From contig OZ024766.1 in the NCBI GenBank assembly GCA_964016885.1, forward strand, positions 12,958,001-13,022,000: a stretch of 64,000 bases of DNA. The letters are read 5' to 3'. The notes under the pieces were generated by a model. That model did not search any database, was not told the DNA's origin, and worked only from the letters and a program-made list of their open reading frames with translations. The position numbers were made by a program, and so were the translations under genes. Source of the DNA: Eledone cirrhosa (taxonomy: Eukaryota). Each line of letters begins with the position of its first letter. The stretch's first letter is position 1. Positions 1 through 64,000 of this stretch are shown piece after piece.

Positions 1-184
1 ATCCCATCAAGGTAAGCTTTGCCTTTCATCCTTACTGGGTTGATAAAATAAAGTACCAGTAACACACTGGGGTCAATCAACACCCCTTCCCCAAATGTGT
101 TGGCCTTGCATCTAAATCAGAAACCATTAAAATAATCTCTAAATTTCTAGTCAACAATCAATATTATTAGTTAGAAATATTAGT

Positions 185-1385
185 TAATAATTGTTTCTAC
201 GTTAGGCACAAGGCCAGCAATTACCCCAGTGAATTACTGCTACTTTATTTTATCGACCCCGTAAGGATGAAAGGCAAAGTTAACCTCGGTGGGATTTGAA
301 CTCAGAATGGCAAGGGCCGTAACTCTATGCATCAAAGCATGGCGTCCGACCCTCCACTGATACTGCCAATCCACTGCCATTAATATTATTATTGACTAAT
401 AATATTAACTAATAATATTAACTAATTATATTAACTAATAATATTAACTAATTATATTGACTAATAATATTAACTAATAATATTAACTAAATAATATTAA
501 CTAATAATATTAACTAATAATATTAACTAATAATATTAACTAATTATATTAACTAATAATATTAACTAATTATATTAACTAATAATATTAACTAATAATA
601 TTTACTAATTATATAACTCTATGCATCAAAGCATGGCGTCCGACGCTCCACCGATACTGACAATCCACCGAATAATATTAACTAATTCAAATCCCGCCGA
701 GGTTAACTTTGCCCTTCATCCTTACGGGGTTGATAAAATAAAGTACCAGTAATACACTGGGGTAATTGCTGGCCTTGTGCCTAATGTAAAAATTATTTAA
801 ATTATTAGTGAATATTATTAGTTGATAATATTAGTTAATATTATTAGTTAATATAATTAGTGAATGTTATTAGTTAATATTATTAGGTGATAATATTAGT
901 TAATATTATTAGTTAATATAATTAGTCAATATAATTAGTTAATGAGGTTAACTTTGCCTTTCATCCTTACGGGGTCGATAAAATAAAGTACCAGTAATGT
1001 ACTGGGTAATTGCTGGCCTTGTGCCTAACGTAGAAACAATTATTAGTTCATATAATTAGTTACTATTATTAGTAAATATATTTAGTCAATATAATTAGTA
1101 AATATAATTAGTCAATATAATTAGTCAATATAATTAGTCAATATAATTAGTCAATATAATTAGTAAATATTATTAGTCAATACTATTAGTAAATATAATT
1201 AGTCAATATAATAAGTCAATATAATTAGTCAATATAATTAGTCAATATAATTAGTCAATATAATTAGTCAATATAATTAGTCAATATTATTACTCAATAT
1301 AATTAGCCAATATAATTAGTCAATATAATTAGTCAATATTATTACTCAATATTATTAGTAAATATAATTAGTCAATATAATTAGA
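185..1385. repeat. Nested inverted tRNA-SINE fragments with 13-bp AT minisatellites in both orientations (present in each unit)
   Basis: SINE segment gaggttaactttgcctttcatccttacggggtcgataaaataaagtaccag occurs on - (~185-300) and + (~685-785, ~945-1045). (AACTAATAATATT)n lies at ~385-615 and a complement-like (TAGTCAATATAAT)n at ~800-1385. Confidence 0.85.
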
Positions 1386-1795
1386 AACAATTATATTTTA
1401 TCAACCCCAGAATGTTGGTTGTGTGGGTTTTTTATTTCTGTATGAAGTTCAGACAGTCAGCCATACAGACACATGATATGAGTGTGCAACATCGTAGCTA
1501 TGTTTCTGTCAGTTGAAAGCAAGTCTTTGTATTAACTTTTAGAGAAAGTCACACCCAGTTAAATTACATGACCTTAGGTAAGTGTATGGGAGAGACAGGA
1601 GGAGAGATAGAGAGAGAGGGGGCGAGAGAGACAGAGAGAGAGAGAAAGAGAGGGATATCGAGATAGGGAGATAGAGGGAGAGAAAGAGATGTGAGAGAGA
1701 CAGAGAGAGAGGGAGAGAGAGAAAGTGGGAAGAATGGAGACTAAAAGTGGAAGAGGCAGAGAGATAGAAAGTAAAATGTAGTAGTAATTCTAATG

Positions 1796-1826
<31 letters not shown>

Positions 1827-1967
1827 CAGAGGTTATATTTAATTTGTTGGGATTCAATAAGCTTAAAAATGTTTATAACTGATATAAAGCACTCAACAGT
1901 TTGCCTTGGTTGCCTTGAAATATGTATAATAAAATAAATATGGTTTTATAAATATAGTTTCCATTTA

Positions 1968-2006
<39 letters not shown>

Positions 2007-2008
<2 letters not shown>

Positions 2009-2082
2009 AGGAAAAGAGTCAGGACCCCAACTGCTGATCTCTGGCCAGAGCTCAGCTGTTGGGTTCCTGGCTCTTTTCCTAT
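2007..2082. mobile_element. Short fold-back fragment of the HHR-bearing family seen at 44951-45140 (present in each unit)
   Basis: Palindrome centred on tgg|cca (2044/2045); the right arm and following sequence resemble 45027-45091. Confidence 0.65.
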
Positions 2083-2129
2083 TACCCACTCTTCTACCCT
2101 AAGTATTGAGTACTCTGAGATATATATAT

Positions 2130-2181
<52 letters not shown>

Positions 2182-2699
2182 CCCAAATTAAAATTAAGGG
2201 TTGTCATGTCTGAGAGACATGCACCATGCGTAGAATAAGCTGAAAGATTAGATCCGAGCATTACATATCAACTAGAAATAGATTGACATATATATATATA
2301 TATATAATAAATACATGAAACAATCACAGGGAATAATTTGTAAAGAATGTAGGCACACATAGCTAGGTAGGTAACTAATTAAAGCTTGACTAGAACTTCA
2401 AATATAGATACCTTTTAAAATGATTAATCTCCTTTGTATATATTTCTTTAAGTAAGAAATATATTTCACCTATTAATCCGTAAATCACAGCAGTTAAATT
2501 CTTGGATGTTCACCAAATGAGAAGAAAAATAACCATCTGCGTTTACACAGCAAATGCAAATCTGCGAATGATTTGAACCACTTGTTGCATTTTTTTTAAA
2601 ATACACTCGTTGAACAACGTCATCCCAGTGGCCTGAATAGGACCATCGACAGCCAGAAATAGCCAGAAATATAAATATAAATATATATATATGTTTATA

Positions 2700-2913
2700 T
2701 AATATAAGATCAAAAGATGGTTAAAGGAGTTCCATGTATTTTATTATGCGCATTTCAAAAACAAACATCATCATGCAATAATATTTGTGTTTTCATCAGA
2801 TAAAACAGGAGAACATGATATGAAGGCTAAAAAAACACTTGTGGATAGTGCAGTTTTAAATGCGCATAATAAAATACATGGAACTCCTTTAACCATCTTT
2901 TGATCTTATATTA
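2700..2913. mobile_element. Fold-back element with ~56-bp inverted arms containing the HHR; probable Penelope-like pseudo-LTR remnant (repeated in 5 units)
   Basis: 2700-2755 is the reverse complement of 2858-2913; the element lies between (TA)n tracts and carries the HHR. Confidence 0.7.
2739..2805 (-). ncRNA. Type I hammerhead ribozyme, copy 1
   Basis: Minus strand reads TTTTAT-CTGATGA-(stem II AAACACAAATATTAT..ATGATGTTTGTTTTT)-GAAA-TGCGCA-TA-ATAAAA. Canonical core, 6-bp stem I, palindromic stem III (ATGCGCAT), AUA cleavage triplet. Confidence 0.85.
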
Positions 2914-3059
2914 CGTATACTCCAGTCCTACAAACTGTAGAGTGCTTCTTATCCGATATCTGCATTGCTTTATTGTACTACAATAAAACTCACCTCCTAC
3001 ATTATATGTATATATATATATATATTCTCTTTTACTCTTTTAACGTCTTCCAGCGATCC

Positions 3060-3335
3060 AGTTGAGGCCATGCTGGGGCATGCCCTTGTTACACATTCTT
3101 TCTCCAACCTGTGTTGGTTGGCCATTTGGCAAAGAGGGGGTTCGTTGTTGCTGCCCTTAGGTTACCTTCGAACCATGCTGTGGGCTCATCCAGGATCCTG
3201 GTAACAGGGTGTCGAGATGTTCCTTGAAAACATCCACGTCCACACCATGCAGATCTCTCAAATTCCTTGGCAGCTTGTTGAAGAAGTGAGGGCCCTTGAA
3301 CCCCAGGTTATTGTAATACCTGCTCCTTATTCTGT
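3060..3335 (-). mobile_element. CR1/L2-like LINE 3' fragment (present in each unit)
   Basis: Translation RYYNNLGFKGPHFFNKLPRNLRDLHGVDVDVFKEHLDTLL resembles the C-terminus of CR1-group ORF2. Confidence 0.65.
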
Positions 3336-3957
3336 ATATATTTATAAGTATATATCTATATATGTGTGTGTGTGGTAGGAAGTATGGTAAGGAACGAGGT
3401 GGACCATAACGCACCAGATCACGCGATACTTTGGTTAGTAGATATATATATATATGTGAGTGTGTGTTAAGCTATTCTATTAAATCTACTCCAGGATATC
3501 ACTGGTACTATATTTTATCAACCCCTGAATTATGAAATCATTTCATTTTACGTCCCCTTTTCCCTGCTTGCAAGAGTGGGACAGGAACTGATTCTGGCTT
3601 GATTTCTACAGCTTGATGCCCTTCCTAAAACCAACCTCATTTACAGTGAGTGCTGGGTGATTTTTTGCCGTGGCACCTCTACGACCACTTTACAGTGGAA
3701 TGATAGGGACTCCAGTCCCTATCATCTCATTTCTACAGCTGAGTAAACTGGAGCAATTTGAAATAAAGTGTCTTGCTCAAGGAAACAACACATTAACCGG
3801 TCGGAGAATTGAACTCACAACCTTTCGATAAAGAATAATACAATTATAGAGATTATAAAAGATTATAAAAGAATAATACGTATTATTCCTTTCGAATACA
3901 ATAAAAGGCCTGCTGTTACAACTTTGGTATTTATTGAGGATATTGTGACTCGTTTAA

Positions 3958-4178
3958 CCCTTTAGCATTTAAACCGGCCATATCCGGCCAGAAATCTCTC
4001 ACTTTTTTCTGTTCAAACCGGCTGTAACTAGCCACTCATACTGACGTTAAGGTATTCTTCTCAAAATAAATAATATCAAAATCTCATAGATTCAATATTA
4101 TGTGAGATAACTATATAAGATAAAGTGTTTACTGTGAAACTACAATAGTAAATATAGAATAATGTAAGTGCTAAAGGG
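3958..4178. mobile_element. 221-bp piggyBac-type MITE (also starting at 9489, 14412, 19424, 24458, 29882)
   Basis: TTAA|CCCTTTAGCA...TGCTAAAGGG|TTAA: terminal inverted repeats with a TTAA target duplication. Confidence 0.85.
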
Positions 4179-4516
4179 TTAAATAACTTAAATTTACAAC
4201 TTCAAGGTAAAACACAGCTCGTAAATGAAATGTATAACCATATTGTTGTCTTTGAAAAAAAGCTACAGTTGTGGGAACATCAACTTTGAAATAAAAATTA
4301 TGTGCATTTTCCATCATTTCAAGGAGGGAAATCACAGGATTCAGAGGTATTTGTGAATATAATTCAAGATTTGAGAAATGAATAGTATAGTCGACACTCG
4401 AGATTAAATTTTAGCTTGTGTAATTTTCCATAATTATTCTTTTATGGCGTTCGTCCGGCCCGTGGAGGCAAAGAAGTTGGCAATCCCTGATCTACACCAA
4501 TGTTTTCCTGTTACAG

Positions 4517-4654
4517 TGTGCAGTAGTGGAAGACTTGGTGCCAACTGTGATCAGGTGTGTCATTGTGAAGATAACAACAGGTGGAATGTGGAATTAGGGA
4601 TCTGTTCAAGGGGTAGATGTGCTCCAGGTTATGAAAGAAACAGTTGTCAGAAAG
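4517..4654 (+). CDS. EGF-like (laminin/MEGF-type) exon, copy 1; carries C->W and G->R changes
   Basis: Acceptor ttttcctgttacAG and donor AG|GTTAGT; 138 nt, phase 1-1; encodes (V)CSSGRLGANCDQVCHCEDNNRWNVELGICSRGRCAPGYERNSCQK. Confidence 0.85.
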
Positions 4655-7171
4655 GTTAGTTATTTTCATATCTCAGCTTTTATCTCTCACCAGTCCAGGT
4701 ACTTTATTTTATCAACCCCAGTACATTACTGGTACTTTATTTTATTAACCCCAGTACATTACTGGTAGTTTACTTTATCAACCCCAGTTCGTTACTGGTA
4801 CTTTACTTTATCAACCCCAGTACGTTACTGGTACTTTACTTTATCAACCCCAGTACGTTACTGGTACTTTACTTTATCAACCCCAGTACGTTACTGGTAC
4901 TTTACTTTATCAACCCTGTTAGGATGAAAGCCAGAGCTATAACTTCAGTAGGATTTGAACCCAGTTACGGCCCTTTACGTTCTGAGTTCAAATCCCATCA
5001 AGGTAAGCTTTGCCCTTCATCCTAACTGGGTTGATAAAATAAAGTACCAGTAACACACTGGGGTCAATCAACACCCCTTCCCCAAATGTGTTGGCCTTGC
5101 ATCTAAATCAGAAACCATTAAAATAATCTCTAAATTTCTAGTCAACAATCAATATTATTAGTTAGTAATATTAGTTAATAATTGTTTCTACGTTAGGCAC
5201 AAGGCCAGCAATTACCCCAGTGTATTACTGCTACTTTATTTTATCGACCCCGTAAGGATGAAAGGCAAAGTTAACCTCGGTGGGATTTGAAATCAGAATG
5301 GCAAGGGCCGTAACTCTATGCATCAAAGCATGGCGTCCCACCCTCCACTGATACTGCCAATCCACTGCCATTAATGTTATTATTGACTAATAATATTAAC
5401 TAATTATATTAATTAATAATATTAACTAATTATATTGACTAATAATATTAACTAATAATATTAACTAATAATATTAACTAATTATATTAACTAATAACAT
5501 TAACTAATAATATTAACTAATTATATTAACTAATAATATTAACTAATTATATTAACTAATAATATTAACTAATAATATTAACTAATTATATTAACTAATA
5601 ATATTAACTAATAATATTAACTAATTATATTAACTAATAATATTAACTAATTATATTAACTAATAATATTAACTAATAATATTTACTAATTATATTGACT
5701 AAGGGCCGTAACTCTATGCATCAAAGCATGGCGTCCGACGCTCCACCGATACTGCCAATCCACCGAATAATATTAACTAATTCAAATCCCGCCGAGGTTA
5801 ACTTTGCCCTTCATCCTTACGGGGTTGATAAAATAAAGTACCAGTAATACACTGGGGTAATTGCTGGCCTTGTGCCTAATGTAAAAATTATTTAAATTAT
5901 TAGTGAATATTATTAGTTGATAATATTAGTTAATATTATTAGTTAATATAATTAGTGAATGTTATTAGTTAATATTATTAGGTGAGAATATTAGTTAATA
6001 TTATTAGTAATATAATTAGTCAATATAATTAGTTAATATTATTAGTCAATATAATTAGTTAATGAGGTTAACTTTGCCTTTCATCCTTACGGGGTCGATA
6101 AAATAAAGTACCAGTAATGTACTGGGTAATTGCTGGCCTTGTGGCTAATGTAGAAATAATTATTAGTTCATATAATTAGTTACTATTATTAGTAAATATA
6201 ATTAGTCAATATAATTAGTCAATATAATTAGTCAATATAATTAGTCAATATAATTAGTCAATATAATTAGTCAATATAATTAGTCAATATTATTAGTCAA
6301 TATTATTAGTAAATATAATTAGTCAATATAATTAGTCAATATAATTAGTCAATATAATTAGTCAATATTATTAGTAAATATAATTAGTCAATATTATTAG
6401 TAAATATAATTAGTCAATATAATTAGTCAATATAATTAGTCAATATAATTAGTCAATATAATTAGTCAATATTATTAGTCAATATTATTAGTAAATATAA
6501 TTAGTCAATATTATTAGTAAATATAATTAGTCAATATAATTAGTCAATATAATTAGTCAATATAATTAGTCAATATAATTAGTCAATATAATAAGTCAAT
6601 ATTATTAGTCAATATTATTAGTAAATATAATTAGTCAATATTATTAGTCAATATTATTAGTAAATATAATTAGTCAATATAATTAGTCAATATAATTAGT
6701 CAATATTATTAGTCAATATTATTAGTAAATATAATTAGTCAATATAATTAGGCAATATTATTAGTCAATATTATTCGTAAATATAATTAGTCAATATAAT
6801 TAGAAACAATTATATTTTATCAACCCCAGAATGTTGGTTGTGTGGGGTTTTTTATTTCTGTATGAAGTTCAGGCAGTCAGCCATACAGACACATGATATG
6901 AGTGTGCAACATTGTAGCTATGTTTCTGTCAGTTGAAAGCAAGTCTTTGTATTAACTTTTGAGAAAGTCACACCCAGTTAAATTACATGACCTTAGGTAA
7001 GTGTATGGGAGAGACAGGAGCAGAGATAGAGAGAGATAGAGAGAGAGAGAGGGGGTGAGAGAAAGAGAGGGATATCGAGAGAGGGAGATAGAGGGAGAGA
7101 AAGAGATGTGAGAGACAGAGATAGAAAGTAAAATGTAGTAGTAATTCTAATGTTGTATTATATATATTTAT

Positions 7172-7216
<45 letters not shown>

Positions 7217-7485
7217 GAGGTTATATTTAATTTGTTGGGATTCAATAAGCTTAAAAATGTTTATAACTGATATAAAGCACTCAACAGTTTGCCTTGGTTG
7301 CCCTTGAAATATGTATAATAAAATAAATATGGTTTTATAAATATAGTTTCCATTTATTAATATATTATTTATATATATATATATATAAATATATAATAAG
7401 GTTCCTATTACCCACTCTACTACCTCAAGTATTGAGTACTTTGGTGCGTTATGGTCCACCTGGTTCCTTACCACATTTCCTTCGT

Positions 7486-7540
<55 letters not shown>

Positions 7541-7663
7541 AGGAAAAGAGTCAGGACCCCAACTGCTGATCTCTGGCCGGAGCTCAGCTGTTGGGTTCCT
7601 GGCTCTTTTCCTATTACCCACTCTTCTACCCTAAGTATTGAGTACTCTGAGATATATATATAT

Positions 7664-7697
<34 letters not shown>

Positions 7698-8268
7698 GTA
7701 TATCTATATATCCAAAATTAAAATTAAGGGTTGTCATGTCTGAGAGACATGCACCATGCGTAGAATAAGCTGAAAGATTAGATCCGAGCATTACATATCA
7801 ACTAGAAATAGATTGACATATATATATATATATATAATAAATACATGAAACAATCACAGGGAATAATTTGTAAAGAATGTAGGCACACATAGCTAGGTAG
7901 GTAACTAATTAAAGCTTGACTAGAACTTCAAATATAGATACCTTTTAAAATGATTAATCTCCTTTGTATATATTTCTTTAAGTAAGAAATATATTTCACC
8001 TATTAATCCGTAAATCACAGCAGTTAAATTCTTGGATGTTCACCAAATGAGAAGAAAAATAACCATCTGCGTTTACACAGCAAATGCAAATCTGCGAATG
8101 ATTTGAACCACTTGTTGCATTTTTTTAAAAATACACTCGTTGAACAACGTCATCCCAGTGGCCTGAATAGGACCATCGACAGCCAGAAATAGCCAGAAAT
8201 ATAAATATAAATATATATATATGTATATATAATATAAGATCAAAAGATGGTTAAAGGAGTTCCATGTA

Positions 8269-8335
8269 TTTTATTATGCGCATTTCAAAAACAAACATCA
8301 TCATGCAATAATATTTGTGTTTTCATCAGATAAAA
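8269..8335 (-). ncRNA. Type I hammerhead ribozyme, copy 2
   Basis: Same sequence as 2739-2805. Confidence 0.85.
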
Positions 8336-10048
8336 CAGGAGAACATGATATGAAGGCTAAAAAAACACTTGTGGATAGTGCAGTTTTAAATACGCATAAT
8401 AAAATACATGGAACTCCTTTAACCATCTTTTGATCTTATATTATGTATACTCCAGTCCTACAAACTGTAGAGTGCTTCTTATCCGATATCTGCATTGCTT
8501 TATTGTACTACAATAAAACTCACCACCTACATTATATGTATATATATATATATATTCTCTTTTACTCTTTTAACGTGTTCCAGCGATCCAGTTGAGGCCA
8601 TGCTGGGGCATGCCCTTGTTACACATTCTTTCTCCAACCTGTGTTGGTTGGCCATTTGGCAAAGAGGGGGTTCGTTGTTGCTGCCCTTAGGTTACCTTCG
8701 AACCATGCTGTGGGCTCATCCAGGATCCTGGTAACAGGGTGTCGAGATGTTCCTTGAAAACATCCACGTCCACACCATGCAGATCTCTCAAATTCCTTGG
8801 CGGCTTGTTGAAGAGGTGAGGGCCCTTGAACCCCAGGTTATTGTAATACCTGCTCCTTATTCTGTATATATTTATAAGTATATATCTATATATGTGTGTG
8901 TGTGTGGTAGGAAGTATGGTAAGGAACGAGGTGGACCATAACGCACCAGATCACGCGATACTTTGGTTAGTAGATATATATATATATGTGAGTGTGTGTT
9001 AAGCTATTCTATTAAATCTACTCCAGGATATCACTGGTACTATATTTTATCAACCCCTGAATTATGAAATCATTTCATTTTACGTCCCCTTTTCCCTGCT
9101 TGCAAGAGTGGGACAGGAACTGATTCTGGCTTGATTTCTACAGCTTGATGCCCTTCCTAAAACCAACCTCATTTACAGTGAGTGCTGGGTGATTTTTTGC
9201 CGTGGCACCGCTACGACCACTTTACAGTGGAATGATAGGGACTCCAGTCCCTATCATCTCATTTCTACAGCTGAGTAAACTGGAGCAATTTGAAATAAAG
9301 TGTTTGCTCAAGGAAACAACACGTTAACCGGTCGGAGAATTGAACTCACAACCTTTCGATAAAGAATAATACAATTATAGAGATTATAAAAGATTATAAA
9401 AGAATAATACGTATTATTCCTTTCGAATACAATAAAAGGCCTGCTGTTACAACTTTGGTATTTATTGAGGATATTGTGACTCGTTTAACCCTTTAGCATT
9501 TAAACCGGCCATATCCGGCCAGAAATCTCTCACTTTTTTCTGTTCAAACCGGCTGTAACTAGCCACTCATACTGACGTTAAGGTATTCTTCTCAAAATAA
9601 ATAATATCAAAATCTCATAGATTCAATATTATGTGAGATAACTATATAAGATAAAGTGTTTACTGTGACATTACAATAGTAAATATAGAGTAATGTAAGT
9701 GCTAAAGGGTTAAATAACTTAAATTTACAACTTCAAGGTAAAACTCAGCTCGTAAATGAAATGTATAACCATATTGTTGCCTTTGAAAAAAAGCTACAGT
9801 TGTGGGAACATCAACTTTGAAATAAAAATTATGTGCATTTTCCATCATTTCAAGGAGGGAAATCACAGGATTCAGAGGTATTTGTGAATATAATTCAAGA
9901 TTTGAGAAATGAATAGTATAGTCAACACTCGAGATAAAAATTTTAGCTTGTGTAATTTTCCATAATTATTCTTTTATGGCGTTCGTCCGGCCCGTGGAGG
10001 CAAAGAAGTTGGCAATCCCTGATCTACACCAATGTTTTCCTGTTACAG

Positions 10049-10186
10049 TGTGCAGTAGTAGAAGACTTGGTGCCAACTGTGATCAGGTGTGTCATTGTGA
10101 AGATAACAACAGGTGTAATGTGGAATTAGGGATCTGTTCAAGGGGTAGATGTGCTCCAGGTTATGAAGGAAACAGTTGTCAGAAAG
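10049..10186 (+). CDS. EGF-like exon, copy 2 (G->R)
   Basis: Same splice sites, 138 nt; CSSRRLGANCDQVCHCEDNNRCNVELGICSRGRCAPGYEGNSCQK. Confidence 0.87.
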
Positions 10187-10229
10187 GTTAGTTATTTTCA
10201 TATCTCAGCTTTTATCTCTCACCAGTCCA

Positions 10230-11076
10230 GGTACTTTATTTTATCAACCCCAGTACATTACTGGTACTTTATTTTATCAATCCCAGTACATTACTGGTAC
10301 TTTATTTTGTCAACCCCAGTACGTTACTGGTACTTTACTTTATCAACCCCAGTACGTTACTGGTACTTTATTTTATCAACCCCAATACATTACTGGTACT
10401 TTACTTTATCAACCCCAGTACATTCCTGGTACTTTACTTTATCAACCCCAGTACGTTACTAGTACTTTATTTTATCAACTCCAGTACATTACTGGTACTT
10501 TATTTTATCAACCCCAGTACGTTACTGGTACTTTACTTTATCAACCCCAGTACGTTACTGATACTTTACTTTATCAAATCCAGTACATTACTGGTACTTT
10601 ACTTTATCAACTCCAGTACATTACTGGTACTTTACTTTATCAACCCAAGAACGTTACAGGTACTTTACCTTATCAACCCCAGTACATTACTGGTACTTTA
10701 CTTTATCAACCCCAGTACATTACTGGTACCTTACTTTATCAACCCCCCGTACATTACTGGTACTTTACTTTATCAACCCCAGTACGTTACTGGTACTTTA
10801 CTTTATCAACCCCAGTACGTTACTGATACTTTACTTTATCAAACCCAGTACATTACTGGTACTTTACTTTATCAACCCCAGTACATTACTGGTACTTTAC
10901 TTTATCAACCCAAGAACGTTACAGGTACTTTACTTTATCAACCCCAGTACATTACTGGTACTTTACTTTATCAACCCCAGTACATTACTGGTACCTTACT
11001 TTATCAACCCAAGAACGTTACAGGTACTTTACTTCATCAACCCCAGTACGTTACTGGTACTTTACTTTATCAACCC
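10230..11076. repeat. 33-bp SINE-derived VNTR downstream of each EGF exon (also ~4698-4917, 15151-15900, 20163-20946, 25198-25746, 30621-30841)
   Basis: Unit CAACCCCAGTAC(A/G)TTACTGGTACTTTACTTTAT is the reverse complement of the SINE segment ataaaataaagtaccagtaatacactgggg; ~6 to ~25 copies per locus. Confidence 0.92.
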
Positions 11077-12221
11077 TGTTAGGATGAAAGCCAGAGCTAT
11101 AACTTTAGTAGGATTTGAACCCAGTTACGGCCCTTTACGTTCTGAGTTCAAATCCCATCAAGGTAAGCTTTGCCTTTCATCCTTACTGGGTTGATAAAAT
11201 AAAGTACCAGTAACACACTGGGGTCAATCAACACCCCTTCCCCAAATGTGTTGGCCTTGCATCTAAATCAGAAACCATTAAAATAATCTCTAAATTTCTA
11301 GTCAACAATCAATATTATTAGTTAGAAATATTAGTTAATAATTGTTTCTACGTTAGGCACAAGGCCAGCAATTACCCCAGTGTATTACTGCTACTTTATT
11401 TTATCGACCCCGTAAGGATGAAAGGCAAAGTTAACCTCGGTGGGATTTGAACTCAGAATGGCAAGGGCCGTAACTCTATGCATCAAAGCATGGCGTCCGA
11501 CCCTCCACTGATACTGCCAATCCACTGCCATTAATATTATTATTGACTAATAATATTAACTAATAATATTAACTAATATATAATTAGACAATATAATTAG
11601 TCAATATTATTAGCCAATACTATTAGTAAATATAATAAGTCAATATAATAAGTCAATATAATTAGTCAATATAATTAGTCAATATAATTAGTCAATATAA
11701 TTAGTCAATATAATTAGTCAATATTATTACTCAATATAATTAGCCAATATAATTAGTCAATATAATTAGTCAATATTATTACTCAATATTATTAGTAAAT
11801 ATAATTAGTCAATATAATTAGAAACAATTATATTTTATCAACCCCAGAATGTTGGTTGTGTGGGTTTTTTATTTCTGTATGAAGTTCAGACAGTCAGCCA
11901 TACAGACACATGATATGAGTGTGCAACATCGTAGCTATGTTTCTGTCAGTTGAAAGCAAGTCTTTGTATTAACTTTTAGAGAAAGTCACACCCAGTTAAA
12001 TTACATGACCTTAGGTAAGTGTATGGGAGAGACAGGAGGAGAGATAGAGAGAGACAGAGAGAGAGAGAAAGAGAGGGATATCGAGAGAGGGAGATAGAGG
12101 GAGAGAAAGAGATGTGTGAGAGACAGAGAGAGAGGGAGAGAGAGAAAGTGGGAAGAATGGAGACTAAAAGTGGAAGAGGCAGAGAGATAGAAAGTAAAAT
12201 GTAGTAGTAATTCTAATGTTG

Positions 12222-12270
<49 letters not shown>

Positions 12271-12409
12271 GAGGTTATATTTAATTTGTTGGGATTCAAT
12301 AAGCTTAAAAATGTTTATAACTGATATAAAGCACTCAACAGTTTGCCTTGGTTGCCTTGAAATATGTATAATAAAATAAATATGGTTTTATAAATATAGT
12401 TTCCATTTA

Positions 12410-12446
<37 letters not shown>

Positions 12447-12569
12447 AGGAAAAGAGTCAGGACCCCAACTGCTGATCTCTGGCCAGAGCTCAGCTGTTGG
12501 GTTCCTGGCTCTTTTCCTATTACCCACTCTTCTACCCTAAGTATTGAGTACTCTGAGATATATATATAT

Positions 12570-12621
<52 letters not shown>

Positions 12622-13178
12622 CCCAAATTAAAATTAAGGGTTGTCATGTCTGAGAGACATGCACCATGCGTAGAATAAGCTGAAAGATTAGATCCGAGCA
12701 TTACATATCAACTAGAAATAGATTGACATATATATATATATATATAATAAATACATGAAACAATCACAGGGAATAATTTGTAAAGAATGTAGGCACACAT
12801 AGCTAGGTAGGTAACTAATTAAAGCTTGACTAGAACTTCAAATATAGATACCTTTTAAAATGATTAATCTCCTTTGTATATATTTCTTTAAGTAAGAAAT
12901 ATATTTCACCTATTAATCCGTAAATCACAGCAGTTAAATTCTTGGATGTTCACCAAATGAGAAGAAAAATAACCATCTGCGTTTACACAGCAAATGCAAA
13001 TCTGCGAATGATTTGAACCACTTGTTGCATTTTTTTAAAAATACACTCGTTGAACAACGTCATCCCAGTGGCCTGAATAGGACCATCGACAGCCAGAAAT
13101 AGCCAGAAATATAAATATAAATATATATATATGTATATATAATATAAGATCAAAAGATGGTTAAAGGAGTTCCATGTA

Positions 13179-13245
13179 TTTTATTATGCGCATTTCAAAA
13201 ACAAACATCATCATGCAATAATATTTGTGTTTTCATCAGATAAAA
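13179..13245 (-). ncRNA. Type I hammerhead ribozyme, copy 3
   Basis: Same sequence as 2739-2805. Confidence 0.85.
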
Positions 13246-14971
13246 CAGGAGAACATGATATGAAGGCTAAAAAAACACTTGTGGATAGTGCAGTTTTAAA
13301 TGCGCATAATAAAATACATGGAACTCCTTTAACCATCTTTTGATCTTATATTATGTATACTCCAGTCCTACAAACTGTAGAGTGCTTCTTATCCGATATC
13401 TGCATTGCTTTATTGTACTACAATAAAACTCACCTCCTACATTATATGTATATATATATATATATATATATTCTCTTTTACTCTTTTAACGTGTTCCAGC
13501 GATCCAGTTGAGGCCATGCTGGGGCATGCCCTTGTTACACATTCTTTCTCCAACCTGTGTTGGTTGGCCATTTGGCAAAGAGGGGGTTCGTTGTTGCTGC
13601 CCTTAGGTTACCTTCGAACCATGCTGTGGGCTCATCCAGGATCCTGGTAACAGGGTGTCGAGATGTTCCTTGAAAACATCCACGTCCACACCATGCAGAT
13701 CTCTCAAATTCCTTGGCAGCTTGTTGAAGAGGTGAGGGCCCTTGAACCCCAGGTTATTGTAATACCTGCTCCTTATTCTGTATATATTTATAAGTATATA
13801 TCTATATATGTGTGTGTGTGTGTGTGTGGTAGGAAGTATGGTAAGGAACGAGGTGGACCATAACGCACCAGATCACGCGATACTTTGTTTAGTAGATATA
13901 TATATATATGTGAGTGTGTGTTAAGCTATTCTATTAAATCTACCCCAGGATATCACTGGTACTATATTTTATCAACCCCTGAATTATGAAATCATTTCAT
14001 TTTACGTCCCCTTTTCCCTGCTTGCAAGAGTGGGACAGGAACTGATTCTGGCTTGATTTCTACAGCTTGATGCCCTTCCTAAAACCAACCTCATTTACAG
14101 TGAGTGCTGGGTGATTTTTTGCCGTGGCACCTCTACGACCACTTTACAGTGGAATGATAGGGACCCCAGTCCCTATCATCTCATTTTTACAGCTGAGTAA
14201 ACTGGAGCAATTTGAAATAAAGTGTCTTGCTCAAGGAAACAACACATTACCCGGTCTGAGAATTGAACTCACAACCTTTCGATAAAGAATAATACAATTA
14301 TAGAGATTATAAAAGATTATAAAAGAATAATACATATTATTCCTTTCGAATACAATAAAAGGCCTGCTGTTACAACTTTGGTATTTATTGAGGATATTGT
14401 GACTCGTTTAACCCTTTAGCATTTAAACCGGCCATATCCGGCCAGAAATCTCTCACTTTTTTCTGTTCAAACCGGCTGTAACTAGCCACTCATACTGACG
14501 TTAAGGTATTCTTCTCAAAATAAATATTATCAAAATCTCATAGATTCAATATTATGTGAGATAACTATATAAGATAAAGTGTTTACTGTGACATTACAAT
14601 AGTAAATATAGAGTCATGTAAGTGCTAAAGGGTTAAATAACTTAAATTTACAACTTCAAGGTAAAACTCAGCTCGTAAATGAAATGTATAACCATATTGT
14701 TGCCTTTGAAAAAAAGCTACAGTTGTGGGAACATCAACTTTGAAATAAAAATTATGTGCATTTTCCATCATTTCAAGGAGGGAAATCACAGGATTCAGAG
14801 GTATTTGTGAATATAATTCAAGATTTGAGAAATGAATAGTATAGTCGACACTCGAGATAAAAATTTTAGCTTGTGTAATTTTCCATAATTATTCTTTTAT
14901 GGCGTTCGTCCGGCCCATGGAGGCAAAGAAGTTGGCAATCCCTGATCTACACCAATGTTTTCCTGTTACAG

Positions 14972-15109
14972 TGTGCAGTAGTGGAAGACTTGATGCCAAC
15001 TGTGATCAGGTGTGTCATTGTGAAGATAACAGCAGGTGTAATGTGGAATTAGGGATCTGTTCAAGGGGTAGATGTGCTCCAGGTTATGAAGGAAACAGTT
15101 GTCAGAAAG
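14972..15109 (+). CDS. EGF-like exon, copy 3 (G->D, N->S)
   Basis: Same splice sites, 138 nt; CSSGRLDANCDQVCHCEDNSRCNVELGICSRGRCAPGYEGNSCQK. Confidence 0.87.
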
Positions 15110-18098
15110 GTTAGTTATTTTCATATCTCAGCTTTTGTCTCTCACCAGTCCAGGTACTTTATTTTATCAACCCCAGTACGTTACTGGTACTTTATTTTAT
15201 CAACCCCAGTACATTACTGGTACTTTACTTTATCAACCCCAGTACGTTACTGGTACTTTATTTTATCAATCCCAGTACATTACTGGTACTTTATTTTATC
15301 AACCCCAGTACGTTACTGGTACTTTACTTTATCAACCCCAGTACGTTACTGGTACTTTACTTTATCAACCCCAGTACATTACTGGTACTTTACTTTATCA
15401 ACCCCAGTACGTTACTGGTACTTTACTTTATCAACCCCCGTACATTACTGGTACTTTACTTTATCAACCCCAGTACGTTACTGGTACTTTACTTTATCAA
15501 CCCCAGTACGTTACTGGTACTTTACTTTATCAACCCCCGTACATTACTGGTACTTTACTTTATCAACCCCCGTACATTACTGGTACTTTACTTTATCAAC
15601 CCCAGTACGTTACTGGTACTTTACTTTATCAAACCCAGTACATTACTGATACTTTACTTTATCAAACCCAGTACATTACTGGTACTTTACTTTATCAACC
15701 CCAGTACATTACTGGTACTTTACTTTATCAACCCCAGTATGTTACTGGTACTTTACTTTATCAACCCCAGTACATTACTGGTACTTTACTTTATCAACCC
15801 CAGTACATTACTGGTACCTTACTTTATCAACCCAAGAACGTTACAGGTACTTTACTTCATCAAACCCAGTACGTTACTGGTACTTTACTTTATCAACCCT
15901 GTTAGGATGAAAGCCAGAGCTATAACTTTAGTAGGATTTGAACCCAGTTACGGCCCTTTACGTTCTGAGTTCAAATCCCATCAAGGTAAGCTTTGCCTTT
16001 CATCCTTACTGGGTTGATAAAATAAAGTACCAGTAACACACTGGGGTCAATCAACACCCCTTCCCCAAATGTGTTGGCCTTGCATCTAAATCAGAAACCA
16101 TTAAAATAATCTCTAAATTTCTAGTCAACAATCAATATTATTAGTTAGTAATATTAGTTAATAATTGTTTCTACGTTAGGCACAAGGCCAGCAATTACCC
16201 CAGTGAATTACTGCTACTTTATTTTATCGACCCCGTAAGGATGAAAGGCAAAGTTAACCTCGGTGGGATTTGAACTCAGAATGGCAAGGGCCGTAACTCT
16301 ATGCATCAAAGCATGGCGTCCGACCCTCCACTGATACTGCCAATCCACTGCCATTAATATTATTATTGACTAATAATATTAACTAATAATATTAACTAAT
16401 TATATTAACTAATAATATTAACTAATTATATTGACTAATAATATTAACTAATAATATTAACTAAATAATATTAACTAATAATATTAACTAATAATATTTA
16501 CTAATTATATAACTCTATGCATCAAAGCAAGGCGTCCGACGCTCCACCAATACTGCCAATCCACCGAATAATATTAACTAATTCAAATCCCGCCGAGGTT
16601 AACTTTGCCTTTCATCCTTACGGGGTTGATAAAATAAAGTACCAGTAATACACTGGGGTAATTGCTGGCCTTGTGCCTAATGTAAAAATTATTTAAATTA
16701 TTAGTGAATATTATTAGATGATAATATTAGTTAATATTATTAGTTAATATAATTAGTGAATGTTATTAGTTAATATTATTAGGTGATAATATTAGTTAAT
16801 ATTATTAGTTAATATAATTAGTCAATATAATTAGTTAATGAGGTTAACTTTGCCTTTCATCCTTACGGGGTCGATAAAATAAAGTACCAGTAATGTACTG
16901 GGTAATTGCTGGCCTTGAGCCTAACGTAGAAACAATTATTAGTTCATATAATTAGTTACTATTATTAGTAAATATAATTAGTCAATATAATTAGTAAATA
17001 TAATTAGTCAATATAATTAGTCAATATAATTAGTAAATATAATTAGTCAATATAATTCGTCAATATAATTAGTCAATATTATTAGTCAATATTATTAGTA
17101 AATATTATTAGTAAATATAATTAGTCAATATAATTAGTCAATATTATTAGTAAATATAATTAGTCAATATTATTAGTCAATATAATTAGTCAATATAATT
17201 AGTCAATATAATTAGTCAATATAATTAGTCAATATAATTAGTCAATATAATAAGTCAATATTATTAGTCAATATTATTAGTAAATATAATTAGTCAATAT
17301 TATTAGTCAATATTATTAGTCAATATTATTAGTAAATATAATTAGTCAATATAATTAGTCAATATTATTAGTCAATATTATTAGTCAATATTATTAGTAA
17401 ATATAATTAGTCAATATAATTAGTCAATATTATTAGTCAATATTATTAGTCAATATTATTCGTAAATATAATTAGTCAATATAATTAGTCAATATTATTA
17501 GTCAATATTATTAGTCAATATTATTAGTAAATATAATTAGTCAATATAATTAGAAACAATTATATTTTATCAACCCCAGAATGTTGGTTGTGTGGGGTTT
17601 TTTATTTCTGTATGAAGTTCTGGCAGTCAGCCATATAGACACATGATATGAGTGTGCAACATTGTAGCTATGTTTCTGTCAGTTGAAAGCAAGTCTTTGT
17701 ATTAACTTTTAGAGAAAGTCACACCCAGTTAAATTACATGACCTTAGGTAAGTGTATGGGAGAGACAGGAGGAGAGATAGAGAGAGATAGAGAGAGAGAG
17801 GGGGGTGAGAGAAAGAGAGGGATATCGAGAGAGGGAGATAGAGGGAGAGAAAGAGATGTGAGAGACAGAGATAGAAAGTAAAATGTAGTAGTAATTCTAA
17901 TGTTGTATTATATATATTTATATATATATATATAAATATATATATATGCAGAGGTTATATTTAATTTGTTGGGATTCAATAAGCTTAAACATTTTTATAA
18001 CTGATATAAAGCACTCAACAGTTTGCCTTGGTTGCCCTTGAAATATGTATAATAAAATAAATATGGTTTTATAAATATAGTTTCCATTTATTAATATA

Positions 18099-18156
<58 letters not shown>

Positions 18157-18455
18157 AGGAAAAGAGTCAGGACCCCAACTGCTGATCTCTGGCCGGAGCT
18201 CAGCCGTTGGGTTCCTGGCTCTTTAAGTAAGAAATATATTTCACCTATTAATCCGTAAATCACAGCAGTTAAATTCTTGGATGTTCACCAAATGAGAAGA
18301 AAAATAACCATCTGCGTTTACACAGCAAATGCAAATCTGCGAATGATATGAACCACGTGTTGCATTTTTTTAAAAATACACTCGTTGAACAACGTCATCC
18401 CAGTGGCCTGAATAGGACCATCGACAGCCAGAAATAGCCAGAAATATAAATATAA

Positions 18456-18486
<31 letters not shown>

Positions 18487-19982
18487 CTCTTTTACTCTTT
18501 TAACGTGTTCCAGCGATCCAGTTGAGGCCATGCTGGGGCATGCCCTTGTTACACATTCTTTCTCCAACCTGTGTTGGTTGGCCATTCGGCAAAGAGGGGG
18601 TTCGTTGTTGCTGCCCTTAGGTTACCTTCGAACCATGCTGTGGGCTCATCCAGGATCCTGGTAACAGGGTGTCGAGATGTTCCTTGAAAACATCCACGTC
18701 CACACCATGCAGATCTCTCAAATTCCTTGGCAGCTTGTTGAAGAGGTGAGGGCCCTTGAACCCCAGGTTATTGTAATACCTGCTCCTTATTCTGTATATA
18801 TTTATAAGTATATATCTATATATGTGTGTGTGTGTGTGTGGTAGGAAGTATGGTAAGGAACGAGGTGGACCATAACGCACCAGATCACGCGATACTTTGG
18901 TTAGTAGATATATATATATATGTGAGTGTGTGTTAAGCTATTCTATTAAATCTACCCCAGGATATCACTGGTACTATATTTTATCAACCCCTGAATTATG
19001 AAATCATTTCATTTTACGTCCCCTTTTCCCTGCTTGCAAGAGTGGGACAGGAACTGATTCTGGCTTGATTTCTACAGCTTGATGCCCTTCCTAAAACCAA
19101 CCTCATTTACAGTGAGTGCTGGGTGATTTTTTGCCGTGGCACCTCTACGACCACTTTACAGTGGAATGATAGGGACTCCAGTCCCTATCATCTCATTTCT
19201 ACAGCTGAGTAAACTGGAGCAATTTGAAATAAAGTGTCTTGCTCAAGGAAACAACACATTACCCGGTCTGAGAATTGAACTCACAACCTTTCGATAAAGA
19301 ATAATACAATTATAGAGATTATAAAAGATTATAAAAGAATAATACGTATTATTCCTTTCGAATACAATAAAAGGCCTGCTGTTACAACTTTGGTATTTAT
19401 TGAGGATATTGTGAATCGTTTAACCCTTTAGCATTTAAACCGGCCATATCCGGCCAGAAATCTCTCACTTTTTTCTGTTCAAACCGGCTGTAACTAGCCA
19501 CTCATACTGACGTTAAGGTATTCTTCTCAAAATAAATAATATCAAAATCTCATAGATTCAATATTATGTGAGATAACTATATAAGATAAAGTGTTTACTG
19601 TGACATTACAATAGTAAATATAGAGTAATGTAAGTGCTAAAGGGTTAAATAACTTAAATTTACAACTTCAAGGTAAAACTCAGCTCGTAAATGAAATGTA
19701 TAACCATATTGTTGCCTTTGAAAAAAAGCTACAGTTGTGGGAACATCAACTTTGAAATAAAAATTATGTGCATTTTCCATCATTTCAAGGAGGGAAATCA
19801 CAGGATTCAGAGGTATTTGTGAATATAATTCAAGATTTGAGAAATGAATAGTATAGTCGACACTCGAGATTAAATTTTAGCTTGTGTAATTTTCCATAAT
19901 TATTCTTTTATGGCGTTCGTCCGGCCCATGGAGGCAAAGAAGTTGGCAATCCCTGATCTACACCAATGTTTTCCTGTTACAG

Positions 19983-20120
19983 TGTGCAGTAGTGGAAGAC
20001 TTGGTGCCAACTGTGATCAGGTGTGTCATTGTGAAGATAACAACAGGTGTAATGTGGAATTAGGGATCTGTTCAAGGGGTAGATGTGCTCCAGTTTATGA
20101 AGGAAACAGTTGTCAGAAAG
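19983..20120 (+). CDS. EGF-like exon, copy 4 (G->V)
   Basis: Same splice sites, 138 nt; ends ...RCAPVYEGNSCQK. Confidence 0.87.
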
Positions 20121-23100
20121 GTTAGTTATTTTCATATCTCAGCTTTTATCTCTCACCAGTCCAGGTACTTTATTTTATCAACCCCAGTACATTACTGGTA
20201 CTTTATTTTATCAATCCCAGTACATTACTGGTACTTTATTTTGTCAACCCCAGTACTTTACTGGTACTTTACTTTATCAACACCAGTACGTTACTGGTAC
20301 TTTACTTTATCAACCCCAGTACATTACTGGTACTTTACTTTATCAACCCCAGTACGTTACTGGTACTTTACTTTATCAACCCCCCGTACATTACTGGTAC
20401 TTTACTTTATCAACCCCAGTACGTTACTGGTACTTTACTTTATCAACCCCAGTACGTTACTGATACTTTACTTTATCAAACCCAGTACATTACTGGTACT
20501 TTACTTTATCAACCCCAGTACATTACTGGTACCTTACTTTATCAACCCAAGAACGTTACAGGTACTTTACCTTATCAACCCCAGTACATTACTGGTACTT
20601 TACTTTATCAACCCCAGTACATTACTGGTACCTTACTTTATCAACCCCACGTACATTACTGGTACTTTACTTTATCAACCCCAGTACGTTACTGATACTT
20701 TACTTTATCAAACCCAGTACATTACTGGTACTTTACTTTATCAACCCCAGTACATTACTGGTACCTTACTTTATCAACCCAAGAACGTTACAGGTACTTT
20801 ACTTTATAAACCCCAGTACATTACTGGTACTTTACTTTATCAACCCCAGTACATTACTGGTACCTTACTTTATCAACCCAAGAACGTTACAGGTACTTTA
20901 CTTTATCAACCCCAGTACGTTACTGGTACTTTACTTTATCAACCCTGTTAGGATGAAAGCCAGAGCTATAACTTCAGTAGGATTTGAACCCAGTTACGGC
21001 CCTTTACGTTCTGAGTTCAAATCCCATCAAGGTAAGCTTTGCCTTTCATCCTTACTGGGTTGATAAAATAAAGTACCAGTAACACACTGGGGTCAATCAA
21101 CACCCCTTCCCCAAATGTGTTGGCCTTGCATCTCAATCAGAAACCATTAAATAATCTCTAAATTTCTAGTCAACAATCAATATTATTAGTTAGTAATATT
21201 AGTTAATAATTGTTTCTACGTTAGGCACAAGGCCAGCAATTACCCCAGTGAATTACTGCTACTTTATTTTATCGACCCCGTAAGGATGAAAGGCAAAGTT
21301 AACCTCGGTGGGATTTGAACTCAGAATGGCAAGGGCCGTAACTCTATGCATCAAAGCATGGCGTCCGACCCTCCACTGATACTGCCAATCCACTGCCATT
21401 AATATTATTATTGACTAATAATATTAACTAATAATATTAACTAATTATATTAACTAATTATATTGACTAATTATATTGACTAATAATATTAACTAATAAT
21501 ATTAACTAAATAATATTAACTAATAATATTAACTAATAATATTTACTAATTATATAACTCTATGCATCAAAGCATGGCGTCCGACGCTCCACCGATACTG
21601 CCAATCCACCGAATAATATTAACTAATTCAAATCCCGCCGAGGTTAACTTTGCCTTTCATCCTTACGGGGTTGATAAAATAAAGTACCAGTAATACACTG
21701 GGGTAATTGCTGGCCTTGTGCCTAATGTAAAAATTATTTAAATTATTAGTGAATATTATTAGATGATAATATTAGTTAATATTATTAGTTAATATAATTA
21801 GTGAATGTTATTAGTTAATATTATTAGGTGATAATATTAGTTAATATTATTAGTTAATATAATTAGTCAATATAATTAGTTAATGAGGTTAACTTTGCCT
21901 TTCATCCTTACGGGGTCGATAAAATAAAGTACCAGTAATGTACTGGGTAATTGCTGGCCTTGTGCCTAACGTAGAAACAATTATTAGTTCATATAATTAG
22001 TTACTATTATTAGTAAATATAATTAGTCAATATAATTAGTAAATATAATTAGTCAATATAATTAGTCAATATAATTAGTCAATATAATTAGTAAATATAA
22101 TTAGTCAATATAATTCGTCAATATTATTAGTCAATATTATTAGTAAATATTATTAGTAAATATAATTAGTCAATATAATTAGTCAATATTATTAGTCAAT
22201 ATTATTAGTAAATATTATTAGTAAATATAATTAGTCAATATAATTAGTCAATATAATTAGTCAATATAATTAGTCAATATTATTAGTAAATATAATTAGT
22301 CAATATTATAAGTAAATATAATTAGTCAATATAATTAGTCAATATAATTAGTCAATATAATTAGTCAATATAATATGTCAATATTATTAGTCAATATTAT
22401 TAGTAAATATAATTAGTCAATATTATTAGTAAATATAATTAGTCAATATAATTAGTCAATATAATTAGTCAATATTATTAGTCAATATTATTAGTCAATA
22501 TAATTAGTCAATATAATTAGTCAATATTATTAGTCAATATTATTCGTAAATATAATTAGTCAATATAATTAGAAACAATTATATTTTATCAACCCCAGAA
22601 TGTTGGTTGTGTGGGGTTTTTTATTTCTGTATGAAGTTCAGGCAGTCAGCCATACAGACACATGATATGAGTGTGCAACATTGTAGCTATGTTTCTGTCA
22701 GTTGAAAGCAAGTCTTTGTATTAACTTTTGAGAAAGTCACACCCAGTTAAATTACATGACCTTAGGTAAGTGTATGGGAGAGACAGGAGGAGAGATAGAG
22801 AGAGATAGAGAGAGAGAGGGGGGTGAGAGAAAGAGAGGGATATCGAGAGAGGGAGATAGAGGGAGAGAAAGAGATGTGAGAGACAGAGATAGAAAGTAAA
22901 ATGTAGTAGTAATTCTAATGTTGTATTATATATATTTATATATATATATATAAATATATATATATGCAGAGGTTATATTTAATTTGTTGGGATTCAATAA
23001 GCTTAAACATTTTTATAACTGATATAAAGCACTCAACAGTTTGCCTTGGTTGCCCTTGAAATATGTATAATAAAATAAATATGGTTTTATAAATATAGTT

Positions 23101-23121
23101 TCCATTTATTAATATATTATT

Positions 23122-23190
<69 letters not shown>

Positions 23191-23489
23191 AGGAAAAGAG
23201 TCAGGACCCCAACTGCTGATCTCTGGCCGGAGCTCAGCCGTTCGGTTCCTGGCTCTTTAAGTAAGAAATATATTTCACCTATTAATCCATAAATCACAGC
23301 AGTTAAATTCTTGGATGTTCACCAAATGAGAAGAAAAATAACCATCTGCGTTTACACAGCAAATGCAAATCTGCGAATGATTTGAACCACTTGTTGCATT
23401 TTTTTAAAAATACACTCGTTGAACAACGTCATCCCAGTGGCCTGAATAGGACCATCGACAGCCAGAAATAGCCAGAAATATAAATATAA

Positions 23490-23520
<31 letters not shown>

Positions 23521-25017
23521 CTCTTTTACTCTTTTAACGTGTTCCAGCGATCCAGTTGAGGCCATGCTGGGGCATGCCCTTGTTACACATTCTTTCTCCA
23601 ACCTGTGTTGGTTGGCCATTCGGCAAAGAGGGGGTTCGTTGTTGCTGCCCTTAGGTTACCTTCGAACCATGCTGTGGGCTCATCCAGGATCCTGGTAACA
23701 GGGTGTCGAGATGTTCCTTGAAAACATCCACGTCCACACCATGCAGATCTCTCAAATTCCTTGGCAGCTTGTTGAAGAGGTGAGGGCCCTTGAACCCCAG
23801 GTTATTGTAATACCTGCTCCTTATTCTGTATATATTTATAAGTATATATCTATATATGTGTGTGTGTGTGTGTGGTAGGAAGTATGGTAAGGAACGAGGT
23901 GGACCATAACGCACCAGATCACGCGATACTTTGGTTAGTAGATATATATATATATGTGAGTGTGTGTTAAGCTATTCTATTAAATCTACTCCAGGATATC
24001 ACTGGTACTATATTTTATCAACCCCTGAATTATGAAATCATTTAATTTTACGTCCCCTTTTCCCTGCTTGCAAGAGTGGGACAGGAACTGATTCTGGCTT
24101 GATTTCTACAGCTTGATGCCCTTCCTAAAACCAACCTCATTTACAGTGAGTGCTGGGTGATTTTTTGCCGTGGCACCTCTACGACCACTTTACAGTGGAA
24201 TGATAGGGACTCCAGTCCCTATCATCTCATTTCTACAGCTGAGTAAACTGGAGCAATTTGAAATAAAGTGTCTTGCTCAAGGAAACAACACATTACCCGG
24301 TCTGAGAATTGAACTCACAACCTTTCGATAAAGAATAATACAATTATAGAGATTATAAAAGATTATAAAAGAATAATACGTATTATTCCTTTCGAATACA
24401 ATAAAAGGCCTGCTGTTACAACTTTGGTATTTATTGAGGATATTGTGACTCGTTTAACCCTTTAGCATTTAAACCGGCCATATCCGGCCAGAAATCTCTC
24501 ACTTTTTTCTGTTCAAACCGGCTGTAACTAGCCACTCATACTGACGTTAAGGTATTCTTCTCAAAATAAATATTATCAAAATCTCATAGATTCAATATTA
24601 TGTGAGATAACTATATAAGATAAAGTGTTTACTGTGACATTACAATAGTAAATATAGAGTAATGTAAGTGCTAAAGGGTTAAATAACTTAAATTTACAAC
24701 TTCAAGGTAAAACTCAGCTCGTAAATGAAATGTATAACCATATTGTTGCCTTTGAAAAAAAGCTACAGTTGTGGGAACATCAACTTTGAAATAAAAATTA
24801 TGTGCATTTTCCATCATTTCAAGGAGGGAAATCACAGGATTCAGAGGTATTTGTGAATATAATTCAAGATTTGAGAAATGAATAGTATAGTCGACACTCG
24901 AGATAAAAATTTTAGCTTGTGTAATTTTCCATAATTATTCTTTTATGGCGTTCGTCCGGCCCGTGGAGGCAAAGAAGTTGGCAATCCCTGATCTACACCA
25001 ATGTTTTCCTGTTACAG

Positions 25018-25155
25018 TGTGCAGTAGTGGAAGACTTGGTGCCAACTGTGATCAGGTGTGTCATTGTGAAGATAACAACAGGTGTAATGTGGAATTAGGG
25101 ATCTGTTCAAGGGGTAGATGTGCTCCAGGTTATGAAGGAAACAGTTGTCAGAAAG
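25018..25155 (+). CDS. EGF-like exon, copy 5 (consensus)
   Basis: Same splice sites, 138 nt; all 8 cysteines intact. Confidence 0.88.
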
Positions 25156-27696
25156 GTTAGTTGTTTTCAGATCTCAGCTTTTATCTCTCACCAGTCCAGG
25201 TACTTTATTTTATCAACCCAAGTACATTACTGGTACTTTATTTTATCAATCCCAGTACATTACTGGTACTTTATTTTGTCAACCCCAGTACTTTACTGGT
25301 ACTTTACTTTATCAACCCCAGTACGTTACTGGTACTTTACTTTATCAACCCCAGTACATTACTGGTACTTTACTTTATCAACCCCGTACATTACTGGTAC
25401 TTTACTTTATCAACCCCAGTACGTTACTGGTACTTTACTTTATCAACCCCCGTACATTACTGGTACTTTACTTTATCAACCCCAGTACGTTACTGGTACT
25501 TTACTTTATCAACCCCCGTACATTACTGCTACTTTACTTTATCAACCCCAGTACGTTACTGGTACTTCACCTTATCAACCCCAGTACGTTACTGATACTT
25601 TACTTTATCAAACCCAGTACATTACTGGTACTTTACTTTATCAACCCCAGTACATTACTGGTACCTTACTTTATCAACCCAAGAACGTTACAGGTACTTT
25701 ACTTTATCAACCCCAGTACGTTACTGGTACTTTACTTTATCAACCCTGTTAGGATGAAAGCCAGAGCTATAACTTCAGTAGGATTTGAACCCAGTTACGG
25801 CCCTTTACGTTCTGAGTTCAAATCCCATCAAGGTAAGCTTTGCCTTTCATCCTTACTGGGTTGATAAAATAAAGTACCAGTAACACACTGGGGTCAATCA
25901 ACACCCCTTCCCCAAATGTGTTGGCCTTGCATCTCAATCAGAAACCATTAAATAATCTCTAAATTTCTAGTCAACAATCAATATTATTAGTTAGTAATAT
26001 TAGTTAATAATTGTTTCTACGTTAGGCACAAGGCCAGCAATTACCCCAGTGAATTACTGCTACTTTATTTTATCGACCCCGTAAGGATGAAAGGCAAAGT
26101 TAACCTCGGTGGGATTTGAACTCAGAATGGCAAGGGCCGTAACTCTATGCATCAAAGCATGGCGTCCGACCCTCCACTGATACTGCCAATCCACTGCCAT
26201 TAATATTATTATTGACTAATAATATTAACTAATAATATTAACTAATTATATTGACTAATAATATTAACTAATAATATTAACTAAATAATATTAACTAATA
26301 ATATTAACTAATAATATTAACTAATAATATTAACTAATTATATTAACTAATAATATTAACTAATTATATTAACTAATAATATTAACTAATAATATTTACT
26401 AATTATATAACTCTATGCATCAAAGCATGGCGTCCGACGCTCCACCGATACTGACAATCCACCGAATAATATTAACTAATTCAAATCCCGCCGAGGTTAA
26501 CTTTGCCTTTCATCCTTACGGGGTTGATAAAATAAAGTACCAGTAATACACTGGGGTAATTGCTGGCCTTGTGCCTAATGTAAAAATTATTTAAATTATT
26601 AGTGAATATTATTAGTTGATAATATTAGTTAATATTATTAGTTAATATAATTAGTGAATGTTATTAGTTAATATTATTAGGTGCTAATATTAGTTAATAT
26701 TATTAGTTAATACAATTATTCAATATAATTAGTTAATGAGGTTAACTTTGCCTTTCATCCTTACGGGGTCGATAAAATAAAGTACCAGTAATGTACTGGG
26801 TAATTGCTGGCCTTGTGCCTAACGTAGAAACAATTATTAGTTCATATAATTAGTTACTATTATTAGTAAATATAATTAGTCAATATAATTAGTAAATATA
26901 ATTAGTAAATATAATTAGTCAATATAATTAGTCAATATAATTAGTAAATATAATTAGTCAATATAATTCGTCAATATTATTAGTCAATATTATTAGTAAA
27001 TATTATTAGTAAATATAATTAGTCAATATAATTAGTCAATATAATTAGTCAATATAATTTGTCAATATTATTAGTCAATACTATTAGTAAATATAATTAG
27101 TCAATATAATAAGTCAATATAATTAGTCAATATAATTAGTCAATATAATTAGTCAATATAATTAGTCAATATAATTAGTCAATATTATTACTCAATATAA
27201 TTAGTCAATATAATTAGTCAATATAATTAGTCAATATTATTACTCAATATTATTAGTAAATATAATTAGTCAATATAATTAGAAACAATTATATTTTATC
27301 AACCCCAGAATGTTGGTTGTGTGGGTTTTTTATTTCTGTATGAAGTTCAGACAGTCAGCCATACAGACACATGATATGAGTGTGCAACATCGTAGCTATG
27401 TTTCTGTCAGTTGAAAGCAAGTCTTTGTATTAACTTTTAGAGAAAGTCACACCCAGTTAAATTACATGACCTTAGGTAAGTGTATGGGAGAGACAGGAGG
27501 AGAGATAGAGAGAGAGGGGGCGATAGAGACAGAGAGAGAGAGAAAGAGAGGGATATCGAGAGAGGGAGATAGAGGGAGAGAAAGAGATGTGAGAGAGACA
27601 GAGAGAGAGGGAGAGAGAGAAAGTGGGAAGAATGGAGACTAAAAGTGGAAGAGGCAGAGAGATAGAAAGTAAAATGTAGTAGTAATTCTAATGTTG

Positions 27697-27727
<31 letters not shown>

Positions 27728-27868
27728 CAGAGGTTATATTTAATTTGTTGGGATTCAATAAGCTTAAAAATGTTTATAACTGATATAAAGCACTCAACAG
27801 TTTGCCTTGTTTGCCTTGAAATATGTATAATAAAAAAAATATGGTTTTATAAATATAGTTTCCATTTA

Positions 27869-27917
<49 letters not shown>

Positions 27918-28046
27918 ATGTATAGGAAAAGAGTCAGGACCCCAACTGCTGATCTCTGGTCAGAGCTCAGCTGTTGGGTTCCTGGCTCTTTTCCTATTAC
28001 CCACTCTTCTACCCTAAGTATTGAGTACTCTGGGATATATATATAT

Positions 28047-28098
<52 letters not shown>

Positions 28099-28655
28099 CC
28101 CAAATTAAAATTAAGGGTTGTCATGTCTGAGAGACATGCACCATGCGTAGAATAAGCTGAAAGATTAGATCCGAGCATTACATATCAACTAGAAATATAT
28201 TGACATATATATATATATATATAATAAATACATGAAACAATCACAGGGAATAATTTGTAAAGAATGTAGACACACATAGCTAGGTAGGTAACTAATTAAA
28301 GCTTGACTAGAACTTCAAATATAGATACCTTTTAAAATGATTAATCTCCTTTGTATATATTTCTTTAAGTAAGAAATATATTTCACCTATTAATCCGTAA
28401 ATCACAGCAGTTAAATTCTTGGATGTTCACCAAATGAGAAGAAAAATAACGATCTGCGTTTACACAGCAAATGCAAATCTGCGAATGATTTGAACCACGT
28501 GTTGCATTTTTTTTAAAATACACTCGTTGAACAAGGTCATCCCAGTGGCCTGAATAGGACCATCGACAGCCAGAAATAGCCAGAAATATAAATATAAATA
28601 TATATATATGTATATATAATATAAGATCAAAAGATGGTTAAAGGAGTTCCATGTA

Positions 28656-28722
28656 TTTTATTATGCGCATTTCAAAAACAAACATCATCATGCAATAATA
28701 TTTGTGTTTTCATCAGATAAAA
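28656..28722 (-). ncRNA. Type I hammerhead ribozyme, copy 4
   Basis: Same sequence as 2739-2805. Confidence 0.85.
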
Positions 28723-30440
28723 CAGGAGAACATGATATGAAGGCTAAAAAAACACTTGTGGATAGTGCAGTTTTAAATGCGCATAATAAAATACATGGAA
28801 CTCCTTTAACCATCTTTTGATCTTATATTATGTATACTCCAGTCCTACAAACTGTAGAGTGCTTCTTATCCGATATCTGCATTGCTTTATTGTACTACAA
28901 TAAAACTCACCTCCTACATTATATGTATATATATATATATATATTCTCTTTTACTCTTTTAACGTGTTCCAGCGATCCAGTTGAGGCCATGCTGGGGCAT
29001 GCCCTTGTTACACATTCTTTCTCCAACCTGTGTTGGTTGGCCATTTGGCAAAGAGGGGGTTCATTGTTGCTGCCCTTAGGTTACCTTCGAACCATGCTGT
29101 GGGCTCATCCAGGATCCTGATAACAGGGTGTCGAGATGTTCCTTGAAAACATCCACGTCCACACCGTGCAGATCTCTCAAATTCCTTGGCAGCTTGTTGA
29201 CGAGGTGAGGGCCCTTGAACCCCAGGTTATTGTAATACCTGCTCCTTATTCTGTATATATTTATAAGTATATATCTATATATGTGTGTGTGTGTGTGTGG
29301 TAGGAAGTATGGTAAGGAACGAGGTGGACCATAACGCACCAGATCACGCGATACTTTGGTTAGTAGATATATATATATATGTGAGTGTGTGTTAAGCTAT
29401 TCTATTAAATCTACCCCAGGATATCACTGGTACTATATTTTATCAACCCCTGAATTATGAAACATTTCATTTTACGTCCCCTTTTCCCTGCTTTCAAGAG
29501 TGGGACAGGAACTGATTCTGGCTTGATTTCTACAGCTTGATGCCCTTCCTAAAACCAACCTCATTTACAGTGAGTGCTGGGTGATTTTTTGCCGTGGCAC
29601 CTCTACGACCACTTTACAGTGGAATGATAGGGACCCCAGTCCCTATCATCTCATTTTTACAGCTGAGTAAACTGGAGCAATTTGAAATAAAGTGTCTTGC
29701 TCAAGGAAACAACACATTACCCGGTCTGAGAATTGAACTCACAACCTTTCGATAAAGAATAATACAATTATAGAGATTATAAAAGATTATAAAAGAATAA
29801 TACATATTATTCCTTTCGAATACAATAAAAGGCCTGCTTTTACAACTTTGGTATTTATTGAGGATATTGTGACTCGTTTAACCCTTTAGCATTTAAACCG
29901 GCCATATCCGGCCAGAAATCTCTCACTTTTTTCTGTTCAAACCGGCTGTAACTAGCCACTCATACTGACGTTAAGGTATTCTTCTCAAAATAAATAATAT
30001 CAAAATCTCATAGATTCAATATTATGTGAGATAACTATATAAGATAAAGTGTTTACTGTGACATTACAATAGTAAATATAGAGTAATGTAAGTGCTAAAG
30101 GGTTAAATAACTTAAATTTACAACTTCAAGGTAAAACTCAGCTCGTAAATGAAATGTATAACCATATTGTTGCCTTTGAAAAAAAGCTACAGTTGTGGGA
30201 ACATCAACTTTGAAATAAAAATTATGTGCATTTTCCATCATTTCAAGGAGGGAAATCACAGGATTCAGAGGTATTTGTGAATATAATTCAAGATTTGAGA
30301 AATGAATAGTATAGTCAACACTCGAGATTAAATTTTAGCTTGTGTAATTTTCCATAATTATTCTTTTATGGCGTTCGTCCGGCCCGTGGAGGCAAAGAAG
30401 TTGCCAATCCCTGATCTACACCAATGTTTTCCTGTTACAG

Positions 30441-30578
30441 TGTGCAGTAGTGGAAGACTTGGTGCCAACTGTGATCAGGTGTGTCATTGTGAAGATAACA
30501 ACAGGTGTAATGTGGAATTAGGGATCTGTTCAAGGGGTAGATGTGCTCCAGGTTATGAAGGAAACAGTTGTCAGAAAG
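30441..30578 (+). CDS. EGF-like exon, copy 6 (consensus)
   Basis: Same splice sites, 138 nt; all 8 cysteines intact. Confidence 0.88.
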
Positions 30579-32626
30579 GTTAGTTATTTTCATATCTCAG
30601 CTTTTATCTCTCACCAGTCCAGGTACTTTAATTTATCAACCCCAGTACGTTACTGGTACTTTACTTTATCAACCCCAGTACGTTACTGATACTTTACTTT
30701 ATCAAACCCAGTACATTACTGGTACTTTACTTTAACAACCCCAGTACATTACTGGTACCTTACTTTATCAACCCAAGAACGTTACAGGTACTTTACTTCA
30801 TCAACCCCAGTACGTTACTGGTACTTTACTTTATCAACCCTGTTAGGATGAAAGCCAGAGCTATAACTTCAGTAGGATTTGAACCCAGTTACGGCCCTTT
30901 ACGTTCTGAGTTCAAATCCCATCAAGGTAAGTTTTGCCTTTCATCCTTACTGGGTTGATAAAATAAAGTACCAGTAACACACTGGGGTCAATCAACACCC
31001 CTTCCCCAAATGTGTTGGCCTTGCATCTAAATCAGAAACCATTAAAATAATCTCTAAATTTCTAGTCAACAATCAATATTATTAGTTAGAAATATTAGTT
31101 AATAATTGTTTCTACGTTAGGCACAAGGCCAGCAATTACCCCAGTGTATTACTGCTACTTTATTTTATCGACCCCGTAAGGATGAAAGGCAAAGTTAACC
31201 TCGGTGGGATTTGAACTCAGAATGGCAAGGGCCGTAACTCTATGCATCAAAGCATGGCGTCCGACCCTCCACTGATACTGCCAATCCACTGCCATTAATA
31301 TTATTATTGACTAATAATATTAACTAATAATATTAACTAATTATATTAACTAATAATATTAACTAATTATATTGACTAATAATATTAACTAATAATATTA
31401 ACTAAATAATATTAACTAAATAATATTAACTAATAATATTAACTAATAATATTAACTAATTATATTAACTAATAATATTAACTAATTATATTAACTAATA
31501 ATATTAACTAATAATATTTACTAATTATATAACTCTATGCATCAAAGCATGGCGTCCGACGCTCCACCGATACTGCCAATCCACCGAATAATATTAACTA
31601 ATTCAAATCCCGCCGAGGTTAACTTTGCCTTTCATCCTTACGGGGTTGATAAAATAAAGTACCAGTAATACACTGGGGTAATTGCTGGCCTTGTGCCTAA
31701 TGTAAAAATTATTTAAATTATTAGTGAATATTATTAGTTGATAATATTAGTTAATATTATTAGTTAATATAATTAGTGAATGTTATTAGTTAATATTATT
31801 AGGTGATAATATTAGTTAATATTATTAGTTAATATAATTAGTCAATATAATTAGTTAATGAGGTTAACTTTGCCTTTCATCCTTACGGGGTCGATAAAAT
31901 AAAGTACCAGTAATGTACTGGGTAATTGCTGGCCTTGTGCCTAACGTAGAAACAATTATTAGTTCATATAATTAGTTACTATTATTAGTAAATATAATTA
32001 GTCAATATAATTAGTCAATATAATTAGTCAATATAATTAGTCAATATAATTAGTCAATATTATTAGTCAATACTATTAGTAAATATAATTAGTCAATATA
32101 ATAAGTCAATATAATTAGTCAATATTATTACTCAATATAATTAGTCAATATAATTAGTCAATATAATTAGTCAATATTATTACTCAATATTATTAGTAAA
32201 TATAATTAGTCAATATAATTAGAAACAATTATATTTTATCAACCCCAGAATGTTGGTTGTGTGGGTTTTTTATTTCTGTATGAAGTTCAGACAGTCAGCC
32301 ATACAGACACATGATATGAGTGTGCAACATCGTAGCTATGTTTCTGTCAGTTGAAAGCAAGTCTTTGTATTAACTTTTAGAGAAAGTCACACCCAGTTAA
32401 ATTACATGACCTTAGGTAAGTGTATGGGAGAGACAGGAGGAGAGATAGAGAGAGAGGGGGCGATAGAGACAGAGAGAGAGAGAAAGAGAGGGATATCGAG
32501 AGAGGGAGATAGAGGGAGAGAAAGATGTGAGAGAGAGAGGGAGAGAGAGAAAGTGGGAAGAATGGAGACTAAAAGTGGAAGAGGCAGAGAGATAGAAAGT
32601 AAAATGTAGTAGTAATTCTAATGTTG

Positions 32627-32671
<45 letters not shown>

Positions 32672-32814
32672 GAGGTTATATTTAATTTGTTGGGATTCAA
32701 TAAGCTTAAAAATGTTTATAACTGATATAAAGCACTCAACAGTTTGCCTTGGTTGCCTTGAAATATGTATAATAAAATAAATATGGTTTTATAAATATAG
32801 TTTCCATTTATTAA

Positions 32815-32851
<37 letters not shown>

Positions 32852-32974
32852 AGGAAAAGAGTCAGGACCCCAACTGCTGATCTCTGGCCAGAGCTCAGCT
32901 GTTGGGTTCCTGGCTCTTTTCCTATTACCCACTCTTCTACCCTAAGTATTGAGTACTCTGAGATATATATATAT

Positions 32975-33025
<51 letters not shown>

Positions 33026-33583
33026 TCCCAAATTAAAATTAAGGGTTGTCATGTCTGAGAGACATGCACCATGCGTAGAATAAGCTGAAAGATTAGATCC
33101 GAGCATTACATATCAACTAGAAATAGATTGACATATATATATATATATATAATAAATACATGAAACAATCACAGGGAATAATTTGTAAAGAATGTAGGCA
33201 CACATAGCTAGGTAGGTAACTAATTAAAGCTTGACTAGAACTTCAAATATAGATACCTTTTAAAATGATTAATCTCCTTTGTATATATTTCTTTAAGTAA
33301 GAAATATATTTCACCTATTAATCCGTAAATCACAGCAGTTAAATTCTTGGATGTTCACCAAATGAGAAGAAAAATAACCATCTGCGTTTACACAGCAAAT
33401 GCAAATCTGCGAATGATTTGAACCACTTGTTGCATTTTTTTAAAAATACACTCGTTGAACAACGTCATCCCAGTGGCCTGAATAGGACCATCGACAGCCA
33501 GAAATAGCCAGAAATATAAATATAAATATATATATATGTATATATAATATAAGATCAAAAGATGGTTAAAGGAGTTCCATGTA

Positions 33584-33650
33584 TTTTATTATGCGCATTT
33601 CAAAAACAAACATCATCATGCAATAATATTTGTGTTTTCATCAGATAAAA
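33584..33650 (-). ncRNA. Type I hammerhead ribozyme, copy 5
   Basis: Same sequence as 2739-2805. Confidence 0.85.
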
Positions 33651-34539
33651 CAGGAGAACATGATATGAAGGCTAAAAAAACACTTGTGGATAGTGCAGTT
33701 TTAAATGCGCATAATAAAATACATGGAACTCCTTTAACCATCTTTTGATCTTATATTATGTATACTCCAGTCCTACAAACTGTAGAGTGCTTCTTATCCG
33801 ATATCTGCATTGCTTTATTGTACTACAATAAAACTCACCTCCTACATTATATGTATATATATATATATATATATATTCTCTTTTACTCTTTTAACGTGTT
33901 CCAGCGATCCAGTTGAGGCCATGCTGGGGCATGCCCTTGTTACACATTCTTTCTCCAACCTGTGTTGGTTGGCCATTTGGCAAAGAGGGGGTTCGTTGTT
34001 GCTGCCCTTAGGTTACCTTCGAACCATGCTGTGGGCTCATCCAGGATCCTGATAACAGGGTGTCGAGATGTTCCTTGAAAACATCCACGTCCACACCATG
34101 CAGATCTCTCAAATTCCTTGGCAGCTTGTTGAAGAGGTGAGGGCCCTTGAACCCCAGGTTATTGTAATACCTGCTCCTTATTCTGTATATATTTATAAGT
34201 ATATATCTATATATGTGTGTGTGTGTGTGTTGTAGGAAGTATGGTAAGGAACGAGGTGGACCATAACGCACCAGATCACGCGATACTTTGGTTAGTAGAT
34301 ATATATATATATGTGAGTGTGTGTTAAGCTATTCTATTAAATCTACCCCAGGATATCACTGGTACTATATTTTATCAACCCCTGAATTATGAAATCATTT
34401 CATTTTACGTCCCCTTTTCCCTGCTTGCAAGAGTGGGACAGGAACTGATTCTGGCTTGATTTCTACAGCTTGATGCCCTTCCTAAAACCAACCTCATTTA
34501 CAGTGAGTGCTGGGTGATTTTTTGCCGTGGCACCTCTAC

Positions 34540-34727
34540 GACCACTTTACAGTGGAATGATAGGGACCCCAGTCCCTATCATCCCATTTCTACAGCTGAG
34601 TAAACTGGAGCAATTTGAAATAAAGTGTCTTGCTCAAGGAAACAACACATTACCCGGTCTGAGAATTGAACTCACAACCTTTCGATTGCAAGGCCAATGT
34701 TCTAACCACTAAGCCATGTGCCTCCAC
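34540..34727 (-). mobile_element. tRNA/CORE-like SINE, intact only in the last unit
   Basis: tgtcttgctcaaggaaacaacac...gaattgaactcacaacctttcgattgcaaggcc...taaccactaagccatgtgcctccac has reverse-strand B- and A-box-like motifs; a related copy lies at ~60430-60560. Confidence 0.75.
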
Positions 34728-34932
34728 ATATATATACTGTATATATACAGTATATATATATATATATATATATACAGTATATATATATATATATATATAT
34801 ATACAGTATATATATATATATATATATATACAGTATATATATATATATATATATATATACTGTATATATATATAAATATATACTGTATATATATATACTG
34901 TATATATATATATACTGTATATATATACCGTA

Positions 34933-34981
<49 letters not shown>

Positions 34982-35124
34982 TATATATATATATATATAT
35001 ATACAGTATATATATATATATATATATATACTGTATATATATATACAGTATATATATATATATATACTGTATATATATATAAATATATACTGTATATATA
35101 TATACACTGTATATATATACTGTA

Positions 35125-35156
<32 letters not shown>

Positions 35157-35189
35157 GTTAAAAGAATAGAGGTGTAACACACAAGTTAT

Positions 35190-35575
35190 TATATATTGGT
35201 AAACGGAATAGAAAATGCTGACAAATTGTTCACAGTTGAAAAATGGTTTAATTAGGAATAAAAGAGTATTAGTGATTGTATGGGTTAGTATTCAGTTGTG
35301 GTTTTAAGTTTTTAAGTTTTTACCGGTTGCGCATTTCTAAATGCTTTTCAAAAATAATTTTGAGATAGAGTGTCCGTGCTGTTTGCTCTGATCAGAGCAA
35401 ACAGCACGGACACTCTATCTCAAAATTATTTTTGAAAAGCATTTAAAAATGCGCAACCGGTAAAAACTTAAAACCACAACTGAATACTAACCCATACAAT
35501 CACTAATACTCTTTTATTCCTAATTAAACCATTTTTCAACTGTGAACAATTTGTCAGCATTTTCTATTCCGTTTA

Positions 35576-35586
<11 letters not shown>
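35190..35586. repeat. Near-perfect spacer-less palindrome, ~200-bp arms
   Basis: Centre ctctga|tcagag at 35391/35392; one 8-nt indel and one mismatch between the arms. Confidence 0.93.
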
Positions 35587-35614
<28 letters not shown>

Positions 35615-35726
35615 TATATATATACAGTATATATATACAGTATATATATATATATATACAGTATATATATACAGTATATATATACAGTATATATATATAT
35701 ATATATATATACAGTATATATATACA

Positions 35727-35771
<45 letters not shown>

Positions 35772-35806
35772 TATATATATATACACAGTATATATATATA
35801 TAAACA

Positions 35807-35846
<40 letters not shown>

Positions 35847-35940
35847 AGTATATATATATATATACAGTATATATATATATAAACAGTATAAATATACAGT
35901 ATATATATATATATATATACAGTATATATATATATATACA

Positions 35941-36005
<65 letters not shown>

Positions 36006-36081
36006 CAATAATAATGGGTTCAAATCTCAGGCGATCATTTACAATGAAATAGCTCAAAGGAAGACTATTCTGAGCCGTGTA

Positions 36082-36629
36082 ATATAGGTTAACACAAATC
36101 AATATATTTGATAAACAAATCCTCATATTTATGTCTGTATTGTAAATGACCAAGTTAGCTAGATAGAAATATACTAATAATAATATTACAGTTTGCCTAT
36201 CATGACTTAAGATAATACATCATAAATCAACAAAAACAAATTGTATTGGCAATGGCCGTGGTGCTTGGACAAATTTAAATTTCAAAATCAAACCTGTTCC
36301 GTAGACAGGTTTAAACCTTAAAATCCAAATATGTTTCGAATAATTAAAAAGTGGAAGGACTTTTTCATTATTCGAAACATATTTGGATTTTAAGGTTTAA
36401 ACCTGTCTACGGAACAGGTTTGATTTTGAAATTTAAATTTGTCCAAGCACCACGGCCATTGCCAATACAATTTGTTTTTGTTGATTTATGATGTATTATC
36501 TTAAGTCATGATAGGCAAACTGTAATATTATTATTAGTATATTTCTATCTAGCTAACTTGGTCATTTACAATACATACATAAATATGAGGATTTGTTTAT
36601 CAAATATATTGATTTGTGTTAACCTATAT
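36082..36629. repeat. Near-perfect palindrome, ~270-bp arms, ~6-nt loop
   Basis: Loop ggaagg at 36353-36358; arms are reverse-complementary with ~2 mismatches. Confidence 0.93.
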
Positions 36630-36757
36630 ATATATATATATATATACACGTATATATATATATATACACGTATATATATATATATATATACACGTATATA
36701 TATATATACACATATATATATATATATATACACATATATATATATATATATACACAC

Positions 36758-36804
<47 letters not shown>

Positions 36805-36861
36805 CGTATATATATACATTTATATATATATACACGTATATACATATATATATCCGTGTAT

Positions 36862-36907
<46 letters not shown>

Positions 36908-36946
36908 TACACAACCCATGCTAGCATGGAGGATCGACGTTAAAGG

Positions 36947-36995
<49 letters not shown>

Positions 36996-37750
36996 GCATA
37001 TATATTATATTTGAGACATTTTCCTGATCTTGTTTACATTTTCCAAATATAATTTTATCACGCTCTGATAAACTGAACTTTATAAATTCTTTCATTGCAC
37101 AAATTTCGTTGAAATCCATATTAAGTTTGTAATTTTGCATGAGTTACAGTAATTTGAAAAGATATGAGGTCATACGTATATTACAAAGAAACTTGTTTTT
37201 TTCTCCTGTATTATACACACCTACATACATTTCTATCTTTTGTCTGTGTTGATACATCTATATATATATATATATATATATACATACACATATGTATGTA
37301 TGTATGTATATATATATATATAATAAATATATATATGTATATACATACACATGACTACATATTTGTATATATTAGGCAAAATGTTTAGATTGTATTCATT
37401 GAAATGTATAGAAATTTCCTTTCACTGAGTCATATCAATAAAAACGCAGACAAACATGGACAAAAAAACACTCACACACATATAAATACAAGTGCACACA
37501 CATACACATCTACACTCCCACAGACATACATCTACACAAGTTCATTATATATAAATATATGCAGTCTGAGTTCAAATCCCTCCGAGGTTAACTTTGCCTT
37601 ACAGGGTCGATAAAATAAAGTACCAGTAATACACTGGGTTAATTGCTGGCCTTGTGCCAAAAGTAGAAACAATTATATATAAATATATATAGATATTTTA
37701 TTTACTCATGCTAGCCATGAAAATGGACGTTAAACGATGATGATGATGCC

Positions 37751-38560
37751 CCAAGCACAGCCAACAGAAGGACCAACTATACACATAAACAGCAACCTTG
37801 TAAGTAAGACAATTAAGAAGCTGAAGACGCATAAAGCATCGGGAGTCGTAGCTGAGATGTTGAAAGCATCTTGGGCAGTAAGGCCCAACCTAACCACCCT
37901 CATTGAAAACAAATAATAGAGAATGGTATAATTCCCAGTGATTGAAATAGCATCATCATCATCAACTGTTACAAGGGTAAAAGACATGCCCTAGAGAGAA
38001 GTAACTACAGAGGCATAAAGCTGACTGACCAGGTCATGAAAGTTACAGAAAGGGTCATCACACAACTGATTAGAGATCGTATATAACTAGATGAAATGCT
38101 GTTTGGATTTATGCCGGGAAGAAGCAGCACCGATGCCCTCTTCCTTGCGAAGCAAATGCAGGAGAAGTAGTTGGCAAAAAGCAAGTCACTCAACCTAGCT
38201 TTCGTTGACCTGGAGAAAGCTTCTGACAGAGTTCCTCAACCCATAATATGGTGGGCCCTCAAAAAACAAGGCATGGATGAGTGGCTTGTGAGAGCAGTAC
38301 AGGCCATTTACAAAGTGGCCACCAGCAAAGTTAATATCAACAATGAATACAGGGAGGAATGCAGCTGACAGGTAGGGGTTCACCAAGGTTCCGTCCTTTA
38401 CCCCATCCTCTTCATTATTGTCCTACAGGCTATAACAGAGGAATTTAAGACTGGTTGCCCTTGGGAACTTCTATACGCCAATGACCTGACCCTCTTAGCC
38501 AAATCTATGACAGAATTAGAGAATAAATTTCAGACATGGAGGCACAACTTGGAAACAAAA
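37751..38560 (+). mobile_element. Degenerate RTE-clade LINE reverse transcriptase fragment
   Basis: Motifs NYRGIKL, FGFMPGRSSTDA, AFVDLEKASDRVP, GVHQGSVLYP and LLYAND, interrupted by stops and frameshifts. Confidence 0.9.
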
Positions 38561-40070
38561 TGTAAGAAATGGCCACCTTAAATCCCAATATACTTACCTA
38601 AGAGCCTGACCAGCAGGTGGTGAGTTGGTATTGGTAGATATACCACTCATGCCAGCAGCTCATTGCAGCCTAGTACCCCAACCTATATGATATCATCTGG
38701 GAGGCCACAGGGCAAGTTTGTAAGCCAAGTGTGTGTGACACAGGAGGTGAACTGTTGGCTACTTCAACAATTCAGGCCAGTGACAAGAGTTAGCAAAACC
38801 TCTCCACAAAAACAGGTAAAGCCCATTGGTAATGGTAATGACAGGGTTAGGTTTGGAAAATGGGGAGCCCCTAGTATGTGATCTTTGAGTTTTTTTTCTT
38901 TTGTTTGCACATTTGTGTTTTGTGCTCTTTTGGGTTGTCCCTTGTCTTCACTGCAAGAAGACGAGGTCCCTGTGTAACTCTAAAATGTTTGTATTTGTGT
39001 ATTTCTGTGGGGGTTTAAATATGTATTTGTTTTTGGATGGAGTGGGGGAGATATCCTCATGTTCCCCTTGGGTTGGTTCTGTCTTGGTTGTTATTGGTGG
39101 GGGTTTAGCTGCTGCTGGGGCTGGTGTTGCTAGTTGTGTGGCCCTAAGTCCTTCTGTATTTGAAAGAAACATTCACAGATCTATTAAACATTGTAATTAA
39201 TCCCTGGTTCTTTTATTCATTTTATATACATACATGTGTATATATATATATAGTGTATGACATATATGTATATATCTGTGTATATGTTTTCAATTATGTA
39301 TAGACCTGTGTCATTATGATGCTTTTTTTAAAAAGTGACATTCAACTTTCGAACCCTGCTTTATGTTGTCTCTCCATCCCCATTAAACCAGTACACAGCC
39401 TGCAGTGTGCTCTGTTTCTTTTTCCTTCTCCCAATCATAGAAATATCCAATCTTCCTGCGGTAATGGAGGATTTAAATCTTAAAGATAAGACCATCGATA
39501 TTTCTCAGTTTTTTTAACATTTCATCTATTTATTGCTAACCTGTCTGCTATTTATCACAATAGCTATCTACCTGTCTCAGAAGCTGTCACCACATCCCTT
39601 CCACCTACTCCTGTCCTCTACCTTTCTGTTTGGCAGATATAACCTTACATTTATGCCATTTGCTTACTCACACACACTCACGTATCCTCCTACACCACGA
39701 ATGTAAATTCACTGATCTGTGACCCGTTTAATGACTGTCTGGGCAGATGTGGTCCCTGTAAGCCGTAGTGAAGGCAACCCATCTAGGAGAGTAGACAATC
39801 CAAATAAACACTCATACAGGGTGAAGAGGATGTCTCTAGTGATTATTGCATGAATAATGCACCCTGACCACATTGTAAAGAGTTTGGTAATAGGAAAGGC
39901 ATCCAGCCAAAAGAAACCAACCAAAATATTAAAAGCATGACCAATAAGATTTCCACTAGTTGCATACACAGTGCTAATATTAGTCATGTTTGAGCTTTAC
40001 TGACAGCTCCTCTGTACATTGCTTGCACTACTCTTAAAAGCTCCCACACTTCTACACTTAGTTTCCTTAA

Positions 40071-40291
40071 CCCTTTAGCATTCACATTACTCTATATATA
40101 CTATTTTATCTTGGTAGTAAACACTTTATCTTACATAATTATCTCACATAATATCGAATCTATGAGATTTTGATGTTATTTATCTTGAGAATAATACCTT
40201 AACATCAGTATGAGTGGCCAGTTACAGCTGATTTGAACAGAAAGAGGTGAGACATTTCTGGCCTGATATGGCCGGTTTGAATGCTAAAGGG
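40071..40291. mobile_element. Solo 221-bp piggyBac-type MITE, inverted relative to the array copies
   Basis: TTAA|CCCTTTAGCA...TGCTAAAGGG|TTAA; the interior is a diverged reverse complement of 3958-4178. Confidence 0.87.
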
Positions 40292-40582
40292 TTAAATACC
40301 ACCAGATGACCAATCAGAGTACTCTGTCAAAGGCCTTTTCTAGATCATCAAAAGCTAGATATAGAGGCTTATTCTTAGCTAAGAACGTCTCTTGTAGTTG
40401 TCTTACTAAAACCAGGGCATCTGTGGTGCACTTCCTTTTGTGAAAACCCTTTCTGTAACTTGGTCCATTATTTGTATCCCCCTGTGGTTTCTCCTGTCTA
40501 GTGTATCACCTTTACCCTTGTAGCATATATATATATATATATATACAGTTGAAAATTGCAAACTTGACTGTCACCACAGAAT

Positions 40583-40623
40583 TTGAACCTGAAGACTGCG
40601 AAAGCATGAAAGTACTTGTTCAA
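40583..40623 (+). ncRNA. Minimal type I hammerhead ribozyme
   Basis: TTGAAC-CTGAAGA-CTGC GAAA GCAT-GAAA-GTAC-TT-GTTCAA: 6-bp stem I, GNRA-capped stem II (first pair mismatched), palindromic AGTACT stem III, CUU site. Confidence 0.75.
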
Positions 40624-40711
40624 TTAACACTTAACATTTAATATTCTACCATACTATTTCATTCTAATACCATTATAAATTTTAAAGGATTGTAAATAAA
40701 ACGAGTAAATC

Positions 40712-41037
40712 AGACAAATTATTAACCTCCTATTCCACAGAACAATTGTAAAGATACGTAGATGTTAGTGTTGTCATTAACAGTGTCATATTTAAAGAGT
40801 GAAGATGATGTGGTCAGTATCAGTGGATGCAACAAAGATTATAAAAGAATAATACAATTATAGAGATTATAAAAGATTATAAAAGAATAATACGTATTAT
40901 TCCTTTATAATCTTTGTCGCATCTACTGATACTGACCACATCATCTTCACTCTTTAATTATGACACTGTTAATGACAACACTAACATCTATGTATCTTTA
41001 CAATTGTTCTGTGGAATAGGAGGTTAATAATATGTCT
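40712..41037. repeat. Inverted repeat with ~140-bp arms and an internally duplicated apex
   Basis: 40712-40855 is the reverse complement of ~40894-41037, with a few mismatches. Confidence 0.9.
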
Positions 41038-41050
41038 AAACTTTCCTAGA

Positions 41051-41095
41051 GCTCCGATGATTCCAAACTAAAGTTTGGAAGAAACGATTGTCAGC
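41051..41095 (+). ncRNA. Degenerate minimal hammerhead ribozyme (U4C)
   Basis: GCT-CCGATGA-TTCCAAAC TAAA GTTTGGAA-GAAA-CGATTG-TC-AGC: perfect stem II and a GUC site, but the core carries a U4C change. Confidence 0.6.
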
Positions 41096-41266
41096 AATAA
41101 ATTGTTTTGAACATAATTTTGATTATTCTGCATATTATATTCCAGCTCTGTAAAACATCTGATGTATTTACATCGAGCTATTTTTCTTACTGGTAATAAG
41201 GTAGTAATGAATTACTGACCTTTCCTGTTTATAATTATATATAGTGTATATATAAGTATAAATATT

Positions 41267-41311
<45 letters not shown>

Positions 41312-42533
41312 CTGTGTTAGGAAATTGCGATAGGATGGCAATATTTATGCGTATTTGTGCCATAAGCTGTGTTAAGAGATGCTGAGATGAGACTTAAAAA
41401 AAGGGTCATTAGTGTAGATGGATATAGAGCACAGATACATGTTGATTTTCAATTTCCTGATTTCTTTAGATGTTCACATATATTGATGTGTATGATCATA
41501 TATAGATGTATATATGCGTGTTGAATGTGTGTCTATATATATATATATATACATAATTTCTTATATAGGATGTCAATATTTATGTGTATGTATTTGTACA
41601 ATAAACCTGTGTTAGGAAATCACCATTTCCCAAACCACCTGCCCACCCCACCTCTATCACCTCCACTATAAATGCCTGACACTGTATGCTAGCAACTTCC
41701 TCGTGTTTATAGCATCTTGAACCCAGTTCCACTCAGGGCAGTCACGGGTCGGATGAAGACTCCATAAGATGTAGTGTAGGCAACCCGCCTAGGAGAGCTA
41801 CCACTCCGAATAAATTGGTGCTGGGTAGAGAAGTCCCCTAAATCTAATAAGACGACTTCCCTACTGCTGGTGGCATGAATAAAAGCACCCAGTCCATGCT
41901 GTAACAGGGAGGTAATGGTAGTAGCATGCAGCTATTAAAAACCATACTAAACTATGGAGTGAAGAAGAACTCTGAGTCGAGTAAGACAACCTCTCAAGTG
42001 CTGGTAGCACAATAAAACCACCCAGACCATGCTTTAAAATGGTGGGGTGGATAGGGCCCCTGAGTCCAGTAAGACAACCTCTCTAGTGCTGGTGGCACAA
42101 TAAAACCACTTAGTCCATGCTGTAAAATGGTGGGGCTGGTGTTAGGAAGGGCATCCAACCAGCATATATTAATGCCAAAACAATTACGAAAACAACAAAT
42201 AATACACAGACACACACACACACACACTCACACACACACCTATATATATATATATATATATCAATAGTTCAACAAATATATGACTGAGAAAATATTTACC
42301 AGATTTTAAAACAATAGGAACTTGGGTCGATATGATAGACTAAGTGAAGCATTGCTCCAGCATGGCTAATGTCTAGTTACTGATACTGATAAAATATACA
42401 CACAGACACACGCCCACACACATGCACACATACACACTCACGTACACACACACACACATATATATATACATACATAATATAAATATATATATATATATTT
42501 ATATACATATATACATATATATATGTGCGTATG

Positions 42534-42571
<38 letters not shown>

Positions 42572-42577
42572 CACACG

Positions 42578-42635
<58 letters not shown>

Positions 42636-42685
42636 CTAGAAGTTTCTATTGTCTACGGTGTATATAAATATATGTATATATATAT

Positions 42686-43067
<382 letters not shown>

Positions 43068-44950
43068 GTATGTATACAAAATATTATTTACATCCTGTTC
43101 TGAAATATATATGTAAGGGTCATATAAAGATCATTTCATTGAATTACAGGCACCTGATTATTAAAAGTCTAAAGAAATCTGTCATAGAAGAAATTGTTAT
43201 CCTTCAGGTAAGATGTCAATTTTATTCACTTCAAAATTTGTCATATTGATTTCTCGGTAGCAAGGAAAATATTATTTTATATAATTGTAGATATATATGT
43301 ATATAGGAGATTAATCATTATTGAAAGGTTTCTATATTTGATGTTCTCGTTAAATTTTAATTAGTTCCCTACCTACCTATGTGTGCTTACACTCTTTACA
43401 AATTATCCCCTGTCATTGTTTGATATGTTTATTTTATATATATATATGTCAATCGATTTTTAATTGAATGCTTATAAATGCTTGGATCTATCCGTTAGAA
43501 TCTTTGAGCATATTTTAGAGATGTTATGGCACCCTTAATTTAATGTTGGTTATATATATGTATATATACATTTTTATATATGTGTATGCTTTATGGTATT
43601 CATTCTGGTCTCTGGTTTCAAATCCTGCTGGGGTCAATTTTGTCTTTCATCCTTTCAAGGTCGACAAAAAAGTACCAGTCAAATACTGGAGTTGATTCTT
43701 CCTCTACATCTCATTTCCTTTCTCTCACTTTCTCTCTTTCTCTGGAAGAAATCTGCCTGGAGAGAGATGGGCCCCAAAACTGTGGTAACATGTGGGTTTT
43801 GCATGGCCAACTGGCTGCCCCTCCTCATAGTGTTGCCACCAAATATGCTATAACACCCCACTTGCCGATTTTGCAATGGGTAACCCCTGCTTGCCAAGGG
43901 AGACGTAAGATCTTCTTTTTATTCTTTTATCGCTTCCTTTATTTCCTTCCCCCCTTCCCTCCTTAGTCCTTCTACCCCAGCTCTTCTCCTTTGTCGGCGT
44001 CTTTTCTCGCCCACCCGAGGCTGCCCTTTGGCCCCTTGTAGCCTTAGTACCCCCACCCTCTTCCCTAGTCTATGATAGATTTGGCGGACTCCGCCTTTTA
44101 TAGCAGTTGGTTTAGACCCCGGATATTTGCCCCCTTTTTCCGACCTCTCCCACTATTCTCCGTGCCTTCTATATTTCTTAGTGGCACTTATGCCTTATTT
44201 TCTCGTTTCAGTATTTCTTTCTTCGCTTTTCTTTTGGGCGGGGTGGATTCTGAATTTATTTTTCCGTATTCTACCTTTACTTCGTACGAACTTTCATGTA
44301 GCTTGTTTTAGATCTTTTAGAGTTAGCATTAGTATATATTTTTTTCGGGACTCAGAATTATTATCTCGTACTAGTTCACTTTGCTGCACTGGGTGGTTGC
44401 TGGCATTGTGCCTGGGATAGAAACCTTTATTATTTATTTCGTGGTAGTCTCTTTAGTATTTTGGCCCCATTTGTTGACCCGTCACCGTATCATTTACGTA
44501 CTTATACCTCTTAAAAGGGTTCTTGCCTATTCCGTCCCACATAGTTCATTTACTTATTTCGTTATTTCTTTATTTCTTTCTTTACTTCTTTCTTTCTTTC
44601 TTTCTTTCTTTATTTATTTATTCTAGCCTAACAATAGCTAGAGACCTAGGTCGTAGAACTTGCTTTACTTTTTTCTTTACACTTATCCGCTTTTCTTCAC
44701 TCTCAGTATTTTTTCTTTCATATATATTTTTACCCCCCATTGTTCTACCTACCGTTCCGACTCCCCCCTCCCCAGTATCTTCTTTGACCTCATGCCCAGC
44801 TGTAGCTGGCACTACCAACGCTTGATTGGGTCTACTCCACCCCCTCCCCTCTTTATCCTACTGGCAGGTTTAGCCACCATCTCCCCTACTAATTTGCAAT
44901 CACAGAATTACTACTGATTTTTGACAATCACTTTGACCATATATGGAATT

Positions 44951-45044
44951 ACCCCTTGAGAAGATCGGCTATTTAAATACCAGGATAAATTTTCATTTAG
45001 TCCAGAATTAGCCGTCGAAACGGCTTGAGCTCAGCTGTCGGGGT
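44951..45044 (+). ncRNA. Type I hammerhead ribozyme with U3-A8 core variant
   Basis: ACCCC-TTGAGAA-GATCGGCTATTT..AATTAGCCGTC-GAAA-CGGCTTGAGCTCAGCTG-TC-GGGGT: 5-bp stem I, long stem II, near-palindromic stem III, GUC site. Confidence 0.75.
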
Positions 45045-45135
45045 CTTACTGGTTCCTATTACCCACTCTACTACCCCAAGTATTGAGTACTTTGGTGCGT
45101 TATGGTCCACCTGGTTCCTTACCACATTTCCTTCG

Positions 45136-45194
<59 letters not shown>

Positions 45195-45272
45195 TATATA
45201 TATTTATATATATATATATTTATATATATAAATATATATATATATACATATATATATAAATATATTTATATA

Positions 45273-45696
45273 TGAATATAGACATAGAATATTCGAAAAT
45301 ATTCTGTATGTTTACAATAAACATTTTGAAGACCTAATCGCTATAGAATAGAATACGTCACGTATTACAATTAGATTCTCGATAAAAGCAAGGGAAGTAA
45401 GTCTACGCATTTATTCCAATTTCTAATTTCTGCCGGACCGGCAACCGCTCTTTCAAACCAGTTCCTGTACACAGCTAAGTATTCTATAAGTCTCTAGCTG
45501 TGTCATTCTCGATAAAAGCACTGGATATGTAGTCCTGATGAATTCTAACAAGAATGAAACGCGTAGACTTACTTCCCTTGCTTTTATCGAGAATCTAATT
45601 GTAATACGTGACGTATTCTATTCTATAGCGATTAGGTCTTCAAAATGTTTATTGTAAACATACAGAATATTTTCGAATATTCTATGTCTATATTCA
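45273..45696. mobile_element. Fold-back element with ~136-bp inverted arms and an HHR; probable Penelope-like pseudo-LTR
   Basis: 45273-45408 is the reverse complement of 45561-45696; flanked by (TA)n. Confidence 0.75.
45531..45569 (+). ncRNA. Minimal type I hammerhead ribozyme
   Basis: AGTC-CTGATGA-ATTCT AACA AGAAT-GAAA-CGCG-TA-GACT: all helices pair perfectly, palindromic ACGCGT stem III, GUA site. Confidence 0.85.
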
Positions 45697-45883
45697 CATA
45701 TATATCGCTATTTCAGAGCATTTATTCCAATTTATATTTATATATATAAAATATATATATATATTTATACAAGTTAATATAAATTAATATATTTGATAAA
45801 GGACTGCCTGAGTTTTCAACTCATATTTCATAGTATATATTTATATATATATAAATATATATATATATTCATATATATATATA

Positions 45884-45917
<34 letters not shown>

Positions 45918-45934
45918 AATATATATATATATTG

Positions 45935-46557
<623 letters not shown>

Positions 46558-46560
<3 letters not shown>

Positions 46561-46666
46561 ACGAAGGAAATGTGGTAAGGAACCAGGTGGACCATAACGC
46601 ACCAAAGTACTCCAGAATTAGCCGTCGAAACGGCTTGAGCTCAGCTGTCGGGGTCTTACTGGTTCC

Positions 46667-46668
<2 letters not shown>
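46558..46668. mobile_element. Rearranged (inverted plus forward) fragment of the 44951-45140 HHR family
   Basis: The first part is the reverse complement of ~45085-45139; the second part is identical to 45001-45059. Confidence 0.75.
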
Positions 46669-46705
<37 letters not shown>

Positions 46706-47102
46706 CATCATCATCATCATCATCAACGTTTAACGTCCGTGTTCCACGCTTGCATGGGTTTGGACGGGGGTAGTCCCACTTGAGGCAAGAGTGATTGTCT
46801 TGCTCGCATAGGACTGTCTGGCAGGTTTTCTACAGTTCGATGCCCTTCCTAAAACCAACCACATTTACAGTGTGGGTCTGGGAGGTTTTTACCGTGTTGC
46901 CTACACGGCCACATTACAGCGTGGACTGTGTGTTTTTTTTGTCGTGACACCTACACGATCTCATTTATTTCGGCCTGGATGGCGCGGCACCAACATAACT
47001 TTACATAAAACGGGGTGGTGTGGATGGGGTGGGGGTGGGGGTGGTGGGACGGGGTGTATTTTGTTAGAGATGCCTACTGGCTGGAGTAGGTTTTACTATG
47101 TA

Positions 47103-47161
<59 letters not shown>

Positions 47162-48251
47162 TATAAAGATTTTACCAGTTCCAAACGAAGCAAAATTGAG
47201 TAAAATGTTACGTTTCAGAGGCAGTCCTGGGTGCTAGGGAGTGGACTAAAAAAAAATTATTGTTTTTGCTGGGGTTGTCAGCTCCCTTGTGAAGTTCAGG
47301 ACTTCCCGCAGCTCAGCATAGACACAGAGGTGCGGGAAGTTGACCACTTAACCACCACCCAGATTACTACTACCATAGGTGATTCACCCCAGCCACCAGC
47401 CCCACACCATCTTAGCTGCCAATATGATACGGTCACAGAGAGTTCAATTCAGCCACAGATTTGTTGTTTACTGCTAGCTTCGGTGTTCGGCAGAATTCTG
47501 TGTTTCGGTGTGTTGTAGTAGCATTCAGTTATTAAAAAGCATGCTAAACTATGGATTGAAGAAGAGCCCTGAGTCCAGTAAGACAACCTCTCAAGTGCTG
47601 GTGGCACAATAAAACCACCCAGTCCATGATGTAAAATGGTGGGGTGGATAGGGCCCCTGAGTCCAGTAAGACAACCTCTCTAGTGCTGGTGGTACAATAA
47701 AACCACCCAGTCCATGATGTAAAATGCTGGGGTGGATAGGGCCCCTGAGTCCAGTAGGACAACCTCTCAGCCACCAGTCCCCCACCATCTTAGCTGGCAA
47801 TATGATACGGTCACAGAGAGTTCAATTCAGCCACAGATTTGTTGTTTACTGCTAGCTTCGGTGTTCGGCAGAATTCTGTGTTTGGGTGTGTGTGTGTCCA
47901 CCTCCCATTTATGGCGGGATAATATACCGACCAATAACCGCAAAGGGAGAATACAATTTAAAGCTATGGTTTTCTGACTTTTAATTTTTGAAATTTGAAA
48001 TGTTTAAATTTTTAGATTTTTGAAGTTTTAAATTTATAAATTTTGATCTGTAATTTTATTTTCTAATGATAATTAATATTAACGATAGCATTAACCCTTT
48101 AGCATTTACATTACTATTATATTTTCATGGTGAAGGCTTTTTCTCACATAATTATCTCACATAATATGGAATTTACAAGATTTTGATTGGTCAGTATATT
48201 CTCCCTCCATAAACAGATGGTGGGGAAGTACACACCCAAACACAGAATTCT

Positions 48252-50590
48252 GGTGGAGGTGGTGGTGGTGATAATGGTAGTGGTGGTGGCAGTGGTGGTG
48301 GTGGTGGTGGTAATGGTAGAAGGTGGTGGTGATAGTGGTGGGTGTGGTGGTGGTGATAGTGGTGGTGGAGGTGGTGGTGGTGGTGATGGTGGTGATAATA
48401 GTAGTGTTGGTGGCAGTGGAGGTGGTGGTTGTGGGTGTGGTGGTGGTGATAATGGTAAAAGGTGGTGATGGTGGTGGTGATAGTGGTGATGGTTGTGGGT
48501 GTGGTGGTGGTGATAAAGGTAGAAGGTGGTGGCAGTTGATAGTGGTGTGGTGGTGGTGATAATGGTAGTGGTGGTGGCAGTGGTGGTGTGGTGATAATGG
48601 TAGAAGGTGGTGGTGATAGTGGTGGTGGCAGTGGTGGTGGTGGTGATGGTAGTGGTGGTGGTGGTGATGGTGGTGGCAGTGGAGGTGGTGGTGGTGAAAA
48701 TGGTAGAAGGTGGTGATGGTAGTGGGTGTGGTGGTGGTGATAATGGTAGTGGTGGTGGCAGTGGTGATGGTTGTGTGTGGTGGTGGTGGTAGTGGTGGTG
48801 GCAGTGGTGGTGGTGGTGATGGTAGTGGTGGTGGTGGTGATGGTGGTGGCAGTGGAGGTGGTGGTGGTGATAATGGTAGAAGGTGGTGATGGTAGTGGGT
48901 GTGGTGGTGGTGATAATGGTAGTGGTGGTGGCAGTGGTGATGGTTGTGTGTGGTGGTGGTGGTAGTGGTGGTGGCAGTGGTGGTGGTGGTGATGGTAGTG
49001 GTGGTGGTGGTGATGGTGGTGGCAGTGGAGGTGGTGGTGGTGATAATGGTAGAAGGTGGTGATGGTAGTGGGTGTGGTGGTGGTGATAATGGTAGTGGTG
49101 GTGGCAGTGGTGATGGTTGTGTGTGGTGGTGGTGGTAGTGGTGGTGGCAGTGGTGGTGGTGGTGATGGTAGTGGTGGTGGTGGTGATGGTGGTGGCAGTG
49201 GAGGTGGTGGTGGTGATAATGGTAGAAGGTGGTGATGGTAGTGGGTGTGGTGGTGGTGATAATGGTAGTGGTGGTGGCAGTGGTGATGGTTGTGTGTGGT
49301 GGTGGTGGTAGTGGTGGTGGCAGTGGTGGTGGTGGTGATGGTAGTGGTGGTGGTGGTGATGGTGGTGGCAGTGGAGGTGGTGGTGGTGATAATGGTAGAA
49401 GGTGGTGATGGTAGTGGGTGTGGTGGTGGTGATAATGGTAGTGGTGGTGGCAGTGGTGGTGGTAGTGGTGGTGGCAGTGGTGGTGGGTGTGGTAGTTTAG
49501 CTGGTGGTGGTGGTGATGGTGGTGGTGGTGGTGGTGATGGTGGTGGCAGTGGAGGTGGTGGTGGTGATAATGGTAGAAGGTGGTGATGGTAGTGGGTGTG
49601 GTGGTGGCAGTGGTGATGGTTGTGTGTGGTGGTGGTGGTAGTGGTGGTGGCAGTGGTGGTGGGTGTGGTAGTTTAGCTGGTGGTGGTGGTAGCACTGGGC
49701 ATGGTGTTGGTAGTGGTGGTAGTAGTATTTATAGTAGTAATAATATTGGTAGAAGTGGTAGTAGTAGTGGTGGTGGGGGTAGTTTAGCTGGTAGTGGTGT
49801 TAGTAGTAGTAGTAGTAGTAGTGGTAGTAGTTGTGTTGGTAGTAGTAGTAGTTGTAGTGGTGATAGTGGTAGTGGTGTTAGTAGTAGTAGTGGTGGTGGG
49901 GGTAGTTTAGCTGGTAGTGGTGTTAGTAGTAGTAGTAGTAGTAGTGGTAGTAGTTGTGTTGGTAGTAGTAGTAGTTGTAGTGGTGATAGTGGTAGTAATG
50001 GTGTTGGTAGTAGTAGTAGTTGTAGTGGTGATAGTGGTAGCGATGGTGGTAGTGGTGTTAGTAGTAGTAGTGGTGTTAGTAGTAGAAGTGGTGTTGGTAG
50101 TAGTGGTAGATGTAGTAGTAGTAGCAGTAGCAGTAGTGGTGGTGATAGCGGTGGTAGTGGTAATAGCAGTAGTGGTAGTAATGGTGGTGGTGGTGGTAGT
50201 AGTGGTGGTGGTGGTAGAAGTGGTAGTGATAGTGGTGGTGGTAATAGCAGTAGTAGTAGTAGTAATGATGGTGGTAGTAGCAGTAGTAGTGGTAGTGGTA
50301 GCACTTGTAGTAGTAATGGTGGTAGTAGCAGTAGTAGTAGTGGTAGTAGTAGTAATGGTGGTAGCAGCAGTAGTGGTGGTGGTAGTAGTAGTAATGGTGG
50401 TAGCAGTAGTAGTGGTAGTAGTAGTGGTAGCAGTAGTAGTAGTAGTAGTTGTAGTAGTAGTAGTAATGGTAGTGGTAATAGTAATGGTAGTAGCAGCAGT
50501 AGTGGTAGCAGTAGTGGTAGCAGTAGTAGTAGTTGTAGTAGTAGTAGTAATGGTAGTGGTAGTAGTAATGGTAGTAGCAGCAGTAGTGGG
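48252..50590. repeat. (GGT)n/(AGT)n simple repeat with a 173-bp higher-order period
   Basis: Identical blocks recur at 48771, 48944, 49117 and 49290. Confidence 0.92.
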
Positions 50591-50616
50591 AAGAGGAAGT
50601 GGAGGACATTCTAGAC

Positions 50617-51986
50617 CAAAGCTTCTCAACGGGGGGGCATATGCACCCCCGGGGGGCGTTTTGGAGCAAGGTCGCGTTAGGAGGGGGGGGGGACGTTTGT
50701 AGGTGTGGGAGGGGGTTGGGGGGCGTTGGTTTTTTTCCAAATTTTAGGATCTCAATTACCGGTTAACGTCTCAATTACCGGACATGCCTGCACACCTGCG
50801 GTCAGACTATAGGTATGCTGTCTGCAGCTGTGAGCAGGTGTGCAGGCATGTCCGGTAATTGAGACGTTAACCGGTAATTGAGATCCTAAAAATGGAAAAA
50901 CCCACAGTCAACTGGGTCAAAGACACTTTGAGCGCAGACAGTTAGAATCTTGTCTGAAATTATTGACTCAACCGTAACGAGTTAACACTATGTAGATCTA
51001 TTTTATTCCCTATTGTATAAATAATATTACAAATAAAAAAAAAGAAAAGAAAAAAACAGAAGCGAGTAGAACACACATCTAGGACCACATACAACACATA
51101 ATCAGATAATACACACATCTAGGACCACATACAACACATAATCAGATAATACACACATCTAGGACCACATACAACACATAATCAGATAATACACACATAT
51201 AGGACCACATACAACACATAATCAGATAATACATACATCTAGGACCACATCAACACATAATCAGATAATACACACATCTAGGACCACATCAACACATAAT
51301 CAGATAATACACACATCTAGGACCACATCAACACATAATCAGATAATACACACATCTAGGACCACATACAACACATAATCAGATAATACACACATCTAGG
51401 ACTACATACAACACATAATCAGATAATACACACATCTAGGACCACATACAACACATAATCAGATAATACACACATGTAGGACCACATACAACACATAATC
51501 AGATAATACACACATCTAGGACCACATACAACACATAATCAGATAATACACACATCTAGGACCACATACAACACATAATCAGATAATACACACATCTAGG
51601 ACCACAAACAACACATAATCAGATAATATACACATCTAGGACCACATACAACATATAATCAGATAATACACACATCTAGGACCACATACAACACATAATC
51701 AGATAATACACACATCTAGGACCACATACAACACATAATCAGATAATACACACATCTAGGACCACATACAACACATAATCAGATAATACATACATCTAGG
51801 ACCACATACAACACATAATCAGATAATACACACATGTTTGGAATATTGTTAATCAATTTTTTAGTAATCTACTGATATAAAAATCAGTAGTATATTGAAA
51901 AAGTGAAACAATATGGTGTTGGGGGGCGTTCCGTGGTTTCGAGGGACAAAAGGGGGCGTTTGGCCTAAATGGGTTGAGAACCTGTG
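50617..51986. mobile_element. Non-autonomous hAT (Charlie/Buster-like) element
   Basis: TIRs CAAAGCTTCTCAAC / GTTGAGAACCTGTG and an 8-bp TSD TTCTAGAC at 50609-50616 and 51987-51994. Confidence 0.85.
51071..51835. repeat. 40-bp minisatellite, ~19 copies
   Basis: Unit ACACACATCTAGGACCACATACAACACATAATCAGATAAT. Confidence 0.95.
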
Positions 51987-52735
51987 TTCTAGACAAACCC
52001 TCCCTGTCATTCCAAAAGGAAATAAGTGATGAAATCTGAGCCTGTTTGAAAAAATTCAACACTTTGAACTCTCTACAAAGATGAGGGCAGACCTTGGTAG
52101 AGGTGAACAATCAGAGCTGTTCACCCTGAATCTATTAAGGCTTGGGGATGGAACACTTCCTGTAGATAGAAAAGGGCAGTGGATTGGCAGTATTTGTAGA
52201 GAGTCGGACGCCATGCTGTGAGGCATAGAGTTACAACCCTTTATGGTTTGAGTTAAAACCCCGCCAAGGTTAATTTTGCCTTTCATCCTTACGGAATCGA
52301 TAGAATAAAGCACCAGCAATGCACTAGGGTAATTGCTGGCCTTGTGCCAAAAGTAGAAACAATACATCTATCTATATATCTATCTGTCTATCTATCTCAC
52401 CTCAGTAAATTCGCTGAAAGATGAGTGAATGTGGCGAAAATGTCCCGAGTGATATAAACCTGTAGGTTGAGGAAGATAAACAGAGGGAAGACGGGAACAC
52501 CTACAAAACGTGTTCCTGGTGTTGAGGGTTGTTCTATCCATGGGGTGTAAAACAACCCTGTAGTAACGTTCCCCCCTATTGGGGATTTCAATTGTTATTT
52601 TATTATATATAGTTTATTGTTATTTATTAATGTTAAAGTTATATGATTTTTATGTAAAATCCCCGCCGTCACGTCTTGTAATGTCCCATTTTTGTGCACC
52701 CCTGTGGCAGATAAAGATATCTATCTATCTATCTA

Positions 52736-53601
52736 TCTACTACTAAAACTCTGTTATTGCTTGCTTATCTGTAATCTAAACTATAAGGAAGGCCTGCGGG
52801 ATTGCGTACGATTTTTTTAGTTTTATCCCGTTTGTAAAATAAGTTGGGTTACCTTGAATAAATAATGAATGAATATTACATAATTTATCTACTAAATTTC
52901 GTGGCTATTCATTAAATATATTTTGTTTATTTAAAGATTCACTTCTTTAAAATTTTCAAATGTCAACACTTCCTGTTGGCCATCGCTAAAATAAACATAC
53001 TAATTTTCCGTCACTAATTTTCTCCTAACGCAGTTTATATATAATATCGTCTTTTTTAATGTATCATGGATTACGTTACTTATTACATAAGACAGTGTAA
53101 CGCAGTCTTCGTTCAATTTCTATGTATTATATATTGTCAATTATGATTTTATTTGATGTATCATATCTACATGTATATATATACCTGCATATAATATCAA
53201 TATACACACTACACATGCTAGCAGAAAACTACCTGAAGTGTGGTTTTTCTGCTAGTGTAATGTAATACAACCAAAAGGGCACATAATGGGAAAATAGTTT
53301 GAAAGGAAGTTGGCCCTGAAATGGGAATACAAATGTAATAAAACAAGTTTCACATAAATTGGAGCACAGGTTCCCGAGATACGGAGTTTTTCAGCGTACC
53401 TTCATAAATAGAGAGTGAGAAAGATAGAAAGAGATAGTGGTTGTGAAAGAGTAGATTGAACGAGAGACATAGAGAGAGGGAGAGGAGACAGAGGATGGAA
53501 GAGAGAGAGCTGGTGGTGTTGTTGAATGAAATTATAACCAGAGACTTCAAAGAATTGAATTACAACATTACTGTCTCTTGCTGAATAGGAAGAGTTTCTA
53601 A

Positions 53602-53663
<62 letters not shown>

Positions 53664-54061
53664 CTGTCTGTCTGTAACCAGTGTATAGAAGTCACAGACA
53701 CCCACACACACACACACACTTATATATACACATATATATATATATATATATATAACGAAGGAGTTGTAGTAAGGAACCAGATGGACCATAATGCACCAGA
53801 GTACTCAATACTTAGGGTAGTAGAGTGGGTAATAGGAAGATGTATGACCCCGACGGCAGAGCTCAAGCCGTTTCAACGTCTATTTCTGGACTAAATTTAG
53901 TCCAGAAATAACCGTCGAAATGGCTTGAGCTCTGCCGTCGGGGTCATACATTTTCCTATATATATATACATGTCTGTGTATATATACATGTCTGTGTATA
54001 TTTTAATTAAGTAAAAATTATATTTAAGTGTACGTGACCCAACAGGTCACTGGAGGTCTAG
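52736..54061 (+). mobile_element. Probable non-autonomous Helitron
   Basis: A|TCTACTACTAAAA 5' end; 3' hairpin GTGACC-caaca-GGTCAC followed by CTAG|T. Confidence 0.55.
53752..53959. mobile_element. Fold-back fragment of the 44951-45140 HHR family
   Basis: Palindrome 53832-53959 centred on ctaaa|tttag; the arms contain GAAA-stem III-GTC-GGGGT. Confidence 0.75.
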
Positions 54062-54291
54062 TATATATATAAAACAACAAGTGTAAGTCAACAGGCTAAA
54101 ATTAACTTTGTTTATTCATATTCACTGTTATATATATAATTGTTTCTACTTTTGGCACAAGGCCTGCAATAATTCCAGTGTATTACTGGTACTTTATTTT
54201 ATCGACCGCGTAAGGCAAAGTTTACCTCGGCGGGATTTGAGCTCAGTCCGTAAAGGGACATAACTGTACTGCAAACGATTATATAACAACA

Positions 54292-55580
54292 ATGACCACA
54301 TCAGACAGCTAGATGACCACACCTGACAGCTAGGTGACCACATCAGACAGCTAGATGACCACACCAGACAGCTAGATGACCACACCAGACAGCTAGATGA
54401 CCACATCAGACAGCTAGATGACCACATCTGACAGCTAGATGACCACACCAGACAGCTAGATGACCACACCAGACAGCTAGATGACCACACCAGACAGCTA
54501 GATGACCACATCAGACAGCTAGATGACCACATCAGACAGCTAGGTGAGCACATCAGACAGATAGGTGACCACATCAGACAGCTAAATGACCACATCAGAC
54601 AGCTAGGTGACCACATCAGACGGCTAGGTGACCACATCAGACAGCTAGATGACCACATCAGACAGCTAGATGACCACATCAGACAGCTAGATGACCACAT
54701 CTGACAGCTAGATGACCACATCTGACAGCTAGATGACCACACCAGACAGCTAGATGACCACATCTGACAGCTAGATGACCACACCAGACAGCTAGATGAC
54801 CACATCTGACAGCTAGATGACCACACCAGACAGCTAGATGACCACACCTGACAGCTAGATGACCACATCAGACAGCTAGATGACCACACCAGACAGCTAG
54901 ATGACCACATCAGACAGCTAAGCTAGATGACCACATCAGACAGCTAGATGACCACACCAGACAGTTAGATGACCACACCAGACAGCTAGATGACCACACC
55001 AGACAGCTAGATGACCACATCAGACAGCTAGATGACCACATCAGACAGCTAGATGACCACATCAGACAGCTAGGTGAGCACATCAGACAGATAGGTGACC
55101 ACATCAGACAGCTAAATGACCACATCAGACAGCTAGGTGACCACATCAGACGGCTAGGTGACCACATCAGACAGCTAGATGACCACACCAGACAGTTAGA
55201 TGACCACACCAGACAGCTAGATGACCACATCAGACAGCTAGATGACCACACCAGACAGCTAGATGACCACATCAGACAGCTAGATGACCACACCAGACAG
55301 CTAGATGACCACACCAGACAGCTAGATGACCACAGGAGACAGCTAGATGACCACACCAGACAGCTAGATGACCACAGGAGACAGCTAGATGACCACACCA
55401 GACAGCTAGATGACCACAGGAGACAGCTAGATGACCACACCAGACAGCTAGATGACCACACCAGACAGCTAGATGACCACACCAGACAGCTAGATGACCA
55501 CACCAGACAGCTAGATGACCACACCAGACAGCTAGATGACCACACCAGACAGCTAGATGACCACACCAGACAGCTAGATG
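54292..55580. repeat. 21-bp minisatellite, ~61 copies
   Basis: Unit GACCACA(T/C)CAGACAGCTAGAT; a 5-nt insertion near 54920. Confidence 0.95.
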
Positions 55581-55742
55581 AAGTAAAGCTTACTTCTGAT
55601 ATTTTGATATGCCCCATCTCGAAGTATGGTGTTGTTTTCTCAAAGCACTGGTCGCATATAGTGCTCTACCCTGCATACTGAAGTGTCGCTAATTACCCCA
55701 AAAATACTCAAATTAATATTATATATATATATATATATATGT

Positions 55743-56108
55743 ATGCTCCGTTGGATGTGCAATGTCAATGTGCGTGAACGACCAAGCATAGATGAGTTGA
55801 GAGAGAAACTGAGTATAAGAGGGATAAGTTGTGGTGTGCAGGAGAAGAGACTGAGATAGTATGGACATGTGATGCTCATGGTAGATGACCGCTGAGTAAA
55901 GAAGTGCCAAGAGATCCTAATAGAAGGAAGACACAGTAGAGGAAGACCACAAAAAACATGAGGGGAGGTGGTGAGAGCAGACCTCAGATCGCTGAATCTC
56001 ACGGAGGAGATGACGAAGGACCGTGACAAGTGGAGAGATGCTGTGCTGAATAGGACCCATCCCACCCTTGCAAGCAGGGAAAAGTGGACGTAAAATGATG
56101 ATGATGAT
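55743..56108 (+). mobile_element. RTE LINE 3' end, degenerate
   Basis: MLRWMCNV...RLR*YGHV...GRPQKT*...DRDKWRDAV, followed by ggacgtaaaa(TGA)n tail. Confidence 0.85.
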
Positions 56109-56120
56109 ATATATATATTT

Positions 56121-56252
56121 ATATTTAATATAGACATGGCTTCTACAGGACTAGACTTGTTTGATTCGGGAGAAATCACCAGGAAGCTTCCTGATGATTT
56201 CTCCTGACTGAAACAGTTCTAGTCCTGTAGAAGCCATTTCTATATTAAATAT
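56121..56252. repeat. Palindrome containing a decayed HHR-like core
   Basis: Centre aggaag|cttcct; the right arm has CTGATGA (56191) and GAAAC (56210) but stem II pairs poorly. Confidence 0.7.
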
Positions 56253-56377
56253 TCATACTCTGCTATGTATTGAGCACCGTACTTACTGTGGTTACCTCTG
56301 ATTGAACCTGAGACAAACATACATATATATATATATGTGTGTGTGTGTCAGAGATGAAACAAACAAACATATATATA

Positions 56378-57378
56378 AAATAATAATAATAATAATGAAA
56401 TTATTGTGTAAAGTGCTCAAGTGCACTACAACTCGTAAAAGGTGTATGTATAGTACATAGAATAATACACAAATGTCCGGGAAGTGAATAGGGTATGAGT
56501 CATGGTATACATGTGTGTATGTGTATGGAGGGGGAACATTAGCTGTAGTGTTTGCGGATCTCGGGAAGCATGGAGGCCTTAAAGGTTGCAGTGTCTCGAC
56601 AGCTAACAACTGATGCAGGTAGTTTGTTCCATGCTTCAGCAACTCTGAGCGTGAAAAAATGTTTCCGAAAGTCTTGGGAACTGTGCAGTTTTCTGACTTT
56701 GTGGGCATGTCCACGTGTGTTAGACACATGGAAATCAAAAAGGTACTCAGGGTTGTTGTTGGCAAGATGGTTAACAATTTTGTGGGTGTGTATCAAGTCA
56801 GTTGCCAGGCGTCGGAGCTTCAATGTATCCATGCCCAGGGAAGCAAGGCGCTCAGTGTAAGGTAGATGCCTGATGGAGGGTATTCGCTTGGTTGCACGTC
56901 TCTGAACAGTTTCCAGGCGGTCAATGTTCTGAGCAAGATAGGGGTTCCAGACTGGTGATGCAAATTCTAAGTGTGGCCGCACCATAGCCATGTACAGCCT
57001 TAAATAGATATCTGGAGAACGGCTGACAAAGGTCTTGCTGAGTGATGCTAAGACACCCTTGACGCTCTTGACAATTTTACAGACGTGCTTCGTCCAACGC
57101 AAATCGCTGCTGACCGTAATGCCCAGGTCACGTTCACAAGAAGACTTCTTGATATTAGTGCTGTGGAGGGAGTATGTGGACGCTGGGTTTTTACTCCCAA
57201 AATGTATGGTGGTGCACTTGTCCACAGCTAGCTTGAGTTGCCAGTCTGAGATCCATTGTTGCATTGTGTCCTGGTCAGACTGCAAGCAAGATCTATAGTG
57301 TTCAGGATCTGTCCTTTTTATCTCAAGGTACAGCTTGATGTCATCTGCGTACTTTAGTACCGTGGCATTCTTTAAGTT
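56378..57378 (-). mobile_element. 5'-truncated CR1-group LINE with an open RT C-terminal frame (stop at 56539)
   Basis: KYADDIKLY, RDLGITV, VRPHLEFASPVWNP, TRGH and FFTLRVAEAWNKLP motifs; (TTA)n tail. Confidence 0.92.
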
Positions 57379-59265
57379 AGCATGTGTGTGTGTGAGAGAT
57401 CCCGAGTGAGATCGGGATAACCACAGCATATATATATATATATAAATACACACACATACGTAAAATGTGGAAAGTGATATAAGACTAAACAATGTAAAAT
57501 AGACGAAAAAGTAAGTTACCTGGTAATCTTTGTCTTGTTTTGTTGTTGTTGCTGTTATATACACCCTTCGGTTGGTTTTCTGCTGGCATGTGTAGTGTGT
57601 ATATAGATATTATACACAAATATACATACATGTAGATATGATACCTCAAATAAAATTGTAATTGACAATATCCACAGAAATTGAAGAGAGTGTGTTACAC
57701 TTTCTTCTGTAATCAGTAAAGTAATCCATGATACATTTAAAAAAGATGATATTATATATAAACTGCATCATGGTGAAATTTTATGAAAACGAAAAAGGAG
57801 AAAATTAGTGATGGAAATATAAACGATGTGATATAGCGTCCATTATATCGTAGCTGGAAGTATTGACATTTGGACATTTTAATAGAACTAAATCTTGAAA
57901 TAAGCAGGAAAAGATATTGATGGAACAAAGTTTACCTCCATTATTTCGATCTTTTGATATGCCCAGTGCCGAAGTATGTTTTCTATGACAAAAATTGCAT
58001 TATATTTTGACTCACCCTTGTATGTGTATATATATTTATATATATATTTGAAAATGTGTGAGATCCTTGGTACAGTTAGGTATATTTGAAAAAAAGGAAA
58101 AGAATGATGTCATTTGTAGTGTTAAAACATGTTTGATTTAATTTTTATAATATTATAATATTATGAGTTGATAGATCCAGTAAGTTCTTTAACTTTGGTG
58201 GGAAGAATTTTATAGATTCCTGGTTAACTTGGGTTGGAGAACTTTCTCGCATTCTTCTGTCTGTGGAGATTGTCAAACTGAGATCAGGTTGTGTTGAAAT
58301 GTGTGACTATATATAAGAGAGAGATTTGGATGTGTCTGGGGTTGGCATGTGGTGTTAATGAGTGTTGATGATGATGAAGGTCCATAGGAATTAAAGCATA
58401 CACACACACACATACACACATACACACACATATATACACTCAGAAAATGGTGAGGTTGTAAGATAAGGGTGTTTGAGAAGGTAGTTGTAAACATACTCTC
58501 CTGCTGGTTTTATTTCATTAGCTGACCTTTGATGAGTATATAATGGCATAGCTGAATCAACTCTTCCAAATCCATAAAGAATATCTTCTACAAATTTCTA
58601 TATCAAAGATGAATTTAGGTGGTTGTCTGGGTTTTAATGAGGTGTAAGATACATGTCTTTTGATATGAATGGGATGACAGGAAAAAGAGAAAAGAAGGAT
58701 AATTTGGGAAGATTTGTCAAAGATGTGTTGTTGATATTGGTTTGGGACAGGAAGGGTGGGGGGGGGGGACATGCTGGCTCACATATTCACTTCCCTATAT
58801 GTAAATATATCTACAGTCCATATATACTACATACAAACAGATATCAACACCTACATACATACACATATATATATACACATACATACACATATATATATAC
58901 ACACATACATACACATACACACCCATATATATATATATATCATAATCATCATCATCGCTTAACGTCCATTTTCCACGCTAGCATGGGTCCACTTGAGGCG
59001 AGGTTGGTTGTCTTGCTCAGGACTGTCTGGCGGGTTTTCTATGGCTGGGTACCCTTCCTAACACCAACCACGTTTACAGTGTGGAACTGGGAGGTTTTTA
59101 CTGTGTTACCTACACGGCCACATTACAGTGTGGACTGTGTTTTTTTGTCGTGACAACTACACAACCTCATTTATTTAGGACTGGATGTTGTGGTACAAAC
59201 ATAGCTTTACATCAAAGGGGTGGTGTAGATGGCGGTGGAGGTGGGGTTAGTGGGACGGGAGTGTA

Positions 59266-59306
<41 letters not shown>

Positions 59307-59511
59307 TGATTGCAACTGGTAAGCACAGATGTCCTGTATAAGGCAAATGTAAAGTTTAAGTCACATAGGCAATGGTGTCCACTTTTTTTAGATTAATTTT
59401 CATAGGCAAAAATCTTACATTTAAGCTTTTAACGTTAAGTTACGTTTAATAAAACACACTCGCATATTCATACATGTGTGTGTATATATATAAATATATA
59501 TATATTAACAG

Positions 59512-59602
59512 CTAAAATGGAGAAATTAAGTGGAGCAGCAGCTAGTTTACAGCTAAAGGAAGACAGAACTGGTAACATAACACTACATGAAGCTGTTTTA
59601 CA
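59512..59602 (+). CDS. Ankyrin-repeat protein exon A (ATG at 59517)
   Basis: Acceptor attaacAG and donor CA|GTAAGT; encodes MEKLSGAAASLQLKEDRTGNITLHEAVL(Q); the phase-2 end joins exon B in frame. Confidence 0.8.
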
Positions 59603-59699
59603 GTAAGTTTACAACAATTATTTCTATTCTGTTTGATTTATTTCATACTTTCATGGGGGAGTTGGTAGCCATTGACAATTAGGCTCTTGTTCTTGTTGG

Positions 59700-60305
59700 T
59701 GGCTTCACTTACCAATGTATCAGGTGATGTTCCTGGTGGTGAGGCTGCTTGGCTATTCCAGCATCTCAGCCTCACCATCACCAGGCCTTACGGTCATACC
59801 AGTTGATACACCCTGGTGAGAGAGCTTGGTTATTCCAGTATCTCAGTCTCACCATCACCTGGCTTTACTGATGTATCTCATGGTGCTCTTATGTAAAGGT
59901 GCTTGGCTATTCCAGCATCTCAGCCTCACCATCACCAGGCCTTACGGTCATACCAGTTGATATTCCCTGGTGAGAGAACTTGGTTATTCCAGTATCTCAG
60001 TCTCACCATCACTTGGCTTCACTGATGTATCTCATGGTGCTCTTATGTAAAGGTGCTTGGCTATTCCAGTATCTCAGCCTCACCATCACCATGCTTTATT
60101 GATATATCAGTTGATACTCATAGGTGAGGGTACTTGGCTATTGCAGTATCTTAGTTTCACCATCACCATGCTTTACTGATGTGTCACTTGATGCTCCTCG
60201 GTGAAGGTGCTTGGCTCTTTCAGCATCTCAGCCTCACCATCACTGGTCCTTACTGATGTATCAGTTGATGTTCCTAGATGAGGGTGTTAGGCTATTCCAG
60301 TATCC
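59700..60305. repeat. 77-bp intronic minisatellite (~8 copies, partly dimeric 154 bp)
   Basis: cttggctattccagcatctcagcctcaccatcac recurs at about 59746, 59823, 59900, 59977 and onward. Confidence 0.88.
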
Positions 60306-60602
60306 TGGTCTGGATGCCCTTCCTATCACCAACCACTTTACAGACATGAATGTGTACCTTTATTGTAGTTCTCAAGGATAAGCAGATTAACAAGGCTGAC
60401 CCTTTGTATTACTGGTACAACTCAGTTTTGCTAGCTGAGTAGACTGGATCATCATGTAATAAAATGTCTTGCTCAAGGACACAAGCCATCCCCAGGACTC
60501 AAACTCACAACCTTATGATCTTCAGTAGAACACACTAACCACTAAGCCATGTGCCTTCATTTCCTATATATGTGTATTTGTATTTATTTCTACTACTTTC
60601 AG

Positions 60603-60750
60603 AAAAAACTATAAAAAGGTGAAATCCTTGCTGTCCTCTGGAGTGGATGTAAATTGTCAGGATGAAGACGGGTATACTCCACTCCACATGGCCGTCATTA
60701 AGGACTGTACAGATATTGCACAGTTGTTAATGAACACACCTGCTATTAAG
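60603..60750 (+). CDS. Ankyrin-repeat protein exon B
   Basis: Acceptor tactactttcAG and donor AAG|GTGGGT; KNYKKVKSLLSSGVDVNCQDEDGYTPLHMAVIKDCTDIAQLLMNTPAIK matches the ankyrin consensus GxDVNxxDxxGxTPLHxA. Confidence 0.9.
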
Positions 60751-60967
60751 GTGGGTCAACATATACACTCTGTAGATTTGTCTGATTCTATTGATTATTG
60801 TTCAATATGACCATCACTATTGATAAATACTGAAAATATTTCCAAATCATTGTATATTTATCAATTTATGTATAATATCCACCTATCTACCCTTGGCAAT
60901 TTATCTATCTATCTGTCTGTCTACCTAGCTATCTATCTCTCACCCTCACTCTATTTATATATTTATC

Positions 60968-61004
<37 letters not shown>

Positions 61005-61007
61005 TGT

Positions 61008-61038
<31 letters not shown>

Positions 61039-61039
61039 T

Positions 61040-61088
<49 letters not shown>

Positions 61089-61601
61089 TGTTCTCTCTAT
61101 CTCTCTCTCTCTCTCTCACTCTCTCAGACGTTCTCTCTCTCTCAAAAAATGTTCTTTCAAAACGAAATATCACCAAGTTTGTCCAATTGATTATCTCCCT
61201 TGTCAACTATATGCTAGACTGACAGACAGCCACACAGACAGATAAACTTTCCTCATTCTCTCTAACTTCTTACCTCTCTCTCTCGTTCCCTCTCTCTCTT
61301 TCTTTCCATCCCTCTTTCTCTTTTTCTCTCTCTCTCGTTCCCTCCCTCTCTCTCATTCCCTCCCCCTCCCTGTCTTCCCTCTCGTTCTCCACCTTCGCCA
61401 CTATCAATAAACACCTCCCTCACTCTCTCTGTAATTTTCTACTAACACTGCCACCACATCTGTCTTGCACCCCCCCTCAATAAAGACCCTGTCAAACAGA
61501 CGACAAATTAAACCTTTCTTTTCACATGGAAATAGTTTTCCAAGAGAGACAAAATAAAATGTAGAGAATCCATTGGCAACATGTTGTTAATTTATATTTA
61601 A

Positions 61602-64000
61602 CTAGCAAATGACCCCCGTCCATTGGACGGTGTCAGTTCTTGGTAGGGCTGCAATGTTAATGGTCAATTTCCGTGTTGTATGTTTAACTTGGAGGATAAT
61701 TTTACCTGATCAACTCTTTCAATAAAACAAAATGAGACGGTATTCAAAAAGAGCAAGTTTTATTTACAGATATGTGTCATTAAAATGTGAACATAGAGAA
61801 ATGTATCGTTAGCCGTGTCGGTTGAACAATGTGTAATTTTTTTTATTAATAACCGAAAGACAAACAGTAAATGAGACTGGATGTCAAACCATTTTGGATT
61901 GCATGTAAAGGTGATAAAAAGATCAGGACGGCCACAATGGCGGACATAGGTCAGAGCATCCTGCATTTTTTCATGCATGTAACGGGGGCCTCCAGTGTAT
62001 GATGATGGGAGAATGACAGAAAGCCCAACATCCGAAGCATTAGCCTGATCATTTCGGTTTACTTTGTCACGTAGATTGCCGTATTCTTCTGAACGCAGTT
62101 CCTTTTGATGATGTCTTATCCATTGGAGGCGTTCAGTGTCAATCTTAGCAAATATGTCTACACAGTATTGATTGAGGAGCATCCGTGTTCTATGCAGAAT
62201 ATTGACGTCGTTTTTCACAAATGCATAAAATTCCATTTGTGAAATGGTTTTCCCTGGTGTAAGATGCATTAAACTTACAGGATTACACTTTTGCAAATCA
62301 ATGCGGTAGCCATCGTCGCCAAAGGGGAACAGCAATGGATACTGGAGAGCATCATATGCGGGATGAAGTTCATTTATTTTTTGAAGATGCGAGTCCTGCC
62401 ATTCAATAACAATATCACGGTTTGAAGCGCTCTGATTAGGACGTGTTATAATCACCGCAACTTCATCGGTTTGGGGTCTATTAAAGCAACCCTGATGTTG
62501 CCCTGGTGGAGCGCGGTCATTTCGAATGACAACCTTGTATTGATTGTTGTTAGCATCTCTACGTTGTAAAGCAGTTTTGAAAATGATGATGTACGGGTTT
62601 ATGGAATGAAGCATATATTGAAGGGGCTGCAGAAGAGAAGGTGTCGTTCCTTTAGCAACTGAAGCCCTTCGTGCAATTTCTTCAGGTCCGTTGCCCATAA
62701 AGTAGATCTGGAGAAAACTGTGTTCTTTGCCATCTTGTGGAATAAGTGATTCTATTTGATGGTAAATTTGGCCTTGCACTTTAAATGTGGGCATATAATT
62801 CCCATCTTTTATTGGTGTATGACCAAAGCTTGTCATTTGGAAAGCCGAATTGTAGGCTCTTATATTTCTGAAAAAGTGTTTAGAATCAGGGTGGTCTCCA
62901 AGCAGCAAAGAATTCAAAGGTTCGGCACCGACTTGTAAATAAGGCAATCTAACCGTTCCCTTGGAGCAACATATACCGGTAGATTCCGCTGGCCACCTCA
63001 TTGCATTACAATGGACGCAAACAGTTGACATACTACCAATGATGATATGTGGATGGGATGCGTAGTCCTCTTGGGGGTTGTATTGAAAACCTTTGTTAGA
63101 CCAGTAACAGGAAGAATCCCTCGGAAAGACATAAGTACGCATTTTCCGTTGAGAATCAGCCGCAAGCCTTGTTGCCCTTTGGTCAACAGTCTCTAAAGCA
63201 CGGCTATTGGAATTAGAAGCAGCATTGCGAGCACGCCGGAGTTCTGCTTGTTCAGCTTTCTGTAATGCTCTGATGTTCAAAGTAGAAGCAGCATTGTGAG
63301 CACGCTGGAGTTCTGCTTGTTCAGTTGTTTGTAATGCTCTGGCGATCGAGGTAGAAGCAGCATTGCGAGCACGCCGTAGCACACATTGTTCTTCTGTTTC
63401 GCTTGCGCGCAAAGAACGCAAAGCAAAAGCATTTTTTGTTTTTTTTCCAATGTTACTCTTTCTTTTTCGAGGCATTCTACCGAAAATATGTAATTGAATA
63501 AAGCTGATACAAATCAATTAAAAGAAATAAATAGTTGTGTACAATGTGTAAATTTTTGTAATAATAAGCAAGACGAAAAAGTATATTTTATCATCTGCTT
63601 TTTCTACACGGGAATTATATATTAGATTTTCATACTTACAAAATAATTTTGCTAATATCGTGTTTAGCAGTGTCGGTTGAGCAATGTGTAAATATTTGAT
63701 TAAAAACCAAAAGACAAACAGTAAATATATTTCAACCTCTGAATAAGTATTAAAGAAATGACGATTTTCACTTTGAAAATATGATTTATGACATCAAAAC
63801 TGCTTTAGAGTTTAATTTTTTGAATAAAAAGTATCGTCTGTTATTTCTTACAATTAACACATTTATACACACACACGCACACACATACGCACGTACACAC
63901 ACACACATACACACACAAACACACACAAACACACACACATACACACACACACACACACATACACACACAATCCCAAGACGTGACGTTGTGGAAGGGGGAG
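61602..64000 (-). mobile_element. Internally deleted Helitron; 5' end not identified, possibly beyond the window
   Basis: Minus-strand 3' end has the hairpin CCGTCC-AAT-GGACGG ~10 nt before CTAG|T (61602-61605); the element contains the Rep ORF. Confidence 0.85.
61760..63475 (-). CDS. Helitron Rep/helicase protein, N-terminal part only (truncated)
   Basis: MPRKRK start, CxHC..CC zinc motif, NIRAYNSAFQMTSFG, LQYPLLFP and LPSSYTGGPRYM..GRPDLFITFTCNPKW; no HUH motif 2 or Pif1 helicase follows. Confidence 0.9.
   Translation of the reverse strand: MPRKRKSNIGKKTKNAFALRSLRASETEEQCVLRRARNAASTSIARALQTTEQAELQRAHNAASTLNIRALQKAEQAELRRARNAASNSNSRALETVDQRATRLAADSQRKMRTYVFPRDSSCYWSNKGFQYNPQEDYASHPHIIIGSMSTVCVHCNAMRWPAESTGICCSKGTVRLPYLQVGAEPLNSLLLGDHPDSKHFFRNIRAYNSAFQMTSFGHTPIKDGNYMPTFKVQGQIYHQIESLIPQDGKEHSFLQIYFMGNGPEEIARRASVAKGTTPSLLQPLQYMLHSINPYIIIFKTALQRRDANNNQYKVVIRNDRAPPGQHQGCFNRPQTDEVAVIITRPNQSASNRDIVIEWQDSHLQKINELHPAYDALQYPLLFPFGDDGYRIDLQKCNPVSLMHLTPGKTISQMEFYAFVKNDVNILHRTRMLLNQYCVDIFAKIDTERLQWIRHHQKELRSEEYGNLRDKVNRNDQANASDVGLSVILPSSYTGGPRYMHEKMQDALTYVRHCGRPDLFITFTCNPKWFDIQSHLLFVFRLLIKKITHCSTDTANDTFLYVHILMTHICK

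Follow-up and report, generated by a model that had tools for sequence, protein, structure and literature searches.

What is an apparently intact hammerhead ribozyme (HHR) doing in unit after unit of a tandem array of EGF-like exons, on the strand opposite to the exons, and does it cleave any RNA there? We addressed this question in a 64-kb window of the Eledone cirrhosa genome. We are highly confident that the HHR is the ribozyme of the pseudo-LTR (pLTR) of a Hydra-clade Penelope-like element (PLE), present as one truncated, inverted intronic insertion that was likely duplicated passively and is predicted to be non-cleaving in this setting.

A motif scan of both strands of the window returned five 71-nt type I HHRs, all identical and all on the minus strand (2737-2807, scissile bond 2745|2744; 8267-8337; 13177-13247; 28654-28724; 33582-33652), at successive distances of 5530, 4910, 15477 and 4928 bp. 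Each carries an 8-bp stem I, CUGAUGA, a 36-nt stem II region, GAA, the palindromic AUGCGCAU and an A at position 17, and the CUGANGA and GAAA core with an NUH cleavage triplet is present. The five copies, canonical core and palindromic stem III described in the earlier note are thereby reproduced. The scan gave six matches in the window, the additional one being an unrelated plus-strand HHR at 45531-45569; 100 local first-order Markov resamplings gave a mean of 0.01 and a maximum of 1. Stem II of the array HHR has an A-U pair at its base and a C.U mismatch, and lacks the G10.1-C11.1 pair that has been called highly conserved in HHRs (PMC4209133). The search with Rfam hammerhead models that had been suggested found no hammerhead family at the gathering threshold in the entire window, nor any at E<=10 in 2500-3100.

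The antisense arrangement also holds, as the six exons of the window all lie on the plus strand (4517..4654, with a Cys>Trp change in this copy; 10049..10186; 14972..15109; 19983..20120; 25018..25155; 30441..30578). All are 138 nt long, in frame, bordered by AG/GT and of phase 1/1. They are EGF-like, the Pfam match being to EGF_STAB1-2 at E=5.7e-4, which is under that family's curated cut-off. A search with one 45-aa exon yielded no candidate for the name of the host gene. Single-copy versions of the exon exist on C16, C20, C22 and C27, and have related EGF-repeat exons upstream of them.

Every array HHR sits inside an insertion of ~301 bp flanked by (TA)n tracts. Sequence comparison resolves the first of these (2699..3002) into an inverted pair of 5'-truncated pLTR ends, bounded by a target duplication of ~11 bp with a distinctive G, the left copy having one substitution here. 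Arm A (2699..2856, minus strand) comprises ~50 nt of PLE 3' UTR, the HHR and then the family's 'short' 3' end, and is 92-99% identical to pLTRs beside PLE ORFs. Arm B (2857..3002, plus strand) is an inverted copy that begins within stem III of the HHR, is without the CUGAUGA core and ends at the family's 'long' end, with a tail of 83-91 nt. Folding analysis places an inverted-repeat arm at 2857..2914 (plus strand), complementary to 2699-2756 at 56 of 58 positions; this repeat, which surrounds each HHR, was absent from the earlier note. The remaining insertion copies lie at 8232..8532 (99.0% identical) and, at 99.7% each, at 13142..13442, 28619..28919 and 33547..33847, each enclosing the corresponding HHR; the last of these belongs to a unit that ends at 34,686, before its exon. 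We rejected the reading of the insertion as a MITE of a DNA transposon because the two inverted arms differ in length and consist of PLE pLTR sequence. An Rfam match to MIR5048 (33.6 bits, cut-off 160) was likewise discarded, as it reflects the inverted repeat only.

The parent of this fragment is abundant. The 26-nt variant carried by the array has 7,664 exact matches genome-wide and a sister variant 1,996, with none for reversed-pattern controls. The same element, with the same ends, recurs on C1, C2 and C4, where its flanks are unrelated, and the array element is 99.3% identical to dispersed copies, a value biased towards close relatives by the picking of loci with an exact pattern. An intact core is present in 65 of 69 sampled copies, a count to which we give no weight because the search patterns include part of that core. 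Two loci connect the ends to coding sequence: in L073 (G000:C1:12.25 Mb), direct pLTRs 3,709 bp apart enclose an ORF with an open 808-codon frame, and in L130 an open 821-codon frame adjoins a pLTR that matches the array arms at 98.6-98.7% identity. Pfam and PDB searches with the parent ORF and its homologues gave nothing significant, and the domain calls draw on the motifs of PMC8557442 together with the Pfam labels precomputed for homologues. In the ~800-aa parent ORF the reverse transcriptase motifs FDI, MG, YRDDGL and LD are near-invariant across 22 aligned homologues, and are followed by C-terminal GIY-YIG-type motifs (IYE..YFG and FKARLYNH) conserved in the 22 homologues. SDKT at residue 132 contains the DKT that the Hydra clade has in place of DKG. 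The linker CxCX5C, and the CxxC and CxH flanking E and N, are complete, all these C, H, E and N residues being found in 22/22. The RWK column reads RWI in P0001 (R in 21/22 homologues, W in 19/22 and K in 18/22). With the clade assigned by the DKT, linker and CxxC/CxH motifs, the parent of the repeated HHR is a high-copy Hydra-type PLE.

The insertion behaviour of the family is also visible in the array. A preference for (TA)n is seen for the parent family, and in 13 of the 14 long inverted insertions that we looked at the two ends are unlike, one short and the other long, as in the window element; the 38 'short' ends among the sampled copies include at least one that was mis-scored and two that are unanchored. 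We propose that the PLE protein nicked an intronic (TA)n tract and that reverse transcription from two fixed start points, both aborted early, would have produced the short arm and the long inverted arm.

The published Hydra-clade PLEs with a C-terminal endonuclease (EN+; PMC8557442) share with the Eledone family a single ORF with DKT, the CxCX5C linker, and CxxC and CxH around E and N. In both, the pLTR holds a canonical HHR, (TA)n serves as the target, 5'-truncated copies occur inverted, and the tail is one-sided. The published elements differ in having RWK rather than RWI, in a size generally below 3 kb against a period of 3.7 kb here, and in tails of 30-40 bp against 83-91 nt. Among the published elements is Hydra-1_Obim of Octopus bimaculoides, given in File S1 of Craig et al. 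2021 (PMC8557442). The Eledone family has at least 9,660 HHR-bearing ends. The minimal type I HHRs of PLEs (Cervera and de la Pena 2014, PMC4209133) likewise have a long helix II and a palindromic helix III, and occur as dispersed truncated copies and as opposite-strand pairs 100-700 bp apart; here, by contrast, A-U replaces G10.1-C11.1, the stem III palindrome is of 8 nt, and the array copies were multiplied via duplication of a host exon. The suggestion of a PLE-type minimal HHR is borne out, and its isolated 71-nt form favours a dimer in folding.

How the ribozyme came to be repeated can be read from the units themselves. The array unit is ~5 kb long, and beyond the left edge of the window the array continues for 35 kb (13 exons, 14 unit positions); sister arrays exist, neither point being in the earlier note, and both filled and empty units are found on C27 and C19. 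The HHR-bearing insertion is present in 27 of 44 units (61%) and missing from 17, a count that leaves outside the 44 one filled C19 unit which the anchor missed. Of the seven unit positions that fall in the window, two are without the HHR motif, and there we find (TA)n with a single copy of the target sequence (18444..18485 and 23478..23519). Units without the insertion carry the ~11-bp target once, as is expected of a pre-insertion site. One junction is common to all array copies examined (the filled units printed), and the shared orientation and the spacing are therefore explained by a single insertion plus duplication of the array, through which unequal crossing-over, conversion and segmental duplication would have shuffled filled and empty units in the C27 and C19 arrays. 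The empty units are probably never-filled sites and not losses, as far as their sequence tells; the earlier description of a loss from two units probably has the direction wrong, given the match to the pre-insertion site, although the flank tree is undecisive.

The alternative that survives best keeps the HHR as a passenger and takes the HHR-less units as true deletions, by recombination between target copies or TA slippage, perhaps under selection against the insertion. We consider this a minority possibility, though one to be taken seriously. Precise excision would produce an identical junction, right-flank diversity is 0.22% in empty C27 units against 0.87% in filled ones, and the flank tree needs four state changes whose direction is unsettled (3/23 branches supported). 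Weighing against deletion, the element varies less (0.32%) than its flanks (about 1%), left flanks are more diverse in empty units (1.38%) than in filled ones (0.54%), and the C19 units, the most diverged, are empty. The dispersed copies are, moreover, 99.3% identical under the selection bias described above, which gives the insertion roughly the same young age as the array. Deletion would alter the history of the element and leave its identity untouched. Across the 27 array copies there are six variable element columns, one of them within the HHR in one C19 copy, and at an element diversity of only 0.3% a constraint test on the HHR has no power.

Returning to the single passively copied insertion, folding suggests that the ribozyme is silenced by its own second arm. 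For the isolated 71-nt HHR, stems I, II and III are predicted to be formable, stem III as a palindromic dimer, with -31.9 kcal/mol for the catalytic dimer, -12.0 for two catalytic monomers and -21.2 for two free monomers; in genomic context this fold is predicted to be disfavoured. When the entire insertion is folded, P(stem I)=0, P(N17 unpaired)=0.002 and the catalytic fold carries a penalty of 30.5 kcal/mol; with arm A folded alone it is still disfavoured, by 7.8 kcal/mol. The prediction is that the inverted arm (2857..2914) ties up stem III together with the cleavage site and the 3' strand of stem I. In antisense read-through RNA the complementary arm would be transcribed before the HHR, so that the cleavage site is predicted to be locked into a 56-bp hairpin; unit-length antisense RNAs from the array are therefore unlikely on these models. 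The sense pre-mRNA has no catalytic core, and with the antisense site predicted to be locked the insertion is likely close to neutral. In four public runs of unrecorded kind (one study; contigs, which record neither ends nor strand) no joint across the insertion appeared among the matches listed.

This bears directly on the proposal of the earlier note that tandem amplification supplies dimer partners in cis, such that antisense array RNA would be cut into ~5-kb units or circles that could pair with the EGF exon, and on its extension to regulation of the gene by these RNAs. The core, stem I and the stem III palindrome are undamaged, the HHR taken by itself folds preferentially as a dimer, and dimer-dependent cleavage by metazoan type I HHRs is documented (PMC4209133; PMC7229834). 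Against this, the HHR is a fragment of a PLE family with thousands of dispersed copies, 17 of the 44 units have no HHR, the spacing is irregular, the shared orientation reflects one event, and the downstream HHR of a unit-length product could be reached only via its own, predictedly sequestering, inverted arm. Minimal PLE HHRs are moreover poor cleavers in vitro, no RNA ends were found at the site for an Anolis PLE, and published retrozyme units measure ~150-450 bp, not 5 kb (PMC7229834). We regard the proposal as very improbable. Like the array, non-LTR retrozymes and satellite HHR repeats (PMC7229834; bioRxiv 10.64898/2026.07.22.740005) repeat a type I HHR in tandem, its stem III being palindromic; they have, however, a non-coding monomer of 150-450 bp with an HHR in every unit, whereas the array has a 5-kb exon-intron block with an HHR in 61%. 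The array as a non-LTR retrozyme was rejected, its unit having a coding exon and the HHR standing in 27/44 units.

A further variant, to which we give equally little credence, has the young PLE end, spread through EGF-exon arrays of two chromosomes and aided by PLE protein or by starts internal to the pLTR, cutting antisense array RNA into defined products and so regulating the multi-EGF family; if true, a transposon ribozyme would have been domesticated through exon duplication. PLE HHRs can be protein-assisted (PMC11167929). Were transcription to start within arm A, downstream of its inverted partner, the RNA would avoid the hairpin, though arm A by itself already disfavours the catalytic fold. 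An assembly artefact is a similarly implausible source of the repeated 5-kb units: they are ~99% identical and rich in microsatellites, but they differ by SNPs, indels and the presence of segments in all four combinations, and public-run contigs cover the unit intron and exon with a summed word depth of ~1,000 in X1-X3 (a weak indication from one study, in which depth does not equal copy number).

The caveat, already voiced in the earlier note, that the HHR may be just a passenger is thus the part that fits best with a PLE fragment inserted once and copied with its units. The array HHR is ordinary, belonging to one PLE end out of thousands that host duplication has multiplied here, and the Hydra-type clade is already listed for Octopus (PMC8557442), the single paper found by our literature search on hammerhead ribozymes in cephalopods or octopus; a search joining hammerhead ribozyme, intron, antisense and tandem exon duplication found nothing. 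The family, very active, with intact ORFs and an unusually long tail of 83-91 nt, is a good substrate for studies of PLE priming, and the filled and empty sites provide a marker of turnover in a large EGF-exon array.

A more useful by-product than the array HHR is a 311-bp retrozyme family, distinct from the PLE family, of which the window holds a copy at 45,264-45,739. The family has 1,146 matches. Compared with the Hydra element L073, its monomer gave no significant match (best E 0.58). Arrays of this family nonetheless show the PLE insertion signature of inverted blocks, a one-sided tail and (TA)n targets. The published papers, in the portions drawn on here, favour PLEs as the mobilisers of retrozymes via co-occurrence and pLTR homology, not insertion anatomy, and the anatomy of these insertions is relevant to the search for the enzyme that mobilises retrozymes in animals.

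Scanning both strands of the window recovered the five identical minus-strand hammerhead ribozymes (HHRs) described in the earlier note, 71 nt long and of type I, at 2737-2807, 8267-8337, 13177-13247, 28654-28724 and 33582-33652. Each has a CUGAUGA/GAAA core, an 8-bp stem I and a stem III formed by the palindrome AUGCGCAU, and the chance expectation is 0.01 hits per resampled window. The Rfam comparison suggested in that note gave no score to any of the five motifs.

Every HHR sits inside a block of ~301 bp, bounded by (TA)n tracts and made up of two outward-pointing arms. In the first copy, arm A runs on the minus strand from 2856 to 2699, contains the HHR and finishes in a short end, while arm B, on the plus strand (2857-3002), begins within stem III and extends ~90 nt further. 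This block, ends included, recurs in unrelated flanks on chromosomes C1, C2 and C4, and a 26-nt sequence from the array variant occurs 7,664 times in the genome without mismatch (sister variant, 1,996; reversed controls, 0). At locus L073 (G000:C1:12.25 Mb, in this genome), two direct copies 3,709 bp apart bracket an open frame of 808 codons, stop to stop, which is an intact Hydra-type Penelope-like element (PLE) ORF (G000:C1:12,250,568-12,252,994). At a second locus, L130, an open frame of 821 codons (stop to stop) adjoins a copy that shares 98.6-98.7% identity with the array arms. These two ORFs represent two subfamilies, and the L073 3' UTR contains a (CA)n/(TA)n tract.

Among 8,000 candidates scored, 37 were homologues of the PLE protein. 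Aligning the protein with 21 of the 37 revealed reverse transcriptase (RT) motifs and the Hydra-clade signatures as defined in the available text of Craig et al. 2021 (PMC8557442), namely DKT, CxCX5C, and CxxC and CxH around E and N; the RWK motif is RWI. Because Pfam and PDB searches with the protein gave no recognition, these domain calls are at the level of motifs. The window HHRs are members of the pseudo-LTR hammerheads of PLEs, and the parent element would, judged by its sequence motifs, be placed in the Hydra clade, the RWK variant excepted. A Hydra family with (TA)n preference already appears for Octopus bimaculoides in File S1 of PMC8557442.

The anatomy of the window block matches a PLE insertion, which the same source describes as inverted 5'-truncated copies with a tail at a single end and (TA)n targets. 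Of 14 inverted long insertions (fetched loci, picked for paired hits), 13 pair a short end with a long one at the opposite side, and so does the window block. The tail measures 83-91 nt here, longer than the 30-40 bp described for PLEs (PMC8557442). The one-sided tail has been attributed to a pair of internal RT start sites, and insertion in vitro is reported not to have required HHR cleavage (PMC11167929). By eye, more near-perfect fold-back elements lie between TA tracts at 35157-35580, 36002-36625 and 42640-43060; these are probably truncated inverted ends of other PLE families.

The HHRs lie ~1.7 kb upstream of a plus-strand EGF-like exon (138 nt, AG/GT, phase-1/1). This array spans C27:12.923-12.993 Mb and comprises 13 exons and 14 unit positions, nine of the positions being filled by the insertion. 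The exon pattern has 82 matches across the genome, including sister arrays at C27:13.98-14.12 Mb (about 27 exons) and C27:14.49-14.60 Mb (21 exons), with further small arrays on C19. The first two arrays yielded 40 exons, every one of them open and with its splice sites intact; the expansion is young. Relatives also occur on C20, C16 and C22, where single-copy versions come after clusters of related short-intron EGF exons. Each unit further contains 33-bp (4698-4916, 10230-11076, 15153-15899) and 13-bp (379-1384, 5381-6803 and so on) minisatellites, whose copy number differs widely though the units are otherwise 99% identical. A decayed coding-like fragment on the minus strand at 3041-3330, present at the equivalent place in each unit, presumably looks like the C-terminal end of a LINE reverse transcriptase.

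Two of the seven unit positions in the window indeed lack the HHR, as had been noticed, but the evidence favours sites that were never filled over the loss then proposed. Of 44 units taken from C27 and C19, 27 are filled and 17 empty. All filled units examined share one junction, with a target duplication of ~11 bp that includes a distinctive G, while the empty C27 units hold a single copy of this target; element diversity (0.32%) is below that of the flanks (about 1%), and the array element is 99.3% identical to dispersed copies in a biased sample. Together these favour one recent insertion into a pre-existing array. Counting against it, right-flank diversity in C27 is lower in empty (0.22%) than in filled units (0.87%), and the flank tree, with four changes, does not resolve the direction. 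All four combinations of the insertion with a neighbouring 367-bp indel are represented, which shows exchange among units. The antisense orientation of the HHRs is a single event and so carries no statistical weight.

The earlier note had further proposed that antisense RNA of the array could be cut, through HHR dimers, to unit length. The dimer preference holds for the isolated HHR, with predicted energies of -31.9 kcal/mol for the dimer vs -21.2 for two free monomers. Positions 2857-2914 are complementary to 2699-2756 in 56 of 58 bases; antisense transcription would yield this arm first, and it would fold onto stem III, the cleavage site and the 3' strand of stem I. In context, stem I is predicted to form with probability 0, and the catalytic fold to carry a penalty of 30.5 kcal/mol, whether flanks are included or not. 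A unit-length product would need the downstream HHR, and read-through to it would always take in the inverted arm that is predicted to bury the cleavage site; cutting to unit length is therefore unlikely. A catalytic core is absent from the sense pre-mRNA, and the minimal HHRs of PLEs are described as having low activity, even when dimeric (PMC4209133). The motif is real, but its cause is ordinary: the HHR in the array is probably a passenger PLE end, which its own fold-back is predicted to silence. This agrees with the suspicion, already voiced, that it may be only a passenger. The 5-kb array is rejected as a retrozyme, since published retrozyme monomers measure 150-450 bp and each contains an HHR (PMC7229834; bioRxiv 10.64898/2026.07.22.740005), whereas only 27 of 44 array units carry one.

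The best lead in the window is instead a copy of a non-LTR retrozyme at 45264-45739, which carries a sixth HHR (plus strand, 45531-45569) of another family. This family has 1,146 exact 37-nt matches in the genome, and all eight arrays among the first 100 matches listed consist of a 311-bp repeat, with a minus block first and a plus block after it. The monomers retrieved share 99-100% identity, and in six fetched arrays and the window copy one outer end lies at monomer position 173-174 and the opposite one at 200-208, in (TA)n. The monomer shows no resemblance to L073, with which it was compared. The arrays bear the PLE signature of an inverted copy, a one-sided tail of 26-35 nt and a TA target; such anatomy on a multimeric retrozyme suggests that PLE reverse transcription of circular or multimeric RNA made them. 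A limited search of the retrozyme literature, in the text available, found no such insertion anatomy.

Elsewhere in the window, a broken reverse-transcriptase-like frame, LINE-like by eye, lies on the plus strand at 37780-38560, and tandem arrays occupy 51071-51835 (40-bp), 54292-55581 (21-bp) and 59739-60304 (77-bp).

What the first reader, a model, noticed from the sequence alone, without database searches (positions are those of the whole stretch)
3830..3892. Array junction contains a 63-bp templated insertion copied from a hairpin apex ~6 kb beyond the array
Seen: at each unit junction the SINE breaks after cctttcgat and is followed by 63 bp identical to 40844-40906 (one substitution in two units), which is the duplicated apex of the 40712-41037 inverted repeat. 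CCTTTCGA occurs just before the insert and again overlapping its end. Inference: the founding duplication arose by microhomology-mediated template switching (FoSTeS/MMBIR-like) through an extruded hairpin, then expanded by unequal crossover.
Basis: partly seen in the sequence, partly recalled or inferred. Interest (0 to 1): 0.7.

Follow-up and report, generated by a model that had tools for sequence, protein, structure and literature searches.

The report
Hairpin tip copied into duplication seam
In an octopus-like genome, every visible seam of a 5-kb tandem repeat array carries a 63-base copy of the exact tip of a DNA hairpin 6 kb away, likely a scar of error-prone repair synthesis at the founding duplication, a known kind of event with an unusually neat symmetry.

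Summary
Observation confirmed. The 63-mer lies at 6 of 6 junctions (4 exact, 2 with one change) and once at 40844-40906; the last unit's SINE runs on intact. New here: the piece is the hairpin tip cut symmetrically to within 1 nt (40843 pairs with 40906), and its inner duplication needs bases outside the 63-mer, so the hairpin was the donor. In public contigs the junction is about as deep as the rest of the unit and over 100-fold deeper than dispersed single contigs: the array is probably far larger than the window, and the 63-mer is not a common repeat. Microhomology is 5 nt on one side, none exact on the other; hairpin extrusion is unproven. Best reading: template-switching repair synthesis, ended by fold-back of the new strand (0.6). 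The 5'-most unit was not seen, and a second organism holds the junction at low depth, so an insert older or younger than the duplication stays open. Templated junction inserts, also from inverted repeats, are known. No earlier scan note matches.

The parts
3830..3892 (+). 63-bp junction insert, unit U1 start
   Evidence: 63/63 to 40844-40906
9361..9423 (+). 63-bp junction insert, U2 start
   Evidence: 63/63
14284..14346 (+). 63-bp junction insert, U3 start
   Evidence: 62/63, G>A
19296..19358 (+). 63-bp junction insert, U4 start
   Evidence: 63/63
24330..24392 (+). 63-bp junction insert, U5 start
   Evidence: 63/63
29754..29816 (+). 63-bp junction insert, U6 start
   Evidence: 62/63, G>A; G is the allele of the deep junction contig in run X1, 1143.5 of 1159.8
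40844..40906 (+). Donor: tip of the hairpin (12 nt of left arm, 38-nt loop, 13 nt of right arm)
   Evidence: 40844 pairs with 40905 and 40843 with 40906; loop holds copies of 40836-40855
40712..41037 (.). Fold-back inverted repeat, 144-nt arms, 38-nt loop
   Evidence: 138/144 complementary; no other copy of arm or flanks in the window
1..34686 (+). Head-to-tail array: one partial unit (U0, 1-3829) and six full units of 4923-5531 nt
   Evidence: 0.34-1.54% difference outside simple repeats over 21 pairs
29745..29752 (+). CCTTTCGA, first copy (end of the broken SINE); same in each junction
29812..29819 (+). CCTTTCGA, second copy: CCTTT from the donor, CGA of unresolved origin
34678..34726 (+). 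Unbroken SINE at the array's 3' end (no insert)
   Evidence: its continuation resembles the family's loose-end consensus at the same place
29817..30342 (+). Unit start: decayed hAT (GTF2IRD2-like) transposase remnant, interrupted by a high-copy MITE-like element at about 29877-30106
   Evidence: 30154-30342 matches P0002 (79%) and 30103-30306 matches P0003 (62%); 29848-29876 continues the P0003 alignment by eye (5 of 11 residues); element ends from loose ends
30441..30578 (+). 138-nt AG..GT exon-like segment for one EGF-like domain; copies at 4517, 10049, 14972, 19983, 25018
   Evidence: Pfam EGF_STAB1-2 E 1e-4, below its cut-off; Atlas EGF_laminin/PEAR1-like clusters 0.90-0.92

Best explanation
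The 63 bases are a copy of the tip of the hairpin at 40712-41037, likely written into the seam by template-switching repair synthesis when the first tandem duplication formed, and likely multiplied later with the array. Shown: identity, direction of copying, symmetry about the hairpin axis, an intact SINE at the array's end, mosaic units. Inferred steps: (1) a DNA end inside the SINE, after cctttcgat, primed on the hairpin's left arm 6.2 kb downstream with little or no microhomology; (2) once synthesis passed the tip, the new strand became complementary to itself and would fold back, which frees it from the template just where its own fold runs out, the point symmetric to the entry; (3) the freed end, now CCTTT, re-annealed, either straight to the hAT remnant 4.9 kb upstream or after re-copying CGA from the SINE end, which completed the duplication; (4) unequal exchange and gene conversion expanded and homogenised the array. 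The same path can be read on the other strand. The polymerase (Pol theta, or Pol delta in MMBIR) cannot be told from sequence.
For: Insert only at the 6 junctions and the donor. SINE intact at the terminal unit, and that intact SINE shares the junction SINEs' alleles 71 and 35 nt before the break where most family depth in X1 differs (87% and 99%), so they are the same SINE copy. Direction: the loop repeats 40836-40855, of which 40836-40843 lies outside the insert, and the insert carries the arm mismatch A40846/C40903. Symmetry within 1 nt; a random 63-mer from the 29 kb outside the array would centre that well on one of 10 hairpin axes about 0.1% of the time, 2% for mere overlap (post hoc). 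The junction with its flanks folds into a longer hairpin that takes in the SINE end. Donor looks older than the copy: arms differ at 6 of 144, insert and donor at 0 of 63 (chance 0.07 if equally old). CCTTT match near the break by chance about 0.6%. X1 depth: insert bin 1174, junction contig 1143.5, exon contig 1213, hAT contig 1070, against 1e5-1e6 in SINE and MITE bins. 78 of 171 pairs of 19 informative sites fail the four-gamete test; U3 and U4 share deletions of 375 and 321 nt. Precedents: templated inserts at duplication junctions (PMC6902434), insertions from inverted-repeat hotspots (PMC13065848), Pol theta stem-loop extension (PMC11292364).
Against: No exact microhomology at the SINE-to-donor join. 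The 5'-most unit and the native sequence upstream of 29817 were not seen, so the origin of CGA and the true acceptor microhomology are unknown; protein homology to P0003 did not reach the join. Run X5 (organism B) has one 121-nt contig across the whole junction at depth 4.94, while its exon contig is at 2.95 and its hAT-paralogue contigs at about 3: if genuine and single-copy, the insert is older than the duplication. The right end is uncertain by up to 5 nt (40901-40906) because CCTTT could come from the SINE, which loosens the symmetry (0.24% at a tolerance of 3). Symmetry is predicted just as well by a cut-off hairpin tip. One event, so no statistics on the mechanism itself.
Confidence: 0.6

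Rival explanations
1. The insert is a physically cut-off hairpin tip used as a patch at the founding junction: either a nuclease cut across the stem of a DNA hairpin or cruciform, or an RNase III enzyme cut a hairpin transcript and the piece was reverse-transcribed.
For: Ends lie opposite each other across the stem with a 1-nt 3' overhang on the + strand. No exact entry microhomology, as in end joining. 63 nt is the size of a pre-miRNA (recalled). RNA- and DNA-derived patches at breaks are described (PMC5110952, passages).
Against: The donor is only 6.2 kb from the break, which favours local copying over a diffusible piece. The overhang is 1 nt, not the usual 2 nt of RNase III (recalled). No Rfam family reaches its gathering score (best at the donor: MIR841, 86.5 of 200 bits, a generic long-hairpin match). 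Transcription of the hairpin is untested.
Confidence: 0.15
2. The insert is older than the duplication: a repair scar joined a broken SINE copy to the hAT remnant in the single-copy locus, and the array was founded later by crossover between that SINE half and a second SINE copy 5 kb downstream.
For: X5 (organism B) holds the junction at a depth close to its single-copy level (4.94 against about 3). The SINE family is very abundant.
Against: Alleles unlike the family majority are shared by broken and intact SINEs up to 35 nt before the break, so the crossover would have had to fall in the last 35 nt. X5's junction contig differs from the window at only 2 of 121 letters, one of them the array's majority allele (the other probably U6's own variant at 29839, inferred), so carry-over from a high-copy array in organism A is not excluded.
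Confidence: 0.12
3. The insert is younger than the array: the first duplication joined SINE and hAT remnant through CCTTTCGA microhomology, the hairpin tip was later inserted into one seam with that 8-mer duplicated, and the variant swept the array by concerted evolution.
For: An 8-nt direct repeat flanks the insert like a target-site duplication. Insert and donor are identical while units differ by 0.34-1.54%. The units do exchange sequence.
Against: 6 of 6 junctions in the window carry it, and in X1 the junction contig is as deep as the rest of the unit (1143.5 against 1070-1213), with no insert-skipping joint among the 15 joints shown of 194. Five of the 8 repeated bases are explained by the donor. 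At 1% divergence, 0 of 63 is expected half the time.
Confidence: 0.1
4. The 63-mer is a piece of a dispersed palindromic transposon (MITE or fold-back element), so the match to 40844-40906 is family likeness and the donor could be anywhere.
For: The window holds about 10 other fold-backs outside the array, two of them between (TA)n runs like MITEs.
Against: No excess depth over the insert in X1, unlike SINE and MITE bins; no second copy of the arms in the window; no target-site duplication seen at the hairpin's ends. A few further copies cannot be excluded.
Confidence: 0.03

Closest known systems
Templated insertions at tandem-duplication junctions (FoSTeS/MMBIR; PLP1 duplications, PMC6902434; local jumps and templated insertions in cancer, PMC7025897)
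   Same: Head-to-tail gain with a short insert copied from a nearby intact donor; inserts of 11, 27, 38, 170, 182 and 861 bp are described at PLP1 junctions (passages).
   Different: Here it is a germ-line event in an invertebrate, later multiplied into a large array; one join has no exact microhomology; the donor is a whole hairpin tip cut symmetrically.
Pol theta-linked MM-BIR insertions at inverted repeats (PMC13065848)
   Same: Insertions drawn from loci with inverted repeats able to form cruciforms (passages).
   Different: In the passages seen the polymerase is proposed to stall at the cruciform and switch strand, giving inverted pieces at its boundary; here the copy runs straight through the tip in one orientation.
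SD-MMEJ / TMEJ loop-out and snap-back synthesis (PMC5728401; PMC11292364)
   Same: Junction carries a new direct repeat (CCTTTCGA) and a fold-back that takes in the SINE end, the repeat-motif signature described there (passages; abstract and opening text).
   Different: Those templates flank the break; the 63-mer comes from 6.2 kb away.
Class 2 templated sequence insertion polymorphisms (PMC5110952)
   Same: A short patch copied from an intact donor, no poly(A) tail, microhomology at a join (passages).
   Different: TSIPs patch a simple break from a distant donor; this one sits in a duplication seam with a local donor and has an 8-nt flanking repeat.

Membership tests
FoSTeS/MMBIR templated-insertion junction | Copy-number gain with a head-to-tail junction | tested here: met
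   6 junctions, SINE intact at the terminal unit
FoSTeS/MMBIR templated-insertion junction | Insert copied from another locus that stays intact | tested here: met
   63/63 to 40844-40906; direction from the loop's inner duplication
FoSTeS/MMBIR templated-insertion junction | Microhomology at each template switch | tested here: inconclusive
   None exact at the SINE-donor join; CCTTT (5 nt) shared by donor end and SINE end; acceptor side unknown
FoSTeS/MMBIR templated-insertion junction | Insert and duplication made in one event (absent from the ancestral copy) | not testable with these tools
   No genome held; 5'-most flank not among the loose ends shown; X5 ambiguous
FoSTeS/MMBIR templated-insertion junction | Replicative origin and its enzymes | not testable with these tools
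   Sequence alone cannot show it
SD-MMEJ / TMEJ junction | Direct or inverted repeat motif spanning the junction | tested here: met
   CCTTTCGA twice per junction; fold-back onto the SINE end
SD-MMEJ / TMEJ junction | Template in the DNA next to the break | tested here: not met
   Donor 6158 nt away; could hold only for the 3-4 nt after the insert
SD-MMEJ / TMEJ junction | Pol theta dependence | not testable with these tools
   Needs mutants
Class 1 TSIP (LINE-mediated) | Target-site duplication of 5 bp or more | tested here: inconclusive
   8-nt repeat present, but 5 nt of it are donor sequence
Class 1 TSIP (LINE-mediated) | Poly(A) tail | tested here: not met
   No tail at either end of the insert
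Dispersed MITE or fold-back transposon | Many dispersed copies | tested here: not met
   Depth over the insert equals the unit's depth in X1, 1174 against 1070-1213; a few copies not excluded
Dispersed MITE or fold-back transposon | Target-site duplication at the hairpin's ends | tested here: not met
   None seen by eye around 40712 and 41037
Known microRNA precursor family | Rfam score at or above the gathering score | tested here: not met
   0 of 93 matches in 29500-41300 reach it
Known microRNA precursor family | Processed small RNAs | not testable with these tools
   No RNA data for the hairpin was examined
Macrosatellite under concerted evolution | Kilobase units, many copies, near-identical and recombining | tested here: met
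   0.34-1.54%; 78 of 171 site pairs incompatible; contig depth over 100 times that of dispersed contigs, not a true copy number

The most novel reading that the evidence does not exclude
The insert is the cap of a hairpin RNA cut off by an RNase III enzyme (Drosha- or Dicer-like), reverse-transcribed and used to bridge the break, so that a small-RNA processing product seeded a megabase-scale exon-bearing array; hairpin-rich cephalopod genomes would then carry many such symmetric caps at rearrangement junctions.
Probability: 0.05. Interest if true: 0.7.

Novelty: new member of a known kind. Interest (0 to 1): 0.3.

Why it matters
It is a clean fossil of how a large exon-bearing tandem array probably began in an invertebrate germ line: the seam records three points within 11 kb, a class of event known mostly from human disease and cancer. 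The one feature I did not find described is the symmetry about the hairpin axis. If it recurs genome-wide it gives a sequence signature that tells fold-back release of the new strand, or capture of cut hairpin tips, from ordinary template switching, and this hairpin-rich genome would be a good place to count it. As a single case it changes no model.

Tried and rejected
Whole-genome BLAST: no genome held. Exact scan of JGI metagenome contigs with 42 nt of the insert: 0 matches, uninformative for an animal genome. No RNA holder listed for the junction and exon; no evidence either way. Run X7 (organism D) holds the hAT and exon parts at depth 64-72 with its own variants (30267 A>T, 4 nt missing at 30169) and has no cover at 29760-29845; X6 has none there either; holes prove nothing. 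The 5'-most flank was not among the 24 loose ends shown (1154 not shown). Protein search for the EGF exon among longer proteins: nothing. No further EGF exon found in the window beyond the six copies, so the host gene is unidentified. hAT homology could not place the acceptor's first base. Assembly artefact rejected: units and hairpin arms differ from each other, and an X5 contig spans the junction. Reverse direction (array to hairpin) rejected. Selection on the exon: 6 of 6 differences change the protein, chance 0.28 if neutral, so neither purifying nor positive selection is shown. Earlier scan notes: nothing nearby, 3 unrelated bacterial or phage notes, 1 unrelated note.

Full report
1. Observation. 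The 63-mer at 3830-3892 has 7 full-length matches in the window: six array junctions (3830, 9361, 19296, 24330 exact; 14284 and 29754 with one G>A at a CpG) and 40844-40906 exact. Every junction follows cctttcgat; at the end of the last unit (34686) the same repeat continues unbroken. CCTTTCGA occurs 13 times in the window, twice per junction and once in the intact copy. The finding is real as written.

2. Setting. The DNA is octopus-like: the unit's transposase remnant matches a protein named from Octopus bimaculoides at 90% over 76% of the query. The array fills 1-34686: one partial and six full units of 4923-5531 nt, differing by 0.34-1.54% outside simple repeats over 21 pairs. All six exon copies keep frame and splice sites; 6 of 6 differences among them change the protein, one removing a cysteine, which neutrality gives with chance 0.28.

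3. The donor and the direction. The inverted repeat has arms 40712-40855 and 40894-41037, 138 of 144 complementary, with a 38-nt loop. The loop consists of 8 nt, a 10-nt partial copy and a 20-nt full copy of 40836-40855, after which the right arm starts. Bases 40836-40843 lie outside the 63-mer, so the tip was built in the hairpin and copied to the seam, not the reverse. The insert also carries the arm mismatch A40846/C40903. Arms differ at 6 of 144, insert and donor at 0 of 63; the chance of that if they were equally old is 0.07, so the hairpin is probably older.

4. In the fold 40843 pairs with 40906 and 40844 with 40905: the insert is the hairpin's cap, cut straight across the stem to within 1 nt. 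Ten local inverted repeats lie in the 29 kb outside the array; a random 63-mer would centre within 1 nt of one of their axes 0.1% of the time, within 3 nt 0.24%, and overlap an axis 2% of the time (a post hoc test on one event). The right end is uncertain by up to 5 nt because CCTTT is shared with the SINE end.

5. Microhomology. At the SINE-to-donor join there is none exact: the SINE has T and the donor A before the insert; a 2-nt match with a 1-nt slip in an A run is possible. At the other end the donor's last five bases equal CCTTT of the SINE end (chance about 0.6%). The next three bases, CGA (chance about 1%), may be re-copied from the SINE end, made by snap-back onto it (the junction folds that way), or native to the hAT remnant; homology with P0003 reaches to about 29848 by eye and cannot decide.

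6. Public runs. Of 23 runs listed I laid 4 on 29330-30615; all are contigs. In X1 (organism A, possibly the source sample) the bin over the insert has depth 1174, the junction contig 1143.5, the exon contig 1213 and the hAT contig 1070, while six dispersed MITE-bearing contigs have 5.7-8.7 and SINE and MITE bins sum to 1e5-1e6. The tool warns that depth is no copy number; still, this says that the 63-mer is not a common repeat, that most units carry it, and that the array probably has on the order of a hundred units. At two sites 71 and 35 nt before the break, 87% and 99% of the family depth has another letter, yet all 7 unit ends, the intact one included, share the window's letter: broken and intact SINEs are one copy at least to 35 nt from the break. 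Against a simple story: X5 (organism B) has a 121-nt contig across the entire junction at depth 4.94, with 2 other letters, while its exon contig is at 2.95 and hAT paralogues at about 3. That fits a relative with one or two units, or carry-over from a high-copy array; I cannot tell which. X6 and X7 hold the hAT and exon parts and have no cover over the junction, which proves nothing. The ancestral 5' flank was not among the loose ends shown.

7. Expansion. Of 171 pairs of 19 informative sites among six units, 78 fail the four-gamete test, with no clear trend in distance (median 1917 against 1668 nt); neighbours U3 and U4 share deletions of 375 and 321 nt. The units have exchanged sequence; unequal crossover and gene conversion are not told apart, and repeated CpG changes may add to the count.

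8. Mechanism. Most likely (0.6) a repair or restart intermediate broken in the SINE copied through the hairpin tip 6158 nt downstream, the new strand folded back on itself and came off at the point symmetric to its entry, and then joined the hAT remnant 4870 nt upstream (distances), founding the duplication. Identity, direction and symmetry are shown; the order of events, the fold-back release and the enzyme are inferred. An extruded donor hairpin is possible but not needed.

9. Known kin. Templated inserts at duplication junctions: PMC6902434 (passages) and PMC7025897 (passages). Insertions from inverted-repeat hotspots, attributed to Pol theta: PMC13065848 (passages). Repeat motifs from loop-out and snap-back synthesis: PMC5728401 (passages). 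Pol theta stem-loop extension: PMC11292364 (abstract, opening text and outline). DNA and RNA patches: PMC5110952 (passages). Locally templated inserts in Drosophila: bioRxiv 10.1101/2020.07.20.188979 (passages). No supplements were opened. It works like an MMBIR- or TMEJ-type templated junction; membership is not fully shown, since microhomology is incomplete and the single-event criterion untested. In eight searches (listings only, apart from the papers named) I saw no report of a symmetric hairpin cap at an array junction or of this array; the library lacks most subscription papers, so this is weak. Pre-miRNA size and RNase III overhangs are recalled, from no call; 0 of 93 Rfam matches reach a gathering score.

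10. Verdict. Real, correctly seen, largely explained by known repair chemistry: a new member of a known kind, interest 0.3. The symmetry is the part worth a genome-wide count, and the array's 5' end is the one read that would settle the timing.

Noticed in passing
window 34687-64000: About ten local fold-backs in 29 kb; 35197-35578 (95%) and 36087-36624 (98%) are near-perfect palindromes lying between long (TA)n runs, like MITEs that target TA repeats.
   Followed up: partly
window 30887-32222 and the same part of each unit: Nested inverted repeat pieces with 13-bp minisatellites on opposite strands whose copy numbers vary widely between units; a 33-bp minisatellite next to it has 6.6 to 25.6 copies. 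Looks like repeated local template switching.
   Followed up: no
window 4517-4654, 10049-10186, 14972-15109, 19983-20120, 25018-25155, 30441-30578: One symmetrical-phase EGF-like exon per unit with intact splice sites; if the array has about a hundred units and is spliced it would encode a very long EGF-repeat protein. All 6 differences are non-synonymous.
   Followed up: partly
window 60529-60807 (+): Stop-free stretch with an ankyrin-repeat-like segment (recognised from recall), on the same strand as the EGF exons; possibly an exon of the host or a neighbouring gene.
   Followed up: no
window 61763-63517 (-): 585-codon stop-free stretch with 23-residue repeats (69-bp tandem repeat), recalling the N-terminus of Helitron proteins (recall only).
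   Followed up: no
window 37790-38560 (+): Decayed reverse-transcriptase-like LINE fragment, by eye.
   Followed up: no
window 40067-40296 (-): Another copy (78%) of the MITE-like element that interrupts the unit's hAT remnant lies about 400 nt from the donor hairpin; too diverged to be the same event.
   Followed up: partly
window 30145-30615, run X7: Organism D holds the hAT and exon parts at depth 64-72 with fixed variants of its own, against 12.4 for a contig near the unit's 3' part; it may have its own amplification of this exon.
   Followed up: no

Follow-up and report, generated by a model that had tools for sequence, protein, structure and literature searches.

Our analysis of a 64,000-nt stretch of DNA (the window) reveals a tandem array that is probably an exon-bearing macrosatellite derived from a mollusc MEGF-family gene, wherein the exon is likely still spliced and its copies are drifting without visible protein-level constraint. 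We assign this reading a probability of about 0.55. The array exhibits features of a macrosatellite, namely multi-kb units arranged head to tail, high homogeneity, and signs of exchange between units.

Within the window, the array consists of six full units of 4.9 to 5.5 kb and the tail of a seventh, which amounts to at least 6.7 copies. A preliminary description had reported six units of about 5 kb; this is correct for the full units (4923–5531 nt) and is an undercount, since positions 1 to 3829 represent the tail of a further unit.

1 to 3829, forward strand: tail of a seventh unit (1–618 matches 4992–5609 at 96% identity, and 1963–3829 matches 7493–9360 at 98.7%).
3830 to 9360, forward strand: unit 1, 5531 nt; more divergent than any other, with 16 of the 37 private substitutions.
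9361 to 14283, forward strand: unit 2, 4923 nt; its two 13-mer arrays have no spacer between them.
14284 to 19295, forward strand: unit 3, 5012 nt; a loss of ~690 nt in common with unit 4.
19296 to 24329, forward strand: unit 4, 5034 nt; the ~690-nt loss in common with unit 3.
24330 to 29753, forward strand: unit 5, 5424 nt.
29754 to 34686, forward strand: unit 6, 4933 nt; the final unit of the array.

Because the window opens within the tail of the seventh unit, the array runs past the left window edge, and the seventh exon would sit ~340–470 nt ahead of the window start.

Intron identity between units is 98.6–99.5% over 2122 ungapped columns in six anchor blocks common to all units, a comparison that leaves out tandem repeats and blocks absent from some units (together ~55% of the unit). 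The earlier claim of near-identical introns therefore holds for alignable columns and does not extend to structure, wherein the units differ by the ~690-nt loss, the missing spacer, and the copy number of a 33-mer (6.6, 25.6, 22.6, 23.6, 16.6, and 6.6 copies in units 1 to 6). The repeats of unit 1 serve as examples.

4698 to 4916, forward strand: 33-mer minisatellite, 43 nt past the donor; one per unit, with 6.6 to 25.6 copies.
5381 to 6803, no strand assigned: a pair of A+T-rich 13-mer minisatellites in opposed orientation, enclosing pieces of dispersed repeats; one set per unit.

The variant patterns among the units are mosaic, and 51 of 105 pairs fail the four-gamete test (drawn from 15 of the 16 intron variants that units have in common). 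Together with the intron identity, this bears out the proposal that the amplification of exon plus intron is recent or homogenised. An Rfam search returned no matches. The repeat motifs point to an octopus as the likely source, and a literature search on three of the motifs gave no match.

Each full unit contains one 138-nt exon of phase 1-1, and none of the six copies carries a stop or frameshift. The same 25-nt acceptor and a GT donor are found in all six, with the splice sites intact throughout, and read-through of the donor yields Gly and then a stop in every copy. Thus, the symmetric EGF-like exon and the in-frame splicing symmetry noted in the preliminary description are both present in all copies.

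4517 to 4654, forward strand: EGF-like exon copy 1; C22W (cysteine lost) and G40R.
10049 to 10186, forward strand: EGF-like exon copy 2; G4R, found in 14 of 387 family modules.
14972 to 15109, forward strand: EGF-like exon copy 3; G7D, which hits a near-invariant Gly, and N20S.
19983 to 20120, forward strand: EGF-like exon copy 4; G37V, which hits a near-invariant Gly.
25018 to 25155, forward strand: EGF-like exon copy 5; majority sequence.
30441 to 30578, forward strand: EGF-like exon copy 6; majority sequence, without difference from a contig of public run X1 (30439–30578).

The exon encodes an 8-cysteine module of the MEGF type (laminin-like), and all 8 Cys stand at family spacing in five of the six copies. 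This spacing, the relatives of the module (219 proteins match at E 0.001 or better), and its neighbours in a protein atlas (EGF_laminin/PEAR1L clusters, 0.90–0.92) agree with the MEGF-like type originally proposed. The majority sequence keeps the near-invariant Gly at positions 7, 27, and 37, which is broken at 7 in copy 3 and at 37 in copy 4. The aromatic residue at position 6 is absent and is replaced by Leu in all six copies; across 899 family modules, this position is Leu in 2 and Phe, Tyr, or Trp in 885. The best Pfam match, EGF_STAB1-2, scores 22.9 bits, which is under the cut-off of 27. A structure model of the module (pLDDT 69) gave 12 Foldseek matches, of which the best-ranked was Tie2 at E 1.2 and none reached E 0.001, and no VIA-align match at Z 2. 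A PDB sequence search with the module returned 0 matches, and word-index searches of longer proteins and of proteins of 24–79 aa gave no candidate, which is weak evidence.

Six public sequencing runs from three studies carry the sequence, none of which is listed as RNA, and the contigs of four (X1, X2, X5, and X6) were compared. The 140-nt contig of run X1 noted above corresponds exactly to the exon plus the shared AG. Given that its ends coincide with both splice sites, the exon is likely spliced, as had been suggested earlier, wherein the RNA nature of X1 is deduced from the contig ends and is absent from the record of the run. At the 3′ end of the exon, ~85% of the outgoing depth in X1 does not run on into the intron, a weak figure obtained by contig-depth arithmetic. 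A 303-nt contig of the same run covers upstream intron and carries variants of units 3 and 5. In run X2, one contig crosses both splice sites (30405–30619). A joint from the exon to the same exon is absent among the 15 of 208 joints listed. Runs X5 (organism B, 122 contigs) and X6 (organism C, 24 contigs) include exon and intron sequence and are uninformative on the array. The right side of the unit junction (29763–29846) has no cover in X1, X5, or X6, which carries no weight.

The depth of the unit contigs in X2 is 813–1049 versus 3–16 for five other contigs listed. This ratio of ~50–350 hints at roughly 50–350 copies, depth being no direct copy number. The majority exon in both X1 and X2 is the intact sequence of copies 5 and 6, and therefore the damaged copies may represent an edge in decay while most of the array is intact.

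Variable columns number 6 of 138 in the exon and 47 of 2122 in the intron, an excess that is not significant for all variants (P 0.13) and has a P of 0.02 for private variants only. All six exon differences between copies are private and non-synonymous. Half of these fall on the 11 near-invariant columns (Cys/Gly), one each in copies 1, 3, and 4, whereas none of the 243 distinct changes that separate sibling modules falls on such a column (Fisher P 8e-6). This control comprises sibling modules at least 85% identical from 34 of the 150 related proteins; these are gene models whose arrays may in some cases be older. In the absence of selection, 25% of changes would be expected on near-invariant columns. 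At least six non-synonymous exon changes have a P of ~1e-4 if omega is 0.3 and of 0.03 if omega is 1; that all six are non-synonymous has a P of 0.23 under neutrality, with n = 6 exon changes only. A cruder control (32 of 200, P 0.06) was set aside, as it counted breaks common to siblings and alignment-shift artefacts.

This substitution pattern speaks against translation under constraint. A working protein could, however, tolerate private changes of very recent origin when only one of its many modules is hit. The units carry 37 private substitutions versus 2 private 1-nt indels, a balance that argues against long-read consensus error, given the usual error spectrum of such reads. The exon copies are all open with intact splice sites, as first described, but copies 1, 3, and 4 each break a near-invariant residue. 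The poly-EGF receptor proposed at the outset is not supported as a constrained protein, given the nature of these changes and given that no membrane or intracellular exon of such a gene was found in the 33 kb downstream of the array.

To account for an array that drifts, we propose that it likely began with a single duplication within a MEGF-family gene of a mollusc. The first tandem pair would have come from a single break-and-join event, perhaps with a 63-nt templated piece. Unequal crossing-over then likely enlarged the array, and exchange and conversion would have multiplied and shuffled its units, whose number may have reached the tens or hundreds. Transcription through the array would make the intact splice sites usable. 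The copies in the window may be skipped, or may enter a message that gives no selected protein, such that damaging changes would persist. One common junction, an intact repeat after the final unit, and the mosaic variants are consistent with the drift reading.

29730 to 29816, forward strand: unit junction 29753/29754, wherein a truncated high-copy dispersed repeat is joined to a 63-nt A+T-rich piece.
34687 to 34728, forward strand: uninterrupted end of the dispersed repeat cut at the junction; marks the original right breakpoint.
40844 to 40906, forward strand: exact repeat of the opening 63 nt of unit 1; the surrounding 325-nt palindrome (40712–41037) lies 6 kb beyond the array end.

An identical join is present at all six unit starts. 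The intact-repeat continuation of 34687–34728 also shows up at 29753 as a loose end in both X2 and X5.

A tentative alternative is that the array is a working stalk of variable copy number in a live MEGF gene, such as one for the galactose-binding-MEGF-membrane-phosphatase receptors of molluscs, wherein many or all copies are spliced serially and the damaged end copies are young or skipped. The exon-precise X1 contig and, weakly, the depth that does not run on into the intron fit this possibility, as does the majority sequence with all 8 Cys and the conserved Gly. Among 105 related proteins with at least four modules, 19 have at least four modules with a 90%-identical sibling, the largest near-identical MEGF array reaching 40 copies (oyster), and the nearest named cephalopod relatives are MEGF-phosphatase receptors. 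Against it stand the broken near-invariant residues in three of six copies, unmatched among the 243 control differences, and the conserved aromatic gone from every copy. In addition, a search of the 33 kb downstream yielded no exon of such a gene, and an ankyrin gene on the same strand starts at 59.5 kb. No second EGF module was found in this downstream stretch, where ankyrin exons alone were recognised, the 150 relatives and cephalopod phosphatases searched against the window gave no match outside the exons, and none of 16 candidate phase-1 membrane exons downstream is convincing. These negatives pertain to 33 kb, introns longer than 29 kb are possible, and the left array end lies outside the window. 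A 58-nt exon-like piece (43150–43207) was rejected, its open frame being incompatible with phase 1. A secreted form of the stalk is also possible, because read-through of any donor, in all six copies, gives Gly and then a stop.

It is unlikely that the array provides 50–300 interchangeable exons over 0.25–1.5 Mb in a live receptor gene, with the length of the stalk set by copy number and splicing. All exons could then be strung together, giving an EGF stalk that runs to thousands of residues, or a variable number could enter each message, and the mutated end copies would constitute a skipped reservoir.

We consider it highly unlikely that a single parent copy, either the first unit or a paralogue elsewhere that is nearly identical, supplies the spliced exon and that the array is a silent satellite detached from the gene. 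The contigs cannot tell which copy is spliced, the majority sequence is common to copies, and no host-gene exon was found downstream. However, the 303-nt upstream-intron contig fits array-type transcripts or DNA, and the acceptors are unchanged in all six copies.

Another explanation, which we regard as very improbable, is that the EGF exons are upstream exons, untranslated or fused, of the ankyrin gene.

59512 to 59602, forward strand: ankyrin-repeat exon, phase-1 acceptor, open; the first coding exon recognised downstream, and a candidate link to the array only.
60603 to 60750, forward strand: ankyrin-repeat exon, in phase with 59512–59602.

The strand is shared and the acceptor of the first ankyrin exon fits the EGF donor, but this phase match has a one-in-three chance, the intron would measure 28.9 kb, and a Met two codons into the exon at 59512 could start an ankyrin protein alone. 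The three matches obtained are distant (38–40%), with no EGF family listed. An extracellular module fused to ankyrins without a membrane segment is itself unlikely, which counts further against this arrangement.

That the assembly falsely multiplied one locus is hardly credible: X2 is possibly the source sample, but the units are told apart by substitutions, both shared and private, by deletions, and by the lengths of their minisatellites, a 146-nt X2 contig (29697–29842) bridges the unit junction at a depth similar to that of the unit, and the assembly copy number is, if anything, collapsed rather than inflated.

Many relatives of the module are named MEGF6/10/11 or draper-like in databases, and these names reflect the shared module type only. 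The engulfment receptors MEGF10, Draper, and CED-1 are defined by an EMI domain, a membrane segment, and an NPxY tail. None of these features was detected for the array in the general searches for relatives and membrane exons. The same 8-Cys module type is found in the galactose-binding MEGF receptor-like phosphatases of molluscs (SudRes1; cephalopod P0015 and P0022), but the best module identity is only ~50% and no galactose-binding, membrane, or phosphatase exon was found in the window; a galactose-binding exon would be expected to the left of it. SudRes1-type genes of Biomphalaria sudanica are clustered and copy-variable, with EGF domains lost between alleles (PMC12297450). The MEGF arrays of bivalves, chiton, gastropods, and amphioxus (P0086, P0042, P0047, P0003, and P0001) share the module and a recent internal amplification; compared by protein only, none of their 243 sibling changes falls on any of the 11 near-invariant columns. 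In molluscs, MEGF arrays with near-identical modules are common.

Human LPA KIV-2 resembles the array: its tandem unit of ~5.5 kb contains exon and intron sequence, the exons are 98–100% identical from copy to copy, and small indels as well as a tandem repeat in the intron occur (PMC7613587). The array likewise has a near-identical, frame-preserving, multi-kb unit of exon plus intron. KIV-2 differs in having two exons per unit, about 40 alleles of different length, and a protein product that is known, whereas the array has one exon per unit, damaging-looking changes in some copies, and no host gene recognised in the window. The D4Z4 macrosatellite is similarly a homogeneous multi-kb tandem unit (8 to >100 copies; PMC13138017), but each D4Z4 unit holds the whole DUX4 reading frame, whereas the unit here contains a single internal exon, which depends on partner exons. 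The literature searched, which covers few subscription papers, yielded no account of this locus or of a comparable cephalopod array.

With one junction, matching introns, and a likely spliced exon, the array offers a clean snapshot of domain-repeat growth under way. It also indicates that an in-frame exon array need not equal a selected repeat protein, which calls for caution with many annotated mollusc MEGF genes. Parasite resistance in snails has been linked to the galactose-binding-MEGF-phosphatase receptor class (PMC12297450). If the copy number does reach the hundreds and the host gene is live, the array would surpass LPA KIV-2 and would permit a direct test of splicing across a very long run of identical exons.

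One other dispersed element was recorded, to which a MITE-like label is provisionally given.

3953 to 4182, no strand assigned: 230-nt high-copy dispersed element, putatively MITE-like, with an inverted relative at 40067–40296 that is 89% identical.

Self-comparison shows that the first 34.7 kb of the window is a head-to-tail tandem array, in which a junction motif delimits the following units.

3830-34686: full units 1 to 6, starting at 3830, 9361, 14284, 19296, 24330 and 29754
1-3829: partial seventh unit (tail)

Since the leftmost segment is the tail of a seventh unit, the array extends past the left edge of the window. Each full unit carries a single stop-free, 138-nt EGF exon, in phase 1 at both ends, whose 25-nt acceptor is the same in every unit and whose donor is GT. 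The preliminary description, which had reported six such symmetric units with near-identical introns, is confirmed on both points and gains the partial unit. Intron identity between units is 98.6-99.5% over the 2122 ungapped columns common to all six, tandem repeats and blocks missing from some units being left out. Of the array's length, 2.7% is exon and 37% is simple or tandem repeat. The units also differ in structure, wherein the 33-mer copy number ranges from 6.6 to 25.6, units 3 and 4 have a loss of ∼690 nt in common, and unit 2 lacks the spacer between its 13-mer arrays. The segment 1-5700 (partial-unit end and unit 1 start) resembles 25822-31534 (unit 5 end and unit 6 start) in the lengths of its microsatellites and 33-mer arrays, a hint of a higher-order step of five units.

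One join is common to all six unit starts: a dispersed repeat of high copy number breaks off there and a 63-nt A+T-rich piece takes over. After the last unit, the dispersed repeat runs on intact. The simplest account of the array would be a single break-and-join event, then amplification. The 63-nt piece (the start of unit 1) is identical to 40844-40906, which sits in the middle of a palindrome lying 6 kb beyond the array, and is not high-copy itself (depth 837 versus millions for neighbouring sequence in X2, a public sequencing run). A templated insertion at the founding junction is conceivable, 40844-40906 being its candidate template. When 15 of the 16 intron variants found in more than one unit are compared pairwise, 51 of the 105 pairs exhibit all four combinations, which fits repeated exchange between units and, with the near-identical introns, bears out the earlier view of a recent or homogenised expansion.

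A full HMMER search with the module retrieved 219 proteins with an E-value no higher than 0.001, the closest module identity among the best 150 being ∼50%. The Pfam check proposed earlier did return EGF matches, all of them sub-threshold. Judged by sequence, the module is assigned to the common 8-Cys MEGF type. This part of the earlier MEGF/Draper-like assignment stands; the likeness is one of module type, and membership of the MEGF10/Draper family is hypothetical. Predicted module structure is weak, and fold searches gave no significant match. In 30 relatives scanned, partner domains are galactose-binding, fibronectin, phosphatase, kinase, fibrinogen or 7TM, and the 16 named sources of 20 looked up are molluscs (including Octopus and cuttlefish MEGF-phosphatase), an amphioxus and an orthonectid. 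Of the 105 relatives having at least four modules, 19 contain four or more, and as many as 40, that match a sibling at 90% identity, so near-identical arrays of this type are frequent among relatives. Repeat motifs of the genome tentatively point to an octopus. All six exon copies have Leu at position 6, a residue found there in 2 of 899 family modules.

The exon is present in six public runs from three studies, and the four runs compared over 29385-30625 gave contigs in every case. In one run, X1, a 140-nt contig equals exactly 30439-30578 with zero differences, comprising the exon and the preceding AG, a dinucleotide common to the acceptor and many exon ends. Because this contig ends at both splice sites, as spliced molecules give in word-based assembly, we infer that X1 holds spliced RNA. 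About 85% of outgoing depth in X1 leaves off the intron, a weak figure from bin arithmetic. The EGF exon is thus likely spliced. X2 may be the source sample. Its contig at 29697-29842 bridges a unit junction, and that at 30405-30619 passes unchanged through both splice sites, as expected of genomic DNA. The X2 junction and splice-site contigs have depths of 813-1049 versus 3-16 in the five other contigs listed; this ratio (∼50-350) gives no copy number and only hints at an array that is much longer or collapsed.

Variable columns number 6 of 138 in the exon and 47 of 2122 in the intron (P 0.13). The exon changes (C22W and G40R in copy 1, G4R in copy 2, G7D and N20S in copy 3, G37V in copy 4) are all private to one unit and all residue-altering, which is unremarkable under neutrality (P 0.23) and unlikely under purifying selection (P ∼1e-4 at omega 0.3). 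Three of the six fall in the 11 near-invariant columns of the module family, close to the 25% expected without selection. In 34 related proteins, sibling modules that are nearly identical show 243 distinct differences, of which 0 fall in those columns (Fisher P 8e-6), a comparison based on six exon events, gene-model controls and the end of the array only. An alternative control that counts breaks common to siblings gives 32 of 200 (P 0.06). The result for the near-invariant columns speaks against the poly-EGF protein of the preliminary description as a constrained product of the visible copies. We favour, at a probability of roughly 0.55, a genuine tandem array of recent origin that bears exons and recombines, whose exon is likely spliced and whose visible copies are drifting. 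The main rival, a working variable-length receptor stalk, is distinctly less probable; in its favour, the majority exon in X1 and X2 has the sequence of the intact copies 5 and 6, an argument against drift across the entire array. There are 37 private substitutions and 2 private 1-nt indels, an imbalance that, given the long-read consensus error spectrum, argues against consensus error. Four of the six exon changes (copies 1-4) replace a G that neighbours another G, three of them by A and one by T, a number too small for a pattern.

In build (an exon-plus-intron unit), the array resembles the LPA KIV-2 repeat, which has ∼5550-bp units with exons 98-100% identical (PMC7613587); protein and polymorphism are shown for KIV-2 alone. 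Mollusc MEGF receptor phosphatases, described as copy-variable, with EGF domains lost between alleles (PMC12297450), have the module type in common with the array, whose membership of that family is hypothetical. No account of the array locus was among the papers listed in literature searches.

The family profile detected no further EGF module in six frames of the window, and the 150 relatives plus seven phosphatase-type or short relatives had no real match outside the EGF exons. Sixteen candidate phase-1 exons downstream contained no convincing membrane segment; the filter is nonexhaustive, as the genuine ankyrin exon at 59512 escaped it. Read-through of any EGF donor yields Gly and then a stop, making a secreted end formally possible. 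Other features are as follows.

37730-38580, +: LINE-type reverse-transcriptase fragment with stops, labelled by eye
56539-57609, -: LINE-type reverse-transcriptase fragment (Pfam RVT_1)
59512-59602 and 60603-60750, +: two in-phase ankyrin-repeat exons (Pfam Ank, E 5e-9)
61760-63517, -: Helitron helicase-like N domain, 585-codon open frame (E 8e-32)

The ankyrin exons have distant protein matches only (38-40%). The first has a phase-1 acceptor on the array's strand, but a link to the array is hypothetical; the Helitron frame apparently sits within an intron of the ankyrin gene. A 58-nt exon-like piece at 43150-43207 (+), with good splice signals and a single open frame, is perhaps an untranslated exon of that gene. 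Eight long fold-back palindromes (34778-36001, 35697-37010, 40712-41037, 42659-43092, 45136-45898, 50732-50900, 53832-53959 and 56121-56252), several with TA repeats at their flanks, may stem from template switching or from the assembly. A long tract of TGG/GTA triplets and minisatellites of 40, 21 and 77 nt lie at 48251-50587, 51071-51835, 54292-55581 and 59739-60304; the 21-mer stays open as a heptad frame over a long stretch of either strand, probably by chance.
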